Part shown: positions 1 through 64,000 of the stretch, piece after piece
Position numbering within the stretch: the first letter of the stretch is position 1
How the letters are laid out: each line of letters begins with the position of its first letter
Source: Epithemia pelagica
Taxonomy: Eukaryota; Protista; Bacillariophyta
Assembly (NCBI GenBank): GCA_946965045.2
Contig: OX337242.1
Span: 310,001-374,000 of the forward strand
Length of the DNA stretch: 64,000 bases
Direction: 5' to 3'
Translations under genes and position numbers: made by a program
The notes under the pieces: generated by a model
Told to the model about the DNA's origin: nothing
Seen by the model: the letters and a program-made list of their open reading frames with translations, nothing else
The model's database searches: none

Positions 1-774
1 TAATCTACTAGGACTTTTGACTGTTGTGACCACTAGAGTACCTCTTTCATAGAATAGCATCGGTAGATGGTTCGTCACGCCACATCCAGCGCACCTCATC
101 TGTACCGGTGCACGTCCATGCTGGATTTTGTGGAATGAGAGAGTCCACCATGGTGGGTGCGCCACGGAGGGATACGAGATGCGCCATTCAACGGTTTGCA
201 GGGCCACCCACAACTTTGGACGGTGCACCAAACGACATCAGTTGAGCTACTCTTTTATTTAGAGCAACATCCGAAGGGGACTTGTACCCACGATTGCATG
301 GATTCGGTCATCCAGATCAAGGAGTCATCCTTGTGTGTGTGTGTGTGTGACCCGTTTCTTGTCTGCGAACGAGACAAGGAGGACGACCTCTCTTGGCAAG
401 CCACTGAAAGAACCCGTAGCAAGGAGACCATGATAGGCGTGACACCGGTTTACAAGAGAGTATAATCTGTATTCATGTTAGTATAAAGCCTATTCTGTTT
501 CACCTACACGTTTCCCTGGAATACTCCAATACCAATGACTTCCAGAGTTCGTTCGTTGTAGATTCATTGTGGAAGAGGATAAACAGACTCTCCTTGTTTC
601 AGTCATGGGGGACGATCGACTGACTTGTGTTCGTCTCGGTCCGCACAGCTTACTTCTACGAAATGGGTTTGTAATATAATATATCAACACACCAGTGTAC
701 AACTTGTGGTGAAGGAATGCATATCCCTCCTTTTGCGACACACTCAAAACAATCATAGCGACGACAATCGTTGT

Positions 775-1947
775 CTATTCCACGTAGAGTTCTTCGTCCA
801 TACCCTCTCCTTCGTACTTGCGATTCTTCTTCTTTTTGGACCGACTCTTTTTGCTCCGACTGTCATTTCGTACAATATACTGCTCTTCCTCCATTCGGTT
901 GTATCCCATTTCTTCATCCATATCGTAGGATGCGCGATGATGGCTGAGACTTTTGCGTTTGGAGGGAGATTTCTTTCGAGATCGTCCTTCTCGGGACTCG
1001 TCCTGTGGGTGATCCCCCTTGTGTCGTCGATCTTGTTTCGGGTTACCTTCACGTTCTTCAGGATATATATCCTCTTCGCGCTCTTCTGGCATGCGAGCAT
1101 AGTATCCTTCTCCGTTTTCTTCGTCCTGCGACTGACCTCGTCGCTTCTTCTTTCGAGAGGCAACGCTTTTTCGCGACTTTTCCTCCACTGCATCTGGATT
1201 GTTCTTTTTCTTTTTCCAATATTTCCGACTTTGCCGATCCAAATGGTCCTCCAAACCTTTGCGAACCTTGGGAGGACTCGATTGTTTTCGTTCCGCCTTT
1301 CCTGGCTGTCCATCATTGGGGGTTTCGCCGCCGCTGGCATCGATTTCTTGTAGGGGACTGTACAAACTGGAATGCAAATGCGCCTGCACGGCATCAGTCC
1401 ACACATGAAGAATGTAATCGACCGGGACATAGGCACGCGATCGTGTCGAAGGAGCGTCCGTCTCAAAGCCTTTCATGGGCTTGAGTCGAAATCTGACAAT
1501 CTTGTTGGATTTTTCATTGTATTTCTTCAAGATATTGTCCACGTCCCGTTCCACCAAGGTATCCACATAACAGATCCGGTACGTAAAGGCAACACACGAA
1601 CTCATGGCATAAAAGGCGAAAATGGATAACATGGTCACAAAGGCGACGGAAAAATTGACCAAAAAGGCGAGTCCCACCACCAACGCCACCTCTGCCACCA
1701 ACATGTAGATGGTGGTCAAAAAATAGCCAATGTTATTGTATTGGACTCCCGGTCGAAAGGCTTGTTCGATATCCTTTTTGAATTGTTTCCAGTCCTTGAC
1801 AGAAAGATACAGCTGGATTCCTTTGGGTTGACTGCCTTCCAATTTCCCATTGGCGATCCGCAGCTTGATTTTGTTCACACCCGAACTCATTGTGAGATCA
1901 TCATAGTCCTTGGTGCGACTTCTTGCTCTCGACGCGGTCGACTTCAT
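775..1947 (-). CDS. Hypothetical membrane protein with two hydrophobic helices and a Lys/Arg/Glu-rich C-terminal tail
   Basis: The ORF 775..2115 most likely starts at ATG 1947 (MKSTASR), since the upstream part translates a (CT)n tract. Hydrophobic hairpin GYFLTTIYMLVAEVALVVGLAF / VAFVTMLSIFAFYAMSSCVAF. No family recognised. Confidence 0.7.
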   Translation of the reverse strand: MKSTASRARSRTKDYDDLTMSSGVNKIKLRIANGKLEGSQPKGIQLYLSVKDWKQFKKDIEQAFRPGVQYNNIGYFLTTIYMLVAEVALVVGLAFLVNFSVAFVTMLSIFAFYAMSSCVAFTYRICYVDTLVERDVDNILKKYNEKSNKIVRFRLKPMKGFETDAPSTRSRAYVPVDYILHVWTDAVQAHLHSSLYSPLQEIDASGGETPNDGQPGKAERKQSSPPKVRKGLEDHLDRQSRKYWKKKKNNPDAVEEKSRKSVASRKKKRRGQSQDEENGEGYYARMPEEREEDIYPEEREGNPKQDRRHKGDHPQDESREGRSRKKSPSKRKSLSHHRASYDMDEEMGYNRMEEEQYIVRNDSRSKKSRSKKKKNRKYEGEGMDEELYVE

Positions 1948-3670
1948 GGTGATCGCTCGCCTGTTGTCTCCCTCGAGTCGTTCTCTCTCTCTCTCTACAA
2001 CGTCTTCTTGTGTGGTTTGTTGCGACAAGAAGGGAGTTACGGCGATGTTAATTATTATGAAAGAGAGTGTTACACAGGACGAAGCGGGCACACGGGAAAA
2101 GAATGGGGATTGCATTTTGGCAGCGTGGACCGGAACGTTGGATGGAGGTGGAGATCGCCGTGCGCGTTGGCATTCGCTGGCGGACTATAGGAAGAGTACA
2201 ATCGAACGGACAGACGCACCGGCCGGGCTGAAGTTTCTTACATTGAACGATTAGAGTGACAACATCTGTGATACAAAGTGTAGCCACCCAACGGCTCTTT
2301 CGGACGATCCAGAAAAAGACCCAAGATCCAAAAATTGGGCGGAGCCAAAGTTCCTGGACCATGGGTGCGCCGTGGATCTCATGTCTCACCATCCGAGGAG
2401 ACGGTTGAAACCCTGTTGGAGCGCAAGGCTTGCCGCAAGAGAGCTCTGAAGATTTCAGGGAGATCGTGCCATCGCATAGAAGCCACCATCTCCCAATTCA
2501 AGAGCTTGGACATGCTCACAAACATTCTACCCATGATGAGTATTATAGCGTTGTATTCTCCTCTCGGTAGCCATGCATCGTGTCGTTGACCTCCGTGATC
2601 ATGGCAGGTGCGCACAACTACCAATGAACCATTTGTGTGTGTGTGTCAAGTGAGACCGTGCACCGACCAACCAAAGGAACCGAATTTTGAATCAGACAAG
2701 CGATCATGACGCTATGCGTGTGTCGGGCCGTTCTCTTCCACGGTGCAATTAATCTCGAGGAGGGGTCTATCGATCCGATCCAACGAACCGGAACCCAACT
2801 TTGACCGTGGACCAGTCCAAGCTAGTCGGTGCCTTGGGGCAAGACCCAGACAGTCAACACCAAGGGGATGCTATAGTCAACGGCAAGGGATGTCATGGTC
2901 AAGACAACACGAATACGGCTCTAACCTTTTGGGCTTAGACCTTACCCTTACTCCGTAGGTTAGATAGCTACTAGACTAGCTAGAGCTCGGAGTATGTGAT
3001 ATGCGAGCCAGCATACGGATGCCCGTGCGCAACTATTATGTACCCTTATTGTGCTCCGTCACGCATCACGACTCGGCTCGCTCCCGGAAGTAAAGAATCG
3101 CGTTCAGACGACCACGATTGAAGGACCATGGTGGTGCCTTTTGGTGTGATGCCAAAAGATTGGAGACCCCATTGTTTCCTCTAGTGTCCTCCCTTTCTCT
3201 CCTTTGCCATAGAGGTGAACTGAGTGAGCTACCAGGAAATGATTGGAGAGGTGCATGCCCAAATTGAAAATGGAAGGGCGGACCGGTCATTTCAGAAGAG
3301 TACTACAATTGCCCTTTCTAAAATAAATCTGTCTGTTCGATATTACTATCAATGCCCCTCCACAGACATGCAGGGTTGGACGCTTGGGGGAAGCAGGACC
3401 GGCAACAGAGTTGCGGCGACGGCACAAACCCCGAGATCTTTGGCTCCCTCACAATTCAAAGGCCAAAAGAGCGAAACAAGGAAATTAGTTGATGAGATGT
3501 AAAACTCGGCCGGCCTGGTGCGTTTAACAGACCAAAGCGATGAACCTATAGTCCAAATCTCCTATTCGTCGACCCAAGGACAAACTCCAAAATCATGAAG
3601 AGACAAGAGGAGGCAGGAATTCTCATTTGGCTAGTGCGGATTCCAAGTCGCATTGCGAAAGATCTTTCTC

Positions 3671-4360
3671 AACGCACAACCACGCCTCTAGGCCTATTCG
3701 TTCGACCTCTGCTTTGATCGCAACCGAAACTCTAAACGAATACCAACGTACTTGACTTTCTGAAGCAGAGCACCGCAACAAATGCGTGAATAGAGTGACC
3801 AACCAATTATATCAACGCTGGAACAGTGAATCCAACATGTTTGTCTTTTGTAACGCACAACCACGCCTCGAGGCCTATAAGCTCGAGCTCCGCTCGGATC
3901 GCTTGGATTGATTCCGATTCCTACCAAATTCTCAGTTCTGAATCGCATCGTCGCTTGCACGAACCCAAGAGGCCAATGGGCAGTATTGGGGATCCGAAAC
4001 TACCAACGTACTTGACTTTCTGAAGCAGCACCCCAACTAAGGCGTGAATAGAATGAACCAAGCAACCAACCAAATACCAACACTGGAACAGAGAACCCTA
4101 CATGTTTGTCTTTCGTAACGCACAAACACTCCTCTACCAGGCCTATTAGCTCGAGCTCCGCTCTGATCGCTTTGATGATTCATTCCGAATCCTTACAAAT
4201 TCTCATATTTCGGAATCGCATCGCCTGCCCGAAACCACGAGGCCAACAGGCAGTATTGGGGAGATCCGAAACTACCGACGTACTTGGCTTTCTGAAGCAG
4301 ATCACCTCAACTAATGCGTGAATAGAATGAACCAAGCAACAATCAACGATGGAAAAGAGA
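3671..4360. repeat. Three degenerate tandem copies of a ~180-270 bp non-coding unit
   Basis: The anchor aacgcacaa recurs at 3671, 3852 and 4117. The anchor tacc(a/g)acgtactt(g)(a/g)ctttctgaagcag recurs at 3741, 4001 and 4273. Confidence 0.85.
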
Positions 4361-4402
4361 ACCCAACATACAAACACATACACAGAAATAGAAAACTCGT
4401 GA

Positions 4403-4404
<2 letters not shown>

Positions 4405-4453
<49 letters not shown>

Positions 4454-4460
4454 AAGAGAG
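4405..4460. repeat. (AG)n microsatellite
   Basis: Nearly pure AG run, read directly. Confidence 0.95.
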
Positions 4461-5274
4461 GGATTTCCGAGGAGGATTGCTCTGCAGGAATGGATACTAT
4501 CATCAACTAATGCGATCTCATCCCACCATTCCTCCATTCGGAACATGGACGAATACGGGCTTTCCTTGGAACAACGAAACGTGTGTCCATCTAGTCAGGG
4601 ATTCGCATTGTCTACCATGCTTGGAGAGTCGCATGGAGGAACGAACAAGCTGGAACCAATCATTAGTCACCTTGTACGTGTAGATAGATCGCTCCTGTAC
4701 TCGTATTGGCTCATGAGAGAGACGGGCCACATAAAGACGAGTCGTTGAAGCACTGCCGCTTCATGGTCGGTAGGAGTAGGTAGGCACTCTACTCTAGAGA
4801 GGCTTCCTCCAACTGCATGACTACGCCTAGCTCGGCTAGAGAAGGCCCAAAGCAGTGTCAATTCCCATGAAGTATCTTTTGGGGGAACTTTTCATGCGGG
4901 ACCAACTTTGCCACGAATCAAACTCAAGGGTGCCATTTGGAAATACGTCATACAAGGACACTTACTTTTCGCCAAAGACACCTCCATGGCCTCACATCTT
5001 TGTTTTTGTGCAATTGCAATTGTGCCAATCTGCAATTGCATGGCATCATGGTGTGGTTTGCTCCGTCAAGCCTGGTGGCATACTCAAAATGCACAGTGCA
5101 GTGCAAACCAACTGCAAACTAAAAAGATTCCTCGCAGGTGTCTTGGTTCGCAAAAGCCCCACTCCAAGCATTACACACACACTGGTCGTTGTTGTCCTCC
5201 TCCAGTAGTGCAACGATCCGTCATTTCATACTCTCTGTCGTGTTTGCATCTGCACAATACCACAACACTTTATC

Positions 5275-5868
5275 ATGACAACGACTGAACGAAGAGTCCG
5301 TTTTGGCCAAGCCATTGTGAACGATCACTATGGCATTATGGGCGACAATCCAGCCTGTTCGGAAGGCTTTCCGTTGGCGATTGATTGGCAACGAGCCGAG
5401 CAACACATTGTCGATCTTTCCCCGACACAAGGGACGACTTCTCATTTGGCCTCCTTGTTGGCTACACGAGAGAAACAATTTTCCTTGGATCGATGCGATC
5501 CAAGCCGTCCTCGCACAGCCGATGAACTCAAGTTGTCCTCCATGGAACGCGAGTCTCGACTGCGTCAAATGGGGTATTCGCGACGCGAATTGGTACGCTT
5601 GTGCAAGCCGGTCAATCTAGTCCGGGCCCAACGCCGACGAACGGCCGAAACCTTGTCCCTCCAATCCTTTCAAACGGTCTTGCAAACGATTGGACAAGGC
5701 TTGAAACGAGTCTTTTGGTCTCCCAAGAAACGAGCCGAACACATGCGTCTCCGAAAATTTATGGTTCGATACCAATCCAACCGTTCGCAGTCCCTCATCA
5801 AGGACGACCTGACAATTTTCTTCGAGTCGGACACTGCGTGCGAGTCAGAGGAGTTGCACGCTCTTTGA
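5275..5868 (+). CDS. Diatom-type hypothetical protein with an RVRF...GDNPxCxxGxPLxxDW motif
   Basis: 197-aa ORF containing RRVRFGQAIVNDHYGIMGDNPACSEGFPLAIDW, a motif I recognise from abundant diatom hypothetical proteins. Function unknown. Confidence 0.75.
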   Translation: MTTTERRVRFGQAIVNDHYGIMGDNPACSEGFPLAIDWQRAEQHIVDLSPTQGTTSHLASLLATREKQFSLDRCDPSRPRTADELKLSSMERESRLRQMGYSRRELVRLCKPVNLVRAQRRRTAETLSLQSFQTVLQTIGQGLKRVFWSPKKRAEHMRLRKFMVRYQSNRSQSLIKDDLTIFFESDTACESEELHAL

Positions 5869-6484
5869 CACTTCAAAGAGTTGTGCAGCGAATCCATGGG
5901 CCCTTGTTTCACTGATGAGTGATGAAGGGTGCCACAGTTTTCTTTTTCTTCTTCCTCTTGAAAGTTTTGAGTGGAACATTTCTTTTGATACCCTTTTTTA
6001 TGGGTTCCAGCTACTAGTATTTTCTGTAACACTTTTTAAACGTTTGCGTTTCCACTTTCCACGATTTAAACTTTTTTAATAGGCATGTTTGTCGGTGCGC
6101 ATAGAACGACGTGCTCTCGTTCCTAATGATCGACATGCCTTGTCAAAAGGTCACGCAACAGCCTTTCTTGTCGCTCTTCGCCAATAGTTTTTCATGAATC
6201 CTCCTCCTGTTCGGAGTACCACTCCCATGTGCATCGTATACCTCAATCCGTTCTCCTTAGACCCATTCTATGCTTTGTGGTCTATAGTTTTTCAATCTTT
6301 TCCTCACTAGGATGATGCACTGACAACATAACACCGCAATCTCCTTTTCCTCTAAAGAATGAAGATCTATGCTACTCCTACTCCTATCACAATGCTATGC
6401 TACTGGCTACTCCTAGATACTCGCTGCTAGAGGAGTATCTGCTGTGCATCCAACATTTCACATTTTCATTTTTGTGTGGGGTAG

Positions 6485-7594
6485 CTTCCGTGGAAATTGG
6501 TTGGGAAACGCCGCCGTCGAAGTCGACGTTCTCATGGCAAATGTGGCTTTTCCGAAATGGCCAAGACCATTGCCGACAAGTGGAAGCGAAGGGAAGTCGA
6601 CCCTCAAGATTTGGCACGATTCGAACAAGAGGCAGCGAAAGAACAGCTCCGATACAAGGCAGAACTAGCGGCCTATAAGAAGCACCGAAAAGAGTTTGCA
6701 AGAATCATCCGAAAGGCAAACAAGGCACTCAAAGAACAAGCGACCCCAGATACAACGACCTCCTCAAGTGAAAGCAGCACCGAGATTTCAACGAGTGACA
6801 ATAAAGTGAAAGAACAAGGCAAGAAGCGAAAACGGGAAATGACTCAAGAGGATCAACCTCAAACCGTGACCTCAAGTTCTTGTGGAGAAAACTCGAGGAA
6901 GAAGGTCCAATCCGCCCAGGGGGGTGGTATGAGGACTGACAATTTGGGAATTACGGGTGGTTCGGTCTCCAGTGCACCAATCCCACAGGAGCAGGATCAA
7001 GTGTTCCATCGTGGTCATCCTGTGGATGGTGGTGGTGGTGATCTCACGACAATGCTCACAGCTCATGGTGCTCCTGTACCTTTCTTGAATGCTTGGAGTG
7101 GCCACCAGCACCCAACAACACGAGAAGAAGACGCAAACGCAGGTCTCCACATGATGAATCACACAACCATGAACAGCAAACGCTCTAGTGCTACTCCAAG
7201 TCGAGCCTCGATCATCCCGACAGCGACCCTGTTGCAGGACGCTCTCGGAGTGTCCACCAACACCAGTTCAACTACTGCAACAGGTCCACTACTCGAAGAA
7301 CACCAGCAGGCGCAACAACGACACGAACTATTGTTGGACCAGACCAATTTGGAAGAGTTGGCCTGTACCATGACTCAAGACACTATGAACCTGTTTATCG
7401 AGCTGTTTTGTCCCCCAAAGCCTGTTGCCCTACCTCCTCCTCCTATCTTGGTGCCAAGCAGCTTTGTACCACCGCGCCCGAGGACACTAAGTCTTTCTCT
7501 GGACGATCCCCAAGAACAAGATCAACACAATGTACGGGACATGGCGCATGGTGACGTCGAGGAAGAAGACGTTATGACAGTCTTTTCGTGGTGA
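6485..7594 (+). CDS. HMG-box protein, apparently 5'-truncated (helix 1 of the box not found)
   Basis: RRSHGKCGFSEMAKTIADKWK...RYKAELAAYKK matches the second half of the HMG boxes at 12163 and 13394. There is a possible acceptor tag at 6482-6484, but no upstream KPKRPLSAYNFFF exon was found. First in-frame ATG is at 6557. C-terminal motif LEELACTMTQDTMNLFIELF. Confidence 0.65.
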   Translation, partial: LPWKLVGKRRRRSRRSHGKCGFSEMAKTIADKWKRREVDPQDLARFEQEAAKEQLRYKAELAAYKKHRKEFARIIRKANKALKEQATPDTTTSSSESSTEISTSDNKVKEQGKKRKREMTQEDQPQTVTSSSCGENSRKKVQSAQGGGMRTDNLGITGGSVSSAPIPQEQDQVFHRGHPVDGGGGDLTTMLTAHGAPVPFLNAWSGHQHPTTREEDANAGLHMMNHTTMNSKRSSATPSRASIIPTATLLQDALGVSTNTSSTTATGPLLEEHQQAQQRHELLLDQTNLEELACTMTQDTMNLFIELFCPPKPVALPPPPILVPSSFVPPRPRTLSLSLDDPQEQDQHNVRDMAHGDVEEEDVMTVFSW

Positions 7595-8214
7595 TCCAGA
7601 AGAATCCTACCATGCTCATCTTTATGCTTTTTTTTCAGTTTTCGAATAGGAGTATCTTAATCCCTCGTTAGTAGTAGTTTTCCATTTCAGTTTTCTACAA
7701 AGGTTTCACGCGACGATCCTTGCATCGTAGTCCTGTGGTTTGCCCTTGTTGGACACATGTCAGCAGGTTTTCCCTGCTCCACAGCAACACTCGTCTGCAG
7801 GACCACGTTCCACTTCCCTCGACACTTGTTACTTCTTGACTTGACTTGTTGTCCCGGATTCCGAATTATCTAGAGACAAAAAGTCAACAGGGAGGCAGCA
7901 AGGGCTGCCACTGGCCTCTGGCATCACCCTTTGACACTTGACACTTGCCCCGTCCCCAAATGTCGTAGACTCGTAGCCGTAGCTGTTCCATTGTGTTTTT
8001 TCGGACTTTCTTTTCCTTCGGGATTTCTGTTTGGCACTTTTCCCAAAGCAGAACCCTCGGTACTGCGACCGCCAATGTCTTTATTCGTGACTTACGAAGA
8101 GTCCCGTTTGGTACACCGACTCCGTACAGACGTTGCTCCAGTCCCGTACGTTTCGAGAAAAGATTCCTTCTTCAAAGCATTCGATTTTCTGGATCTTTTT
8201 TCTCTAGACCGACC

Positions 8215-10466
8215 ATGAGAGTCGTCGAAAGCAGCACTCGACTCTTGCAGCAGCAGCGGACGGCCCAACTGTTACGGAACGGTGATTGCTCCTCCTGGAT
8301 CGGAGTGTGGAGTAGAGGAAACAAGAATGGACGACAAGTAGTAATAGTCTCGAATGCGGTTTGCCATGGCAATCGACAAACCCAACGAACCATTGGCACC
8401 ACCACCACCCTGGGCGGTGGTGGTGGTGTGTTTCGGCGTGGATTGTTTCACCCTGTAAAAACGAATGCGCACCACCGCCACCACAAAACGAGTCTGCTGT
8501 ACCAGCAGTCGATCCACAAGGCAACGTACGGGAGGAATGGTGGGTACCATCGCTCCGTTTCCAGTGTCCTGTCTTGTTCTGGCACTACAATCACTCCTCC
8601 TCCACAGTTGGTTAGTGGTGATTTTCTACAAACAAAACCAAAAGGAAGAAGAATAAGGCCCACAATCACCACCAGTAGGACAACACGACGAGACTTGCAT
8701 TCCTCCACATCATGTTGGTCCGAGTCGGACAGGGAGGATTCGTCGAAAACCTATTGGAACGACCATCAAAAAACGTTCATGCAAGAATGTCGTCGATTGC
8801 ATGCTTCCATAATGCCACTCAATGAAAAGGTGCGTGAGTTTTGTGCAGCAATGGACGCAAGCAATCGGTTGCGCACGCGCACGTTTGTGTGTGTTTCTAC
8901 AATATCTCGTTTGGCTCACCACATGAATTCCTTTTCTCTGTGGTTCTCGTTCCAATCCAAATTATGGATGACTATTCGTTCTTAATTTCGTTTCGTTTCG
9001 TCTCTTTTAACACTCTCCAGCTTCGTGGCCCATTGGCACCGCAATCGGATCAGGGCACGGCCTTGCCCTTTGTCTTGTTGTTGGGCAATCATTCCAGTGG
9101 CAAATCGTCCTTTTTGAATTATGTGCTGGGTCGGACCATTCAAACGACAGGTGTGGCACCGACCGATGATTGTTTTACCATTGTGGCACCAGGACCGGTC
9201 GATCGCGATCAAGATGGACCGGCCGTCTTGGGCGATCCCGATTTGGGCTTTGGTCCCTTGCGGCAATTTGGACCCACCCTCATGCATCATGTCCAACTCA
9301 AAATTCGCACCGACATTAACTCCAATTTTCTCATGGTCGATACACCCGGCATGATTGATTCCCCCGGCACGTATTTGGGACTCTTGCAACAACAACAACA
9401 ACAATCGGATGGTACGAGTAGTAGCAACACCAACACTCTCAACAACCAGTTATTGTCCTCCTCCGACGATGTCATGGATCGCGGATATGATTTTACTGGT
9501 GTGGTCCGCTGGTTGGCCAATCGAGCCGATGTGGTCTTGTTGTTTTTTGATCCCGACAAGCCCGGTACGACGGGAGAAACGTTGAGTATTTTGTTGCATG
9601 CCTTGTCCGGTATGGATCACAAGTTATTAATTGTTCTCAACAAGGCCGATCAATTCAACAAGATTCATGACTTTGCTCGAGCCTATGGAAGTTTGTGTTG
9701 GAATTTGTCCAAGGTGATTCCTCGCAAAGATTTGCCTCGCATCTTTACCATGTGTCTTCCCACCACCAAAACAACGGAAAATGCCAGTACTCCCACCACT
9801 CCTCCTGGCGAGACAGCAACAACGACGACGACGACACGCGGCGCCTTGGACGATTTGTATACGGCCCGTGACGAAGTGGTGGCCGAAGTGCGCAAGGCCC
9901 CGGCCCGACGCATGGACAATTGGATTACCAGTTTGCACGATGCGGTAGCCCAATTGCACATGCATGCAACCTTGTTGCAAGAGATTCAAACCAATTATGG
10001 TCGTTTGTATTGGCAGTACAAGGGACAAGAAGCCATGGTGGCACTGGTCGGGTCCAGTGTCTCGGCCGGCTTGGCGTGGTACGGCGGAGACCTCTTGGGC
10101 GTGCCAACCATGAGCATGGCCGTGGCGGCCGTGGCCACCACCACTGTCGTGGCCACGGGGGGCTTGTGGTGGTATCATGGTCAACAATTGCAGGCCTGGC
10201 GGGAACAATCCTATCAACGCGATGAATTGTTTCAAACCTTTTGTCAAACCCATGCTCGGGCCATTCAAGAAGGAGATGAATATGTCGCTGCCATTTGGCA
10301 ACGCATTCGACCCGCCGTCCGCTTGGCCTTGCAACAACAAGCCAACCTTCCGCGAGTGTCCAATCAGCAAGTGCAACAGTTGCAACATATTTTGGATGAG
10401 GATATTCCTCGATTACGACGCATGGCGTCGCCTCCGCACTATGGAAAAGAGGAATCCTCCAGGTAG
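8215..10466 (+). CDS. EHD/dynamin-superfamily P-loop GTPase with C-terminal transmembrane hairpin; 2 exons (8215-8829, 9021-10466)
   Basis: G1 LGNHSSGKSS, switch APTDD, G3 DTPG, G4 NKAD. The intron 8830-9020 (gtgcgt...ccag) joins NEK|LRGP in frame. Hydrophobic segment MVALVGSSVSAGLAWY...VVATGGLWWY. Long Arg/Ser/Thr-rich N-terminal extension. Confidence 0.9.
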
Positions 10467-10932
10467 CAGCCATCTTCACATACACGCAAAGAGATCGCCA
10501 AGCGCTGGATCGCATCAAAACACATCGGTCTCTTCATTTGCAGGAACACAAAACAGCGAAATCAGCATTTTGGACAGGCGTAGCTACGAAACTCGTCTAG
10601 GAACAACCAGGAAGGCGTTTCCTCATGAAAAGGAAGAGTGAGGACCGTTGGTTCCATTCCCTACCCAACTAGAAATGGTCAAACACGTGGTTGTCGAGTG
10701 TTTCGGTACTATTCTAGATCTAGATTATCCGTACAACTAGCTAGGTGCATAGAATCGTCTTCGATCATTCGGAAAGAACCGATTCTCAATAGTTGACAAG
10801 GAAATTCAAGACTTCCTGTACAGTATTGTATTGCTCTTGATATCCCTCTGGTTCTTGGAACTCGTTCATGATTGCTACCACGGAACCAGTAAAGGATCTT
10901 CCAAAACAGTGAGGCGATTTGCGGGGCTCGCT

Positions 10933-11487
10933 CTACAAGGATCCTCCTCGCAATTGCAAGACCATATGAATGGTCGCCCCAGCGGCAATGTTATACGATT
11001 CCAATGTATTGGTATCCGCCAATTGCTTTCCGCTGTGAATAAGCTTGATCTGATCAACACCCACACCTTCCCGTTCTTGCAAGGCTTGCTTGACATTCAA
11101 TACTTGATCGTCCGGTTCAAAATTGTACGCTTGTTTGCGACCTGTTAATGTCTTGATAAAAATCTAATGCCAAACATGATAGAGGATGGGTAAAACGGAA
11201 AGGTGGAACACAGAGACAAGATATGTTGAGACAAGGGAAATTCCAGAAAGCAGTCAAAGATATCGGGTAAATACATTGGTAGCAAAAACAGAGCCCACCT
11301 CATGAATGATGGACGTCTATTCGCCTCTCGAAGCGCTACATGCGAAGAACACACGACAAAATCGTTCGAGACACGACACAACGACCACGGACCAAACACC
11401 AACAAACGCGCAAGTGTGACACCCAACATATCGTTACCACAGCATTGCTTTAATTGTCCGTCCTTAGACTTGTCGTCGTACCTGCAT
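10933..11487 (-). CDS. NEDD8: NEDD8/RUB1 ubiquitin-like protein; exons 11482-11487 (ATG CAG) and 10933-11163
   Basis: Spliced translation MQIFIKTLTGRKQAYNFEPDDQVLNVKQALQEREGVGVDQIKLIHSGKQLADTNTLESYNIAAGATIHMVLQLRGGSL*. GT-AG intron 11164-11481. C-terminal LRGG with Q72, as in SAR-type Nedd8, instead of ubiquitin R72. Absent from the supplied ORF track. Confidence 0.92.
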
Positions 11488-12162
11488 GTTGACGACGATA
11501 CTTGGTGGTTACTGGACTCTCTTGGTTGCGATCTTGTCGGGAGAGAAGATCGGCCCTCTATCATTCAGTGTGCGACAAGGAACACCTTTTGTTTGGGCGG
11601 TTCGTTGTGGTGGTTGGAGACATGCCGCCATTTCTCATCCCTAACCCTAGTGTGCTATGGATCAGACGCTCCGTTCGTGAATAAAGGGATGGACGGGAAC
11701 CCGCTATATCATCTCTAATCATCTCTAAATCACGTGAATGTAGCTGCTGCTAGCTACTCCTACTAGAGAGCATGCAGAAATTAGAAATTGGTCGCAGAGA
11801 CTGGATCTAGCCAGATTCTGGCGTAGCCTGACACAGAAAAGTCAAAGCAATTCGTATAAGTTGTCCGAAAAGACATGAGAATGTCAGTGGTGTGTAAGGA
11901 AGATTCTTTTCAAATGAAGAAGCATGTAGCCTTTTTCCAATAAGAATCGAGGCCGAATCAAAACTTCCAAGGAACTCTCACATGCGTCGAACAAGAAGAG
12001 AACATGGAGACACTGTCATGGCTCAAATCCAGATGACCGAAAAAATTCGAAATAATCATCTCCACAATTTGTTCGATCTGATCATATTCTCTCTCCTGAG
12101 GAACAATCGACTAGGTAGATCGAACCCAACTCTCTGATCGACAAAACGAGACCAGCGCAACC

Positions 12163-12729
12163 ATGACCGAGAGCGCAAGGACATACTTCGAAATCGAGAC
12201 CAAACCTAAACGACCTCTTTCGGCTTATAATTTCTTTTTTCAAAACGAACGAAAAAAGTTGCTCAACACAATGCCAACAAGACCGCAGGGAAAGCCTCGT
12301 CGTTCCCACGGAAAATGTGGTTTTGCACAAATGGCCAAGATCATTGCCAAGAAATGGAGCGACAACGAGATCGACCCAAAAGAAAAGAGTTGTTTTGAAG
12401 AACTTGTCAGAAAAGAGAAGCTACGTTACAAGAAGGAAATGGCGTTATACAAGAAGAGAAGAGTCCTCAAACAAAGAGAGAGAAAGGTAACCGATCGCAG
12501 TGTCAAACATTGCCAGAAGGCTGCCAGCGGTCCAACTACTAAATGTTAGACGCTGGAAACCGCATCAACATGTCTCCCACTTTCAGTATCTTCGATGCCA
12601 GTTCAAGTCCCCACCGAAAAGCGATCCCCTATTGAAAGTCTTGTTTTAGAGCTTGGAGATGACGGGGTCAAGATCTTTACTGAACTGTTTCGAAATGATC
12701 ATCAACTCGCGCAACCGTTACCTTGTTGA
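12163..12729 (+). CDS. HMG-box protein copy A with premature in-frame TAG at 12547-12549
   Basis: Complete HMG box (KPKRPLSAYNFFFQNER...RSHGKCGFAQMAKIIAKKW...RYKKEMALYK). The frame continues past the TAG to SPIESLVLELGDDGVKIFTELFRN...* at 12729. Confidence 0.85.
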
Positions 12730-13095
12730 CCACGCAATTTTGCAGCACTTAAGTTTTATAATTTTCTTGACTTTTCCGCGTAAGAACGATGCCGAGGTAG
12801 CTTGTAATGGCAAAGTAGGTTTGGTAAACATGACACATTCCAACACAAACTCACGAAAGAGTTTGTGAAAGGGACCCATGCCCTGCCTTGTGACGACACC
12901 TTGCTTCCTTTAAAGTATCAAGATCCCTCAACGTACTACCATGTCATGTAGTTATTGTAGTTGACAAGGAAATTCAAGACTTCCTGTACAGTATTGTATT
13001 GTTGTTGTTATCCCTCTGCTGGTTCTTCGAACTCGTGCCACCATGGAACCAGTGAAGGATCTTCTAAAACAGTGAGGCGGTATGGAGGGTTCGCT

Positions 13096-13302
13096 CTACA
13101 AGGATCAATTGCAAAACCATATGAATGGTCGCCCCAGCGGCAATTTTGGAATATCCGCCAATTGTTTTCCGCTGTGAATAAGCTTGATCTGATCAACACC
13201 CACACCTTCCCGTTCTTGCAAGGCTTGCTTCACATTCAATACTTGATCGTCCGGTTCAAAATTGTACGCTTGTTTGCGACCTGTTAATGTCTTGATGAAA
13301 AT
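13096..13302 (-). pseudogene. NEDD8: NEDD8 pseudogene (duplicate of exon 2)
   Basis: Near-identical to 10933-11163, but with a net 16-nt deletion and an 8-nt deletion that removes the RGG codons. Exon 1 and most of the intron are lost. Confidence 0.9.
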
Positions 13303-13393
13303 CTAATGCCAAACACGATAGAGGATGTAGACGCACCAGCAATCGACGTGATCGTGCCAAAAGACGAAACGAGACCAGCGCTACCAATTCATC

Positions 13394-13967
13394 ATGATCG
13401 AGGGTACAAACACATACTTCGAAATCGAGACAAAACCTAAACGGCCTCTTTCGGCCTACAATTTCTTTTTTCAAAACGAACGAAAAAAGTTGCTCGAGAT
13501 CATGCCAACAAGATCGGAGGGAAAACCTCGTCGTTCCCACGGAAAATGTGGCTTTGCGCAAATGGCAAAGATCATAGCCAAGAAATGGAGCGACAAAGAG
13601 ATCGACCCAGAAGAAAAGAGTTTGTTTGAAGAACTTGCCCGAAAAGAGAAGCTACGTTACAAACAGGAAATGGCGTTGTACAAGATACAAGAAGAGAGTC
13701 CTCAAGCGAAGAGGGAGAAAAGTGACCTGCAAGGCCAAACTATGCGAGAAGGCGACGAGGAGTCCAGCAAGTAAAAGTACGACTTTCGAAACGGCCATCT
13801 CGACATCGGATGTTGTTACCCCCACTTCGGCATCCACTGTATGCTCGCTTCCACTTCAAGGCCCCATCGAGGGACAATCCCCATTCGAAAGTCTTTTCCA
13901 AGATCTTGGATATGACGGGGTCAAGATACTTACCGACTTGTTTCGAGGTGACGACCGACAAGCGTAA
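13394..13967 (+). CDS. HMG-box protein copy B, frameshifted after the box
   Basis: The box is almost identical to copy A. A 7-bp tandem duplication tacaaga (13679-13692) shifts the frame, giving a stop at 13774. The ancestral C-terminus (SPFESLFQDLGYDGVKILTDLF) is in ORF 13626..13967. Confidence 0.85.
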
Positions 13968-14251
13968 GCCGTTGCCGTTTTGAACACTCAAATTCGTATA
14001 TTTTTAACTTTCCTGCTCCATAATTTTCCTTATTTTCCCGCATTGTACGACTTTCACACGTAGGAAATGATGCCTCGATCATGTCCACAGATAGGTTCGG
14101 CGGAATACCACACATACTCACGAAAGAGTTTGTTACAAACTAATGCCCCCACCTTGTGACAAAACAGTCCTGCCTGCAATGTTGCTCTACGTATCGGGGT
14201 CCCTCAACTTGCTACCCTGACAAGTTTTTGTTTCAAGATCAAGGGGGGACT

Positions 14252-17200
14252 CTAACTTTTTGAGGGAGAAGGCAAGGGCGGCGGGGGTGGTCCCAGGGGC
14301 AAGGACAGTCCCAACTCTTGTTGTTTCGAAGCCTTCACTTGCCAGTAGTAATAAAATGCTCCAGCCTTGTTGATGGGAGCTTTGCACTTCTCTGCCAATT
14401 GTAACACGAGTCTCAAGCACTCCGCCTTGCTGGCGCTTCTTGCTGGTGTTGGATCTTCGCCGTCCAGATCGTCACTGTCCGTGTCCGTAACACTCTTGTT
14501 CCAGGCTACCATGAGTTCATCCGCTACTTTTTCTTTCGATCTTGCCGTACTGTGATGGATCAGTCGGGCCATTCGACGGAGATACTCCTTTTGGAGACGT
14601 TCAGAGAGGTCTTCTGCCGGTGCCGATGCCGCTTCACCGTCCACAGAGGCCGTGTTGGTGGAACTGGTAACCAGGCCACAAGTCTCTAGAACATCGCGTT
14701 TGACTTCCCATAAATAACCAAACGGGTGTTTGGTCTTTTCGGCCACTGACTCCAATGTTTTCAACGCCTGGGCTCGGCTCAGAGCGGCCAGTCGCTCGCT
14801 GCTGCTACGGAGTTGATCCAACATCTTTTCCTTCGAGGCCATGGTACTATGGTGAACAACGTTGACAAAGGCCTTCAAGTCCTCTCCAGAGAGAGAACGT
14901 TGCTTGTCGAGCGAAGGAGAATTGTTCTTGTTTGTCTCGTCGGAACCAAAAATCTCGTCTGTCAACGCAGGTGGGAATGCGTCCATCATGCAATCTTCCT
15001 CGGCTTGGTCTTTGCATGTGACAATGGTGTGTCCTTGAAGAATTTGGATAGCTTCATTGTGGGTCTCGACCCCTTCCAAGAGCCCTTGTCCGGATACTTC
15101 CAATTCAGGAGTAGACAGTGCCGCCAAGGAAATTCCTCCCGGTGCTGGACCAATGAGGACTAAGGATGTCTTGGTCCGATCTTCGACGCGTTGTTTCTTG
15201 CGGAGTCGTTTGGTTTCTTCATCCGCGTCGTCATTGTCCACCTCATCGTCGGCGGCCAGCCATCCGTCCTCATTCTCATTCTCATCCGCAATAAAATCGT
15301 CCTTTTCCACGTCCATGTCGTCATTGTCGCCCAGTTCTTCTCCAATTTCATCGTCTCCTTCTTCCCATTCAGCTTCACTATCATTGTCGTAGTCAAAGTG
15401 TTGGTTGTCCTTTCCAAAGGGTCTTCGGCCCGTCACGAGCGCACTTTTCTTGCTCCATGTACCGTAGTACGGAGGCCGCACATCCTTGTCAAAGCGCAAG
15501 AACTTGAGCTTGCTTCGGAAGAGCATGGTACGTTCCTCGGCAAAGGCCTGATCCGTGGCCCAAGGATCGTCATCCTCTACGGCCGAGACAAAGACCGTAC
15601 GTTCAATCATTTGAGACGTGGGTTGGAGGAGTGCTCGGGCCTTGTCGGAAACCCGCATGGGAAAACTACAAGACATGTCTCTGTCGGTGCCTCCGGAGAT
15701 GAGGGACAATACTGGGTTGTGGGGTAGTGATTCCGGTGTACGCAAAGCCACGGGGGAAAGCTTGTTGGGGCTTTCATTCTCCTTGGACTTTTTCGACGTA
15801 ACAAAGAAGGTCTTCATCATGTTGGCTTGTTTCTGAATTTTGGCCCGTTTCACTTGACGAGTCTTTTGTTCCTCTTCTTCTTTTTGCTGTTTGGCATCCA
15901 AAACAGCTTGCTTTTTGCGTTCCGCCTCTTGTTGTTTACGTTGTTTTTCCTCGGCCAGTTCTTGTTGTTTTTGTTGTTTCTCCTCCAACTTGCGGCGTTT
16001 CTTTTCCTCCACCATTTGCTGTTTGAGCTTGTTCTTTTCATCCTTTTTGCGTTCCTTGAGTTCTTGTTCTTGCGATTGTCGCTCGTGCTTCTCTTGGATT
16101 TCCCGTTCGGCCTGGACGAGGCTCGCCACGCGATCTTCTTCTTGTTGAATGCGGGTGGTGAGCTTTTTCAGCTTGTCCTGCGACTGCTTTTTGCGCGCCA
16201 CGACGACCTGTTTCTCGGCTTCGGAAAGCAGGGTCAATACCTTGGCCAAGGCATTCAAACGAGTGGTGCGCCGCCGAAACACCGCCCTTGCTTGTTTGAC
16301 GTGGGGAATGCACTCGCTCGGCAAGAGATCCATCATGTCCACTTCCCATCGCCAGAGGAATTCGGTGCGTTCGTTCGTCATGGGGTCGACCATGGGCTTG
16401 TTCCACGTCTCGACACGATCCCGTGTCTCCGAGTCCACCAGGACCTGGGGCGTCTTGACGTGATTCTTTCGAGTGGCTACCAGTTTCATCTTGTCGGCGA
16501 CAAGGTCCTGGGAAAAGCCATGCGTGTCATAGAGTTGGTTCAGTTCAGTCGCAATCTGGGACGCCAGGACCGGCAATGACAAGGACTGTCCTTCGACCCG
16601 TGCACACAGTTGGTCCAGGCAAACGTCGGGAAACGTCTTCCATGACATGTCCTCCGGCTTCTTCCAGTCCAAGGAAGACGGTGTGGTAGCAGAGGCGGTC
16701 GGTTTTTGGTTCAGAGTCATGCACTCGTCCAACAACTCCTTGGCTTGACGTTTGTACAGGGTGCTCTTGCTTTGAAAATTGGCCCACTGCAACTGCTTCT
16801 CTTCCGACAATTTGGTAATGTCCGGTGGAGCGGACGACGAGGCAGTTGTGGATCCCTTTCTCGAGTCTGGCTTGGGCCGCTTGCGACTGGCGAAAGTCTT
16901 TGGCGGATCGGATACAGCAGGTTGGTCCTTCTTGTCCACAATTTCAACCTGTGGAACTGCCTCGGGCGCGTCGAACGTTTCGAACGAGTCGTTCTTGGAG
17001 TCCTTCTCCACAAGGTTCTTTGCTTCTTGTTCGATATTCTCCAAGACTTGTTCCGACTCATCTTGGTCCTTGTTCATATCTTCACTTAAGTTCTCGGGCT
17101 CATTGTATGGAGATGGGGATCCATTCTCCCTGTTCTTCGGTTCGATGGAGGGAGAGTCGTCTTGTTGCTGCTGCTGCCTAGGTGGGTGGTGGTCACCCTC

Positions 17201-18535
17201 CTGGTCCACATGGTCCCCGTCATCCATGTCTAAGGGTGCTGCATCGAGACCAGTGGCATTGTCCTCGTCGTGGGGCAGTTCCATGGGTGCCTCGTCACGT
17301 TCTTCTTCTTGTTCTGGCATGCGGTTGCCACTCTCCTCGAGATTCTTTTGGTCTTGGAGTGACACGGGAGGAGAACTCGGATCGGCTGCTTCCAAGGAGG
17401 ATGGATCAGACTCAGACGATGGGGTCGAATCCTTGTGGCGTTCTGGGTCACTGGTGGCTGGTTCGTCGCTTCTGGTAGATGGATGCTTCGACTCTGTTTC
17501 CTTGCTACCATCCTCTTTTGATGTCACTGCTGTTGCCGTGCTAGTTTGGGGAGGACTGCTTGTCGCCGTGGTGGTGTCTTGAGGATCTGGGAGGGCTGGA
17601 TCCTCCAGTGAGCCAGCCGCTCTCGAACCACTGGTTGGTGTGGTGGAAGGAGGACTGCTCGGTCCTTGATGCTCTTGTTCACGATTGCTGCGAACCATTG
17701 TGGTATCCTCCTCCTGCTCTTTCTTCTTCTGGTTGGGATGGTGGACCTTGGGAGAACCACTCGCGGGGGACACAACCACGACAGCAACCTCGGAGGATTC
17801 TGCGGCCTTGGGAGGGGAGGAAGAGGAATCCAGAGCCACAACGACGGGGTCCAGGAGGGACGATCGTCGACGGTCCTGATCGTGGGCCACCACGGTATGG
17901 GGTGTCACGGCGTGCGTGGTGGGTTTGGCGTCATCCTTATTGGAGGGAGGGTCGCTTGTTGTGGCAGGAGTAGTACTAGTAGTAGTAGTAGTAGTGGAGG
18001 GACTCGTGGCCTCGGAGGACGACACGCCGTTGTTCGTCTTGTTCTTGGGCTTGCCCATGCAAATGTCTCGCAATTCTTGAAATTGGTCCGGAGAAAGCCG
18101 GTCCTTGGGCGTTTGGGTGGTGACCGTCGTATGGTTCTTGTTCTTGGAAGAGGTTGTCGTCTTTTTGGAAAAGAAGGATCCCAAGGTCAATTGGTTGGGG
18201 CGTTTCTTGGATGATTTTGCTGGGAGCGATTTGGTTGAGGATTTGGCCTTTTTGGACTGGCTGGTGGTGGACGATTCGGATGGTTTGCGTTTCGTCGAAG
18301 TGGTGGTCGTCTTTGACGTCGTTGTCTTGGAGGAGGACTTGAGTTTGGTGGTCGTTGCCTGGAGGGTTGAGGCGGCGGCGGCGGGTGGCTGTGACAGCAA
18401 GGGAATGGTGGAAGGGGAAGCACTGGTGGCATGGGTGGATGCTTCCATTCCATCCGTCTCCTTCCCATAAATTTCCTCCACTAAGAGGACGTCTGCCTCG
18501 TCTTCGTCCACTTCAATATATTCTACCGTCGGCAT
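14252..18535 (-). CDS. CHAF1A: Chromatin assembly factor 1 large subunit (p150/FAS1/Cac1)
   Basis: CAF1A signature KFLRFDKDVRPPYYGTWSKKS...GRRPFGKD...DYDNDSEAEWEE followed by an acidic ED region. KER coiled coil. PIP-like QLTLGSFF and ANMMKTFF. Likely start ATG 18535 (MPTVEY). Confidence 0.92.
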   Translation of the reverse strand: MPTVEYIEVDEDEADVLLVEEIYGKETDGMEASTHATSASPSTIPLLSQPPAAAASTLQATTTKLKSSSKTTTSKTTTTSTKRKPSESSTTSQSKKAKSSTKSLPAKSSKKRPNQLTLGSFFSKKTTTSSKNKNHTTVTTQTPKDRLSPDQFQELRDICMGKPKNKTNNGVSSSEATSPSTTTTTTSTTPATTSDPPSNKDDAKPTTHAVTPHTVVAHDQDRRRSSLLDPVVVALDSSSSPPKAAESSEVAVVVVSPASGSPKVHHPNQKKKEQEEDTTMVRSNREQEHQGPSSPPSTTPTSGSRAAGSLEDPALPDPQDTTTATSSPPQTSTATAVTSKEDGSKETESKHPSTRSDEPATSDPERHKDSTPSSESDPSSLEAADPSSPPVSLQDQKNLEESGNRMPEQEEERDEAPMELPHDEDNATGLDAAPLDMDDGDHVDQEGDHHPPRQQQQQDDSPSIEPKNRENGSPSPYNEPENLSEDMNKDQDESEQVLENIEQEAKNLVEKDSKNDSFETFDAPEAVPQVEIVDKKDQPAVSDPPKTFASRKRPKPDSRKGSTTASSSAPPDITKLSEEKQLQWANFQSKSTLYKRQAKELLDECMTLNQKPTASATTPSSLDWKKPEDMSWKTFPDVCLDQLCARVEGQSLSLPVLASQIATELNQLYDTHGFSQDLVADKMKLVATRKNHVKTPQVLVDSETRDRVETWNKPMVDPMTNERTEFLWRWEVDMMDLLPSECIPHVKQARAVFRRRTTRLNALAKVLTLLSEAEKQVVVARKKQSQDKLKKLTTRIQQEEDRVASLVQAEREIQEKHERQSQEQELKERKKDEKNKLKQQMVEEKKRRKLEEKQQKQQELAEEKQRKQQEAERKKQAVLDAKQQKEEEEQKTRQVKRAKIQKQANMMKTFFVTSKKSKENESPNKLSPVALRTPESLPHNPVLSLISGGTDRDMSCSFPMRVSDKARALLQPTSQMIERTVFVSAVEDDDPWATDQAFAEERTMLFRSKLKFLRFDKDVRPPYYGTWSKKSALVTGRRPFGKDNQHFDYDNDSEAEWEEGDDEIGEELGDNDDMDVEKDDFIADENENEDGWLAADDEVDNDDADEETKRLRKKQRVEDRTKTSLVLIGPAPGGISLAALSTPELEVSGQGLLEGVETHNEAIQILQGHTIVTCKDQAEEDCMMDAFPPALTDEIFGSDETNKNNSPSLDKQRSLSGEDLKAFVNVVHHSTMASKEKMLDQLRSSSERLAALSRAQALKTLESVAEKTKHPFGYLWEVKRDVLETCGLVTSSTNTASVDGEAASAPAEDLSERLQKEYLRRMARLIHHSTARSKEKVADELMVAWNKSVTDTDSDDLDGEDPTPARSASKAECLRLVLQLAEKCKAPINKAGAFYYYWQVKASKQQELGLSLPLGPPPPPLPSPSKS

Positions 18536-18659
18536 GATGCTGATGATGGATTCTCCAACAAGGCATGAAACGAACGACAACAAGCTTTCTCTCAATCAAT
18601 TTCTTCTTCTCGTTTTCTTGATTGCTTCCATCCGCATTGTGACGGTCCATTGTCGCCGC

Positions 18660-18667
18660 GCGCCAAA
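18660..18667 (-). promoter_or_regulatory. E2F-type site TTTGGCGC upstream of the CAF-1 gene
   Basis: gcgcgccaaaa on the + strand matches TTTSSCGC, ~125 bp upstream of the ATG at 18535. Confidence 0.5.
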
Positions 18668-19134
18668 ATCTGGGTGCGAGCACGCATGGATGAGAAGGCG
18701 GACGTGCTCGGAAGTCCGCGCCAGATTCTGTATTTAAAATTTAAATTCAACTTTCAAAACGGAAACGGTCGGACTGACGCACCCACCATGTCACAGAATC
18801 ATCCAACAACAAAAAATCTTGGAGAACTCCATCCATCCATCAAACTTGGCCACCATTGACGTTGCCGGGGATCTCTATCTTGGAACAACACAGCCATCCT
18901 TGAGGGTACACCCAGAGGAACTTGTCGTGGATTCTTGTGACGAACTGGAAAAGAAAGACGTAGTGAGACAACACACTCCAAAAAGGTTGACCCTCGCTCT
19001 CCCTCGTTCCATCACTTTTTGCCACGCGTCGATACCGAACGAGACACCAGCACAACAACCTGTGTTGATTCGTAGTGCATCCTTGCCTACGACTACCAGT
19101 CTTTTGGGGAGGCTCTCTTGTGTGTGTCACCATC

Positions 19135-22100
19135 ATGAGAATATTACTCCATTCGAGTAGTAGTAACAACAACAACAACAAGGCGTTTTCGGTGGTTGTT
19201 GTTGCCACCATGGTGGTATTTTTTCAATGGAGTCTTCGGTCCACATGTTCCTTGGCGGTGGTTCGACAACGACGACGACCACATGTCCTGCTTCCTCCTC
19301 TCCCAGCCAGTAGCAGTGCAGTTGGATCACCACCAAACTGGGTGACAACACTGGGTGGACGAACGTCCCTGTCTCGAATGTGGGCCTCGTCCGATGCCTC
19401 GAATACAGGTAGGTGTTGTTGTGAGAGAACGACTCGACACGGTCGAATCGAATCAAACTCACACACTGTTTGGGCAACGCCTCACTCGTGGACAATGACA
19501 ACAATGTGGTGTCTGAATTGTTGTATTTTATGGTTTGTCTTGTGTTTGTTTGTGCGTGTGTTGTGGTTGTGTTGGTTCTCTACAGATGCACCGAAACCAA
19601 ATAAGGGACATAAAACGAAAAAGGGCGCACCGGCTCCCACCAAAACTCCCAATGCCTATGCCGAAACCATTCTCTTACCGGAAACCTCCTTTTCCCAACG
19701 AGCCAATTCCATTGTCCGGGAACCGGAATTGCAAGCCTATTGGAAGGAATCGAATTTGTATGACAAATTGTCACGACAGGCGGCCGACCGTCCCCGTTTT
19801 GTCTTGCACGATGGACCTCCCTATGCCAATGGCGATTTGCACTGTGGACATGCCTTGAACAAAATTCTCAAGGATATCATCAATCGCTTTCAAATCCTCT
19901 TTCTCCACAAACAAGTGCACTATGTGCCCGGCTGGGATTGTCATGGATTGCCCATTGAACTCAAAGTCCTTCAAACCATCAAGAGCAAGACGGAACGACA
20001 ATCCCTGACACCGGTTCAATTGCGACAAAAGGCGGCCTCCTTTGCCGCCGAAACGGTGGAAAAGCAATCGGCCAGTTTCCAACGGTACGGTATTTTGGGA
20101 GATTTTGAACACCCCTACTTGACCCTGCAACCCTCCTTTGAAGCGGCCCAAATCCAAGTGTTTGGTACCATGTTTGAAAAGGGGTATATTTTTCGTGGTC
20201 GCAAACCCGTGCATTGGTCGCCATCCTCCCAAACCGCCTTGGCCGAAGCCGAATTGGAATATCCGCCCAATCACATTTCCAAATCCATTTACGTGGCCTT
20301 TCCCGTGGAACAACCGTCGGCCGCCGTGGCCGCGTGGCACGCGGCCGACGAACCACTCCAGGTGGCCATTTGGACCACCACGCCATGGACCATTCCCGCC
20401 AATTTGGCCGTGGCGGTCAATCCGCAATTGTCCTATTCCGTCGTGCACCATGCCAAGACGGGAAAATTGTTGGTGGCGACGGATTTGATGGAAACCTTGG
20501 CCGACAAGTTTCAGTTGAGCAGTGGCGAGGAAGAAGAAACATCGGCGTCGTCGTCGTCCTTTCAAGTATTGGCTACCTTTACGGGAGAAGATGTCATTGG
20601 GACCACCTACCACCATCCCCTCCAGGGCAGTCAACGGATTTCTCCCGTCGTGGCCGGAGGGGACTACATTACAACCGAATCGGGTACCGGATTGGTCCAC
20701 ACGGCACCGGGCCATGGACAAGACGATTACTTGACGGGGTTGAAATATGGATTGGACTTGTTGAGTCCGGTCGATGATACCGGGAAATTTACCATGGACG
20801 CCGGACCAGACTTTTGTGGCAAGTCGGTCTTGGGAGAAGGCAATGTGGCCGTCATTGACGCCTTGCAACAAGCCGGTGCACTCTTGTTGCAAGAAGACTA
20901 CAATCACAAGTATCCCTACGATTGGCGAACCAAGAAACCCACCATTTTTCGTGCCACCGATCAATGGTTTGCCAGTGTCCAAGGATTCCGTGACGAAGCA
21001 CTTGAAGCGATTCCTACGGTAAGTGATTGATTCATGCTTATATCCTCTTGTCGCGTACCACAGGACTCACTAGAACCTTTCACCAATGGGGTTATTGTTG
21101 TTCTATGTTGTAGGTTCAATGGGTTCCCGAGACTGGCATTAATCGCATCACGTCATTTGTGTCGGGTCGGGGTGACTGGTGCATTTCGAGACAGCGATCG
21201 TGGGGTGTACCCATTCCCGTCTTTTATGATCGTGAAACGGGCCAAGAGGTTTTGCTCAATTCCCAAACCTTGCAACACATTCAAGCCTTGTTTGCCGAAC
21301 ATGGGAGTGATTGTTGGTGGACCATGGAAGAACGCGATTTGTTGCCGGACGAATACAAGGACGAAGCGGACAAGTGGAAAAAGGGGACCGATACCAGTAA
21401 GTGGGAAACGAGGTTTCGTTTTTGAAATACGTGGATCTTCTAACGGGATCTTTTTGAATGAATTGTTTACGATAGTGGATGTTTGGTTTGATTCTGGATC
21501 CAGTTGGGCAGGTGTGGTACAAACTCGAGATGAATTGTCCTATCCAGCCGATCTCTATCTCGAGGGAAGTGATCAACATCGAGGATGGTTCCAAAGCAGC
21601 TTGCTGACCAGTGTTGCCAACACAGGCAAGGCTCCGTTCAAGACGGTCTTGACACATGGATTTGTCTTGGATGAAAAGGGATTCAAAATGTCCAAGTCTC
21701 TGGGCAATGTTGTGGATCCTCTCAAGGTCATTGAGGGTGGCAACAACAAGAAAAAGGAACCAGCCTATGGTGCCGACGTACTGCGTCTGTGGGTCGCCAA
21801 TAGCGATTACTCGTCCGATGTTCTCATTGGCGACAATATCATAAAACAAACCTTTGACGGTTACCGTAAACTACGCAATACGGCTCGATACATGATTGGT
21901 AATCTTGCGGATTTTACACCCATGTCCGAAGATGGCGCTGAAACGACAACAGCTGTTCCCTATGACGACTTGCCTTCTCTGGATAAGTACATGTTGGGCC
22001 TTCTCAGTCAGTCGCTGAATACTGTGAAAGAAGCCATGGAACAGTATCAGTTTCAACGAGCCATTCAGGAGATTATGCGCTTTGCCACTGCGGATCTTTC

Positions 22101-22884
22101 CAACTTTTACCTGGATGTTGCCAAGGATCGACTGTACATTTCCGGCATTGATGACGCTCGTCGAAGGAGTTGTCAAACTGTCATACACGCATGCCTGGAG
22201 GGATTTGCCAAGGCTGTGGCACCCATCTTGCCACACATGGCGGAAGATATATGGCAAAATCTTCCCTACAAAAATAAAGATAAGGAGGAAAGTGTATTTG
22301 AAGGAGGACTTTCTCCGACCTTAACCTCATTTGCACCACACGATGAAGAGATGTGGTCCTTTGTGCGGCAAATCCGAGATGATGTAAACAAATGCCTCGA
22401 GAATGCCCGAAACGACAAACTTTTGGGTGCTTCTCTAGAGAGTGCTGCATACATTTATGTCCCCGACGACGAGAAAGTGGCATTTTTGAAACGATTGGAC
22501 GGGGATGTCAGCTTGATTTATCCACCAGTAAAGACCAATGGTGTTGATGAATTGCGAACAGTGTTGATGATTTCGCAAATTCACATTGTGGATAGCGCGG
22601 ACCAGGTAAAAGAAAAATGCGAGGAGGCCCATGTCCAATCAGCCACAGAAACTATCAGCGGTGCCGTAGTGGGAGTGACTAAAGCTAAGGGTCAGAAATG
22701 TGGTCGTTGCTGGTTTTATGATGAAGCCATTGGTGAGCTAAAGGAAGAAGAAGGCCACCACTCACATGGTGATGATCTATGCCAACGGTGCAACGAAGCC
22801 ATATCCATGTGGGAAGAGCAGAGTGGCAAGAAGTTTGTCAACCCCCAAAGCATTGACCAAGAAGCAACAGCTCCAGTTGCCTAA
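19135..22884 (+). CDS. ileS: Organellar (bacterial-type) isoleucyl-tRNA synthetase; exons 19135-19408, 19586-21018, 21114-21396, 21476-22884
   Basis: [12 protein letters not shown] (HIGH), [62 protein letters not shown], and a C-terminal CxxC/CxxC zinc finger. Three GT-AG introns restore the frame. N-terminal targeting-like extension. Confidence 0.96.
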
Positions 22885-23157
22885 TAGGTCTACGTTACAG
22901 CGTAAGAGTAATCAGCTCTCACCTTACAACATAGATGCCCAACATCTCCCCCACAGAAAAAGAGATCACGACTACCTACCTAATAGAAATGGGTGCCGGG
23001 CGGCGTGAACGCGTGCAATGTTAGGGGCGCGCTTTTGTGCGCTACATCAGAGAAAAGATTTGCCACGTGGAGGTGGAAAACTTCACTCCGTCCACCCCCA
23101 AGAGCAAGCCGTAAACAAGTCGTCGATCGAGGAGGACAACATCGGGGATTACGAACG

Positions 23158-23742
23158 ATGCACCAAGCTTCGCTGTTTTCCAACAATAGAGGCGGCTCGT
23201 TGAATCTTCGAGCGCTTATTCTCCTCATCCTTTTCGTTGACAGGTTCTCTGTTTTTGCCTCGGCAATTTTTGCTAGCTCTCGAAACTCACCGATTCTCGC
23301 AAGTCGAGCTACCTCAGCTAATTCAAGAAGCAAAGTTCTTTATCGAAGTTCATCAACTATTTGGGAGCACGATGTATCTGGGATGACTTCTTCTTTCAAT
23401 GAGGGACTGTCTTCTGTGGAGCGCGTCCCTCGTGGAGGCGGTGCCTTGGGTGGTGCCGGTGCGCTTCATGGCTCACTCGGGTCCTTTATGGCTGGAATGA
23501 ACCCATTTGGATACAAGATAACAGAACTGGGAGAACAATACTTGTCGTACGAAGGATCACTGGATGGTGATATCGGTCGTTTCTTGGCCAGTTTGAAAAA
23601 TGGACAACGAAAACGCTTCAAGGCCCTCAAATCACAATGGATGGAAGTAGTACGAGTTGCCAAAACCAGACAAGCCATGCGCATTTATCGGACACTCGAA
23701 GAACTGATTGATTTTTGTCTCAAAGCGGGCTTTATCGAATAA
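23158..23742 (+). CDS. Hypothetical protein with N-terminal hydrophobic signal, RGG motif and helical C-terminal domain
   Basis: MHQASL...ALILLILFVDRFSVFASA, VPRGGG, then NPFGYKITELGEQYL...CLKAGFIE. Family not named. Confidence 0.75.
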   Translation: MHQASLFSNNRGGSLNLRALILLILFVDRFSVFASAIFASSRNSPILASRATSANSRSKVLYRSSSTIWEHDVSGMTSSFNEGLSSVERVPRGGGALGGAGALHGSLGSFMAGMNPFGYKITELGEQYLSYEGSLDGDIGRFLASLKNGQRKRFKALKSQWMEVVRVAKTRQAMRIYRTLEELIDFCLKAGFIE

Positions 23743-25502
23743 AAAACGACAAGGCTCTCAAATTTTCATTGCCTGTGGAGTCTGACGATATAGGCATCGA
23801 ACCCTGACATCCATGGATGCTCTTGCATGCTCCTTTCGGTTTGCTTGTATCAACCACAAAAGGAGTCAAATATTTTCCATGTGAGGGAGCATATCAAGAG
23901 AGCTCCAGGGTTCAATACGTTCGAGACGATCACCATAGCTGTCGCTGGCGTTTTGTCCCAGTTATACGAATAGACATCTGCTCTGACCACGCCATTGGAA
24001 CCGATACCTCTTTAAAACGTCATTTGAAGACTGACTAGGTAGGGACACTTGACACTAGCACTGAGTTGGTACCAACACAACCGAATTGAGGATGGAGTTG
24101 CATTTCACGATCAGACGCCAACATGAAAGGTACGAATACCTCGCTTCGCATACAGACGACTTCCTATAGACACAATGGTGGTCATGACATCGGTAGGAAG
24201 AGAGCTTTTGTCTCAAGTTGATCCTTCGTACCAAATGGACAATCACATGAAACCAGCTACCCAATTCAAACGCGAAGAGACAGAAGGTTCGACTCTCAAG
24301 CGACTTGATCACACGTCGAACTCTGCTCGTGACTGGTCACGAATCGAAGTTAGTACAGGTTTATGAGAGGACTACAGGGCAAATAAAACATGGCGTAATC
24401 TGACATTGATACTTCCACTTGGCAGTGAACCGCTCGACCACGGGAGAATTTGAACCTCGCGCATCTGGTCATGGCGTATCATGGACAACCCGGCAACGCA
24501 CGCCGAGACTAGAGATTGATCTACGAGTAGGTTTGATTGCGAAGGTCGTTGTCAAAAAAGATGCCAAGACACTTGGATAATGACCAAAGACCTTTTTGAT
24601 ATTCGTGATATTGCTTTCAACCTGCCCACGGAGAAATCATTCTGCTACTTTTTGTAGTACTTCGCCACGTCACACGTCACCGAACGACTGATAAAAATGA
24701 GAAAGCCAAATCTGGTTGCTCGTTGATGCAAATTAGTTGGGGGTTGTTAGTAGCTATCTTGCGTCTTACGTCGTATTGCCCAAGCACCAAGCAGCTCGCT
24801 ATTCGAATTCGAAAATGGCGTGAGGTGTGAGGTGTGAGGTTGGTACTCGTCCAAAAGCTCAAGTCCAACCGACAAGGTTGCTGCGTCACGTCATGGACCC
24901 TCGGCCTGATCAAACGCGCGTCACGCACTTGACGAATCACTGACCAAATAGACGAAAACTCGTCAAATGTGACGAGCCAGGATACCCCTAACAACAACAC
25001 GATAGAACGATGAAACTAACATGAAAGTACTAAGTAGATGATTATATGAAATGGCAATGATAAAGAATGGTTCCTAATGTTGCTTGAACCCTCCCATGAT
25101 GGAGGTTAGCTCCCTGTTTTGTCGTCCTCACCTTTGATGACATTAGCATTTAACATTATAGCGCCCCTGTTCTCACCTTTCCCTTCTCGCTCGTCATTTC
25201 ACCTGTTGCGGAATCTCTGGCTTCCTCTTCTTCGCTTTCATCATCTTCGTCTGACAAGGTTGGCTTGTCCTATTGCTGCTCGGGCCCCGGCTCGTACGCG
25301 TCGTCATCATCATCCGTCGTCATCACCCTTACCAGGGGGTCGTTTTCATTGTTGCTATTGTCAAGCACGGGTGGTAGGTCGTCGCTTACGTCCATGTTTC
25401 ATTTTAAAACCATTTTTGAGTGTTTCTCATTGTATCTGATATTGCTTGGCAAAGGTAAATAGAAGTTTCTATTTTCTATGAGTTTCTTTAATTCGTCACT
25501 GA

Positions 25503-25583
25503 TTCGTCAATGCCAAATCGGGAGACGTGACATGGGGGGTATTTGGCCACGTCAGCTGACGCGCGTCAATGTTGACGCCGTCA
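25503..25583. promoter_or_regulatory. Dense cluster of TGACG/CGTCA (bZIP-type) half-sites upstream of the ankyrin gene
   Basis: ttcgtca...ccacgtcagctgacgcgcgtcaatgttgacgccgtca gives six half-sites in ~80 bp. Further ACGTCA at 24667, 24674 and 24888. Confidence 0.45.
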
Positions 25584-25968
25584 CAGAGAGCACCGAGGAC
25601 TGGGGGATTTTGATTTTTGATGGGTGGTTGGGGCCTTCAAGAACTGTGACTGTCGTGGTACCTCAGATATCAAACATTGGAATCGACTTCTGTCGTTTCT
25701 TATAATCATATTATAGAATGCATAGAGTATTTTTGTCTCACCCAAGAAGTTTGTATAGATTTAGAAGAAGGCCAACCCCGAATAGACAAATTAGTGACCG
25801 TTCCCTATTGATCTCATTCATCTACAGTATAATCGAAGCTCTGTATTACCCAGTAGACTTCGTTGCTTGGATCAGATTCTCAAACAAGAACGATCGAATG
25901 CACCTCTCATTTGGTTTTCGAAATCATGTCATCATAACTCTCACCGAGACAACAAAAGAGAAACGAAA

Positions 25969-27446
25969 ATGGCGTGCCCCGATGATTCTGCGCCCAGCGC
26001 AAGTACGAAGCGGCAGCCCCGCATCCCAGTTACACTTCAAGCTGTGATGATCATGTCGCAAAGAGGCAAAGATGTAGTCAAGCCTCCGCCCAACGGTGTC
26101 GCTTTCAAGAGCTTTACTCGCTGGTTTCCTTGTCGCAACAGTTCGAAAAAGACCTCATCTGTCAACGACGATACGGCGCCAGGAGCTTCCCCAGATTTCA
26201 TCACTGACTCTGCCTCTTGTCAAGACCATCTGGAGACTCGCACGACGTGTAGTGATGATACTTATAATACGTATACGTCTGCTGACACAGTTGGAACCCA
26301 ACCAAGAACCAAAAAGAAGAAAAAGGTAAGAAGAGATAAGCTATGTTTCACATGTCACCGAATCAACGATATTGCTTCAAAAGTACCAATGTGACGTAAA
26401 CAGCGGTACTCATGCAAGGTTCATTCGTGTTGTTTCGTTCACAGCCATTTGGTAGGAAATCAACACGTAAGTGTTCAAATTCTGGATCTCCTGAAAAGCC
26501 CCTTGGTTTGTCTACGCCCAAGAAGAATCGTCACATTTCTCCTCAAGCCTACTTGACATCAATGCTCAAGACACGTGGCTACAATACAACCATACATCGA
26601 GCGTTGGGCAGTGGCTACTTTCAAAGACCCAGTCCTTTGGATCTTGCAAGTTTTGGCTCTTACATGGAGCATATGATTGAAAGCAACAACGCGGAGGAAT
26701 TGAAGCAAGCTCTCGAGACCGGCTTGTCCCCCAATGCATGTGAACATCCGGATGGGTTTTCCATCGTGCACAGGGTATGTGAGAAGGGATTCAAGGAGAG
26801 TCTACAAGTGCTTCTTCTCGAAGAATACGAGGGCCGTGTGGATGTTGTGGATAGTTCTGGTCGAACACCGTTGCACATGGCGTGTTTGGGACTTCGTGAG
26901 GACGAAAACAGGGAACCGTGCTTTGAAATCATTGACTTGATTTTGAAGCAACATAAACGACTCTTCTACCTTGCTGATGACCAAGGCCGTCTCCCTCTTG
27001 CCTGCCTTCCAGAGAGACATTGGACAGCGTGGACGCGATATCTCATGTCACGAAAAGAAGAGTACTGGCCCGAACGAGATGTGAAAACTCTTGGATTTGA
27101 GAAAGAAGACCCCGTTGCCGTACAACCGCCTCTGTCGTTGTGTAACGAGAACGAGAAAGATGTCATTTCGCTCCACCTGGCCTTACAGGTAGCAGAAGGC
27201 CATGTGTCGCCATTGGAAGCTTTGATTCAGCGAGTTTCGGCGGATGTGAATGATTTGGACGCAGATTTTTGCTCGGATGACGACGACAGCATGAGTGACA
27301 GCGACGAGGATGATTCATTTGATGAGGACGACGACGATGATGATGAAGAATGGAGCGAAAGTACGTTCGATCAGGATGAACTGGAAGAAATCCTTGGTTG
27401 TATTGGTAGCTCCAGACCCGTCGCATGGACCAGTACCAAGGCCTGA
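25969..27446 (+). CDS. Ankyrin-repeat protein with acidic C-terminus; exons 25969-26325 and 26445-27446
   Basis: GLSPNACEHPDGFSIVHRVC, DSSGRTPLHMAC and DDQGRLPLAC ankyrin motifs. The intron 26326-26444 (gtaaga...acag) joins KKKK|PFGR in frame. Confidence 0.85.
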
Positions 27447-28045
27447 TCTAAGTGTTGTCTCTCTGCTGTCCGGGGTACAACGAGAAAAAAGTGATATATA
27501 TTTGTTCTGCAGTGCTGAGGTAGAACATACCGATGGTGGTGCTTTGCCTACATTGTGGATAAGGAATACTACGCCAGGAGTATAGTTTTGTTTGTTCTCC
27601 CCCCGATCTCTCATGTCTTTCTTGACATCCAAAGATTCATAGAGTTGTATTTCCGAGAATGAGTAGGAGAGGCCGCTTCTCTTCGATCTGGTAATCAGCA
27701 AAATCAGTGATCGCGGTTTCTAGTGTGCGATTGTTGTCGTTGGATGCAAAAGAGCATGCCGCCAGACGCACCGGAAACACCAAGTAGGATGCAAAGCGTT
27801 GAGAACGGTTATTTTGCGTTGCCTGTCGTAATAATAAACAAACATCGCGCACCCCTTCACGCTCTCCGGCACCACCTCGTTCACTATTTCGAAAAATCAA
27901 CATTCAACGACTGAGACATTAAAACGCCCCAAAACCTCGATCAACGGTGCTTGTTTGCCACCATAGCGTGTCTCAATAGGATTCGTCATTATTTACATGA
28001 ATGGGCACTTTTCCTGCAGTCATTGACTTGAAACGAATATTTGAA

Positions 28046-28789
28046 ATGCTGTGGACGGATCGACATGCTCAAGATGTATCAATAAGGTGGCCGCAAAGGA
28101 TTCTGGAAACCATCATGGCGGTAGTCTTTCTACAGACTGTAATGCTTTTCAGAGTGTCAGAGAGTTCCGTTCTTCGAGGAAATCCACAACCCATGGCGGC
28201 CATGAAGAGAATGAAGCCCAAAAAGATGAAAGTCTCCATGAATATGAAGACACCCAAAGCAGTGCATTCTGGAACGTCGTCTGTGTTGTCGTCGTCCTCC
28301 TCTTCCACTTCCATGCTGGGACGGGGGAGTGGTGTTGTGAATGGAGCACGAGGGGGGTATCATGCGACGCAGGAAACATACATTACAACATCCGTGCTTG
28401 CTAGTGACGCTGCTGGGACCCGACTACCAGCTGCTACAATGAGCGGTGGTGTCGCAACTCGCGGCAACGTGCGACCAATGGGGATGAAGATGATGAAACA
28501 GAACAAGCGGGGAATGCAAGCTTCGTTTATTGCCGGAGGAGGGTGCCGTGAACACGGTCCCAAGAGACAGAACAATCTCAATTCTCATCATTCCACCTTG
28601 TGCGACAAGATGATACAAAACAACGAAAACAACAACAACAATGACTATGGTGACGATTATTATTACTACTATGATGACGACCTCGAAGATGATGGCATTA
28701 TGTACTCGTCGGCTCCCAAGAAGAGCCCCTATGACAATCTTCAAGCTCAGGCACAGTCGTTGTATCGAGGAAAGAAAAACTCTGGTTAA
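28046..28789 (+). CDS. Hypothetical low-complexity, possibly secreted Met/Lys-rich protein
   Basis: Open frame with hydrophobic AVVFLQTVMLFRVSESSVLRG, MKRMKPKKMK, MGMKMMKQ and DDYYYYYDDD. Start codon uncertain (28046 or 28115). Confidence 0.6.
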   Translation: MLWTDRHAQDVSIRWPQRILETIMAVVFLQTVMLFRVSESSVLRGNPQPMAAMKRMKPKKMKVSMNMKTPKAVHSGTSSVLSSSSSSTSMLGRGSGVVNGARGGYHATQETYITTSVLASDAAGTRLPAATMSGGVATRGNVRPMGMKMMKQNKRGMQASFIAGGGCREHGPKRQNNLNSHHSTLCDKMIQNNENNNNNDYGDDYYYYYDDDLEDDGIMYSSAPKKSPYDNLQAQAQSLYRGKKNSG

Positions 28790-29037
28790 CTTGAGTCCCC
28801 ATTGCGGTACAGCCGATGACGCAGATAGATTCCGAATGTGATTAAATACATGAAGTACGACATTTGTTGCAATGGTACGCACTATTTGATTCCCTAGCTG
28901 CGTTGGTTCTGAGCTGTTGATGTTGTGGATTTGTTACCAATCTCTGCACCATCACCATGAAAAATATCGTCCATACGATCTCACGTTATGTGCATTTCAC
29001 TTCCCGGCACAGTGAACAATTGTCTCCAAATTACTCA

Positions 29038-30582
29038 CTAAGATGCCGTCAAATCAGGCATGGGTTCATTCGAGTCCGGAGTGGATCTTGGTAGCTTCGC
29101 ACTCTTTTGTTCAGTCAAGTTGGCGAAGTGTTCATTCAAATCAGGCTTGGGTTCATTCGAGTCCGGAATGGATCTTGATAGCTTCGCAGTCTTCTGTTCC
29201 GTCAAGTTGGCGAAATGTTCAGTCAGATCAGGATTGGGTTCATTCGATTCCGGAAGGGATCTCGGTTGCTCCGCCTTTTCGTGTTCATCCCAGTCGGTGA
29301 TGTGTTCGATCCTTTCAGGAATGGGTTCATTCGATTCCGGAATGGATCCCAGTAGCTCCTCATCCTTGTGTTCAGTCAAGTCGGGGTTATGCTCGTCGAA
29401 ATCAGGAACGGGATCATTCAAGTTCGGAGTGAATACCGACATCTCCATAACGGATTTGGAAGAATCGTTCTCCCTGGTACTAATGAATTGCAAATCAATT
29501 ATACCACAGCTAAACCCAAAATAGAAAGAACAGAGAACAACCAAACCCGCAACAGAAAGAACAATGGAAATTGCGATCGTTGCACCATTGTCAAGGCCCC
29601 CACTTGAGCCATTGTGAGCTTGCATTGACTCAGGCTCGTTTGGTGGAGACGCTTGTGACGGAGCCAGAGTTGGTTCCGAGGAAGGACTGGACGCTGTCTT
29701 GGTTCCCGTTGGCGACGGTGGCGTGGATTGTGGAGGCGAGGGATTGGGCGGTGTCTTGGTCCCCGTTGGCGACGGTGGCGTTGATTGCGGAGGCGAAGGA
29801 CTGGGCGGTGTCTTGGTCCCCATTGGAGACGGTGGCTTGGAGGGCGAAGGTGTCACTGTGCTACCAACAGATCCTTCAGACTCGTATTCTAGCACCAGTT
29901 TGGGAGCTAACCCTGGACACAAACTGGAATAGAGCGAGTCGCATTCTCGTGTATAGTACTTGGGACGGAACGTGTTGAGATCATCTACCAAAATAAAGCC
30001 TTGATAGGTATTGTTGACGACCACTTCTTGCAAGACTGTAATGTCAAGAGGAAACTCAGTCAGTATCGGATTGCCAGTATTACTTGCATAGGGTGCTTGG
30101 CGTCCCACTGGTAAGCTAGAATCAAAGTCGCCTCCAGGTGTATCCCACGGGTGGTTCCAGGTCGAATGTCCTGGAAGCGCTATTCCACCGCGTCCACTTC
30201 CTTCAATCCAGGGCGTAGTCACAACGTAGACTTGAGCACATCCAACCACCAAGGGATCACTGGATTCGACACATTCGACGGGGTTGCTATCAATGACTGC
30301 CCACAATTGAATGGTTGCACTGATGAGTCTTTGGCCATTGTGAGCAAAGGAGCTAGCTGTCAATGGAAACGACAAGAGTCCACGCCATGTTCGGGTTCCA
30401 AAGTTGGACGTTCCAACGTAGATACTTCCATCCCGTCCGTTGTTCGTTTCACTCTCATTTGGATTGGCTGTGTCGATGCCAATCATGGTATCCTTGCTCG
30501 CGGTCAGCTCAATCGTGTCCGCAGCGGCCTTTCGCATCATCCACGCGAGAATAAAGAGAAACACACATGAGAAGATTCTCAT
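29038..30582 (-). CDS. Type I membrane protein: signal peptide, DNRLRE-like domain, Pro/Ser/Thr stalk, TM helix, repetitive cytoplasmic tail
   Basis: KDTMIG...NNGRDGSIYVG...RGLLSF...SATIQL...VYVVTTPWIEG...STWNHPWDTPGGDF...PKLVLEY follows the DNRLRE pattern. TM segment ATIAISIVLSVAGLVVLCSFYFGF. No intron needed. Confidence 0.8.
   Translation of the reverse strand: MRIFSCVFLFILAWMMRKAAADTIELTASKDTMIGIDTANPNESETNNGRDGSIYVGTSNFGTRTWRGLLSFPLTASSFAHNGQRLISATIQLWAVIDSNPVECVESSDPLVVGCAQVYVVTTPWIEGSGRGGIALPGHSTWNHPWDTPGGDFDSSLPVGRQAPYASNTGNPILTEFPLDITVLQEVVVNNTYQGFILVDDLNTFRPKYYTRECDSLYSSLCPGLAPKLVLEYESEGSVGSTVTPSPSKPPSPMGTKTPPSPSPPQSTPPSPTGTKTPPNPSPPQSTPPSPTGTKTASSPSSEPTLAPSQASPPNEPESMQAHNGSSGGLDNGATIAISIVLSVAGLVVLCSFYFGFSCGIIDLQFISTRENDSSKSVMEMSVFTPNLNDPVPDFDEHNPDLTEHKDEELLGSIPESNEPIPERIEHITDWDEHEKAEQPRSLPESNEPNPDLTEHFANLTEQKTAKLSRSIPDSNEPKPDLNEHFANLTEQKSAKLPRSTPDSNEPMPDLTAS
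29043..29400 (-). repeat. Coding tandem repeat, 87 bp (29 aa), ~3.5 copies
   Basis: S(I/L/T)P(E/D)SNEPxPDLxEHFANLTEQKxAKLxR units. Confidence 0.9.
29690..29850 (-). repeat. Coding tandem repeat, 57 bp (19 aa), ~2.5 copies
   Basis: PSPPQSTPPSPTGTKTPP units in the stalk. Confidence 0.9.
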
Positions 30583-31280
30583 GATATGCCTTTATCAATA
30601 GATAGGAAAAGATCCAGGACCGTGGGCTTCTTGGTTGCTTTTATCAAGAGTCGAGAGAGTAAATAATGGGAATGTTGGACTGAATTCTCCATAGATGAGA
30701 GGCCGAAAGCCGATAGCCCACAGATGGAGAACATTCCCCATTCGCGCTTTACTTGCGGAACCTTGCGTTCTTTGGCTGTGGGTTTGGGACTCCTTGCTTC
30801 TTGAGGTACTCCTACTTTTATGTGGTAAACCTATTGTATTGTAGAAGCTTGCGAAAACTTGCGACCTTTTGACGAATCTACGAGATTCGTCACGGGACTC
30901 GTGCAGTCACGGAAATATTGCTACAATAGAGTACGCATGCTTGCAAAACGACAGGCGCGCGGTTCGCGGATAGATTTCGAGCGCGTCGAGTTGCTTCTTT
31001 TCCCTCAACAGCAACAAAAATGGCCAATCCTCTCCTAAGCGAACTACAGCCAACAGCCCGTGCTGTTTGCTGCCAAGGAACGTGGAGCCATTTCAGAAAC
31101 AGATAGAAGAGCATGCCGTCAAACAGCTTGTTGACATTTACTGGAATTCATGCTGGAAAGCGATAATCCAAAGAGAACAAACAATTGGTGTGTGTTCACA
31201 TTAGGGATCGTCTTGGGGTCGGTCGAGGAACTTTCAAACCACACACAGAGTGCCAATTGAAACGTATCATACTGGATGCC

Positions 31281-32054
31281 ATGCTGCAAATGCTACCCCA
31301 AGTCACAGAGATGGCAATCGACCGCAAAACGGATCATGCAGTAAATATGGATGCTGGTATTCATTATTTTCCCGAAACGGCTGTACAAGTCATGGCCAGA
31401 GTCAAAAGGATCCTGTTTGGGCTCTTCGCATTCTTGATGCATGGTGTTCAATCGCTGTTAGTACTCTTGCAAGAATCTAGTGCATGGACTGTCAAGAACG
31501 ACCAGAGAAACTGGAAGGATAAATCGAGGGGCTCCAAAGAAGAAGAGCAGTTACTGAAACCTGCCCACCGTTCCGAGAAGGTCCTTGACCCGGAGACGAC
31601 TCGGACAGATCTACCAAGATTCCAATCCTCTTCCCACCGTCGAATGACACCATCACGACCGTCACTAGTATTCCCACATGTCCGAAAATCACAAAGAAGC
31701 GAACGGGTCCGATTCAGTCATGTTCATATTCGTAACTACAACGTTGTGACCATTGTGGACCAGGAACCCACTCCTCTGGCAGCTTGGATGATATTTTTGC
31801 CGCAAGCCTATACAGTATCTGGTTCCTTGCGGAAAAGCTTGGATTGGACCTATGGCAAGGGAGTCCAATGGTCACTGGATTCGTTTGAGTTGATGCGAGG
31901 AGGAGGAGTGCTATCGCTACCGTGCCGCCCATCTCAAACACGCAAAAAGATCTCCTTGGGCAAACCTGTCCAAGTCTCAGCCGCACACAAGCTTTTGGAA
32001 GAGAAGAGTCGCATGAATCATCTGACACCACAGGCAATCCATCATGTCAAGTAG
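31281..32054 (+). CDS. Hypothetical protein with an RVRFSHVHIRNY...SLDW motif
   Basis: Long open frame; the motif loosely resembles that of 5275..5868. Start uncertain. Confidence 0.55.
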   Translation: MLQMLPQVTEMAIDRKTDHAVNMDAGIHYFPETAVQVMARVKRILFGLFAFLMHGVQSLLVLLQESSAWTVKNDQRNWKDKSRGSKEEEQLLKPAHRSEKVLDPETTRTDLPRFQSSSHRRMTPSRPSLVFPHVRKSQRSERVRFSHVHIRNYNVVTIVDQEPTPLAAWMIFLPQAYTVSGSLRKSLDWTYGKGVQWSLDSFELMRGGGVLSLPCRPSQTRKKISLGKPVQVSAAHKLLEEKSRMNHLTPQAIHHVK

Positions 32055-32456
32055 ACAAGGTGGGACACAATCAGGAGCTGTGGATTATCATCGGTTTCAA
32101 AGATACCCAATAGAAGTGTTAGAATGTGTAGAAATCTTAGGAAGTGTCGGTTCCTCATTTCAAACGTTGGAAGTAGATACTACCCAACACACTCGGTTCA
32201 ATGGTCATGGTTCTGGTGGCATTGCTCGATGCTACATATGCTAAGAGAATTGTACTTGAGCGACTTCAATACAGTGTCTTCTATGATATCTTATGCGATG
32301 GTTGACTTATATTCGTTACCTTTCTATAGGATTCCCTTCCTGTCCTTTCATCCCCCGGACTGTGTTTGCTATTAAAGTGTCGACTATATATGAGAATCAA
32401 CTGTGTGAGTGTGTGCTGTAGATGGGAGTGTGCGCCAATCGCTTTCGATTTCGATA

Positions 32457-34970
32457 TTACGAGGGACGAGAGGTTCGTGGACCACCAAACGGAGCCCGCA
32501 AAACAACTGGCGCTGGTTCAATATCCAGTTCCATGACCAGTTGATCAATTCGATCTTCCTCACTCAAAATGGTGGTACTCTCAACTCGTTGTGACTCTTG
32601 TTCCTCCGCATGTTTCACGTCCTGATGTTCATCTTCTTCCATTCCATCGCTTGTCGTGGTCGTCGTCTTGCGCGTTGTCCTGGTGGTGGTGGTTTCCACT
32701 GTGGTTCTCGTGGTACTTGTTTTGGAGCGAGTGGACCACGACAGTGGATCATGTTGCAAAAAGTCTTCTCCATCGGCAAAACTTTGCGTCGCATGTAGAC
32801 CTCCCATGCGTCGACGGCCCACCACCAAGGAGGGTCGTTGTCGCCGAAACATATCACGACGACGGTCATGACCCGTGGTCGCTGCACTATCATCATCATC
32901 TTCTTCCTTTTGTGGATCGGTCGTTGGTGGTGACAGTCGACGACGACGTCGTGGTTGTTCACTATGACATCGTTCCAGACGAGGTCGTCGTTGATACTGC
33001 TGTTGTTGTTCTAGGGTCTGCGGTAGCTGTGGTTCCCATTCGGAACGATGATCATCGTCATCGGGAAAGAGTCCCCGTTTCACGGCATCCAACACGAGAG
33101 GATCGTAAAACAAGACCGTGTCTCCACCAATGACAGTATTATTGTTGTGGTCGACCAAAGGTTCATCATCAAACAACAAATCGTCCTCTTCCAATTGCCG
33201 TTTGGAAGACGAGGGCGAAGAGTCGAACCGCACGGCGGTAGCAACTCCTTCTTGCTCATCATTTGGAGGATGAGCCATTTCCCACGCCGCATGTTCCACC
33301 ACCTCGTCCAGGGAATGCGACCCTGGAGAAGAACCATGCAGGGGCGGCGAACGGCGAGACCAAGGACCAGCATCATCCGAGGATGTCAAGTCCATTTGTT
33401 CCATCATGGGATTGATGAAACAATTGGTGCGTGAGCCAGCAGCACCACGAGATGGGGAAGAATGCAAGGGTGACGAGGATGGGTGTTGGAACAGGGACGG
33501 TTCCATGCTGGAGGAAGTGTGGCTGAGGATTGGGTTCCATGTCAGGGACTGCGACATGTGGTTCCAACTGGAACGATCCATTCCAGTACTTTGTTGTTGT
33601 TGTTGTTGTTGCTCGGAAAACATATCCTGTCGTAAACTTGCTGTCAAAAAGGAGGAGGAAGAGGATGATCCATGCAAGAGCATGGATCGTGTCGTGGCCG
33701 AATCCATCCAATCGGGTGCCACCGACGGGTAAGCCGTCGTTACGGAAGCAGCACCAGGGTTGGATACTGCGGCTGCCGCAGTCAAGGGTGCATACGCAAA
33801 GGGCCGTACCGCACCGGCGGGTGGAGAATTGGAAGCCACAAGATCATGGTCGTCCGTCCTGGACCGTTCCTGTACCATGGCCGATGGAATCTGGGTCGGA
33901 GAGTGAGCCTCGGTCCGTTCTGTGCCAGTACAACTCGTCGTACTAATCGAGGATGACGATGACGTCGACATGCTGGGAATCCGCAGGGCTTGCGAGATTT
34001 TGGCCAAGGCCTTTTCTTGGGAGATTTCATACCATTCTTCTCGCTTTGTCGTGTTGCTCTTGGGCGATGACGTTGTGGTTGTTGTGGTGGTTGTGGTAGG
34101 GGCATTACTCCTGACGAGGCGCTTGTCCAAAAAGCGACCTCCTCGCGCGCGAATGGTGGCATAAATGGTATTGGAAATGGCCGTCTTGTCGGCTCGTCGT
34201 TGGGCCATGGTATACGCCGCACGATGATCGTCGACCAAGGCTCGGTACCGTCGATTGCCGACAAATTCTCGCACCTCTTGCGATCGTCCCAGCGGTACAT
34301 CCCAGTCGCCCCATCCCCGGTCGTTGGTGGTAGTGCATGTTGTTGTAGTACTACTGGAAGGAGTGGGTGGTTCGGCATGGTGGCTGCTGCTGCTACGACT
34401 CGGTTCCACAGTCTCATCTTTGAGATTTGTTTCCATTCTTCCAAGATTTTTGGGTTTGGTAGAGGATTCGACCCGAACCGTGTCGGATCCTTTGGATGCG
34501 CGACTGTGGTTGGTTCTCCTTCGCGAAGGAGAAATGGACCATGAACGAGATGACAAGTGTGGTTGTTGTTGTTGTTGGATTGGTGAGGATTGTTCTACGT
34601 GTATTCTCGTAGTGGATTCGAGTGATGTCGTCGTCAAGGCAAGCAACGCTTCGTTGTTCAACCGTGGTGTCCAATCCAAGGGAGGAACCGGGTGGTCGTT
34701 GAGTTCGTAGTTGTCGTCGTTGGGATGCGTGTCTTCATCGCCCTCGAGGGCACCAATGGGACTGGACAACAAGTCTTCGGGTGTGGGAGCATTCATGGAG
34801 TGTTGTGGTGGCTGTCGGTTGGTAGTAGTTGTAGTGTTGGTGATCAAAGTCTTGGAAAAATCTGTTGGTTTGTATCGTGAATCCGAAAGTGCTCGAGCAG
34901 TCGTACCAGTATTCGCAGTAGTAGTAGGAGGAGTCTTTGGAGAAGTAGCACGTTCCTCGTTATCGTTCAT
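32457..34970 (-). CDS. DUF6824-domain protein (diatom-expanded, putative DNA-binding) with long disordered flanks
   Basis: DVPLGRSQEVREFVGNRRYRALV...KTAISNTIYATIRARGGRFL...WYEISQEKALAKISQALR at ~33981-34302. Likely start ATG 34970 (MNDNEE). Confidence 0.85.
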   Translation of the reverse strand: MNDNEERATSPKTPPTTTANTGTTARALSDSRYKPTDFSKTLITNTTTTTNRQPPQHSMNAPTPEDLLSSPIGALEGDEDTHPNDDNYELNDHPVPPLDWTPRLNNEALLALTTTSLESTTRIHVEQSSPIQQQQQPHLSSRSWSISPSRRRTNHSRASKGSDTVRVESSTKPKNLGRMETNLKDETVEPSRSSSSHHAEPPTPSSSTTTTCTTTNDRGWGDWDVPLGRSQEVREFVGNRRYRALVDDHRAAYTMAQRRADKTAISNTIYATIRARGGRFLDKRLVRSNAPTTTTTTTTTSSPKSNTTKREEWYEISQEKALAKISQALRIPSMSTSSSSSISTTSCTGTERTEAHSPTQIPSAMVQERSRTDDHDLVASNSPPAGAVRPFAYAPLTAAAAVSNPGAASVTTAYPSVAPDWMDSATTRSMLLHGSSSSSSFLTASLRQDMFSEQQQQQQQSTGMDRSSWNHMSQSLTWNPILSHTSSSMEPSLFQHPSSSPLHSSPSRGAAGSRTNCFINPMMEQMDLTSSDDAGPWSRRSPPLHGSSPGSHSLDEVVEHAAWEMAHPPNDEQEGVATAVRFDSSPSSSKRQLEEDDLLFDDEPLVDHNNNTVIGGDTVLFYDPLVLDAVKRGLFPDDDDHRSEWEPQLPQTLEQQQQYQRRPRLERCHSEQPRRRRRLSPPTTDPQKEEDDDDSAATTGHDRRRDMFRRQRPSLVVGRRRMGGLHATQSFADGEDFLQHDPLSWSTRSKTSTTRTTVETTTTRTTRKTTTTTSDGMEEDEHQDVKHAEEQESQRVESTTILSEEDRIDQLVMELDIEPAPVVLRAPFGGPRTSRPS

Positions 34971-35746
34971 GGGACATGCTCGGTCTCTTGTTGTGGGTTG
35001 CTGGTGGTGGGTGTTGGAGGAAAGGGTTGCTAATGAAACGAAAAGACTGTTGTGGGTCAAAGTCTTGGATGCTACAATTCTTTGTGGTTGATTCTTTGTG
35101 AGATCACTGCAGCACCTCCGTTGTGATTGGACACGGCAGTCGTTGGCGTGGGGCGAATTCCAGTGAGATCGTCCCCACCAGCTGCCCCAACTCGCTCCAC
35201 TGTACTTTCCGAGGCACAGTGGCGTCCCCCATAAAACACCTTGGCGATCATCCCCACATCCACAGGATGGTCAAATTATGCCATTCCTCAGTCGTGTGGG
35301 TTGGGAAACGCTAATTCGATCGTACCAAATACAGACTGTCGGGCCGGCTTGGTCCTGATCGGGTGGCATCCGAGCGACGGACGCCGTGACTGAACTCGGC
35401 ACTGTTGCGATGGATACGAATCACAACTGTTCCGCGATTCAAGAGCGATACACAATGGTAGGAGAGCAAGAGGGCCAAACAACGCAGACCCCACAATGGC
35501 ACAACGTTCTCCCTCTCCTCACCCTGAACCTATGCTACCATTATCATCGTCGTCATCATCATCATAGTTTCTTTGAGAAGTACTTTCCATTCGTAGGTGA
35601 CAACACGACATCGGAGACACAACCCGGTCGTCCTGTCCAATTGCAAATTGCGCTTTCATTCTGGTTTTGGCGGCAACACTGCGAGCGACGGTCCGTCCTT
35701 CGATCCGTTCTCGCTGCACCTTTTTCCAAAAATCACTCCTCACACC

Positions 35747-36268
35747 ATGACAGTCGTACAAGCACCACCACCACAAGGTCGTCGTTCGGTACCTCCTTCT
35801 GTGGCTGGTTCCAAGAACAATCCCAAGGTGATTGCGACATGGGCCTCACCCTCTCGAACCGTCGTGTGGGCCCTCAAATTGGCTTTGGTGTTGTTGATTC
35901 TTTTGCTCTTGCCCAAACTGGTTCAGGGCAAGAACAACAACAATAACAAGAACAAGAAGAACTGGAACCACCGTCGTTTGGAATTGCGTGTGTTGCGCAA
36001 CGAGTGTTGGAAAACCACGTGTGGTTCCTGGATTCCCGAAGAACGCCTGAATTGTTTCCTTCCCTGTCTGTCTCAGACTTGTTATTCTGAAGTCTATGCC
36101 GTCGAGCCATTGGAACCGGGCGAATTGGACTATGAACGATTTCAAGATTTTGAAACCTGTCTCCGTCACGATTTGAAACAACGCAATCAAGTCCTCAAAC
36201 AAGAACAACAACAAGCACGACGACAAGAACAACAAGAACGAAAAAGGACCCAGCCAAAGGGGCGGTAG
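35747..36268 (+). CDS. DUF4787-like small Cys-rich protein with signal anchor
   Basis: ECWKTTC...EERLNCFLPCLSQTCYSEVYAVEPLEPGELDYERFQDFETC, preceded by hydrophobic VVWALKLALVLLILLLLP. Confidence 0.8.
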   Translation: MTVVQAPPPQGRRSVPPSVAGSKNNPKVIATWASPSRTVVWALKLALVLLILLLLPKLVQGKNNNNNKNKKNWNHRRLELRVLRNECWKTTCGSWIPEERLNCFLPCLSQTCYSEVYAVEPLEPGELDYERFQDFETCLRHDLKQRNQVLKQEQQQARRQEQQERKRTQPKGR

Positions 36269-36962
36269 AGAAAAGAGTGTTTGGAACACGAGATATGATA
36301 AAGAGACACCGAGAAATCTGGTGAATCGCCGGTCATTGGTCTATCGTATCCACAGTGTTTCCGAGAGAAAAAATCTGTCACAGACATGCACACATTCGTT
36401 GGGAGAGGGTCCATGAGAAACAGTGTGTGTGCAGTGTTGTGGACATTCACAAACACAATGGCTTTTTCTCTCGCTCCTAGAGACTGTTTCATCCAAAGTG
36501 CAAGGGGGTCTTTGTGTGAATTGGTGATATACCACACACGACGCTTCAGAAGAAAGGATTGTAATCACACACTTAAACACACCGTTTCGGGGCGGACCGT
36601 CTGGGGAGACGCTCCACCAAACAACACTGCGGATGGTAGCACTCGAGTGGATCTTCCTGGGGAATCGAATTCCTGCAGAATAAAATGCCGCTAGTAGTTA
36701 AAGAGTCCATGGAACCTACGATGCGACTTGCGCATTCGTCACAAAAAAGTCCTGCTATAGCGAATTCCAAACACACATTCACAAAACGGTTCGTTTCGAG
36801 TCTATCCAACGATCCAGAACAAAGAACATCGGTGAAGAAGCAGAATTGGACAACCAGAACCAAGAATCGAGTTGTGAGCCATTCCATGCAGTATTCGGCA
36901 TGTTGTCGTTCTTGTCTTCGTCGTTGTCGTCGTCAAGAATCCGTCGGTAATACGTTCGTTTC

Positions 36963-37411
36963 TCAATCCAGCTCGCACCAAGGATCCGTATCACTGTCGT
37001 CGTTGTTGTCCTCGTTCATGTGGGATGTCAAGGCGGCATGTCGTTTCCAACGGTCACGACAACTGCGAATGCATCGCTTTGTCTCCCAAAAGACCACAAA
37101 CAGTAACAACAATCCGAGAGTGAACAGGTGGCCGCCCAAAGAATGATGCGTGCCGTTCGATCCGACAATACTTGGTCGCCGGGTGGAGAACTGGAATCTA
37201 CCGCACCATGCACCCATCCTGCATCATTATTGGTCGGAATCCACGCCCATTCCTCAGACGGCGACATGGAGGGTTGTGCGGAAGGAATGTTGGTGGTAGG
37301 CCCGTCGTTGTCGTGCACATACTTATTGGTCTCCTCCCATTGCGAATCACGCGCATCGACACCGATCCGCGTATCTTTGGTGGCCCGAAGGGTTATCCTT
37401 GTCAACGCAAA
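36963..37411 (-). pseudogene. Decayed paralog of the DNRLRE membrane protein (core domain deleted, frameshifted)
   Basis: ITLRATKDTRIGVDARDSQWEETN aligns with IELTASKDTMIGIDTANPNESETN. It is followed by a short PTTNIPSAQPSMSPS stalk and, in another frame, a TM segment LFTLGLLLLFVVFW with an acidic tail. Confidence 0.55.
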
Positions 37412-37649
37412 CTAGGATCAATAAAATGCCTGAACCATGTTTTTGAAAAAATAATGTTGCTTGATTGCTTCCGTCCGCAAAAGGACTTTTCTTTCGCGAA
37501 TGGACAGCAGAAACTGTCGCATGAGTTATGGTACGCGACTGAGCGAGCGCGACTGGGGAACGAGACTCTCGAAAGTGGCGACAAGACTACCTAGTTAGGT
37601 ATCCCGGCATCCCCAAGTCCTGTTACGGTGGTTGTCGTTGTGGAAACTC

Positions 37650-40010
37650 TTAGAGTGGTTCTCGATCCTTGAGCAAAGTTGGCATGTTCATATCCTTCAT
37701 GACGGTATCCAAATACTGTCTTGTCCATTGTCCTTGGGCATTGCGAACCGCCAATTTGATAATGTTGTTGGTTGGTGAATCCTTGTCCGTGTCCTTCTGG
37801 TGGCTGTTGTTCGTCGACGCGGTCTCTTTCTCAACGTTCTTGTTGTCCGTAGTATTCGTGCTTGTTTCACAATTGGGGTCATTGGAACCATTTCGATGCA
37901 TCATGACATAAACGGCAAAGAGTGGCTGAGACGGTGCAGAAAGGACTTTCTTTTTCTTGTGGCGTTTTGTGGGACGGGTCGAGTAGGATGAAGTGGTTTC
38001 GTGTGCATGCGTCTCGTTGGAACTGTCTGGATGTTGTTCTTCTTGTGTCGGTGCTCGTGTCGCCTGCTCTTGTTGTTGTTTGCCATGAACATGAACTTGT
38101 TGCACAATGCACAATCCAGCCGATTGCGCCGCGGCCTCGACCCGATCATGATTGAGCCAATTTTCACACACCACAAATCGCCCGTGCGGAACAGCCAACC
38201 ATTGAGCGGCTGTGTGGACATAGGCTTCAATGCCACCTCGAAATTCACATCGTGCCGGAGCCGAAGCCATGGCAGTCGGCATGCCACCCTGACGAATCAC
38301 CGCACGCGTCGTGGCCAACGAAGTCGTTGTACTGGAACACGTTGCTATCGTCCTTTCTGGATCAGTCATTGGTACGGCGGGGCTTTCACGGGTGGGCCTG
38401 TCGTTGCTTGCCGCACTCGAAATGGATTCATGTACAGGATTCTCATGTTTTGGGTCATTTTTCTCGAGTGGTGACACCCGTGCGGGTTCCGGTACAACAG
38501 CTGCTTGTTTGGCACGAATGGTGGTTTGGAATTCGACCCGAAAATAGGGTGGTGTACCAGTAATTAAATCAAATGCTTGGGGATGACCCTCATGATTGAG
38601 GGGATTGTAATTGCGAAAATCAGAATGTACGACTTGGACCCAGCCATTAAGTGTGTCCTTATTGTGATTGTCAATCGAGTACCGCTTGGGTTGGTCGTCC
38701 TGTTCGTTTTCGAGTGGTTCTAAATTAAAGGAAAGCGATCGTTGGGCCAAGGCCACGGCTTGGCTTCGGGCTTCCACCCCAATGGCAGTGTGCAAGGCTA
38801 CGCCTTTTCGCACAAGACTGGACCATACCACCATTTGCAACACACTGGCATTGCCGGTTCCCAAATCCAAATAACAGAGGCGACCATTGTCCTTCTTCTT
38901 GTCTTGTCGGAGGAGCGCTGGAAATTGTTGCGCCGCACACCATGCCGTGACCAAATCGTCGGTCGTCCATCGATGATTTTGTACTTGCTGCAAAATCCGC
39001 CAGGATCCGGTCAAGCGACACAATTCTTCGCCCACACTGGGAATCCAATTATGAATCGGAAGGGCCGGGCGATTGTCGTCCTTGTTGTCCTTCTTGAATT
39101 GTTTCTTCTTGTTGTTGTTGCTGTTGGTATCCATCTCATCTACTTTGTCGGCCAAGTCATGTTGTTCTTGTTCCTGTCGTATCGTTTGTAGGACATGAGG
39201 TGTCAGATCGACATGATGGCCTTGCGCATCGGCTTGTTCCAACACTAATTTTATCCACGGTTGGTTGCCTTTTGTTTCTTGTTGCAAGGCCCAGGGCAAG
39301 GGTCCACAGGGACTATAGTCGGAGGGGAGACAGGCTCGTGTAATGCGGCCGGGACGATGAGACAAGGGCCGTGCTTTCATCCATCCACGACCCTGACATA
39401 CGCGACAAGGAGTGGATGTAGGAGTGGTTGTTGTTGAGGTACTGCTGGCTGTAGGAGTGGGTGCGTTGTTCGGAGGGCATTCGGTGTTCTGTCTCATGGT
39501 GTCGTCAGTGAGTGGTTGCTTCTTGCGTTTCTGTTTGGACGACAAAGGTTTGCTTTCCACACGACCCGATCCCTGACATTTCCAGCAGATCGGACCTCGT
39601 TCGGCCGTAGGCTCTTGGAGATTAGCTTCGCCGCTTTTTCCCTCGTACGTTTCCTCAATGAATTCTCCATCGTCTGATGCTGCTTTCAGATTGTTTTGAT
39701 GTGCTGCTGTTTTCGGTCTCATCCTTGTCGAACTTGAGGTTTGTGGAAACGGTTCCACAGAACTGGACTGGTTCCATACAGAACTCCATCCAGGAGCATC
39801 CGCCTCCAAACTAGGATTCGACATACTGCATTCGGCCAGGCCACTCCTGAAATTGGATACATCCTTGTCCCGTTTCGAAGCGCCATCATCACTCCCTCCA
39901 TGTACTATTTCTATTGCCTTTGCAGTTTCCGACTGAATCCTGGACGACGGCGAGGTGGATACAGGGAACAAGTATCGGTGCCGAAGGACGGTGGTCGGTT
40001 CCTCCTCCAT
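37650..40010 (-). CDS. SAM-dependent methyltransferase (TrmN6/MTS-like) with two CxxCxGxG motifs
   Basis: Motif I YLDLGTGNASV, motif IV FDLITGTPPYF, ARCEFRGGIEAY, HRWTTDDLVTAW. CWKCQGSG and CRVCQGRG near the N-terminus. Confidence 0.85.
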   Translation of the reverse strand: MEEEPTTVLRHRYLFPVSTSPSSRIQSETAKAIEIVHGGSDDGASKRDKDVSNFRSGLAECSMSNPSLEADAPGWSSVWNQSSSVEPFPQTSSSTRMRPKTAAHQNNLKAASDDGEFIEETYEGKSGEANLQEPTAERGPICWKCQGSGRVESKPLSSKQKRKKQPLTDDTMRQNTECPPNNAPTPTASSTSTTTTPTSTPCRVCQGRGWMKARPLSHRPGRITRACLPSDYSPCGPLPWALQQETKGNQPWIKLVLEQADAQGHHVDLTPHVLQTIRQEQEQHDLADKVDEMDTNSNNNKKKQFKKDNKDDNRPALPIHNWIPSVGEELCRLTGSWRILQQVQNHRWTTDDLVTAWCAAQQFPALLRQDKKKDNGRLCYLDLGTGNASVLQMVVWSSLVRKGVALHTAIGVEARSQAVALAQRSLSFNLEPLENEQDDQPKRYSIDNHNKDTLNGWVQVVHSDFRNYNPLNHEGHPQAFDLITGTPPYFRVEFQTTIRAKQAAVVPEPARVSPLEKNDPKHENPVHESISSAASNDRPTRESPAVPMTDPERTIATCSSTTTSLATTRAVIRQGGMPTAMASAPARCEFRGGIEAYVHTAAQWLAVPHGRFVVCENWLNHDRVEAAAQSAGLCIVQQVHVHGKQQQEQATRAPTQEEQHPDSSNETHAHETTSSYSTRPTKRHKKKKVLSAPSQPLFAVYVMMHRNGSNDPNCETSTNTTDNKNVEKETASTNNSHQKDTDKDSPTNNIIKLAVRNAQGQWTRQYLDTVMKDMNMPTLLKDREPL

Positions 40011-40585
40011 GATGGTGCTTTGGGATATAGCAGTACAACACTCCTATTGGTCTTTAAAAACAAACGTTTTTGTGTTTGTGTGTCGTGATTTCAATCAAGA
40101 CTTGTCGTCGTTGTCGTCGTCGACTTATTGTTGATCCCTCTCTTTCCAACCGAGGATTCTCCTGTCGTCGTTCTTCGTTCGGTTCTCTGGTCATGGTCTG
40201 TGCTGCATCTCATCGGTCCAGAAATTGCTAATGTGAACCGCGATGGAGCTGTTAGGTAGGTAGTGGGTACTCCTAGCCCTTTCTCACTGCAATGACCCAC
40301 TGGCGAATTCCAGACTCCCCTGAGTCGCTTTTGAAGTGGATCCTATCAGCGGTCGCGGAAACCGCGGAAGCTTGGAACATCTTCGATGCAATCGTGCGTG
40401 CCGCATCGGTACTGAAATGGCCTATACACCGAGATTCATGGGGACTCGTGCCAAACTGGCAACAACGATCTTTCATCGAGTGTATATCTTTCTTTCACGC
40501 ATGCGTTGTTCATTCCTCTCATTGTTTGAGGAACGGCCAAAGCAGCAGTGAGGAGCTCAATCAAACAAACAGACGACGAATCATC

Positions 40586-41776
40586 ATGAAGGTTTCTTCC
40601 CCCTCTCTTGTTTGGACCAGCCTTGCGGTGGTGGTGGTGGGTTTGTCATCGACTGCCAGGGCAGCGACCACCTCGAACTATAATGACGATGATGATGCTT
40701 GGAAGGTGGTGGGTCACAAACAAGCGGGGTATGCCTGCAATGCGACTGGTGTCACGGAACAGTGTGGTGACCTGGTGTGTGGGGGAGGTGTCAAAATGTG
40801 TTTGCAGGCGACACCGGTGACGGCAACCGCCACACCAGCCAAGACACACCACCAAGCATTGGCCGCCCTGGTCGCCACCGAGCTCCAAGGACAAGTCCAG
40901 CAACTCTTGGTTCCCCAAGACCCGCAAGACTCGTTCTGGTTGCCCTCGGAAGAAAGCATGGAGGAATGGCATGATATGGAACAAACCATGAAGTTGGCCA
41001 CAGACAATAGTTTGGTCGAGCCCTTTGACAAGATGGAACGGACAATGGTCTTTGGAGGAGGTGCCAAGATGGAATTCTGCTGCAAGGTTTCGTATGGTAT
41101 GAAGAATGGAACCTTTTACAAAATGGCTCATTGTTCCTTCAAGGGTGAGAAAAAGGGTGCGGTAAAGCCAGAGGATGGACCCGAAGAACAAGCCGGTGGT
41201 ACGACCCACAAGCAGTTGCGATCCCCCGAACCCCTCGTCATGGTCGACCCGGTTCCTCCTCACCATTACAAGAAGTATCCGGCGTGGAAGGTGGTGGCGC
41301 ACAAACATGCCGGGTATTCCTGCAATGGAACAGGTGTCACGGAACAATGGGGTGATTTGGTGTGTGCGGGTGGCCTGCAAATGTGTTTGCATGCCACCCC
41401 GGCCGTGCCTCCTCCACACGTGGCCGATATGGTGGCGATGCAACTTCAAGGACAAGTGGTACAACTCTTTGGCCAAGACCACAATTATCTCTTGCCCCAC
41501 CAGGACACGATGCAAGAATGGAAGCACATGGAACAAGAGGCAAAAGCGCTTGAGGCAAACCAAGGAGTAGTGCCGCAGGATGATTTTGACCGTACCATTG
41601 TCTTTGGAGGAGGAGCCAAGGTACAAGTTCACTGCAAGGTCTCGTATGGGTTTGACAAGAAAGACAAGAAATTTGACAAAACGATTGGTTGTGAACTCAA
41701 GGGAGAGAAAAAGGCCAGTGTCAAACCCGATCCCAGCCATTTTGACTGGAACAATATTCCTTCCTATTCTTATTAG
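40586..41776 (+). CDS. Secreted protein made of two tandem copies of an unrecognised ~150-aa Cys-containing domain
   Basis: Signal peptide MKVSSPSLVWTSLAVVVVGLSSTARA. Repeats at ~40697-41169 and ~41282-41731 (AWKVVxHKxAGYxCNxTGVTEQxGDLVCxGG...VFGGGAK...CKVSYG...CxxKGEKK). Confidence 0.88.
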   Translation: MKVSSPSLVWTSLAVVVVGLSSTARAATTSNYNDDDDAWKVVGHKQAGYACNATGVTEQCGDLVCGGGVKMCLQATPVTATATPAKTHHQALAALVATELQGQVQQLLVPQDPQDSFWLPSEESMEEWHDMEQTMKLATDNSLVEPFDKMERTMVFGGGAKMEFCCKVSYGMKNGTFYKMAHCSFKGEKKGAVKPEDGPEEQAGGTTHKQLRSPEPLVMVDPVPPHHYKKYPAWKVVAHKHAGYSCNGTGVTEQWGDLVCAGGLQMCLHATPAVPPPHVADMVAMQLQGQVVQLFGQDHNYLLPHQDTMQEWKHMEQEAKALEANQGVVPQDDFDRTIVFGGGAKVQVHCKVSYGFDKKDKKFDKTIGCELKGEKKASVKPDPSHFDWNNIPSYSY

Positions 41777-42215
41777 GTAGGACGACGAACCAAGAAGAAT
41801 ACGACCACTGAACTCAAAACAAGTCTCCCAAAGAGGAATGGTTCAACATGAGATTATTACATATGATTAGATACGTTATGATTCGTTAGCTTCCCCTACT
41901 TTATCGAAATACAAATGCCAGTGAAGTGCAGATGTCTTTGCGAATCTAGACGTACGACAGGTAGTAGTTCTTCTATTGGGTGTTGGTGTTACTAGAATAC
42001 AGAGTTTCTTTTATCCATCGGTCCCCATTTGGTACAGGTCGCCGTTTTGTTGTTCCACCCAAGTGGTTTTCTCCTTCCTCAGGGAAAGCGTCCCCACGAC
42101 ACTCTCCACAGTGGTATATATTATGTCAGTGTGCATCGTTTCGGCCGCCCGTTGGATTCATGTTCCACAAAAATGATCCATACAACAGTGCGTCGTCATC
42201 GTAGTAGTAGTACTA

Positions 42216-42932
42216 CTAGGAGTAGTACTGTTTCCACCATCCATAACTGGAGGATGATTCGACCGTCCATTCGTCATCGTCGCCTTGGAGGAGGACTGGC
42301 AAGGTGGTGGGAGTGGATCGCTGTTTGCTAAAATGAGCCGCCAAGGTCATCTTTGTGTTGTTGGTGCTGCTGCTGGTGCCAGTACTCGAACTTGGTTGCA
42401 GTGTTTTGGGATCATAAACATCGCCCAAGGTGGTTTCCAACACTGGATAGGACTCGTGTCGTCGTGGTCGTTGTGGTGTGGATCGTCCCGAACGGTGGTA
42501 CTGGTGGTGGTCACTGGTGTAGCAAACATCTGCCGTTCGTACCCGACGACCTGTCGTCAGGTTGAATTTGACGGCCGTACCGGAGGAAGACGAGGCTGGT
42601 GATGCTTTGGAACCGCATCTTTCCGTAGCCTCCACCAATTCGTGATTGAGTAGAATGAGTTCAAAGGCATCGCCTCGGCTCAACACTGCCACTTCTCGCC
42701 CAAACCATTGGTGGTGATGCTTCTTGTTGTCGTCGTCGTCGTCGCTGTTGGACACGTCGTGTTGTCGTTGCGGTTTTGCTGCGGCATGTGGTTTCGGTTC
42801 GTAGTAGTAAAGTGATGGTTGCTTGTCTTGGTTTGGCAGGGCCACACGAGGGTGGTTCTTTGGTTTGGCCCTGGTGGGCAAATGATGGGGATACATGGAA
42901 GATTTACTGGCCGTGGACCATGGCATGGTCAT
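42216..42932 (-). CDS. Cluster family A protein 1 (disordered, VAVLSRGDAFELI motif)
   Basis: Open frame from ATG 42932. Motif GREVAVLSRGDAFELILLN plus YPVLETTLGDVY. Confidence 0.7.
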   Translation of the reverse strand: MTMPWSTASKSSMYPHHLPTRAKPKNHPRVALPNQDKQPSLYYYEPKPHAAAKPQRQHDVSNSDDDDDNKKHHHQWFGREVAVLSRGDAFELILLNHELVEATERCGSKASPASSSSGTAVKFNLTTGRRVRTADVCYTSDHHQYHRSGRSTPQRPRRHESYPVLETTLGDVYDPKTLQPSSSTGTSSSTNNTKMTLAAHFSKQRSTPTTLPVLLQGDDDEWTVESSSSYGWWKQYYS

Positions 42933-43062
42933 GGATTCGAACCGATCCAACAAACAAACGTGAAACCACTGCGGCAAGGAGGATGAAGTGGATTGACGAC
43001 TGCAAGAAATTGGAATTTGGAGATGAATCGTCGTGTCCAATCATCATGCTCATTCCTGGTAT

Positions 43063-43227
43063 CATCCGTTGGACTGTGCTGTACCGTGACTGTTGAGGTT
43101 CTCTATACTCTCAACGTTCCCCTTCAACGGTTCCACTCACGTGCATAGACTCAAAGTTCTTTTGGTACTAGGTAGCATGCTCATGGTGTTCACCACACGG
43201 CGGTGCGCCGCCAACCTCCAACGGATG
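43063..43227. promoter_or_regulatory. MSA-like boxes in the divergent promoter of A1/A2
   Basis: catccgttgga at 43063, ttcaacggtt at 43123, tccaacggatg at 43217. Confidence 0.6.
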
Positions 43228-43638
43228 CGAGGCACATGGTCGAGGCGTGTACTTGTGTGACAGCGCGACGAGACTTGTTGGCATCAAGTTTAGTCGCCCT
43301 TAGATCACTCTCTCATAGGGTCATCAGCGTTTTGGAGTCGCGCATTATTGCAATGGTGTGCGCGGTGGATTCCAAAATTTGGATTCTTGCAACTGCTCCC
43401 AATCGAAAAAAACCTCCAGACGTTGAGCCCATCATCGTCGTCTCCAACCGTTTGGACGACTGCTGTAGACTTAACAAAAGCAACAACAACCACAAAGGTG
43501 TGGATTCGTGGCACGGTCACATCGCGTTAAGCCCTCGGAGAAGCTATTGTGTCCTTCTGGACGGTTCCACCTCGATATTGATTGCATCGGATTGTTGGTG
43601 GTTGAGGAGACGACAAGTACCTCAGTGTCATCGACACC

Positions 43639-45282
43639 ATGGTCCGTCGGGACGACGAAAGTGACCATGCCTTGTATGTAGCACAGTCGTTTCATCATCA
43701 TCATCATCATCGTCATGAGAATGAAACTGTAACAACCCACAGGAGCAGCAGCAACAAGAAAACGACAACAACACGAAAAAAGAAGAAGAAACAGGCTCCC
43801 TCTCCCAAGCAAATGGGAAGCATTGTCATTCTTCGTCAAGGGGAAGCCTTTGAACTCGTCAAAATGTACCCCACCACTCCTCCGACGACCAATTCGAGCG
43901 GTCCAACATCAACAACAAAAACCACCAAAACCACACGACGTCCTTCCAGTCCATCTCCAAGCAATAGGCAAGGTCCACAACGATCATCATCACCAAAGGA
44001 ACAAACTCGTCGTCCCGAAACACCCAAGGATATGCTCGACTTGACGGTGACTCCCACAATGGATACACGTGTCGTTCAAAATACCATTCACCCCAAACAC
44101 GACACTTTACTACCACCATCACCATCCCTGTATGCGGCCAACGAGGCGACTAGTTTTGATACCTTTACGTTGGATGTGGACCACATGGATGAGAATGAGG
44201 ACTGGGACATGTCAACTCCCGAAATGTCGTTGGACCGCACCCGAACACCAGACCAAACCACAAGGTCCCCCACAAGCATGCCCCAAACAACACGTTCACG
44301 ATCTCCTCCATTGCCAAGAGCCGCATCTCCTCCTCCTACAACGACTCCTCGACGAGACACGAATGGAATGGAACCCACCATCCGAATGACTTCTCGATCG
44401 GCCATGCAGAAGGAACGCAACAGTCCCAGTCGAACCAACACTCCTCCTCCTACTTCTTCTTCCAACCCCTGCATCTTGCGACGCGATGCCAGTGCCAATA
44501 GTATTTTGGAAACGGCATCGTCGTCTCGACCCGAAACTCCCGTTGCACGACAACCACCACCACAACCACAACGACCTCCCCCACGGTCTCCGACCCCCTC
44601 CATTGAGTGGAACACCAGCACTGCTACTACTCCGACGACTCGTGCGATGGATCCTCCCGACAGTCGTAGTAGTCCAGAGGACGAGACGGTGGCTCCTCAA
44701 CCATCACTCCTCCTCCCCACCCGACGCATTTTCCACACGGTTCAGGCAACCACCATGCCGCCACAGAGGCAGCAGCACCAGCAGCCACCAACACAACAAC
44801 AACCACAAAAGCAGCAGCAAAAGCAGCAACCACAAAAGGAGCAACAAGAACGCGGCACTGTACCAACCACCACCACTCGTCGAGTTTCGATTCAAGACAT
44901 GGATACCAAAGTAACGCAAATTGCGACGCAGCAACAGAAAGAACACGAACACAACGAGACAGACGATGATGACGACGATGATGATGAGGATGAAAGTGAG
45001 GCCTATGATCACTTTGATCAGGGCACGCTCGGTACGGGACCCTCGGACGACGACGATGGCGATGATTCCCTCATTACCTTTATTCAGCTCGACGAAGACG
45101 AAGATGATTCCTTGGTCCCCACGATTGGTGGAAACGGCGACGACGACAAGACGATTATTCCCATTTTAAAATGTGGAGCAAGTTGTGGTGCCACCTACGA
45201 ACTGATTGGTCTGAATGAAGACACGTACGAACTGTCCTGTGGACGTGGATGGATCAAACGATCTCGAGGATGGGGCACCTAA
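43639..45282 (+). CDS. Cluster family A protein 2 (Pro/Ser/Thr-rich disordered, terminal motifs)
   Basis: 547-aa ORF. N-terminal motif GSIVILRQGEAFELVKM; C-terminal motif IIPILKCGASCGATYELIGLNEDTYELSCGRGW. Confidence 0.85.
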   Translation: MVRRDDESDHALYVAQSFHHHHHHRHENETVTTHRSSSNKKTTTTRKKKKKQAPSPKQMGSIVILRQGEAFELVKMYPTTPPTTNSSGPTSTTKTTKTTRRPSSPSPSNRQGPQRSSSPKEQTRRPETPKDMLDLTVTPTMDTRVVQNTIHPKHDTLLPPSPSLYAANEATSFDTFTLDVDHMDENEDWDMSTPEMSLDRTRTPDQTTRSPTSMPQTTRSRSPPLPRAASPPPTTTPRRDTNGMEPTIRMTSRSAMQKERNSPSRTNTPPPTSSSNPCILRRDASANSILETASSSRPETPVARQPPPQPQRPPPRSPTPSIEWNTSTATTPTTRAMDPPDSRSSPEDETVAPQPSLLLPTRRIFHTVQATTMPPQRQQHQQPPTQQQPQKQQQKQQPQKEQQERGTVPTTTTRRVSIQDMDTKVTQIATQQQKEHEHNETDDDDDDDDEDESEAYDHFDQGTLGTGPSDDDDGDDSLITFIQLDEDEDDSLVPTIGGNGDDDKTIIPILKCGASCGATYELIGLNEDTYELSCGRGWIKRSRGWGT

Positions 45283-45451
45283 GAAAGAATGAATGAATAA
45301 ATGAGGCTACCCGATACCCAAGAACCGACATTCAATGTATATGATGATTCTAAGATAAGCGTTTGAAACAGCAGTGTTCTGTTTGCCCCAACAAGAATGG
45401 ATCCTCGTCGTCCTCTAGGGTCTCTACTCTAGGAGCATAACTGCAAAAGAC

Positions 45452-45649
45452 CCGTTGCTGCGGTTTCTGGGGTTCTGGTCGTCCAGTCGCTTAGCGACTG
45501 AAGCATTGCGTGCTGCGCGTGACGGACAAGTTCCCATAGATTTATGGTGACTTTCGCCGTATCCGTTGGACAGGACGCGATCGCAAAAAGGCAACGTTTC
45601 AACGGATCCATGGCCATAAATATTACTATAGCCGAGGATGTCAACGGAC
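45452..45649. promoter_or_regulatory. Four MSA-like boxes upstream of A3
   Basis: CCGTTG at 45452 and 45563; CAACGG at 45600 and 45642. Confidence 0.6.
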
Positions 45650-45896
45650 CAAAACGTTACAAGTTTCCCCATATAGATGAGGCTGGGAACGTTGGAAGAC
45701 AAAAAGTCTAAGAAAAGGACTGGCAACAAGGACAACCCGGCAGAGGAAGACCACAGAGATCGAGAGGTTCTTTATTCGTGGGCTTGAAGGGAGGAAACGA
45801 GGGGCCAATATAACAGATCAACATTTAAAGAACAGGGACCATCAATCAACACTTTTGAAATACGCAGTTGGATCTCTCTCTCTTTGGCACGAGACA

Positions 45897-47465
45897 ATGA
45901 CGGATGGAACGATTGCAACGTTCACTCCTACTGTATCCAAGCCAACGATGATACGATCCTTTCGCGACGACTCGTCGACGAGTGGATGGAGTTCGTCGGT
46001 CAAGACGGTGGCGTTGAAAAAGACGGAGTCGGGTCGGATTGTCATTTTGAGTCGAGGGGATACCTTTGAGCTGGTCAAACTCATTCCCGATTGGACTGAC
46101 AATGAAGACAATCAATCGGTGGTCAGTCGAGTCCCACAGGCTACCTTTTCCAGTGACAATAGTACCGTTGCGTCCATGATTATGAGTGAATCAATTACCA
46201 GACGAGCAAGGACCAAGCAACCCATTCGGTCCCCTGCCGATGCCAAGGTTGCAAAGCCAACGGTGTCGTTCAAAGATCCTCCCGACACGACATGGCATGT
46301 ACCAGCAACAATACCCGAGATGGAAAGCGTGGATGGCAGTGGATTCATGGAAGATGACATTGTACGAAAACACAGCTTTTCGGATGTGCGACTAAAAGAA
46401 GAAGAGGAGGAGGAAGATGACGACGAGGAGCACATCGACCACATTCACCAGGATGATTGGGATGCCAATGGCAGTGAAGAAGATGATAAGTATACAGTCA
46501 CTGAAGAAGAATCCAACCAGGAGGATGAAAAGAGAGACGACGTTACAAGGACATCGGCCTATGATGACGACAATACCAGAATAACTGCAGATGATGACGA
46601 TGATGATGATATCACAAGATATTCCATTGATGATCAAGTGGGAGGATCCAACACAGCGGTACGGCTCATTGTACGAAAACACAGCTTTTCGGATGTGCGA
46701 CTAGAAGAAGAAGAGGAGGGGGATGACGACGAGGAGCACGTCTACCACATTCACCAGGATGATTGGGATGCCAATGGCAGTGAAGAAGATGATAAGTATA
46801 CAGTCACTGAAGAAGAATCCAACCAGGAGGATGAAAAGAGAGACGACGTTACAAGGACATCGGCCTATGATGACGACAATACCAGAATAACTGCAGATGA
46901 TGACGATGATGATGATATCACAAGATATTCCATTGATGATCAAGTGGGAGGATCCAACACAGCGGTACGGCTCATTGTACGAAAACACAGCTTTTCGGAT
47001 GTGCGACTAGAAGAAGAAGAGGAGGGGGATGACGACGAGGAGCACATCGACCACATTCACCAGGATGATTGGGATGCCAATGGCAGTGAAGAAGATGATA
47101 AGTATACAGTCACTGAAGAAGAATCCAACCAGGAGGATGAAAAGAGAGACGACGTTACAAGGACATCGGCCTATGATGACGACAATACCAGAATAACTGC
47201 AGATGATGACGATGATGATGATATCACAAGATATTCCATTGATGATCAAGTGGGAGGATCCAACACAGCGGTACGGCTCAATCATCATACACGAAAGAAG
47301 GAGCAACAACGACATCAGGATGATGAGACTACAATGAACAGTGCCGTCGTTCCCTTTGTCCATTTTGGATCCGGGTTTGGCACAATGTATGAGCTCGTAC
47401 AGGTAAATGTGGACACACTGGAATTCTTTTGGGGAAGAGGTTGGGTAACGTACGACGCACCATAG
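45897..47465 (+). CDS. Cluster family A protein 3 (highly acidic, with a triplicated 102-aa block)
   Basis: ATG at 45897. N-terminal motif GRIVILSRGDTFELVKL; C-terminal motif VVPFVHFGSGFGTMYELVQVNVDTLEFFWGRGW. Confidence 0.85.
   Translation: MTDGTIATFTPTVSKPTMIRSFRDDSSTSGWSSSVKTVALKKTESGRIVILSRGDTFELVKLIPDWTDNEDNQSVVSRVPQATFSSDNSTVASMIMSESITRRARTKQPIRSPADAKVAKPTVSFKDPPDTTWHVPATIPEMESVDGSGFMEDDIVRKHSFSDVRLKEEEEEEDDDEEHIDHIHQDDWDANGSEEDDKYTVTEEESNQEDEKRDDVTRTSAYDDDNTRITADDDDDDDITRYSIDDQVGGSNTAVRLIVRKHSFSDVRLEEEEEGDDDEEHVYHIHQDDWDANGSEEDDKYTVTEEESNQEDEKRDDVTRTSAYDDDNTRITADDDDDDDITRYSIDDQVGGSNTAVRLIVRKHSFSDVRLEEEEEGDDDEEHIDHIHQDDWDANGSEEDDKYTVTEEESNQEDEKRDDVTRTSAYDDDNTRITADDDDDDDITRYSIDDQVGGSNTAVRLNHHTRKKEQQRHQDDETTMNSAVVPFVHFGSGFGTMYELVQVNVDTLEFFWGRGWVTYDAP
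46359..47279 (+). repeat. Coding tandem repeat, 3 copies (309, 306, 306 bp), near-identical
   Basis: attgtacgaaaacacagc starts at 46359, 46668 and 46974. Confidence 0.97.
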
Positions 47466-47790
47466 TGGCTGCGACAAATCCACCAAAAGGGAAGGGGATG
47501 GGGGTGATCCATCATGTAGCTAGCAAATACTCGCGCTTCAAATTTTGTAAATTTGTTGTACTTGGAATGAAAGGCATTCCATTAGCAGTCATTCTATCTC
47601 TTTAGAGCACCCTTTGCGATCAAATAATGTTCAACTCCCATGGTCTCCGAAGCAACAGAACTACGGATAGCCTTCCAAGTCACACATTTTTCCTGGTCTT
47701 TTTGGCTGCACCTAGTCTAGCATCGGACAGAGAAAAGAGAGGGTAGGTTATAGAACATGACCCATTAGATAACGACTTAGAGAAGGTATC

Positions 47791-48024
47791 CATCCGTTGA
47801 GCACGTCCGGAGGGTTTTGTTACCTACCCCCAAGCAGGGGTGAGTCCAGTCCCGCGTGTCTGAAAGCACGACATGTGAGTAAGAGAATGTACCTTTAGGT
47901 ACGACTTATGTGCGACCTGGACTCACCCCTGCTTGGGGGTATTTTGTTACCGCAATCGCGCACATCCTGGACCATGTCCAAACATGCGGCAACAAATGGA
48001 CTTAACAACAATCAGTCCGTTGGA
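47791..48024. promoter_or_regulatory. Two MSA-like boxes upstream of A4, flanking the MITE
   Basis: catccgttga at 47791 and gtccgttgga at 48015. Confidence 0.55.
47825..47941. mobile_element. 117-bp MITE with perfect 25-bp TIRs and a 10-bp target-site duplication
   Basis: TIR tacccccaagcaggggtgagtccag (47825-47849) and its exact reverse complement (47917-47941). ttttgttacc is duplicated at 47815-47824 and 47942-47951. Confidence 0.92.
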
Positions 48025-48163
48025 TGCAAGTGTTGTTGTTATAGCACGAAGGAATAATCGGCTGTCTTTTGCAAGTCATGGAAGGTTCTGTTGAACAAAG
48101 AAACGTCTTGTCAGTTTGCTCCTCCAAGGTCTTGTTGGACCATTGCTGGAAACCATCCGCACC

Positions 48164-49342
48164 ATGGTAGTTCCAAGTCACTCGTCGTTTCGCGCCTCAT
48201 CCTCTCGGCAATCGTCGTCGTCTTGGATGACGGGTCGTCGAGAATGGCATCCTTCGACCGATTGGTATCCCACCCGCACTAGTGACCCGAGTTTGGTCGA
48301 ACAAGATGCCATTGCGGTCGGTTTGCTTCGTCACACGGCAGAGGAGGACGAAGCCGATTGGTATCCCATCGCCAATTCGTCACCCGAAGAACGATATCGT
48401 TCCACGACCATCCTCCAAGAAGAAGAAGAAGAGGAGGCGGATCATCAAAACTGGTCCTCGACCTCCTCCGCCAACGCAAGTCATTCCGGAACGAATGCTG
48501 TCAGCAAGCATCGTCGACACAAACCGCAACCAACGAACAATGACACTAACCAAGATGAGGATGAAGACCGAAATGTCCCGGACGAAACAGAACGCGACAC
48601 TCGTACACCAGACAAGACAACGCAAGACACGAGAACCACCACGAGGAATCATCCGACGAAATCAAGGGACACAGACAGAGACCGTGTCCTGAAAGAAGAA
48701 GAACAAGACGAGCAACAAGAAGAAGAACAGGATATGCGAGAGGACGATGATCAATCGCTCCATTTACGATCGGTAGCACTCGTGGCGCCAGATTCCGAGA
48801 CGTATGCGCTCATTCGAGTCAATACCAGCACGAAAGAAAAGGTTCAAAAGTGGAAGCGACGGCAACAAGAAAGGGGTTCGTTCATGTCCGGTAGTAGTAA
48901 TAGCAGCACGGTCGAAGAAAACGACTCTGGGGACCAGCCGCCGCAGCCGTACATGCAGGACAGTGCATCGCATTCCTCGTCCAAATGCGGGGTGACCACC
49001 AGGAAGAGTCGAGACGACTACTCGTGCAGTCACTACACGGACGCAGGAACCTGCAGTTCCCAATCCTGGACCAATCTCCAGCGCATGCAACGGTCCAGTT
49101 CGCTCCCTCTGTTCCGGTCGGTCCCACAACCCCAAAGCGGCAGCAGCAACAGCAACAAGAGTCACCCAAATCCTTTCGGTGGTTCGTCCATGACGAGGAG
49201 AACGTCTTCAAACCAAAGTGCCCCCTCCCGCAGTCGTACCGGAAAGAGCCTCGGCGGTCCAGCAAAATCCAAAGATCGCACTCTACCACTACGCAAGGGA
49301 AGAAGTCTGGGTGACTTCCTTTCGAAAAAGACTCTTCGGTGA
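48164..49342 (+). CDS. Cluster family A protein 4 (disordered, one degenerate motif)
   Basis: Open frame from ATG 48164. RSVALVAPDSETYALIRVNTST resembles the family-A C-terminal motif. Confidence 0.75.
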   Translation: MVVPSHSSFRASSSRQSSSSWMTGRREWHPSTDWYPTRTSDPSLVEQDAIAVGLLRHTAEEDEADWYPIANSSPEERYRSTTILQEEEEEEADHQNWSSTSSANASHSGTNAVSKHRRHKPQPTNNDTNQDEDEDRNVPDETERDTRTPDKTTQDTRTTTRNHPTKSRDTDRDRVLKEEEQDEQQEEEQDMREDDDQSLHLRSVALVAPDSETYALIRVNTSTKEKVQKWKRRQQERGSFMSGSSNSSTVEENDSGDQPPQPYMQDSASHSSSKCGVTTRKSRDDYSCSHYTDAGTCSSQSWTNLQRMQRSSSLPLFRSVPQPQSGSSNSNKSHPNPFGGSSMTRRTSSNQSAPSRSRTGKSLGGPAKSKDRTLPLRKGRSLGDFLSKKTLR

Positions 49343-49345
49343 TTG

Positions 49346-49869
49346 GTCCGTTGATTCATTGTGCTTCTTGATGCTATATGGTATTTATATTAGTAGGAGT
49401 ATATCGTTGATTGGGTTATAGGAGTAGTTTTGCGCAAGCATTGTCTTTATTAGAGAGCGACTACGGAAAGGGATCGTTTTCTTTTGTGTCCGTCGAATAG
49501 GTAGCATACCTAGAGTTTCTAGCACTCCGTCTGTAGGATGTCGAAAATTCGCAGCGAACTGACTGTCTGCGACTGACTGACTGTTGTGGGTGTCTATGCG
49601 AGCTCGCCGCGCACCCACAACGCATCCAACCGCCAATGGCGCACAGTTCGTCTAACTGAGCCTCTATGTAGGCAAACGTTTGGAAGATGGGGACAATACG
49701 CAAACGTACCATGGACTTAGCAGGACGATGGCGCACTGATAAGAAAGAGGGAGGAATCGGTGGTGTGGAAAAGAGAGTAGTTGTTGGATGGCCACTCTCG
49801 GTATCGTCGTTCAACCTCCGGAAACGATTGCCGGATTGTAATATTGCTTGGCGCTTGGCATCCGTTGGA
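49346..49869. promoter_or_regulatory. MSA-like boxes upstream of B1
   Basis: gtccgttga at 49346 and catccgttgga at 49859. Confidence 0.55.
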
Positions 49870-49960
49870 TTATTTTTACCATCTTCACCTCCCACCGCAA
49901 CGACCAGAATAACAACTTCTACCGTGCCATTCTCTTGTTGTAAAATTTGGAGGTTGGACC

Positions 49961-52253
49961 ATGCCCGGTCGATCAAGTGGGAAAACCTCCAAGGGGAGTG
50001 GACGCTTCTCCATTGGTGGAAGACGGAATAGGAACAAAAATAAGAAGGAACGCAATGAAGCCGTCATTATGATCGATGGCGGTGCCTATCGCAAGCCACC
50101 ACCACCACCACCACTACGAACCCCCACCACCACCTACAGTGATGTCGACGAATCTTCCTTTGTCCTAATGGAAGATCAAGAGTATCTAAGAGACGAAACG
50201 ACAACTCCGTTTGAGCAAGAACATGAAGAAGAAGAAGAAGAAGAAGAATGGACCGCCGCAACACCGTTTGTCATGGACCGATTACCCTCCACCAAACCAG
50301 CAACCATGGGTGGCAAACGGTACCACCACCACCCAGCCGAGGTACCACCACAACGCCAGGCTCTGGACCCGTACGACGAAGAAGAAGAAGACGAAGAGGA
50401 TGTCACGTATGCACTCGAAGAAGAGGTGCTAACCCAACTCTTGGAGGAAACAGTCCTGACCGAACCACCACCCTCAATACTGCCGGAAGAAGAAGAAGAA
50501 GAACTAGACGAAGAAGAGATGGAGGAGCTGGTGAAACACACGCACGACGCCGATTCGGCCATTTTTTCCAATACCTTATCCAAACTCACGGACGATGCTC
50601 AGTCTGCGGCACCCTCAGTCGATACGACTGTATTTTCTCAAACAATTTGGCAGTTTGAGTTCGTCCGAATTCATAGCCAAGGATGCTCTCAAGGATTTTT
50701 TGTTGGTGGGAGCAGGATCCAAGCGCAGTCGTCGATCGGCCTCTCCTGTAAACCGACCAGCTTCACCACACAAACAACCACCGCAGTCCAACTATCCGCC
50801 TGCTACTACTTCACATGAACGAGACGACCTGGAGACAGTCGAAGGTAGGATGGAGCCGTCCAGACGAGCATTTCCACCCAGCCAGGAACCCCCACTTCAA
50901 CAAGAGGAGAATGATGAGGAACAAACCAATCTTTCCATGGATGAATATTCCAACTCTCTCGTGGAAAAGAAGAGGAAGCGGATGACTTCACGGAACGACC
51001 CGAGGCCACGATCGTTACTTCGGTGGTCGAATCCTATGCACCACCCCCACGACCCTCCACGCAACAACAAGCACCACAGTGGAATCGCAAGACCACCAAG
51101 AAACTACCCAAAAAGGGCAAACTCGGCAAGGGCCGATCGTCCATGGGAGGTCGTCGGCCCATACCGGCCGCTCTTCCTGCGATTCGAGAAGACGATGCCA
51201 TTTCCGAAGGGGCAGAATCTTACTCGCAAGCGTCTTCGGGCACCTCGTCTCAGTCCAAGGGAGCCATTTTATATGCTGTCAGTGTCCCACAACGAAAAAA
51301 GAAGCCGAGCTTTCTCGGTCGAGCCTTTCGTCGGAACTGACCAGCGTCCCTGGATGAAGAGGACGACTATTACAATGACGATGAAACACGCGACTATTCT
51401 GTGGAGGACCAAGAAACGCGCCTGTCTTCCGTGGTGCCAACATCCAAACCAGTGCGAGGCCACCCACCCACCATGGCGCATCGTAGAGAAAAGCCGCAGC
51501 AACCGATGCAACGTGGTTACAACAACGAGAATAATAAGACTCCTGGAGCCAGGCTATCATCATCGGCGGTGGGGAAATCACCACGTCGGTACGATGATCC
51601 CAGCTTTTTGGATGTAGAGGATGAGATTGCGACACTGGATAGTGGTGCCCTGGAAGAAACATCCGTGACCGAACTACTATCCAAGATTGACGCAGATTTG
51701 AACTCACTTTCTCTCTTGACGTCGTCTCATCATCTAAAGGGTGACGATGAGTACTCCGAGTCTTTGAAATCGTCTCAGTTGGATTATGATGATGAAGATG
51801 ACGACGATGATGATTCTCGAAAACCCATGAAGGTTCCTTCGTTTGTGCATCCGACCGATATAGAGTCGGCATTGGGAGACATATCCCTTAGTGCATCGCG
51901 ATCCAGTGTCTCGCAAGAATCCGAAACCACAAGAGAAACAGGTGTCAGCGATAAAGATTCCATGACCACCTTTTCCAAAGTTTGCCGATGGCGCCTCCAT
52001 GGGCACCACCACGTTGGCAGGTGACGACGATGATTCGAGTGGCGACAACAATATCAAAATGATGCAAGATACCTTCTTTGATACGGCTGTATTTTTTGGT
52101 TTGAAAAAAGAAAAACCAACACCCGAAGACGATGACTTTAGTCAAATAACACCCGTCAACTTTGGCTATTTCGGAAGCGCCTTGAAAGATTCTGCACTCT
52201 CAGTATTTGCTCCATCGGCGAAGAAGAAAAAGAGCCAAGGCCATGCAAACTAG
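49961..52253 (+). pseudogene. Cluster family B member 1, interrupted by three 1-bp frameshifts and one in-frame TGA
   Basis: Coding-like sequence runs through ORFs 49961, 50595, 51023, 51401 and 51999. Shifts occur at homopolymers near 50635, 50967 and 51978, with a TGA at 51338-51340. It ends in the family-B motif QDTFFDTAVFFG...DDFSQITPVNFGYFGSALKDSA. Confidence 0.75.
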
Positions 52254-52493
52254 TGTTTAATCGAATATAATTTATGTTAACTGTGTATATATGCATCCAT
52301 TTCTCTTAAGCGTCACATTGTGTCGAAAAACATCCTGAAAGAACGACTGGGTGTGGTTAAGGACAATAGGATCCTCTAGCCTATTGAAATACATAGCATA
52401 GGTAGTCTTTGATGAAATAATAGGTGTACTCCTAGGAGTAGTTAGATAGAATAGAGGAAGGTAGCAAAAGATACCCTCTGAAGTACGAAGATG

Positions 52494-52565
52494 CATCCGT
52501 TGAGCATGGGATGTCACCGATATCAACTTTGGGCAACACTTTTGCATCGAGCATCCCAATAACGG
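52494..52565. promoter_or_regulatory. MSA-like boxes upstream of B2
   Basis: catccgttga at 52494 and taacgg at 52560. Confidence 0.5.
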
Positions 52566-52951
52566 TAGAATGGCAGTTGAATGGATTGATGCCACATAGA
52601 ACCAAAAACCAGACATCCCCCAACGTACGAGGGATATTAGACCATAGCGGTCCGTTTATTTCTTTGCCGTACACAGCGCACCCAATTCTGACACTCGTGA
52701 GAGTATGGCTTCTATCTATGATGCTATCTACGAATGTCTTGTGCGGCTCTTGCAGAAATGTCGATGAGTGACAGCCAAGCCGTTCCGGGATGCACCGAAT
52801 TTAAGAATTGCCATGAAAGAGTTGTGACGGTTGAGCTGCGTCAAGGAATTTTTCATTCACCCAAACGCTTTTGCACCACAAAGAATAGACCCATTTGTCG
52901 TGTCGTCTCATTCCTGAAAGCATATTCACAGTCACCAAGGGCAACATTTCC

Positions 52952-54409
52952 ATGAGGGTTGAGCGACGAAACCAGAAGGCATCCGACGATGCGACCATGA
53001 TTGTGGACCCCACTGCGTCCTTGAGCTTTTCGGGAGCTGCTCCGGCTACAATGAAGCGTTCGAGCTTGTCAAGGAAGCGGCAACAAGTTCCACTTCGTCG
53101 ACTGGACACGAGAAGAGGTCCCTCTGCCATGGCAGGATCAGCGAGGACTGCACAGCAGCCAACAAGAAGAAAGGCAGGCAAGGGTCGCTGGAGACGAAAT
53201 GTTGTCAAGAATGTATCACAACGACACATTCCAAGTCTTCCTGTGGTTCATGAAGAGGAGAGTATGCCCGAGCTGCCGATTGAAACAACACCGGAACTGC
53301 CTAGAGCGACTCTTGCTGTTATAAAAGCCGCTCCATGGAGTGAAACTTCCTCCTCCTCCAAGTCGTTTGTCGAAAATACAATCGAAGGTGTCATGAAAGA
53401 AACGAACAATGCCATCACGTATATCAATACCGATGCCCAAAAGGATCTTTCTTCGAATTTCAATGCGGTGAGTGCCTCACTCTCGGATTCCTTTGGATAC
53501 ATTGAGAGTTATGTGATGAAGCCTCCCTCTCTCCGATCTACCGCCGGGGAAAAGTCCAACCAACAAGGTTCGTTTGACGTCATTGCCCGTCTACGAGAGG
53601 AGTCCAGGCTCGAAGATGAAGCCATGATGAAAACACAACGAGAATCAAGAGATGAGAACAGGGACTCGTCGGATGATATTATCGCCCCAATCACTTTTGC
53701 ATCGGATGCGCAAGATTATTTCCCGGAAGAAACAGAGGAAGAGACAGAAACCCATGACCACAACCAGGAACGAGACGCTGCTCCAGATCTTGAAGAGTCC
53801 GTTGATGACGAAAGGAATGAGGAATCTACAGAAAACGAGGCAACCGATATAATTCCTGTCGGTGAGATGCTCCGTATCCATGACTCTAGTTCGGATGTGG
53901 AGATTATTGCGAGTTTTATCAATGCCCAAGTCTCTCAGTCCCATGTGGAAGTTGTCATGAACTGGACCCATTCTGGACTTGAATCAGTTTCAAGTGCTTT
54001 GAGCAGCTTTGGCAAGTCCCAACTCGACTCATCCTCTCATGACATGGCAGAAGACTCAGACGATGAGGATTCGGTGGCATCGGAGGAACCCATTGTTGTC
54101 ATTCCGACCGACACTACAGAAACCGAGTTGGTGCTCAACAAGAGTTCGGAGGAACCCATTGTTGTCATTCCAACCGGCACTACACAAACCGAGTTGGTGC
54201 TCAACAAGAGTTTGTCCAACGACGAACAAAGTTCCACATCTCAAGACAGAATGGACTTTTCTTTTCAAGACACGTGGACGAAGACTGCCGAGATTATGGG
54301 CTTGAGTTCTCCACATGACACGAGCTCGGATCTCAACCATGCCGCCTTGATGAATCCACTTGCTCTTATAAGGCAAGCCAGGACTGAAGAAGATTCCCAA
54401 GGACAATAG
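52952..54409 (+). CDS. Cluster family B member 2 (basic N-terminus, acidic disordered body)
   Basis: Open frame from ATG 52952. KAGKGR...IPSLPVVHEEE resembles B1 KLGKGR...IPAALPAIREDD. C-terminal QDTWTKTAEIMGL. Confidence 0.8.
   Translation: MRVERRNQKASDDATMIVDPTASLSFSGAAPATMKRSSLSRKRQQVPLRRLDTRRGPSAMAGSARTAQQPTRRKAGKGRWRRNVVKNVSQRHIPSLPVVHEEESMPELPIETTPELPRATLAVIKAAPWSETSSSSKSFVENTIEGVMKETNNAITYINTDAQKDLSSNFNAVSASLSDSFGYIESYVMKPPSLRSTAGEKSNQQGSFDVIARLREESRLEDEAMMKTQRESRDENRDSSDDIIAPITFASDAQDYFPEETEEETETHDHNQERDAAPDLEESVDDERNEESTENEATDIIPVGEMLRIHDSSSDVEIIASFINAQVSQSHVEVVMNWTHSGLESVSSALSSFGKSQLDSSSHDMAEDSDDEDSVASEEPIVVIPTDTTETELVLNKSSEEPIVVIPTGTTQTELVLNKSLSNDEQSSTSQDRMDFSFQDTWTKTAEIMGLSSPHDTSSDLNHAALMNPLALIRQARTEEDSQGQ
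54080..54211 (+). repeat. Coding tandem repeat, 2 x 66 bp (SEEPIVVIPTxTTxTELVLNKS)
   Basis: Units start at 54080 and 54146. Confidence 0.93.
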
Positions 54410-54841
54410 TCCAAAGTCATTCAATGCTCTTAATGAGTGACAAAGTTCCCACGTCAAAGGTAACCTTCGTGTCCATCCTCGGCACAATTCGTATATGTCC
54501 TATCTTTGGATCTACTTGTGTTTTGTTCATAATATGATAAATTCCTCTCATTTTGCCCATTCTATTCCATAGAGACTCCATGATAACTCTACCCGTCTGA
54601 TTATTTCATTCGCACAAGCGACCACCAGAACGGAACCAAATCTCAAAGCAGTCGCACTGTCTGTCACAGAGATCTATGCCCTTCTCGTTAGCGATTGCAC
54701 AATTCCTTATGCCCCATGGCAGACGCATGTCAAAAATGGCCCGGATAAGTGAATGGGCTTCCGTCTGAAATACGTTGACTCCCTACCAATCTTTGTTGTT
54801 ACTTATGAAGTTAAATGTGTTCATTGTCTAACTCTTCTTTG

Positions 54842-54927
54842 TCAACGGACAACATTGTCGTATGTCCACGTCTCAGACGACAACATTCATAAGTAAATCC
54901 GACCGTTGACCGAGAGGAGCCAACGGA
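54842..54927. promoter_or_regulatory. Three MSA-like boxes upstream of B3
   Basis: CAACGG at 54843, CCGTTG at 54903, CAACGG at 54921. Confidence 0.55.
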
Positions 54928-54954
54928 AAAGGACATCCGGCCAGCAGGCCTATT

Positions 54955-57900
54955 ATGACCATGCTCATTATTTCATTTTTGTTGAGCATCCATCACGTGT
55001 CCGCCTTCTTCTTTTATGCACATGATTCATTCTGCAATCTTGTAGTGTCAAACTCAGAAACGCATTCACATTGGAGGCCACAAAGAAGCTTTGGAGAAAA
55101 AATGGAGCGCTCTCGTTCGAGAGAAAATGATGATGGTATGGAGTCCAGTGCAGAAGAAGTCGTAAGCACTCATTCCATGAAAGGATTCTTCCTCGATTAT
55201 CATGCAAGATCGGCTGAGGAAAACCACTCCCCAGAAGAAGACAGGTTTGTGGAGCATTCAAAGGAGAGGGAAAGTTCTGATGAACGAGATGAGCCACTTG
55301 TGGAAGATCAACAAGACTCTAGTTTGGCCGAGAATTTGGAGCTGAACCAGTCAAGGGGTAGCGAGCAGCAAGACTGCGAGGTACAACACAACGATGACCT
55401 CTCATCGCAGTCGCAAGATTCTCCTTTTACAAATGAAGAGCAAGGAGACACAACCGAAACGGGGGACCAAGACATCCAAGAGGACAACGATGGACAAATC
55501 ACTAGTACGCCGAGCAAAGCAGGCAACGACGAATCCAAGACACAGGAATTGGTACAAGTCGACTCTTTGAACACTACATCTAGCTCTACATCTATTCGAC
55601 GTGTTGTGGGTTTGACTGGTCGAATCCGAAGTTTCTTGAAGGGAGGAAAGCATGAAAAGCTAGATTCCAAGGTATCGACTACAGCAACCCGACAAGATTC
55701 GAACCCAATGGACAAAACGGTTGCACGCACAGACATGCTAGACGTTCCGGTACAAGAGAGCAGCGTCCCATCCAACGAACTGGAAAAAGTTGCAACAGAA
55801 GAGGATCTCACAAAGTTGATTGAGCAAATCAAAGGGTTTATCGATTCAATCGGTATTTTCATGAAAACCCGTCTTTCTCAAGAAGTGACGGCGATGATGC
55901 ATCAGTCAGAAATTCAAGGGCCTTCGACATCGGATGTAACTTCGGTGGCCAATGATGTTGCGGGTTGGATGAAGGACAACATCCAGCGCTCATCCATTCA
56001 GGCATCTTGGTGTCAAGGGGACAATATCAAATCCATGACACAAGGCTTTGGTTGTGGTTCAAACGACAGTGAGAAGGACTCCATGGCTCATGGTTTAGTT
56101 TGTGGCCCAAATTACAACGCAAATGAGTTACACAAATCTCCTGATTTGGATCTACTACTCAATCGATTCTACGACGCAGTTGGTGTTATGGAAGCATCCG
56201 TGGATGTCATTGTTAAAATGCCGGGGAGGGTCACGAATGATATCCAGAAAACATGGAACGAATGGAGTGCCCAGCTTTCGTGGATCCGAACCGAGGCGGA
56301 AACGAAACAATGGGCAGCAATTGAAGGCGGTCAGGATTTTACAGAGGAGCTGTTGAAGCATCCTCTTCCAGTCCTCCATGTGGATCAAGCTGTGGAAGGC
56401 GAACCAAAGGATGCAACCGATGGTGTCCAGAAGACAGATGTTTCGCCTAGAGGAAAAGATTCTTCATGTTCCTCATTGGCAAGCAATGCATGCTCAACAA
56501 AAGCTTCTTCTTCTGTGAAACGGGCACCACCGAAGAAGAACAAGCCACACAAAAGCAAGGAAGAACAGCCACGTAGTCGTTCTTCTGGGTCTTCGAAACG
56601 CCTTTTCCGTTTCAGTTTTGCGAAGAGCAAGCGAAAGACACAAGACCCCTCGTCGGTATCGGGCAGTACGAAGGATCAGAAACAAGAGGACGAGGCAGGC
56701 TTACCAGTGGACAACAGTAACAACACTGTCGCTAAGGCGTCCAAGCCCGTAGAGAGCGCGTCTGGGGAGAGAACTATCCAAGAAGAGGACCTTGAGAAGC
56801 GGTCTCACATTGATTCACATGTCAAATCGACTCCAAAGCACCAAGCAGATCAAGAAGACGACACGGTCACAGATGGAAAACTCAATAAGACATGCTTGAA
56901 TACTTGCATGCCGGACGAACAAGAACCTTTGTGCTGTGCTCCTTTTGCTTGTGGTAACAATGCCGAGCTGGAAACTACGGACCAAGACGATATCTCAATC
57001 ACTTTCACCACGGGGGATGTGGCAACTGAGGCCCCCTCCTTGGCGGATGCCAAACCCACCAACATCACTGAGAACCCACAAGTCGAAAGCACCGTACAAG
57101 ACAACGAAGAATCAATGGAGGATCGCGTGGAAAGTGGTTCCACAAAAGCTAAATCTGTCAGTGCCGTAAGGTCATTTTTCTCGTTTTGGAGTGTAGCCGA
57201 GCCAGAAAAGAATCATGATAAAGAGATTCCAGAGTCTCAGGAAGAGGCTTCTCTCCAAGCGGATCTTGTCAAAGAACCAAATGTCACCACTACCACAACG
57301 GATCAGGTGGAGAATTCATCGACGCAAGAGCAGGCAGAAACTTCATCTAACGACGGAGTCCATGATATCAAAGAAAATGGAAGTCAAGACAAGAATGTAA
57401 GCGATGTAGACCAACAGGACGACATGTTGTGTGCACCATTCGTATGTTGTAATACCGAGCCTGAACCCGTTGACGAGGAAGACAACATTGTGAGTCCCAG
57501 TACTCCAACGTCCCAGCTAGAATTTGAAGAAACAACTACTGTGACCGAGCCTTCTAAAGTCAGCAACATTCCGACAGAGAAAGAATCGATCAAGGACCAC
57601 CTAGAAGATACGAATGGAAACCCTCCATTAGAAAAGACAAAACGCAGCAAGGGCGGGAAACGCGGAAAAAGCTTCTCCAAGGGAATGCACTCTATATTTT
57701 CTCGGTCTCATAGATCAGGCAAAGTCCGGAAAACCAAGAAAGCTATTCCAGTTGAGAATCTAGATGACCGAGGAAATCCCAGCGCAATTGAAAAGGAGGG
57801 CGCAGACTCCAAATCAGCTAGCACAACAACCGCTGCCAATGCTTTGGTTGATCCATCTAATGTGAAGAAGTCGTCTGACAACCGTAGTTGGGGTAAGCCA

Positions 57901-59298
57901 TCCCAAGGGACAACGAACACTTCGAATGAGAAAGGTACAACTGTGGATGCTGTCGAGCAAAGTGCGGAGAAAGCCACAAAAGATATGGAAGTGGAACATT
58001 CCAATGCAGTGACCATGTCGGAAATCAACAGCCTATCCATTGAGGAACACCCAGCCGATGAAACAACAGAAAATGCCAAAGCTGTGCTTCTCAGGAATGA
58101 CCTTTCTCCTGACACGGAAGAAGGAAACAAAAGTGAGGCAATGAATCAGCAGACGATTATCCCGCCAACATTCCAAGGCGAACCACAGCCATCCGAAAAC
58201 AATACAACAAAAATGGCGGAAGACACGGCGGATTCCTCCAGTAAACGAAGCTCTTCCAAGTCGAAAAAGAGAGGCTTCCAATTCCGAGTGAAAAAGTCTT
58301 TAGTGGAACCTGTTGTTATGGGCACGGAAGAAATTGAAACAAAACGTGGCGTAGCAAAGTTCGCAGGTTCTCTCAAGGCCAAGACCATGAATTCAATCTC
58401 AAGCAAGAACTTTGGTCCATTATCTAGAAAGAAGAAACATGAACAGAAAGAGAAATCGGACGATACCGTCACGACAACCCAAAATACAGCCGTCACCGAG
58501 AAGGATGCTCTACAAGTCATTGTACCAAGTGGGCGTTCGACCATGGGTCAGGGTTCCAAGGTTGAAACTGAGAAGACCAGCCGACTCGGGGCTTTGGCTC
58601 AAGGAACGGAGCGTTCAGTCCAAGGAATGGTTGACAAAGACGAAAAGGTCACGACGGATTCTCAAACTTCACACATGGCTCCACCTGAAACAGTGAGAAG
58701 TACCTCGAGAGGATCCGACTCCCGTGGCGAGAAGAAAAGAATCCAGTTTGTAGATCAACTAGAGGAATTCGACGATCAGGGGATCGAAAGGGTTCTCTCG
58801 TCTACCGTTGATACATTAAGGTATGAATCGAAGGAAGGAAAAGACAAGCAATCCGTTACACCATCGACAACAAAGAACAATGAGCGATCCGAAAAACTAG
58901 ATGAAACCAAACAGGAAATGACCGAAGATGACAAAGGAATTGAGCTGACAGTTAGCAAGAGCGCGTGGGATGGACCGTCGTTTGTCCCACTCAACCAGGC
59001 ATCAATGGAATCGGAAGGTTCAGACGGAGGTGATGACGATCCATTGTTGCCGAGACCCGAGTCGTATGACACGGGAGATTCCCGATCGCAGCATACCAAT
59101 ATTCTCACTGATACCTGGCAAACAGCGACCGAGTTGATGTGCTCACGACAAGGCGAAGCGGACGTGGACGACTCGAGTGAAGTCACTCCGGTGGATGCCG
59201 CATTCTTTGACAAGGCACTGGCGGCTACCACAAAATCGTGGATGCCCTGGGGCAAAAAGAAAGTCCCCAAGAAACTAACATTTGTCGGATTGCCCTAA
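54955..59298 (+). CDS. Cluster family B member 3, ~1400-aa acidic disordered protein
   Basis: Uninterrupted 4.3-kb ORF with uncertain start (ATG 54955 or 55102, or a small upstream exon 54862-54892). C-terminal DTWQTATELMC...DDSSEVTPVDAAFFDKAL. Confidence 0.85.
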   Translation: MTMLIISFLLSIHHVSAFFFYAHDSFCNLVVSNSETHSHWRPQRSFGEKMERSRSRENDDGMESSAEEVVSTHSMKGFFLDYHARSAEENHSPEEDRFVEHSKERESSDERDEPLVEDQQDSSLAENLELNQSRGSEQQDCEVQHNDDLSSQSQDSPFTNEEQGDTTETGDQDIQEDNDGQITSTPSKAGNDESKTQELVQVDSLNTTSSSTSIRRVVGLTGRIRSFLKGGKHEKLDSKVSTTATRQDSNPMDKTVARTDMLDVPVQESSVPSNELEKVATEEDLTKLIEQIKGFIDSIGIFMKTRLSQEVTAMMHQSEIQGPSTSDVTSVANDVAGWMKDNIQRSSIQASWCQGDNIKSMTQGFGCGSNDSEKDSMAHGLVCGPNYNANELHKSPDLDLLLNRFYDAVGVMEASVDVIVKMPGRVTNDIQKTWNEWSAQLSWIRTEAETKQWAAIEGGQDFTEELLKHPLPVLHVDQAVEGEPKDATDGVQKTDVSPRGKDSSCSSLASNACSTKASSSVKRAPPKKNKPHKSKEEQPRSRSSGSSKRLFRFSFAKSKRKTQDPSSVSGSTKDQKQEDEAGLPVDNSNNTVAKASKPVESASGERTIQEEDLEKRSHIDSHVKSTPKHQADQEDDTVTDGKLNKTCLNTCMPDEQEPLCCAPFACGNNAELETTDQDDISITFTTGDVATEAPSLADAKPTNITENPQVESTVQDNEESMEDRVESGSTKAKSVSAVRSFFSFWSVAEPEKNHDKEIPESQEEASLQADLVKEPNVTTTTTDQVENSSTQEQAETSSNDGVHDIKENGSQDKNVSDVDQQDDMLCAPFVCCNTEPEPVDEEDNIVSPSTPTSQLEFEETTTVTEPSKVSNIPTEKESIKDHLEDTNGNPPLEKTKRSKGGKRGKSFSKGMHSIFSRSHRSGKVRKTKKAIPVENLDDRGNPSAIEKEGADSKSASTTTAANALVDPSNVKKSSDNRSWGKPSQGTTNTSNEKGTTVDAVEQSAEKATKDMEVEHSNAVTMSEINSLSIEEHPADETTENAKAVLLRNDLSPDTEEGNKSEAMNQQTIIPPTFQGEPQPSENNTTKMAEDTADSSSKRSSSKSKKRGFQFRVKKSLVEPVVMGTEEIETKRGVAKFAGSLKAKTMNSISSKNFGPLSRKKKHEQKEKSDDTVTTTQNTAVTEKDALQVIVPSGRSTMGQGSKVETEKTSRLGALAQGTERSVQGMVDKDEKVTTDSQTSHMAPPETVRSTSRGSDSRGEKKRIQFVDQLEEFDDQGIERVLSSTVDTLRYESKEGKDKQSVTPSTTKNNERSEKLDETKQEMTEDDKGIELTVSKSAWDGPSFVPLNQASMESEGSDGGDDDPLLPRPESYDTGDSRSQHTNILTDTWQTATELMCSRQGEADVDDSSEVTPVDAAFFDKALAATTKSWMPWGKKKVPKKLTFVGLP

Positions 59299-59978
59299 GT
59301 ACGTGTGTGATTGGTCCTGTCCCTGTGACTGTGTGTGGAAGAGAAAGTCACTTTTGGATGATGACGCCATTGTCATCTTTGATCTCTAGATCGCTCTTGG
59401 TTCGTTGTGTGACTCCCTACCTTAAGCTTTCTTCTGTGAGGGTAGCCATGCGCTCGATAGACTCTCATGAGCGTCAGTCGCTCATAGATCTCGAATGTAA
59501 TATTGTACTGTTGTTAAGAGAAATGCCCAATAGTAGTATATAAAGATGGGTAATATTGTAACGTTCCTAACCGTAGATTCAGATGATTCCCTGCTAAGTA
59601 CGACGTTTTGCCCCTAAGTAACAGATAGTGCCCTTCGAAATCCACGTGACGTATCCTACATTAGAATAGAGACTTTGTGTACATTAGAAAGACCAATTTG
59701 GTCTTGATCGTGTATAACATTTTATCAAAAACAAAAATTTGGCGAGGAAAATTGTAAGCTCACCTAAGTACTGGCGGGCTGCGAGCGGAACGAAAGGATC
59801 GATCCACCCTATTTGTTTTTCTCAGTTTCTCGCAAAAACAACTTTCATCCTCCATGGACCCCTTCCTTGATCCAACGAAACCAACATCAACAAAAAAACT
59901 ACACAGTTCTCGTCCTCCGCATCGAAAAAGCAAGTCAGTCAAACCGGAGAGAGAGAGAGGACGACGCAACGAGTTGCC

Positions 59979-62900
59979 ATGATGCGACGACGTTGGTTCG
60001 TAAAGAATCGACAGGCGGTCAAGGAGGAGAAGAAAGTGGAAACATCCATTAACCCAGCCGCCTCCTTTGAGTTGGTCAATAAATCAAACCGACGTAAGGA
60101 CAAGAAAAACAAATCATCCACAGCTCGTGCGGTGGAGGCACCATCGAAAGAGCAACCACAGTCTCAGGAACAGCGAGATGAAATCAGTGGTAGTGCCGAC
60201 CGAGAACCAAGCAAAGTACCTGAGCGAGACAAAGCTCCCTTGAAAACGCATGCAGATTTTTTTCTTCACTCCATGTCCCTCGAAGAAGAGGAACTGGCCA
60301 AGACTCTCGGAAACAAGAACACAGTGAATGTATCCAGAGCCTCCTCCTCCAACAGATGTGCTTCACCGGAACCAACCACCACGTCTCATGCGGACTTTAT
60401 CCTTTCGACGCTCTCGCAAGAACAGGAACAACAAGCTCTTGTTGCCGTACTATCGGCCGTGGAAGCACTCAAAGCCAAGTCCCAAGATGCAGTGTCCAAT
60501 TTGGCACAAATTGTATCTGCCATTGACAGCATTGAAGAGTCACCCGACTCCTCCGATGGACGAGCCATGGTCTCTGTGCTCCCCAAGTCGGATGCTCCCT
60601 CCATTCCCAACTATGTGGAGGCAGACGAAGACGGGGATGACGATATTGTCTCCAACGAGAACAACACTCTTACTTATCAATCCATGACTGCGGGAGAGCG
60701 CCTGACACGATTCGCAGGATGCATGGTTCCCATGGCCTTAGTCGGTGGGTGTGCTGGAGATGAATTGAAGACCACCGAGTCGGTCGATGCCGAAATTGCC
60801 GCGGCAACAAAGGCACAGAAAAAGACCAAGGACAAAAAGAAGGTACATGGAAAAGCAAAACGTGAAGACAAATCAGAACCACCCAAAGCGCCTCTGGACA
60901 AGTTGGTGGATACTATGGAAGATCAAATCAAGGGTGTGTTTGGAGAATCGGGGGAACTCGGGAACCGACCAAGACATGCCAAGAGTAGTGCTGTACAAGG
61001 CTCTCCGTCCGGCAGCACTGCTCCAGAAAGCGACGTGGAAGAGGAAGCGGCGCCTTCTGTTCCTGCACAAGAAGAAGAACAGGGCATGTCGGATGACTCG
61101 GTCACTGAGCTTGAAACGCCAGCAGCTCCGGTGGCCATATCGACCACTGAAGCCAAAGCCATGGAGGATATGATTCGAGCCCAGCGGGAAATGGGTCTAG
61201 GTTCTAGAATGCGCCTGGAAGTAGTCAAAGAGGAGGAAGAAAAACAGCTGCTCGAAATGAAGACGACATCCAAGTCGGAAGATATGACGGTATCGTTTGA
61301 TTCGTTGTCGAAATCGAATTCTCGGACCGTTGTCAGGTCCATGACCAAAGACTCCTTGAACGCTATTGACGAACATGCCGAGCAGGAGGATGATCAGGCA
61401 AAGGAGCAGAAATTAGAGACTGTCGACGAACTTGTATCACAGACCGGAAAGAAAAACAAGAAGGCCGCTGACTCATCCAAGAAAAGTAAGAGAGGCAACC
61501 GGTTGTTTAAAGGAGGAGGAAAACCGTGGAAGACTAAAATGCAATTCTCGTCCAAAGCCAAAAATATGGACGCCGCTGTGGACACTGAATCAGATGCTGA
61601 AGTCAACCAACCAAAGCCTGAAGAAAAGACACCGGAACCATCCGTGCAAGAACAAATGTTGCCTCCCCATCCTCCTCAAGCCAAGAAAAACATACTGGAC
61701 GAGAAGAAATCACAGATTGAAACTGATCATTCGCTGGAAGAATTGCCAACTACGGAGAGTACCGTTTCTGTTGAATCAATCGTTGAGAAACTCAAGCTAT
61801 ACAATGAAGCTAATCGATCCGGCTCATTGGACGAAACGGATGGCTTCTTGAAAAAATTGGAATCGGACAAGGCGACTTCCCGAAAGGAGGCAAGCCCGAA
61901 CACGCGAGGTCACGAAGAAGGCCGTCTGGCGGAGACCCAATCGGGATCCACCGACTCTTATGATATGAATCCTATCCCAAAAGACACCCCAACGTCTCAG
62001 CCCTCACCCGTCGAAAACAAGGAGGTTATTGGCGGAGTAGTCGATGAGTCGGGTACCGCGGAAAAAGCAAGAAAAGAAGGCAGAGGAAGGAAAAAGAAAA
62101 GTCGTACCGCAGTCGATGGTAAACCTCCGAGACCTGCGCGACGGGCCACCGGAGAGAAGAATCTCAATCCCGTTATCGTGTCCAGCACTTCCAGAGATTC
62201 CGATAGTGCATTCTCCAACAAATCCGCGAGGTCGAAAAATTCGGATGCAGGTTCGAAAACCAAAAAGAAGACTCGACGAAACAACTCAATGGACACAGCG
62301 TCTTCGAAATCGTCTCAGAGCTCGTCCGATTCAATCGCTAAACATCAGGACAAGCAACAAGAAGAACCTCCTCTATCTGTCGGCGCAGACTCACCAGCAA
62401 CGGTAGAACCGTCGGACCGAAAGACGAAGCGCCGGTTTGCTGGTGGAAAACGTTCCGAACAAACTCAAGAGAAAGGAGGCCGTCGTCGATTGAAAGGCTT
62501 TCTACGATCCGCCGTGGGACAAAAGTCGAACAATAACAATACTCAAACCATTGACAATGCCTCGGGACCCGCCAACCACAGCAACGAAATGAACCTGGAT
62601 GACAAAACTGGTTCCAAGGCTGCAGAGAACACCCGCAGTGCTTCTCCGGTCGAAGATGTCCCTCAAAAGACCTCATCAGCTGCGAATGACAGTGAAAGTG
62701 ACTGTTTTAGTGGTGTCGTCTCATCTGAAGAAGATGATAAAGACATTGTCCCAGACGCCGATACGAATCAACTAGTGTTATCAGTAAAACAAGTGAGATC
62801 GTCAGCGATTGAAATCACCACTGCCGATTCGATGGACTCAGAGCTAGCGTCAGCGTTGCTGGAACAATCATCGTCCCGACTGACGGAAGTATCTTCCATG

Positions 62901-63203
62901 GGAGCTGACTCCATGATGGACGAGGAAGTTGATGCGTCCTCCTGGAAAGTCAGCGTTCTAGACGGAGATACTTGGAACGCTGCAATCGACTTGTTGGGAA
63001 TATCCAGGGTGATGGGATGCGAGTGTCAAGATGACACGAGTCAAACAACCCCCGTAAATGCACAATTCTTTGACAATGCCATGACGGATTCGGCCCGTCA
63101 TGTCATGTCGCCCTGGTGGAATGATGAACGTCGATCCCGCCGAAAACCGTCCTCACGCAAGAGCCGTTCCAGACATTCCTATTCCGCATATGACCGAAAC
63201 TAA
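59979..63203 (+). CDS. Cluster family B member 4, 1074-aa disordered protein
   Basis: Uninterrupted ORF. Internal repeat (T/S)HADFxLxxxSxExE and a short coiled-coil-like segment. C-terminal DTWNAAIDLLG...DDTSQTTPVNAQFFDNAMTDSA. Confidence 0.85.
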   Translation: MMRRRWFVKNRQAVKEEKKVETSINPAASFELVNKSNRRKDKKNKSSTARAVEAPSKEQPQSQEQRDEISGSADREPSKVPERDKAPLKTHADFFLHSMSLEEEELAKTLGNKNTVNVSRASSSNRCASPEPTTTSHADFILSTLSQEQEQQALVAVLSAVEALKAKSQDAVSNLAQIVSAIDSIEESPDSSDGRAMVSVLPKSDAPSIPNYVEADEDGDDDIVSNENNTLTYQSMTAGERLTRFAGCMVPMALVGGCAGDELKTTESVDAEIAAATKAQKKTKDKKKVHGKAKREDKSEPPKAPLDKLVDTMEDQIKGVFGESGELGNRPRHAKSSAVQGSPSGSTAPESDVEEEAAPSVPAQEEEQGMSDDSVTELETPAAPVAISTTEAKAMEDMIRAQREMGLGSRMRLEVVKEEEEKQLLEMKTTSKSEDMTVSFDSLSKSNSRTVVRSMTKDSLNAIDEHAEQEDDQAKEQKLETVDELVSQTGKKNKKAADSSKKSKRGNRLFKGGGKPWKTKMQFSSKAKNMDAAVDTESDAEVNQPKPEEKTPEPSVQEQMLPPHPPQAKKNILDEKKSQIETDHSLEELPTTESTVSVESIVEKLKLYNEANRSGSLDETDGFLKKLESDKATSRKEASPNTRGHEEGRLAETQSGSTDSYDMNPIPKDTPTSQPSPVENKEVIGGVVDESGTAEKARKEGRGRKKKSRTAVDGKPPRPARRATGEKNLNPVIVSSTSRDSDSAFSNKSARSKNSDAGSKTKKKTRRNNSMDTASSKSSQSSSDSIAKHQDKQQEEPPLSVGADSPATVEPSDRKTKRRFAGGKRSEQTQEKGGRRRLKGFLRSAVGQKSNNNNTQTIDNASGPANHSNEMNLDDKTGSKAAENTRSASPVEDVPQKTSSAANDSESDCFSGVVSSEEDDKDIVPDADTNQLVLSVKQVRSSAIEITTADSMDSELASALLEQSSSRLTEVSSMGADSMMDEEVDASSWKVSVLDGDTWNAAIDLLGISRVMGCECQDDTSQTTPVNAQFFDNAMTDSARHVMSPWWNDERRSRRKPSSRKSRSRHSYSAYDRN

Positions 63204-64000
63204 ATACCATCAACCATGTAACCAGATAATAATGTATACACATGTTTCGTGCCGAATTCCTCTGGAAAAGCGCTAGCATATTGTACGGTACACTAGACAC
63301 GGAGACTTGTCGTAGAGAGGCGGCACGTATCATGTATCATGTATCATGTCGTCCATTGAATGCACGATACATAACGCGACGTCATCGTTTGATTTCCTTT
63401 TCAACTTACCCATGGGACCCGATGAATAGGAATGAGTACAACAGGTCGATTTTTTCCCAGTTCCCTGAATAATCGGTAGATTGTTGTGGGGGAGACCTGC
63501 GTCCTTCTGGGGGTAGGCCTATCAGAAATCCAGAAGCAGAACTGCCCCTTTACACCGACGCATGAGCCCCCAAATCCGCCAAACATGTGTGTGACAGAAG
63601 TGACAACGCACAATGGCGCATCGGAGCTGCTCCATGTCGACAGATACCCACAACAGACGATACGTTGATTCCTCCTTTCAACGCTCTGACATCAACCGTT
63701 GAGGGGACAGCCAAAATCGTTGCGTCCTCGTTCTGTCATAATATGTTCCGTGTGCGAATTAACAACAGTTGAAATCATGACAGTGTTCCAGTCTGTTGAT
63801 TGGACGGAGCGCACGGACGCCCTTCAAGACATAGGACAAGCCCCACCCAGGGTTCACACGGCAACGCGCAACGTACACCAACGAATGCCCACAATTCTGA
63901 GAGGCCTATCCCAACGGCAAGAAATGGTATCACCTTCCCCGTGTTACGAATTTTTGAGGTGTCCTTTAGCGAGTCTCTGTGCACATCGAATTGTCTTGCC

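Follow-up and report, generated by a model that had tools for sequence, protein, structure and literature searches.

Among the closest described systems to the locus analysed here are the plant MSA/MYB3R G2/M regulon and, in animals, the targets of B-Myb-MuvB. YAACGG is the canonical Myb recognition core, and promoters carry the plant MSA element (consensus YCYAACGGYYA) in several copies near the gene start, regardless of orientation. Diatoms also have silaffins and cingulins, i.e., lineage-specific, clustered genes for repetitive proteins that are Ser/Lys/acid-rich and evolve fast. The sexual stages of the diatom Cylindrotheca closterium have a regulatory network dominated by Myb factors, including Myb3R5. 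There, Myb motifs within the 500-bp promoters predict stage-specific expression, including that of meiosis and gametogenesis, and the Myb targets, many of them uncharacterised genes, are enriched for M-phase genes (bioRxiv 10.64898/2026.03.25.714157). The paper concerns another species and its text does not give the motif sequence (bioRxiv 10.64898/2026.03.25.714157). A literature search turned up no diatom work on a mitosis-specific activator.

The window, meaning the whole stretch of DNA that was analysed, comprises 64,000 nt of Epithemia pelagica (GCA_946965045.2, contig OX337242.1, positions 310,001 to 374,000), and all coordinates below are positions within it. Like the plant and animal regulons, it contains a gene set that shares an element with a C-preceded AACGG core in multiple promoter-proximal copies (11 full boxes in six of seven spacers), and with the C. 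closterium network it shares a diatom host, promoter Myb motifs and uncharacterised genes. It differs from the plant element in its flanks, as the consensus here is YCAACGGAY and does not match the full YCYAACGGYYA. It differs from both the plant and animal regulons in its putative targets, which are lineage-specific orphans in place of conserved mitotic genes such as cyclins and kinesins. The proteins resemble silaffins and cingulins in all the traits listed above, but their motifs are unrelated to those families, and inspection by eye found no N-terminal signal peptide (g1-g6 and g8), silaffin-like lysine clusters or RXL processing motifs.

On balance, we favour reading the locus as a tandem array under birth-and-death evolution, made up of intronless, taxonomically restricted genes from two families, for which the shared box suggests Myb-type co-regulation. 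As a test bed it is natural and compact, with seven adjoining promoters of approximately 600 nt that have only a Myb-core box in common. Were expression data to link the box with a single phase, the orphan genes would serve as markers of that phase and as entry points into it.

Layout, coding constraint and turnover of the array

The first-pass annotation described a 21-kb cluster of eight adjoining genes, seven of them on the + strand, with evenly sized spacers. This layout was borne out: eight consecutive ORF units (g1 to g8) occupy 42216-63203, only g1 is on the - strand, and the ORF-to-ORF spacers from g1 to g8 measure 598, 572, 650, 618, 641, 545 and 680 nt. The extent and the gene count needed amendment, however. 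The array does not end at 63203 but continues for at least 10 kb beyond the window, giving a length of at least 30 kb, and one of the eight genes, g5, is a frameshifted relic. The annotation's claim that there is no recognisable catalytic domain stood, as Pfam gave no credible match. Its sole formal pass, Cu-oxidase_2 in g3 (24.7 bits), sits in an acidic tandem repeat and was judged spurious. Polar or disorder-prone residues make up 64-76% of every protein, and all are net acidic except g1. A PDB sequence search found no relative, and Rfam gave no match.

A second copy of the locus was available for comparison. The array genes other than g5 are real coding genes, as indels between the copies are in-frame (16/16 in g1, g2, g4 and g7) and dN/dS is 0.4-0.9; they are constrained but change fast outside their motifs. 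More exactly, dN/dS of the array genes ranges from 0.39 to 0.88, vs 0.30 in a neighbouring control gene. For example, g1 has 3/3 in-frame indels and a dN/dS of 0.45, g2 has 7/7 and 0.47, g4 has 5/5 and 0.50, and the dN/dS of g6 is 0.43.

The exception, g5 (49961-52253, +), is a transcribed, frameshifted relic: it is present without introns in RNA-like contigs and consists of four overlapping frames (49961-50818, 50595-51617, 51401-52024 and 51999-52253). Five of its seven indels relative to the second copy shift the frame, and the second copy also has an in-frame stop. A third allele, from run X4, has the +G after 50966 alone.

Copies have been gained and lost among haplotypes as well as decayed. 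The gene g3 (ORF 45855-47465, part 45897..47465, +) contains a 306-bp tandem repeat within its acidic middle, with three units in the window copy (46358-47280) and one in the second copy (316-aa product). An extra family-B gene lies in a 1.9-kb presence/absence segment found only in the second copy. The decay of g5, the repeat-number change in g3 and this extra gene therefore support continuing birth and death in the array.

The tandem expansion itself was proposed to be old, and this agrees with what we found, since the paralogues have only short motifs in common and lack DNA-level similarity. No such similarity was found between genes or between spacers, which rules out the spacers being relics of one duplicated promoter. 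As in a tandem family, adjacent same-orientation paralogues were detected above shuffled controls.

Two motif families and their relatives

Judged from their sequences, the disordered proteins of the array make up two motif families not described before, A and B, which are mutually unrelated and each defined by its motif. The family A motif is approximately 20 aa long and strand-turn-strand-like (phi-x-phi-L-x2-G-x2-[FY]-E-L-phi-x-phi-[NP]), and in most cases one copy stands at each end of a free linker. It occurs in g2 (43639-45282, +) at 43816-43872 and 45154-45261, flanking a Pro/Thr/Ser-rich disordered middle, and in g3 at 46032-46088 and 47346-47453 (+). The divergent gene g1 (ORF 42216-43040, or 42216..42932 from the first ATG at 42932; -) has the motif REVAVLSRGDAFELILLNHELV at 42633-42698 (-), and g4 (ORF 48116-49342, part 48164..49342, +) has a single motif, SETYALIRVN, at 48764-48829 (+). 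The regular expression [FY][EA]L[VI].[LVMI] has 8 matches in the 110,143-aa six-frame translation, all of them in g1, g2 (two), g3 (two), g4 and g10 (two), the last of which lies outside the window.

The family B motif is a C-terminal module of approximately 65 aa (DTWxxAxELLG ... SQxTPVxAxFFDxA ... PW) followed by a basic tail. All of its carriers in the window are on the + strand. It is found at 52041-52250 in the decayed g5, at 59083-59295 in g7 (54955-59298; 1447 aa with a hydrophobic N-terminus) and at 62940-63155 in g8 (59979-63203; 1074 aa), which also has a duplicated motif, THADFFL/SHADFIL, at 60243-60272 and 60381-60410. In g6 (ORF 52895-54409, part 52952..54409) the corresponding DTW..AEIMG motif (54242-54406) has a degenerate second helix and follows a 2x66-bp repeat (54080-54212) that encodes PIVVIPT..TELVLNKS. 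AlphaFold2 predicted two helices for the B module at low confidence (9 sequences; pLDDT 65, pTM 0.23), and its model of g10 alone was likewise of low confidence (pLDDT 44, pTM about 0.2).

Run against 1,494 fragments, leave-one-gene-out HMMs gave the top rank to g1, g2, g3 and g10 (family A) and to g5, g6, g7, g8 and g12 (family B), and 0/29,880 shuffled fragments scored as high as these members. Within the array of eight, g1-g3 and g5-g8 were thus cross-detected above shuffled controls, as the first-pass annotation had anticipated for its motifs. The window allele of g4 and the gene g9 failed this test, and BLASTP found no kinship between g9 and g8. The other g4 allele, which reads YELI instead of YALI, scored 7.4 bits (0/2,000 shuffles as high). 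Family A comprises g1-g3 and probably the marginal g4, plus g10 outside the window, and family B comprises the g5 relic and g6-g8, plus g12, g13 and one haplotype-specific gene outside the window. Of the two motif blocks originally proposed, the families are statistically real, but the assignment of g4 is marginal and A and B members are interleaved past the window's end.

The motifs may serve for docking or self-association and take on their fold when they bind, with the linkers between them acting as spacers. Between the two locus copies, which have diverged too little for a firm comparison, motif residues were not more conserved than linkers (changes at 7/205 vs 118/3,190 positions).

Two known short motifs invite comparison with family B. 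The FFAT motif, which binds VAP, has the core EFFDAxE in an extended acidic tract, and the B module likewise has an acidic tract and then FFD in its second helix. B members read FFD-[NKDQ]-A-[MLI] within the predicted helix, so position 5 is N/K/D/Q and not A, position 7 is hydrophobic and not acidic, and we rejected this candidate. The other is the RVxF motif, which together with the acidic linker and the DxW motif could make family B proteins regulatory subunits of protein phosphatase 1. RVxF-like motifs with an acidic run do precede DTW in g7 (KKRIQF, 58732-58776, +), g12 (KRTVQF), g13 (KRVAF) and P0008 (HQVRF), but g5, g6, g8, g9 and P0006 have none in that position. The strict form, seen in g7 and g12 only (g13 has a loose form), occurs 2 times vs 0.74 expected from shuffles (P = 0.16), and we regard the phosphatase reading as very improbable.

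Relatives of family B are few. When 1.84 billion proteins were searched with the profile, 9 matched at E <= 1e-3, 8 of them from just two assemblies; the ninth, P0004, is a Cys-rich repeat protein and looks like a false positive. The only other genome found to carry family B is GCA_051400955.1, where three genes lie in tandem. Conserved motifs with free linkers, another feature of the original description, hold across species: g8 and P0006 are alike only in a C-terminal island of 86 aa (45% identity, E = 7e-20) and in the duplicated THxDFFL motif. No other genome was found to carry family A, and it is missing from the 10 kb upstream of the B array in GCA_051400955.1. Word-indexed homology searches (g8 C-terminus, family A alignment and 225-aa family B alignment) returned only the genome's own proteins, metagenome scans for the TPVDAAFF/DTW and GxxFELVK patterns found no relatives, and Atlas feature searches with g10 and the g8 C-terminus gave uninformative scores of at most 0.78.

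The YCAACGGAY box

The window contains 13 copies of YCAACGGAY (3.2 expected), 12 of them within 43064-54850. Counts per spacer, in order, are 2, 3, 2, 2, 1, 1 and 0, i.e., 11 full boxes, and the claim that the same box occurs in six of the seven spacers was correct. The promoters of g1-g7 have one to three copies each, in either orientation. Full boxes lie 101-615 nt before the next start codon.

The divergent g1/g2 spacer has two boxes, at 43064 (-) and 43218 (+), spanning 43064..43226, and the second copy retains the pair. Three boxes (45561 on -, 45599 and 45641 on +; span 45561..45649) lie 214-294 nt upstream of g3, and all three cores are kept despite a 10.6% difference in that spacer. 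Upstream of g4 are two boxes on the - strand, 47792 and 48015 (span 47792..48023); the latter is kept, and the former is inside a 480-nt segment absent from the second copy. The g4-g5 spacer has two more on the - strand, 49346 and 49860 (span 49346..49868). A single box (52495..52503, -) lies 400 nt upstream of the g6 ORF and is kept despite a 10.4% spacer difference. Finally, a full box at 54842 and a core CAACGGA at 54921 (span 54842..54927, +) are just upstream of g7. The spacer upstream of g8 has no box, and those upstream of g9-g12 likewise have none.

The core CAACGGA occurs 12 times in the 4.3 kb of spacers vs 0.76 expected (P = 4e-11). The pattern was initially derived from these same spacers, a circularity that an unbiased k-mer test and evidence from a second species offset only in part. 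In the former, CAACGGA was the top de novo 7-mer (P = 1e-12), and in the latter one core lies upstream of each of the three family-B genes (P = 0.008). The DNA flanking the box copies is mutually unrelated, and 1/90 box positions changed between the locus copies vs 1.6-10.6% in the surrounding spacer (P of no change = 0.002). Selection appears to keep the Myb-core box.

These results also bear on whether the locus might be an accident, i.e., unrelated orphan ORFs or transcribed junk whose motifs and box arose by chance or composition. Such a reading would suit low-complexity proteins without domains or named homologues, and a relic such as g5. However, the HMM cross-detection above all shuffles, the exclusively in-frame indels of g1, g2, g4 and g7, the conserved tandem B genes of a second species and the enrichment and conservation of the box have largely refuted it already, and we consider it extremely unlikely.

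Co-regulation is plausible because most of the array genes share the Myb-type box in their promoters. A Myb-type factor (R2R3 or R1R2R3; core YAACGG) would bind the box and switch the neighbours on together. The idea of a co-regulated, MYB-driven cluster is strongly supported as regards a common Myb-core cis-element (YAACGG), but g8 falls outside it. The box could instead be functional yet bound by another factor family, or serve as a boundary element between tandem genes. The Myb match is limited to the 6-nt core, the conserved extension (Y before the core and A[TC] after it, often ATG) is outside the Myb consensus, and the copy at 49346 comes immediately after the g4 stop codon. Against this, YAACGG is the canonical Myb core, and the boxes are concentrated 100-420 nt before start codons and number up to three in a spacer, so an activator site fits better than a boundary element. 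We therefore think a non-Myb box quite unlikely.

Timing of expression

The phase in which a Myb switch would act is a separate question. One answer, also raised by the first-pass annotation, is that the array is a G2/M or sexual-stage (gametogenesis/auxospore) module, in which an R1R2R3-Myb would act through an MSA-like element on genes for scaffolds of division or sexual structures. The CAACGG core in several copies, in either orientation and approximately 100-600 nt from start codons agrees with this, as does the association, in diatoms, of Myb motifs and Myb3R5 with meiosis, gametogenesis and M-phase genes (bioRxiv 10.64898/2026.03.25.714157). However, in all 11 boxes the base after GG is A and not the Y of plant MSA, and the array proteins show no excess of CDK sites, KEN boxes or D-boxes. 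We judge this module unlikely.

A broader version, which we hold to be rather unlikely and put forward tentatively, is that a 3R-Myb turns on the whole array together, at mitosis/cytokinesis or gametogenesis, as a structural toolkit specific to the lineage, in which A hairpins and B helices would dock long acidic linkers to a conserved partner. If this were true, diatom-specific morphogenesis would rest on clustered disordered proteins that evolve fast and answer to an ancient Myb switch.

Transcript evidence comes from four runs, none of them a time course; X3 and X4 were taken as RNA from their depth pattern, and contig depth is no measure of expression. RNA-like contigs from three samples, presumably ordinary cultures, represent the array genes with no introns seen, which argues against strictly sexual-stage expression. 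For example, g6 is covered by a contig spanning 52947-54562, and the contig of g7 starts at 54924.

Layout of the array

Eight ORF units (g1–g8) fill window positions 42216–63203, seven of them on the + strand, as the first-pass annotation had described. In order from g1 to g8, their ORF-to-ORF spacers are 598, 572, 650, 618, 641, 545 and 680 nt long. This regularity, which had been called unusual, is real but not exceptional, as the spacers downstream of g8 measure 556–899 nt. The array had also been taken to end with its eighth gene at 63203, but g9–g13 continue it beyond the window, so it spans at least 30 kb and its families are interleaved: g9 and g11 are unclassified, g10, which has its motif at each end, belongs to family A, and g12 and g13 belong to family B. 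The described separation of the two motif families into two blocks thus does not hold. GC content is ~0.49 along the whole window, which lies on the 628-kb contig ena:ERZ21939226:ctg1310l. Among the genes upstream of the array are those for CAF-1 subunit A, a dynamin-like GTPase, an ankyrin protein, an Ile-tRNA ligase of organelle type and a protein with DUF6824. This domain is centred on diatoms, in keeping with the diatom source that the first-pass annotation had guessed.

Two motif families and their relatives

All-against-all BLASTP among the products linked four segment pairs. Two of them join g2 to g3, over 29 aa at the N-terminus (E = 2e-4) and over 34 aa at the C-terminus (E = 1e-8); the others are an 18-aa match between g1 and g3 (E = 0.005) and a 62-aa match between g7 and g8 (E = 5e-6). 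A regular expression for the family A core matched eight times in the 110,143-aa six-frame translation, each time inside the array (g1, g2 twice, g3 twice, g4 and g10 twice). Leave-one-gene-out HMMs, run against 1,494 fragments and 29,880 shuffled fragments, cross-detected family members above the shuffles: g1, g2, g3 and g10 (family A) and g5, g6, g7, g8 and g12 (family B) ranked first among the 1,494, and no shuffled fragment reached the same score. Neither g4 nor g9 was recovered in this search of 1,494 fragments. We consider g4 a probable but weak member of family A because its other allele, with YELI where the window has YALI, scores 7.4 bits, a score that none of 2,000 shuffles reached.

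We searched 1.84 billion representative proteins with a profile of the family B C-terminal module, at a cut-off of E ≤ 1e-3. Six of the nine matches were this genome's own genes or alleles, one was a Cys-repeat protein that we dismissed as a false positive, and two (P0006 and P0008) belong to a second species (NCBI assembly GCA_051400955.1), where three B genes lie in tandem on one strand. With paralogues also linked above shuffles, the proposed tandem expansion is well supported. Gene g8 and P0006 are 45% identical over an 86-aa C-terminal stretch (E = 7e-20), and both have a duplicated THxDFFL motif at the N-terminal side; no alignment was found between them outside these two regions. Conserved islands in an otherwise unalignable sequence are what the earlier description of conserved motifs in free linkers had claimed. 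The g8 motif pair occupies 60243–60410 as T/S-H-A-D-F-[FI]-L and is duplicated in P0006 too. At 7976–11445 of the P0006 locus (L002), near a contig end, the gene adjoins long minus-strand ORFs resembling a retrotransposon integrase and polyprotein; synteny is unreadable there. No other genome was found to carry family A. What is new here is the pair of motif families; their setting, a taxonomically restricted, putatively co-regulated tandem array, is a familiar one.

The products had been said to lack any recognisable catalytic domain, and a Pfam search of them gave nothing credible. The g3 match to Cu-oxidase_2 (24.7 bits) falls within an extremely acidic 3×306-bp repeat; we read it as compositional, and a PDB search showed no relative. 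In searches of Pfam, PDB and Atlas, neither family matched any named family, any solved structure or any cluster. Polar or disorder-prone residues make up 64–76% of the products, and net charge is acidic in all except g1. An RVxF/PP1 docking pattern holds for g7, g12, g13 and P0008 only. AlphaFold2 modelled the A motif as strand-turn-strand (pLDDT about 40) and the B module as two separate helices (pLDDT 65, pTM 0.23), both at low confidence; these models are consistent with motifs that may fold upon binding and say nothing beyond that. Alone among family B members, g7 has a signal-peptide-like N-terminus (window 54955–55050), MTMLIISFLLSIHHVSA followed by FFF, and the Phe just past the likely cleavage site recalls the diatom plastid-targeting ASAFAP pattern. 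In all four runs, this gene has an additional in-frame GCC following position 54983.

Selection, gene turnover and a relic

A second copy of the locus lies on ctg1353l in the same assembly; it is 92.6–98.8% identical to the window and is probably the other haplotype. Between copies, all 16 indels in g1, g2, g4 and g7 are multiples of three, and dN/dS for these genes is 0.45–0.88, above the 0.30 of a neighbouring control gene. Judged from this sequence comparison, the four genes truly code for proteins and evolve under relaxed purifying selection. Gene content also differs: g3 carries its repeat unit three times in the window but once in the second copy, and an extra family B gene of 400 aa is found in the second copy only, in a 1.9-kb segment (L004 7080–8984) inserted near window-equivalent position 71881. 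Synonymous divergence drops from 0.05–0.17 in the family A half (window 40916–49542) to 0.006–0.024 in the family B half (49582–62235, both compared with L005). This sharp change points to a boundary between haplotype blocks near g4/g5, or to gene conversion there in the past.

Gene g5 had been counted as one of the eight genes, but five of its seven indels relative to the second copy shift the frame, and the second copy has an in-frame stop as well. Contigs from runs X3 and X4 drop to zero depth in the spacers and therefore look like RNA; those that cross g5 contain no splice joint. X4 carries a third combination of g5 indels. The frame-shifting indels, the stop and the unspliced RNA-like contigs lead us to regard g5 as a relic that is transcribed, not as a spliced gene. 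In X3, a contig at 52400–53139 takes in the g5–g6 spacer and the first part of g6. Its depth of 748 is about six times that of the rest of g6 (132), and it may represent an abundant transcript of its own, perhaps from the opposite strand.

A Myb-like box in the spacers

The window contains 13 copies of the box YCAACGGAY (3.2 expected), 12 of them within 43064–54850. Six of the seven spacers carry it, as the first-pass annotation had noted, with eleven copies among them, and the spacer upstream of g8 has none. When spacer k-mers were ranked without bias, taking the first 42 kb of the window as background, the core CAACGGA came out on top (12 observed, 0.56 expected, P = 1e-12), and a dinucleotide-shuffle expectation of 0.76 gave P = 4e-11. 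The second copy of the locus retains ten of the 11 boxes, and the eleventh falls in a 480-nt indel. Together, the shuffle test and this retention give good support to the claim of a common cis-element. The indel, a piece of the g3–g4 spacer at 47496–47975 with one box inside, is missing from the second copy. Only one of 90 box positions changed between copies, versus 1.6–10.6% of surrounding spacer positions; the boxes would have stayed wholly unchanged with a probability of 0.002. Because the boxes have unrelated flanks and the spacers have no DNA similarity to one another, they are not remnants of a duplicated promoter. Each of the three B genes in GCA_051400955.1 also has one CAACGGA upstream (chance probability for all three 0.008). 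Downstream of the window, box density is at chance level.

YAACGG is the canonical Myb recognition core, which CAACGG fits, and from the sequence we infer with good reason that a Myb factor would bind the box. The boxes resemble plant MSA elements in occurring in several copies, in either orientation and 100–600 nt from the start codon, but their flanks differ from the MSA consensus. It is reasonable to suggest that the array may be a mitotic or sexual-stage module because a 2026 preprint on the diatom Cylindrotheca closterium reports that Myb motifs predict meiosis and gametogenesis expression and that Myb targets are enriched in M-phase genes (bioRxiv 10.64898/2026.03.25.714157). Against such a role, CDK sites, KEN boxes and D-boxes are not in excess in the array proteins, and the genes are present in RNA-like assemblies from three samples. 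Outside the cluster, the only promoter-like placement of the core is a single CAACGGA at 35117–35123, just upstream of the DUF6824 gene (32457–35060, − strand).

Follow-up and report, generated by a model that had tools for sequence, protein, structure and literature searches.

The reading frames discussed here, from a genome of the diatom Epithemia pelagica, had been noticed for a short beta-hairpin-like motif at both ends of long disordered linkers. This raises the questions of whether the N- and C-terminal copies are one and the same element, how far the family extends and what the element may do. The window, i.e. the whole stretch of 64,000 nucleotides that was analyzed (GC content 45–55%), contains four intronless tandem ORFs of this Family A, designated A1 to A4. 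Every peptide string quoted in the initial annotation was located inside these ORFs, at the place given for it.

In the ORF list, A1 is found on the minus strand (42216..42926) and encodes 236 aa without an intron; the protein read from this ATG is an exact match to P0003 in the public collection. The other three CDS are located on the plus strand. A2 (43639..45282, ORF list) encodes 547 aa and A3 (45897..47465, ORF list) encodes 522 aa with a net charge of −92, the start ATG of A3 being set by the 316-aa partner protein P0001. For A4 (48227..49342), a length of 371 aa results from the ATG used by its partner P0002 (374 aa). An additional in-frame ATG is present upstream at 48164. Two further genes were found in the same genome, namely A5, which has the same layout and lies 4 kb beyond the window end (G000:C18:378217-379011), and A6 on another chromosome (contig C1). 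For A1, A5 and A6, the exact models were also called independently in the ENA-derived collection; for A2, A3 and A4 as read here, no exact sequence was found in the protein collection.

The motif is a module of 17 to 20 residues with a predicted strand-turn-strand arrangement and the consensus VA[IV]LSxGx[SA]FEL[IV]K[LM]NP. N-like copies were identified in A1 (VAVLSRGDAFELILLNH; 42642..42692, minus strand, aa 79–95), A2 (IVILRQGEAFELVKMYP; 43822..43872, plus strand, aa 62–78) and A3 (IVILSRGDTFELVKLIP; 46038..46088, plus strand, aa 48–64). The C-type copies of A2 (IIPILKCGASCGATYELIGLNEDTYELSCGRGWIKRS; 45154..45264, plus strand, aa 506–542 of 547) and A3 (VVPFVHFGSGFGTMYELVQVNVDTLEFFWGRGWVTYD; 47346..47456, plus strand, aa 484–520 of 522) are located at the end of the protein. 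That of A4 (VALVAPDSETYALIRVNTSTKEKVQKWKRR; 48773..48862, plus strand) is found mid-protein, and the partner protein reads the canonical YELI at this site. The C-type loop is 1–4 residues longer than the N-type loop, and the downstream copies of A2, A3 and A4 are regarded as a derived form of the motif that has gained one or two strands in addition to the loop extension (NxDTxE...GRGW).

The similarity of the N- and C-type copies exceeds what chance would produce. The initial annotation had proposed that both types share one core, and three analyses agree with this. First, six matches to the hexamer [FY][EA]L[IV]x[LVM] were found when the whole window was translated in all six frames (103,014 aa), compared to 1.08 matches in shuffles, and all six fall in the A1–A4 ORFs. 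Second, a strand-2 profile built from N-like copies only ranked three C-type copies 7th, 8th and 12th of 89,298 window positions. Third, gapped local alignment to eight N-like copies gave scores that were reached by 0 of 1000 (A2), 0 of 1000 (A3) and 1 of 1000 (A4) composition-preserving shuffles, 1000 of which were made for each C-type copy. HMMs built from N-type copies alone miss the C-type copies, and C-type HMMs likewise miss the N-type copies.

The C-type set first proposed was strongly supported for A2, A3 and A4, and its A1 member turned out to be marginal. This internal degenerate copy (YPVLETTLGDVY / YPVLETTLGDVYDPK; 42405..42449, minus strand) aligns to the N-like copies as YPVLETTLGDVY with a score reached by 62 of 1000 shuffles; as YPVLETTLGDVYDPK it gives the best match among 12-mers to ILETTTGDKFEK, an internal segment of the Epithemia clementina protein P0004 (49 of 2000 shuffles). 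The very end of A1, LPVLLQGDDDEWTVESSSSYGWWKQYYS (42219..42302, minus strand), which was aligned by MAFFT with the A2 and A3 C-type copies as a degenerate C-type copy, is the better C-terminal candidate. It is marginal as well, since 48 of 1000 shuffles reach its local alignment score against these two copies, compared to 0 of 1000 for the A4 copy. Two further stretches, namely the tail at the A4 C-terminus (LPLRKGRSLGDFL) and a hydrophobic patch close to the A6 end, were tested against the motif and were not significant. The ORF adjoining A4 (49961-50818) was rejected as a member, as its candidate strings AVIMIDGGAY and FVLMEDQEYL were matched by 156 and 209 of 1000 shuffles, respectively.

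The family comprises A1 to A4, at least two further genes of the same genome (A5 and A6) and one protein of the sister species E. clementina. In this species, KAL7563480.1 contains nearly identical motif copies, one per end, and KAL7557687.1 is a copy of it with 96% identity. P0004 contains VAILSRGESFELIKLNPE at residues 36–55 and VAILSRDQTFELIKV at residues 363–378. The A1 N-like copy was aligned to the E. clementina copy VAILSRGESFELIKLN with a BLASTP E-value of 1e-5. When 1.84 billion protein representatives were searched exhaustively by HMM, credible matches were found in Epithemia only (P0001–P0004). Homologue searches of the protein collection with the A3 C-terminus found P0001 only, and the motif region of P0004 matched itself only. 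With the whole A2 protein, low-complexity words took up all of the 8000 candidates considered, and no match was found among these. Two further matches of this representative search were judged to be chance, namely P0005 (3696 aa, 0–10 bits per repeat), whose repeats 'GKVAALNSAGTAYELV' are reminiscent of phage tail-fibre repeats, and P0006, a Trichogramma repeat protein.

Pattern and HMM scans of the own genome yielded additional weak candidates that were not counted as members. These are L006 ('ILSLHESFEIVKINPS'), located in a Trp-rich and probably non-coding frame, and L007 ('VAILSSVECFELTK', 54-aa frame), L009 ('VVLRSRSNFELVSLNDT', 46-aa frame), L014 ('YEFVVVNSDT', 60-aa frame), L008, L010 and L011. 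In the JGI metagenomes, nothing was confirmed by a protein-pattern scan, and the two low-GC matches to a 40-bit DNA pattern are attributed to chance.

The motif had initially been described as belonging to no Pfam family, and this description holds: Pfam analysis of A1–A4 and two neighbour ORFs revealed no credible family. A1, A2 and A4 have no match above the gathering score. The sole match of A3, Cu-oxidase_2 (24.7 bits compared to a cut-off of 20.4), was read as a low-complexity artefact because it sits in the acidic repeat linker (aa 241–337). Two motif profiles gave only chance matches to PDB sequences (lipase 1thg, E = 0.66; AAGAB 9ddt 'GFELVELSPEE', E = 1.2), and no usable match was found in the ESM Atlas. 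A credible match of the motif to a known domain was found in none of the three resources (Pfam, PDB sequences, ESM Atlas).

The comparison of the copies indicates selection on the motif at the protein level. In the N-like copies, 66 of 132 identical-residue positions are encoded by different codons; conservation thus concerns the peptide and does not result from recent gene conversion. The motif is also the only stretch that can be aligned between the E. pelagica and E. clementina proteins, the remainder of P0004 showing no alignment to E. pelagica proteins. Orthologues of the two species reportedly differ about as much as human and pufferfish orthologues do (PMC12377750).

These observations bear on the view that the motif itself is without function and represents the part of an ancestral domain or sequence that has decayed most slowly in young duplicates undergoing rapid divergence, or that the ORFs are orphan genes with hardly any function. 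The family is tiny and confined to one genus, as would be expected from this view. Compared to their haplotype or strain partners, 5.1% (A3) and 7.9% (A4) of the residues differ, and the differences also fall within the motif, including an E to A exchange in the A4 core; these substitutions are too few to show a stronger constraint on the motif than on the linkers. Arguments against the remnant view are provided by the half-changed synonymous sites between copies whose residues are kept, by the motif being the sole alignable part between species, by the maintained open frames of 236–547 codons and by A5, in which only 1.1% of the residues differ from the partner. We consider it very unlikely.

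Most members have the motif close to the N-terminus, and a second copy is present at the C-terminus or close to it in A2, A3, A5 and the E. clementina protein. A5 and the E. clementina protein independently show one copy near each end, both of them N-like. The initial description of a motif at both ends thus applies to these four proteins; A4 and A6 contain a single convincing copy each and the extra A1 copies are marginal, so two matched ends are not obligatory.

For the structural analysis, two single-chain AlphaFold2 models were used (the A3 partner P0001 and A5). The mean pLDDT was 42–44 and the pTM 0.16–0.18, with pLDDT values of 36–60 in the motif regions. The N-like copy of A3 was modelled in P0001 as a hairpin with strands 48–53 and 56–61 (pLDDT about 36), and its C-type copy as three strands, YELVQVN, TLEFFW and GWVTYD (pLDDT 57–60). 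In A5, a strand-turn-strand was found at both copies with low confidence. The term beta-hairpin-like is consistent with these models, in which all three modelled N-like copies form a strand-turn-strand; with the low pLDDT of 36–60, the hairpin itself is a prediction only.

The initial annotation had suggested a pairing of the N-terminal with the C-terminal hairpin. Pairing inside a single chain would form a loop closed by a small sheet of 4–6 strands; pairing between chains would lead to head-to-tail polymers or gels with a mesh size dependent on the linker. Both faces of the predicted hairpin are hydrophobic (V-A-I-L and F-x-L-[IV]-x-L), which means that the motif cannot stay exposed. Pairing would also fit the copies near both ends of A2, A3, A5 and P0004 and the AlphaFold2 hairpins at both A5 copies. 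Furthermore, the two copies of P0004 are alike at 11 of 16 positions, compared to 8 of 16 between the C-terminal copy of P0004 and that of A5. The fold itself is not confidently predicted, however, and A4 and A6 have only a single convincing copy each. The linker length also speaks against it. The A3 linker consists of three tandem acidic repeats of 306 bp (102 aa; 46358..47280, plus strand), detected by TRF with a period of 306, 3.0 copies and 98% matches, and their number is polymorphic: three are present in A3 and one in P0001, its counterpart from the other haplotype or strain. Such a three-fold variation speaks against a spacing that is exactly fixed by linker length. Overall, pairing of the two ends is an unlikely explanation.

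The disordered nature of the linkers, claimed from the beginning, was supported by composition, the motif being surrounded by low-complexity, disorder-type sequence. Disorder-promoting residues account for 65–76% of the Family A proteins, the 76% being found for A2, whose linker is Ser/Thr/Pro-rich and then acidic. Some of the few hydrophobic peaks in these otherwise hydrophilic chains are formed by the motif copies. The proteins have basic NLS-like clusters together with S/T-P or acidic tracts, and no signal peptide was found in any of them. From these features and the disorder, a nuclear or cytosolic location is probable.

In the promoter regions, the Myb-type box YCAACGGAY was identified. 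It occurs 13 times in the window compared to 3.2 expected, with two boxes in the divergent A1/A2 promoter spacer (43064..43226), three upstream of A3 (45561..45649) and two upstream of A4 (47792..48023).

In a further explanation, the motif is a beta-augmentation ligand of a ubiquitin-like protein and the Family A proteins are bivalent autophagy or SUMO adaptors. The core of a LIR/AIM is [W/F/Y]-x-x-[L/I/V] after an acidic residue, Ser or Thr in a disordered region. Accordingly, the FEL[IV]/YEL[IV] core after D/E/S/T would represent the LIR/AIM, and the upstream VAIL/IVIL run a possible SUMO-interacting core. All 11 strong copies fit the general LIR pattern [DEST]-x(0,2)-[FY]-x-x-[ILV] and read [DEST]-x(0,1)-[FY]-[EA]-L-[IVL], a chance-prone pattern; as the copies are homologous, their 11 matches amount to a single observation. 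The motif is located in disordered sequence, and its hydrophobic run matches the psi-psi-x-psi core of a SIM, with the aliphatic cores VAIL, IVIL, VAVL, IPIL and VALV. Daxx carries SIMs at both termini, which serves as a lead and not as a test. On the other hand, the patterns of LIR and SIM comprise very few residues and are frequent by chance, whereas the conserved unit of 17–24 residues, with its invariant L, frequent G and N-P tail, is much larger than either. The acidic or phospho-Ser tract that usually flanks a SIM is also inconsistent, the flanks being S-R-G, R-Q-G, S-E-G and S-M-E. This ligand explanation appears quite improbable.

Other motif classes were rejected. For the PP1-docking motif RVxF ([RK]-x(0,1)-[VIL]-{P}-[FW]), inspection revealed no copy with the basic and aromatic residues in register. 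In leucine-rich nuclear export signals, four hydrophobic positions are spaced according to class 1a-d, 2 or 3, and on inspection the consensus VAILSRGESFELIKLNP fits none of these. RGD is found in A1 and A3 only, the other copies reading QGE, RGE, EGH, MEE, TTD or RDQ. The three-strand C-type copy is not a WW domain, as it has no Pfam match and a single conserved Trp (GRGW) in place of two at a distance of 20–22 with a conserved Pro. The motif resembles the beta1-beta2 hairpin of a ubiquitin-like beta-grasp, but this complete fold, which has about 70 residues including a helix and strands 3–5, was rejected as well, since the N-like copies run straight into low-complexity sequence and have no Pfam or PDB sequence match. 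For HET-s, RHIM and BASS, whose motif is common to the end of an effector and the N-terminus of a neighbouring NLR-type protein, no NACHT, NB-ARC or effector domain was found by Pfam in A1–A4 and the two flanking ORFs.

Our preferred explanation, to which we assign about an even chance, is that Family A represents undescribed, Epithemia-only disordered proteins with one or two beta-type putative interaction stickers and a variable-length spacer. The motif is probably a docking sticker. Each copy would serve as a short module for interactions and would gain order on adding its strands to a beta-sheet, and the receiving sheet could belong to a shared folded partner or to another motif copy. Two copies per chain would then result in a bivalent tether or cross-linker, and the linker may be a fast-evolving spacer.

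This arrangement resembles that of EPYC1 of Chlamydomonas and PYCO1 of Phaeodactylum, which are also mostly disordered with only short repeated motifs conserved, show fast lineage-specific evolution and presumably function through multivalency. In contrast to these, Family A has an unrelated motif, predicted to be beta-type and not a helix, has one to three copies towards the chain ends instead of regular repeats, has no plastid-targeting presequence and no known Rubisco link. With LIR/AIM and SIM motifs it shares [FY]-x-x-[ILV] after an acidic residue, Ser or Thr, the run of four aliphatic residues, the disordered setting and, putatively, the binding by strand addition, but the Family A unit is far longer and also includes a fixed turn and another strand. 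HET-s/HRAM, RHIM and BASS motifs are similar in being short, disorder-flanked beta-strand-turn motifs at termini, encoded in neighbouring genes and sometimes present as two pseudo-repeats per chain. They differ from Family A, which has no NLR, NACHT or effector domain, is not G/N/Q-rich and in which all partners are disordered. There is a slim chance that the terminal hairpins complement each other as the halves of a split beta-sheet and form a tunable head-to-tail polymer or gel, a putative invention of the genus that could, for example, hold or partition the diazoplast, or another Epithemia-specific structure, at division. In this case, the shared Myb-type boxes would agree with an expression linked to cell division.

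Epithemia diatoms are a model of a eukaryote housing a nitrogen-fixing endosymbiont. The two sequenced species have many common gene families that are absent from other diatoms, and among the small number of host proteins that were detected in the diazoplast, one half is assigned to a single genus-only family of this kind (PMC12377750). Orthogroup OG0000250 contains three diazoplast import candidates. Family A is at present an orphan family that is well supported as a family, and it represents a small and clean case of a genus-only family. Its defined and selected module offers an experimental handle in the form of peptides for pull-downs, point mutants and tags. A module that associates with itself would represent a compact natural sticker with two ends and a spacer free to vary, which would be of interest in the design of condensates and biomaterials. 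Should its target be Atg8, SUMO or a different hub, a new class of ligands would be defined in stramenopiles.

The window (G000:C18:310001-374000) is eukaryotic, with a GC content of 45-55% and long intronless ORFs encoding low-complexity protein. The E. pelagica assembly was published with 60 Mb and 48% GC (PMC12377750), and the assembly searched here comprised 60.5 Mb in 23 contigs. Four ORFs bear the motif, namely A1 (42216-42926, minus strand, 236 aa), A2 (43639-45282, plus strand, 547 aa), A3 (45897-47465, plus strand, 522 aa) and A4 (48227-49342, plus strand, 371 aa). All motif strings listed in the initial annotation were found in these ORFs at the positions reported there. The ATG chosen for A1, A3 and A4 is the same as in the independently called database proteins P0003, P0001 and P0002, respectively. 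A2 was absent from the protein collection, and its model rests on the 547-codon open frame and two motif copies.

Two further ORFs lie nearby. A 786-aa protein (37650-40010) carries a 'TGTPPYF' motif set in long low-complexity sequence and weakly matches the Eco57I-type N6-adenine methyltransferases (E = 0.0011). A 494-aa ORF (40292-41776) contains an internally duplicated Cys-containing unit (AWKVVGHKQAGY.CN.TGVTEQ.GDLVC.GG..MCL.ATP ... VFGGGAK...CKVSYG) and had no match in Pfam.

The consensus of the N-like copies was VA[IV]LS-x-G-x-[SA]-FEL-[IV]-K-[LM]-N-P, followed by P-x(1,2)-M-K in A5 and P0004, the two relatives described below. The C-terminal copies of A2 and A3 carry an extra NxDT-x-E...GRGW, a form likewise present in A4, but mid-chain. 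The loop of the C-type copies is 1-4 residues longer than that of the N-like copies. RGD is present in A1 and A3 and is not conserved across the copies.

Across all six translated frames of the window (103,014 aa in total), the hexamer [FY][EA]L[IV]x[LVM] was found at six sites, every one within the A1-A4 ORFs, compared to 1.08 occurrences in shuffles. Since this pattern was derived from the same data, two less circular tests were added. A profile of strand-2 positions was built from eight N-like copies alone, five of which lie outside the window; among 89,298 window positions, the three C-type copies came 7th, 8th and 12th in its ranking. In gapped local alignments of the three C-type segments, tested separately against the eight N-like copies, the observed score was reached by 0/1000, 0/1000 and 1/1000 composition-preserving shuffles. 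The shared core proposed for both types is borne out by these ranks and shuffles. Small HMMs of the N type failed to recover the C type, and vice versa. The kinship of the two types is real but distant.

For A1, the string 'YPVLETTLGDVY', previously counted as a motif copy, was found to be marginal in that role (62/1000 shuffles). It is the top 12-mer match to 'ILETTTGDKFEK', an internal string in the E. clementina protein (49/2000 shuffles), and the order along the two chains agrees. By position, the C-terminal end of A1 (LPVLLQG...YGWWKQYYS) corresponds better to the C-type copies (48/1000 shuffles).

For the identification of relatives, a HMMER profile of six motif copies was searched against 1.84 billion representatives, resulting in six matches. 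P0001 corresponds to A3, P0002 to A4 and P0003 to A1; all three come from ENA contigs of this species. P0004 (KAL7563480.1, 427 aa) from E. clementina is the only homologue with a source name; it carries VAILSRGESFELIKLNPE (residues 36-55) and VAILSRDQTFELIKV (363-378), separated by a long linker similar to nothing found. The other two were dismissed as chance matches: one is a 3696-aa protein with repeats resembling phage tail fibres, the other a repeat protein from a wasp. The accepted matches were thus Epithemia proteins only.

Searching the genome with P0004 revealed A5 (264 aa; 378217-379011 of the same contig, G000:C18, or L001:4217-5011), located 4 kb past the window end amid genes of the 'DxWxxAxELLG' family. 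A5 starts with MKETNVQVAILSEGHSFELVKLNP, ends with ...FVAVLSMEEAFELVEISPTMK... and has a probable third, internal copy (6/1000 shuffles); it is the nearest E. pelagica relative of KAL7563480.1. An improved profile detected A6 (340 aa; G000:C1:6450552-6451574, or L005:3553-4575) on another chromosome, with one N-like copy, VAILSTTDSFELLHMNP, at residue 53 and a 'DDEGT[IV]V' stretch in common with the E. clementina protein. For A1, A5 and A6, the identical protein is present in a public collection, so the same models were reached by other gene callers.

Two other resemblances to the motif were also observed. A 46-aa open frame on the minus strand of G000:C8 (L009:3052-3189) starts with VVLRSRSNFELVSLNDT, a good motif match including the C-type 'N-D-T'; it may represent an exon, a fragment of a pseudogene or a chance match. 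In the Family B protein at 59979-63203, from the neighbouring disordered-protein family, 'ASFELVNKSN' lies some 28 residues downstream of the N-terminus; this equals the Family A second-strand core without the first strand and may be chance or a remnant.

The motif is the sole alignable stretch between the proteins of E. pelagica and E. clementina. Orthologues of these two species reportedly diverge to roughly the same degree as those of human and pufferfish (PMC12377750). A comparison of six N-like copies of the E. pelagica genome gave 132 positions with identical residues, and at 66 of them the codons differ. The motif is therefore kept at the peptide level and not through recent copying of the DNA. 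Residue differences from a second haplotype or strain amounted to 1.1% (A5), 5.1% (A3) and 7.9% (A4), a divergence too low to tell motif and linker apart; three changes hit motif residues, among them an E-to-A exchange in the core of A4. That the motif has no function of its own is regarded as very improbable.

Disorder-promoting residues make up 65-76% of the Family A proteins; hydrophobic peaks are few, and the motif copies belong to them. Sequence inspection revealed no hydrophobic N-terminal signal. Basic clusters (e.g. RKKKKK, KKRPQK, RQRRRRRRQ) occur in most members, A2 has many S/T-P sites and A3 a net charge of -92. The acidic A3 linker is encoded by 3.0 tandem copies of a 306-bp repeat (46358-47280, 98% identity), giving three near-identical 102-aa units, whereas the partner protein P0001, encoded on a different contig from this species, contains only one. 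The spacer length is therefore polymorphic, by copy number inside the coding sequence.

The sequence YCAACGGAY was found 13 times in the window (3.2 expected); its CAACGG core fits a Myb-binding site. Twelve of the 13 boxes fall in 43064-54850, mostly in spacers upstream of A1-A4, ORF 49961 and the first Family B genes. Nine fall inside or at the margin of the spacers flanking A1-A4 and the following ORF; of these, seven form groups of two or three at most about 600 bp (mostly <400 bp) upstream of the A1-A4 ATGs. No box was found upstream of A5 and A6. This grouping supports co-regulation of the tandem genes A1-A4 and says nothing firm on timing.

AlphaFold2, given an alignment of the few available homologues, predicted a hairpin for the N-like copy of P0001 (strands 48-53 and 56-61, pLDDT about 36) and three C-terminal strands (YELVQVN, TLEFFW, GWVTYD; pLDDT 57-60) in a model with a mean pLDDT of 42 and a pTM of 0.16. 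For A5, a hairpin was predicted at each copy (6-12/16-22 and 230-234/240-244, pLDDT 42-46; overall mean 43.5, pTM 0.18). The strand calls are consistent across motif copies, none at a confident level. The predicted hairpin is hydrophobic on both faces and so should not stay exposed but must pack on something. Putative pairing of the copies with one another, as initially suggested, is considered unlikely. Binding to a ubiquitin-like hub appears rather improbable. The FEL[IV] core matches the LIR pattern and the VAIL run a SIM core, although each of these patterns is short. Both ideas, like the absence of an own function, are sub-readings within the general reading of strand addition.

No relative outside Epithemia was found in Pfam, PDB sequences, the ESM Atlas, a 5.8-billion-protein word search or JGI metagenome contigs. 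Family A may be linked to orthogroup OG0000250, an Epithemia-only group that includes three diazoplast import candidates. The initial observation of the motif is confirmed and extended, and its interpretation partly supported. Family A is a new, genus-restricted family with a previously undescribed, predicted beta-type motif. In the best-supported reading, held with roughly even confidence, each copy is proposed as a short module that would become ordered when it binds, its strands joining a sheet; a chain with two copies would then act as a bivalent tether, with the linker between them as its spacer.

Follow-up and report, generated by a model that had tools for sequence, protein, structure and literature searches.

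A conserved tail module, predicted to form two short helices, shared by otherwise dissimilar proteins of the diatom genus Epithemia

Four neighboring loci of the diatom Epithemia pelagica raise the question of why large proteins that cannot otherwise be aligned should end in a common signature. The loci, here B1 to B4, lie in a stretch of 64,000 nucleotides (positions 310,001 to 374,000 of contig OX337242.1, assembly GCA_946965045.2), the whole of which we term the window. A first-pass annotation had described four adjacent large proteins sharing only a C-terminal signature, which it interpreted as a conserved module for docking or targeting, carried by rapidly evolving scaffolds and possibly under cell-cycle kinase control. 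A six-frame regular-expression scan of the window found the pattern D-T-[WF]-x2-[TA]-x2-h-h-[GC] (h, hydrophobic) exactly four times in 64 kb, at positions 52068, 54269, 59110 and 62967; these are the places given by the annotation, and the pattern is absent elsewhere in the window. All four copies are on the + strand, 47 to 79 codons upstream of a stop, and three of them are followed by T-P-V-[ND]-x2-[FY]-F, at 52149, 59185 and 63048.

The shared tails were compared with shuffled controls, as the annotation had proposed. When each of 10 tails was scored against a profile of the remaining nine, the real tails reached 16.5 to 67.5 bits and the best shuffle of each tail 6.7 to 14.4 bits; none of 1000 shuffles scored as high as its real counterpart, so that every tail stood far above its controls. 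Searching the 60.5-Mb genome, translated in six frames, with one tail as query retrieved only tails of the same family. BLASTP of the body regions of the family proteins yielded no significant similarity beyond the tails, and the description of the preceding sequence as unalignable is therefore upheld. Nucleotide identity between tails averages only 44% (range 29 to 59%) and different codons are used at 53% of the identical residues, indicating that the tails are conserved at the level of protein. The same numbers bear on the proposal that the similarity is a leftover of tandem duplication or gene conversion, or a 3' DNA or RNA element, with no function at the protein level. As such a leftover would predict, the genes stand in tandem as paralogues and several of their copies show decay. 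However, the tails can still be aligned where the bodies have diverged past alignment, and the module has been retained in a second species; we regard the proposal as very improbable, and codon usage across the tails led us to reject a DNA-level element or gene conversion. A module of about 55 residues is the sole element common to all members and the only one visibly under purifying selection.

The module opens with a first helix of the pattern D-x-W-L-x-x-A-E-L-L-G-[FY]-S-K-[YF]-V. A linker, acidic and between 8 and about 50 residues long, then leads to T-P-V-[DN], which starts the second helix; the pattern of that helix is A-x-F-F-D-x-A-[LM]-x-x-S-A. Coordinates of the module copies and of other features of the four loci are collected in Table 1.

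Table 1. Features of the B1 to B4 loci. Positions are counted from the first letter of the window.
Feature	Position	Strand	Remarks
B1 locus, broken frame in the assembly	49961..52250	+	three-frame reading
B1 ORF pieces	49961-50818, about 50945-51340, 51344-52024; tail frame 51966-52250	+	
B1 tail module (helix 1, linker, T-P-V-N, helix 2)	52038..52220	+	leave-one-out score 40.0 bits against 14.4 for the top shuffle
B1 copy of K-x-G-K-G-R ... I-P-x-x-L-P ... E-D-D	51119..51196	+	common to B2
B2 gene, 485 aa from the first ATG, acidic, Ser/Thr-rich	52952..54409	+	P0010 is the other allele
B2 copy of K-x-G-K-G-R ... I-P-S-L-P ... E-E-E	53171..53260	+	
B2 tail module, helix 1 intact, helix 2 degenerate	54239..54391	+	helix-1 profile 34 bits, helix-2 profile 8.8 bits
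B3 gene, 1447-aa ORF, N-terminal 20 residues hydrophobic	54955..59298	+	
B3 RVxF-type motif K-R-I-Q-F, with an acidic stretch after it	58735..58749	+	124 residues before helix 1
B3 tail module	59080..59250	+	44.8 bits, leave-one-out
B4 gene, 1074 aa	59979..63203	+	E. clementina orthologue ACA910_008792 / 002281
B4 twin N-terminal motif [ST]-H-A-D-F-[FI]-L	60246..60404 (60246-60266, 60384-60404)	+	two copies in the E. clementina orthologue as well
B4 tail module	62937..63125	+	48.4 bits; 43% identity over 86 aa with the orthologue

The tail of B1 is encoded in a frame of 95 codons that is not continuous with the upstream ORFs. Other alleles differ from the assembly by +14 at 50628, +1 at 50966 and -1 at 51977, changes that would join the frames, and the interruptions in B1 are thus allelic frameshifts and not introns. 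A spliced B1 gene was rejected on these grounds and because the contigs contain no joints. An alternative assembly reads B1 as one long frame but has a premature stop of its own as well as N-terminal defects; B1 is broken differently in two alleles and is not an intact large protein. The B2 tail has lost about 7 residues of helix 2, including the F-F-D core, in agreement with the earlier view that its second half is degenerate. The element K-x-G-K-G-R ... I-P-x-L-P-x3-E-[DE]-[DE], which had been described as common to B1 and B2, is indeed present in both (Table 1), although it is not significant on its own by BLAST. B4 and its E. clementina orthologue can be aligned only in the tail and in one N-terminal motif; a P-W-W-N and a run of basic residues downstream are also kept in the orthologue. 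Contigs of run X4 cover B1, B2 (52947 to 54562) and the start of B3 (from 54924) and leave the spacers uncovered. This coverage resembles that of an RNA library; if run X4 is one, B1, B2 and B3 would be expressed.

The four motif copies described initially proved to be part of a larger family, with 13 loci in the E. pelagica genome; two arrays on the contig of the window (contig 18) account for 12 of these. E. clementina has at least 7 more, in two tandem arrays on contig JBGMNV010000204.1 (the tail genes there are ACA910_008788, 008789, 008791, 008792, 008808 and 008809, plus a gene for an 859-aa protein), and near-identical second copies of two members lie on other contigs of that species. 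A profile search of 1.84 billion protein representatives returned matches from the two Epithemia species only. Pfam-A contained no family matching seven ORF products (E <= 1) or 16 isolated tails (E <= 10), and a profile search of the PDB with the tail gave only chance-level matches. The top PDB match to helix 2 was the N-terminal cap helix of Internalin A (PDB 1o6s and others; T-P-I-N-x-x-F-x-D-x-A-L-A), which caps a bacterial LRR and, at E = 0.12, is a chance-level match that carries no evidence of homology. The F-F-D of helix 2 suggested the FFD box of Lsm14/Scd6 as a lead; isolated tails had no match to the Pfam FFD or TFG box even at E <= 10. Two scans of JGI metagenome contigs produced pattern matches and no confirmed relative, a word-based search with the B4 tail region matched only itself, and a feature search of the ESM Atlas gave no usable match. 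Helix 2 has been lost in B2, B5 and a 1782-aa E. clementina protein, and frameshifts interrupt B1 and the copy at 205.7 kb, so that at least some loci either can do without the module or are dying. The family is known only from Epithemia, where its genes form tandem arrays and turn over by birth and death.

Family proteins are long, acidic, rich in Ser, Thr and Lys, and largely disordered, with no transmembrane segment and, apart from a single doubtful case, no signal peptide. Helix 1 is, in many members, the 19-mer with the highest hydrophobicity in the entire protein. The AlphaFold2 prediction, another check proposed by the annotation, placed two helices within otherwise low-hydrophobicity sequence, at residues 7 to 19 and 40 to 55 of the tail (pLDDT 82 to 86), joined by a low-confidence linker. 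Overall pLDDT was 72 and pTM 0.29, and tail models in general consisted of two isolated helices (pTM 0.27 to 0.29); with a pTM this low, packing of the two helices is not confidently predicted. A membrane-binding amphipathic helix was rejected, as the hydrophobic moment exceeded 95% of a helix's own shuffles in only 1 of 9 helices. The description of the signature as C-terminal holds for most members, in which 33 to 79 residues separate the tail from the stop, but in two the module is internal by ORF, with 214 residues after it (contig 18:184.7 kb) and 337 residues after it (contig 1:6.95 Mb).

We somewhat favor the interpretation that the tail is a docking module that folds upon binding, carried by the fast-evolving disordered scaffolds of this Epithemia-only family. 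Both short helices would bind, and fold on, a single common partner or site, and the tail would thereby tether variable scaffolds whose other functions may sit in short linear motifs; candidates are a PP1-type RVxF motif flanked by acidic residues, carried by about one-third of members, and T-H-A-D-F-F-L in B4. The corresponding proposal of the annotation agrees with the sharing of the tail alone, its retention across species, its conservation at the protein level and the predicted helices; the docking or targeting itself, its partner and any link to PP1 go beyond these observations. Alternatively, the helical hairpins might pair with one another as a four-helix bundle and cross-link the highly charged disordered scaffolds, building an assembly or condensate. 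Self-association of this kind would be in keeping with the pair of short helices and their hydrophobic core motif (W, L-L, F-F, A-L), the flexible linker, the long polyampholyte bodies, and the presence of the same module on many co-located paralogues, but the helices show no coiled-coil heptad pattern and the pTM of the monomer model is low. We think self-association rather unlikely.

The T-P of the module had been read as a proline-directed site. T-P, which is the minimal [ST]-P, occurs in 17 of 19 tails; two E. clementina members have T-A, and B2 has N-P. No residue of the module is better conserved than the Thr. The full CDK consensus [ST]-P-x-[KR] is absent, the +3 residue being D, N or G across tails and never K or R. 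A CDK or MAPK phospho-switch as the main cause of motif conservation would account for the conserved Thr and the Pro that follows it, and the spacers of the cluster are enriched in a Myb/MSA-like box (13 against 3.2 expected, 12 of the 13 at 43 to 55 kb), so that cell-cycle transcription is possible. Nevertheless, two members carry T-A, the motif immediately precedes predicted helix 2, a position in which Thr and Pro are structurally favored for helix capping, and conservation spans some 50 positions, well past the size of a kinase site. Control by a cell-cycle kinase is accordingly unsupported and we consider the phospho-switch improbable, although the Thr may be phosphorylated.

We searched for the RVxF consensus [KRL][KRSTAMVHNQ][VI]{FIMYDP}[FW], or its stricter V-only form. 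In 5 of 15 members a strict RVxF motif lies at most 200 residues ahead of the tail, compared with 0.45 expected, a number reached in none of 2000 shuffles. The carriers are B3, B5, B6 and two E. clementina members. Phactr and PPP1R15 are examples of RVxF-type PP1-interacting proteins that make extra C-terminal contacts. The five carriers resemble such proteins in being disordered and in having an RVxF, flanked by basic residues on its N-terminal side and acidic ones on its C-terminal side, that precedes a short helical element close to the C-terminus. By analogy with regulators in which a C-terminal helix supplements the RVxF contact, the tail may be a phosphatase-binding element that, together with an upstream RVxF, would form an extended PP1-binding region, making the family one of PP1 regulatory subunits. 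Besides the enrichment and the flanking charges, the spacing between RVxF and tail is kept between species, with the motif at -66 in B6 and at -67 in a 641-aa E. clementina protein. On the other hand, over all carriers the motif lies anywhere from 33 to 124 residues away from the tail, two-thirds of the family (10 of the 15 members, including B1, B2 and B4) lack the motif, B3 is its only carrier among B1 to B4, and there is neither a PP1-regulator match in Pfam nor similarity to curated PP1 regulator families. For the family as a whole this reading is unlikely.

A further possibility is that the module serves as an address for the diazoplast, the nitrogen-fixing endosymbiont, or for its surrounding membrane. 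The family, here Family B, would then be the Epithemia-only orthogroup OG0000250, from which come three of the six host proteins that were enriched when E. clementina diazoplasts were isolated (Frail et al. 2025, PMC12377750). Ec_g12982, Ec_g13000 and Ec_g24166/03819 belong to an orthogroup that E. clementina has in common only with E. pelagica, and have no domains, and a short duplication of three genes has been described for the OG0000250 locus (PMC12377750). Family B is likewise restricted to the two Epithemia species, free of domains and multi-copy, with the 13 loci and the E. clementina arrays and second copies described above. Those arrays lie 16 to 20 genes apart, and the 18 genes from ACA910_008791 to 008809 equal the interval from Ec_g12982 to Ec_g13000; part of the array is also duplicated on another contig with about 99% identity. 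The identification with OG0000250 is nonetheless circumstantial, resting on gene spacing and description and not on sequence, and the duplicate pair that we compared is not identical, differing at one residue. Moreover, the authors saw no terminal extension in the diazoplast candidates and describe no common terminal signal (PMC12377750). Family proteins have no signal peptide or transmembrane segment for crossing a membrane, the helices are not significantly amphipathic, and the module is internal in two members. Lineage restriction itself says little, since the two Epithemia species share 1,109 families that are absent from other diatoms.

Conserved C-terminal signals are known from the related UCYN-A system. 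In Braarudosphaera bigelowii, an alga with a Crocosphaera-related nitrogen-fixing endosymbiont, the uTP is a conserved C-terminal motif sequence on many otherwise unrelated host proteins (PMC12176269). The comparison with Family B is one of description. The uTP is an extension on ordinary enzymes and is found on hundreds of organelle-enriched proteins (PMC12176269), whereas the carriers here are disordered orphans, about a dozen per genome, in which the module is sometimes internal. Nor does the module look like an extension added to existing proteins, as its carriers have no orthologues outside Epithemia and the orthologues within the genus carry it too. The diazoplast reading is tentative, and we place it below an even chance. 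It is conceivable, at that same level of doubt, that Family B is OG0000250 and that the tail is the first recognizable host-encoded address or anchor of the diazoplast, an early and non-canonical counterpart of the uTP. If so, the tail would have been overlooked as an address because every member of the family carries it.

Epithemia is the main case for comparison with the nitroplast, having a permanent nitrogen-fixing endosymbiont with, in current work, almost no host genetic integration. A genus-restricted family that expands in tandem and retains a single selected module provides a handle on host proteins born within the lineage. Should the family prove to be the diazoplast-enriched orthogroup, the tail would be a testable targeting or anchoring signal. 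If it is not, the family would represent a clean case of disordered scaffolds that carry a new mini-domain or short motif, and some of its members probably recruit PP1.

A six-frame regular-expression scan of the 64-kb window found exactly four matches to the first half of the tail signature, at 52068, 54269, 59110 and 62967, the same four sites reported in the first-pass annotation. All lie on the plus strand, each a few dozen codons ahead of a stop, and in three of the four the second half, T-P-V-[ND]-x2-[FY]-F, follows. With one 57-residue tail as query, a six-frame search of the whole genome (60.5 Mb, 23 contigs) retrieved other tails only. The window occupies positions 310001-374000 of contig 18 in this genome. 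When each of 10 tails was scored against a profile of the remaining nine, scores were 16.5-67.5 bits, far above the best of 1000 shuffled controls per tail with the same profiles (6.7-14.4 bits); the refuting outcome named in the first-pass annotation, significance no better than in shuffled controls, thus did not occur. The bodies, that is, the long remainder of each protein outside the tail, had been described as unalignable, and BLASTP indeed detected no significant similarity between them. Of the four adjacent genes, B1-B4, B1 and B2 do share, as was also claimed, the motif K-x-G-K-G-R ... I-P-x-L-P ... E-[DE]-[DE], whose shortness precludes a BLAST rating.

The original observation is real and understated. 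Tails are present in all four of the supposed large proteins, but the B1 frame is broken in the window assembly and the family is larger than four. Iterated profile searches of the genome identified 13 Family B loci, eight of them in the 302-395 kb stretch of contig 18, all on the plus strand. Near 298.9 kb the same contig carries a partial remnant, M-S-Q-A-T-P-V-N. The extra members sharpen the helix 1 consensus to [RN]-D-x-W-L-[ST]-x-A-E-[LM]-[LM]-G-[FY]-[ST]-K-[YF]-V; next come an acidic linker, 8 to about 50 residues long, and then S-[QE]-x-T-P-[VI]-[DN]-A-x-F-F-D-x-A-[LM]-x-[DE]-S-A.

Family B loci, E. clementina relatives and Myb/MSA-like boxes. Bare coordinates are window positions.
Feature	Location	Strand	Length	Remark
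B1 tail frame	51966-52250	+	95 codons	inside window; part of 8-locus contig 18 group
B2	52952-54409	+	485 aa from first ATG	inside window; part of 8-locus group
B3	54955-59298	+	1447 aa	inside window; part of 8-locus group
B4	59979-63203	+	1074 aa	inside window; part of 8-locus group
B5	contig 18, 381.4 kb	+		just past window end
B6	contig 18, 383.4 kb	+		just past window end
Upstream member	contig 18, 302 kb	+		profile search
Divergent member	contig 18, 395.2 kb	+		profile search
Three members	contig 18, 184.7, 194.9, 205.7 kb	-		profile search
One member	contig 1			profile search
One further weak match	contig 8			profile search
E. clementina array 1	JBGMNV010000204.1		859 aa	
E. clementina array 1	JBGMNV010000204.1		569 aa	
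E. clementina array 1	ACA910_008789		641 aa	
E. clementina array 1	ACA910_008791		1782 aa	degenerate tail
E. clementina array 1	ACA910_008792		1428 aa	orthologue of B4
E. clementina array 2	ACA910_008808		567 aa	~300 kb beyond array 1
E. clementina array 2	ACA910_008809		742 aa	~300 kb beyond array 1
Myb/MSA-like boxes	49346 and 49860			upstream of B1
Myb/MSA-like box	52495			upstream of B2
Myb/MSA-like box	54842			upstream of B3

Searching 1.84 billion protein representatives with the profile gave 14 matches at E<=0.001, all from this species (two ENA assemblies) or from Epithemia clementina (NCBI GCA_051400955.1). Pfam, PDB, ESM Atlas and JGI metagenome contigs yielded no further relative. 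Family B is undescribed, restricted to Epithemia and a member of no curated family. The genes with tails are again in tandem arrays on contig JBGMNV010000204.1 of E. clementina. The 569/716-aa gene of that species has helix 1 in the protein frame and helix 2 in a different frame just downstream (L036:8300-8500 and L037:8500-8700, two extracted loci); the split, seen in both duplicated copies, reflects a short intron missing from the annotation or else a shared frameshift.

B4 and its E. clementina orthologue can be aligned in two places only, the tail and a twin motif in the N-terminal part, [ST]-H-x-[DE]-F-F-L. Their tails are 43% identical over 86 residues, a downstream P-W-W-N and a basic run included. 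In B4 the motif, as [ST]-H-A-D-F-[FI]-L, occurs in two copies 46 codons apart (window 60246-60404), and it is twinned in the orthologue as well. Across 55 tail pairs, nucleotide identity averages 44% (maximum 59%) and for 53% of identical residues the codons differ, so the tail is conserved at the protein level. These two values rule out gene conversion or a DNA element as the cause of the likeness.

AlphaFold2, run on 10- and 16-row tail alignments as the first-pass annotation had proposed, predicted two helices (residues 7-19 and 40-55 of the B6 tail), with pLDDT 82-86 in the helices, low values in the linker and pTM of 0.27-0.29. The predicted helices are credible; their packing against each other is not. 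T-P-V-D occupies the four residues immediately ahead of predicted helix 2, and a Thr cap with a Pro in the first turn is what one expects at a helix start. The T-P had been read as a possible site of CDK control. A phospho-switch would fit the Thr, the best-conserved tail residue, and the Pro next to it, present in 17 of 19 tails. However, no tail has a basic residue at +3, two members have T-A, and T-P coincides with the predicted helix start; CDK control is not supported, and a phospho-switch, though conceivable, is not the simplest reading.

In many members no stretch of the entire protein is more hydrophobic than helix 1. Significant amphipathicity was not found in the tail helices, which speaks against a membrane-surface helix. 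The bodies contain 17-18% D+E, 10-15% K+R, about 20% S+T and about 20% hydrophobic residues, and transmembrane-grade segments are absent from every member. B3 alone is hydrophobic at the N-terminus. The first 20 residues of its ORF (window 54955-55020) form a hydrophobic segment that ends in V-S-A before a Phe, a junction similar to the setting of signal peptide cleavage in diatoms; the positional counterpart in E. clementina has no such segment. This start may be a spurious 5' extension, the next Met lying 49 codons downstream. Relative to the window, a GCC is inserted in frame after 54983 in all four public runs, among them the likely source sample.

A strict PP1-type RVxF, with basic residues before and acidic residues after, lies 33-124 residues upstream of helix 1 in B3, B5, B6 and two E. 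clementina members (5 of 15 members versus 0.45 expected; reached in none of 2000 shuffles). In B6 it sits at -66, in the 641-aa protein of E. clementina at -67. In six frames of 134 kb, RVxF plus an acidic run occurs three times in ORFs of at least 150 codons, always in family members; B1, B2 and B4 have no RVxF. This enrichment makes a PP1-recruiting subfamily plausible.

Several copies are damaged. In the window assembly the B1 coding frame shifts three times, with a stop near 51341. B1 contigs from other public runs of the same organism differ by +14 at 50628, +1 at 50966 and -1 at 51977, and no contig of the public runs contains a splice joint in B1. In the second assembly of the species B1 is one long frame across those sites (L034:8000-10500), with its own premature stop shortly ahead of the tail and a stop and frameshift in its N-terminal part. 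Both alleles therefore look disabled, in different ways. B2, whose second half had rightly been called degenerate, lacks the F-F-D core, and B5 lacks helix 2. The 205.7-kb copy (contig 18: 205671-205805, minus strand, L030) has a frameshift inside helix 2; it reads T-P-P-D-P-E-F-F, then a stop, with the rest of the helix in another frame. The second assembly also has, between B5 and B6, a 1.9-kb insertion (L035:5667-7571) with an extra 400-aa member, P0014, whose tail is intact. This insertion, whose site corresponds to about 381.88 kb of contig 18 just outside the window, is absent from the present genome, and the array thus shows presence/absence polymorphism. Family B is a tandem family in birth-and-death evolution.

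Contigs from public sequencing run X4 cover 49760-52218, 52947-54562 and 54924 onward, with zero coverage in three spacers. Such coverage is what an RNA library would give, and we infer that B1-B3 are expressed. The window contains 13 copies of the Myb/MSA-like box Y-C-A-A-C-G-G-A-Y (3.2 expected; none of 100 shuffles reached 13), 12 of them within 43-55 kb (43064-54850). No exact box lies upstream of B4.

Six host proteins were found to be enriched with isolated diazoplasts, the nitrogen-fixing endosymbionts, of E. clementina (PMC12377750). Three of these (Ec_g12982, Ec_g13000 and Ec_g24166/03819, an identical pair) are from orthogroup OG0000250, which is common only to E. clementina and E. 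pelagica and whose members lack domains (PMC12377750). It is possible, if rather doubtful, that Family B is this orthogroup. Family B is likewise Epithemia-only and domain-free, and it is large; its two arrays in E. clementina lie 16-20 genes from each other, the distance from ACA910_008791 to ACA910_008809 being exactly 18, as from Ec_g12982 to Ec_g13000; and another contig carries a second copy of part of the array, about 99% identical. However, the single duplicated Family B pair compared differs by one residue, unlike the identical Ec_g24166/03819, and the match is circumstantial, so it stays a lead. Of the initial inference, CDK control is not supported, and the best available reading of the tail is a docking or targeting module on fast-evolving scaffolds.
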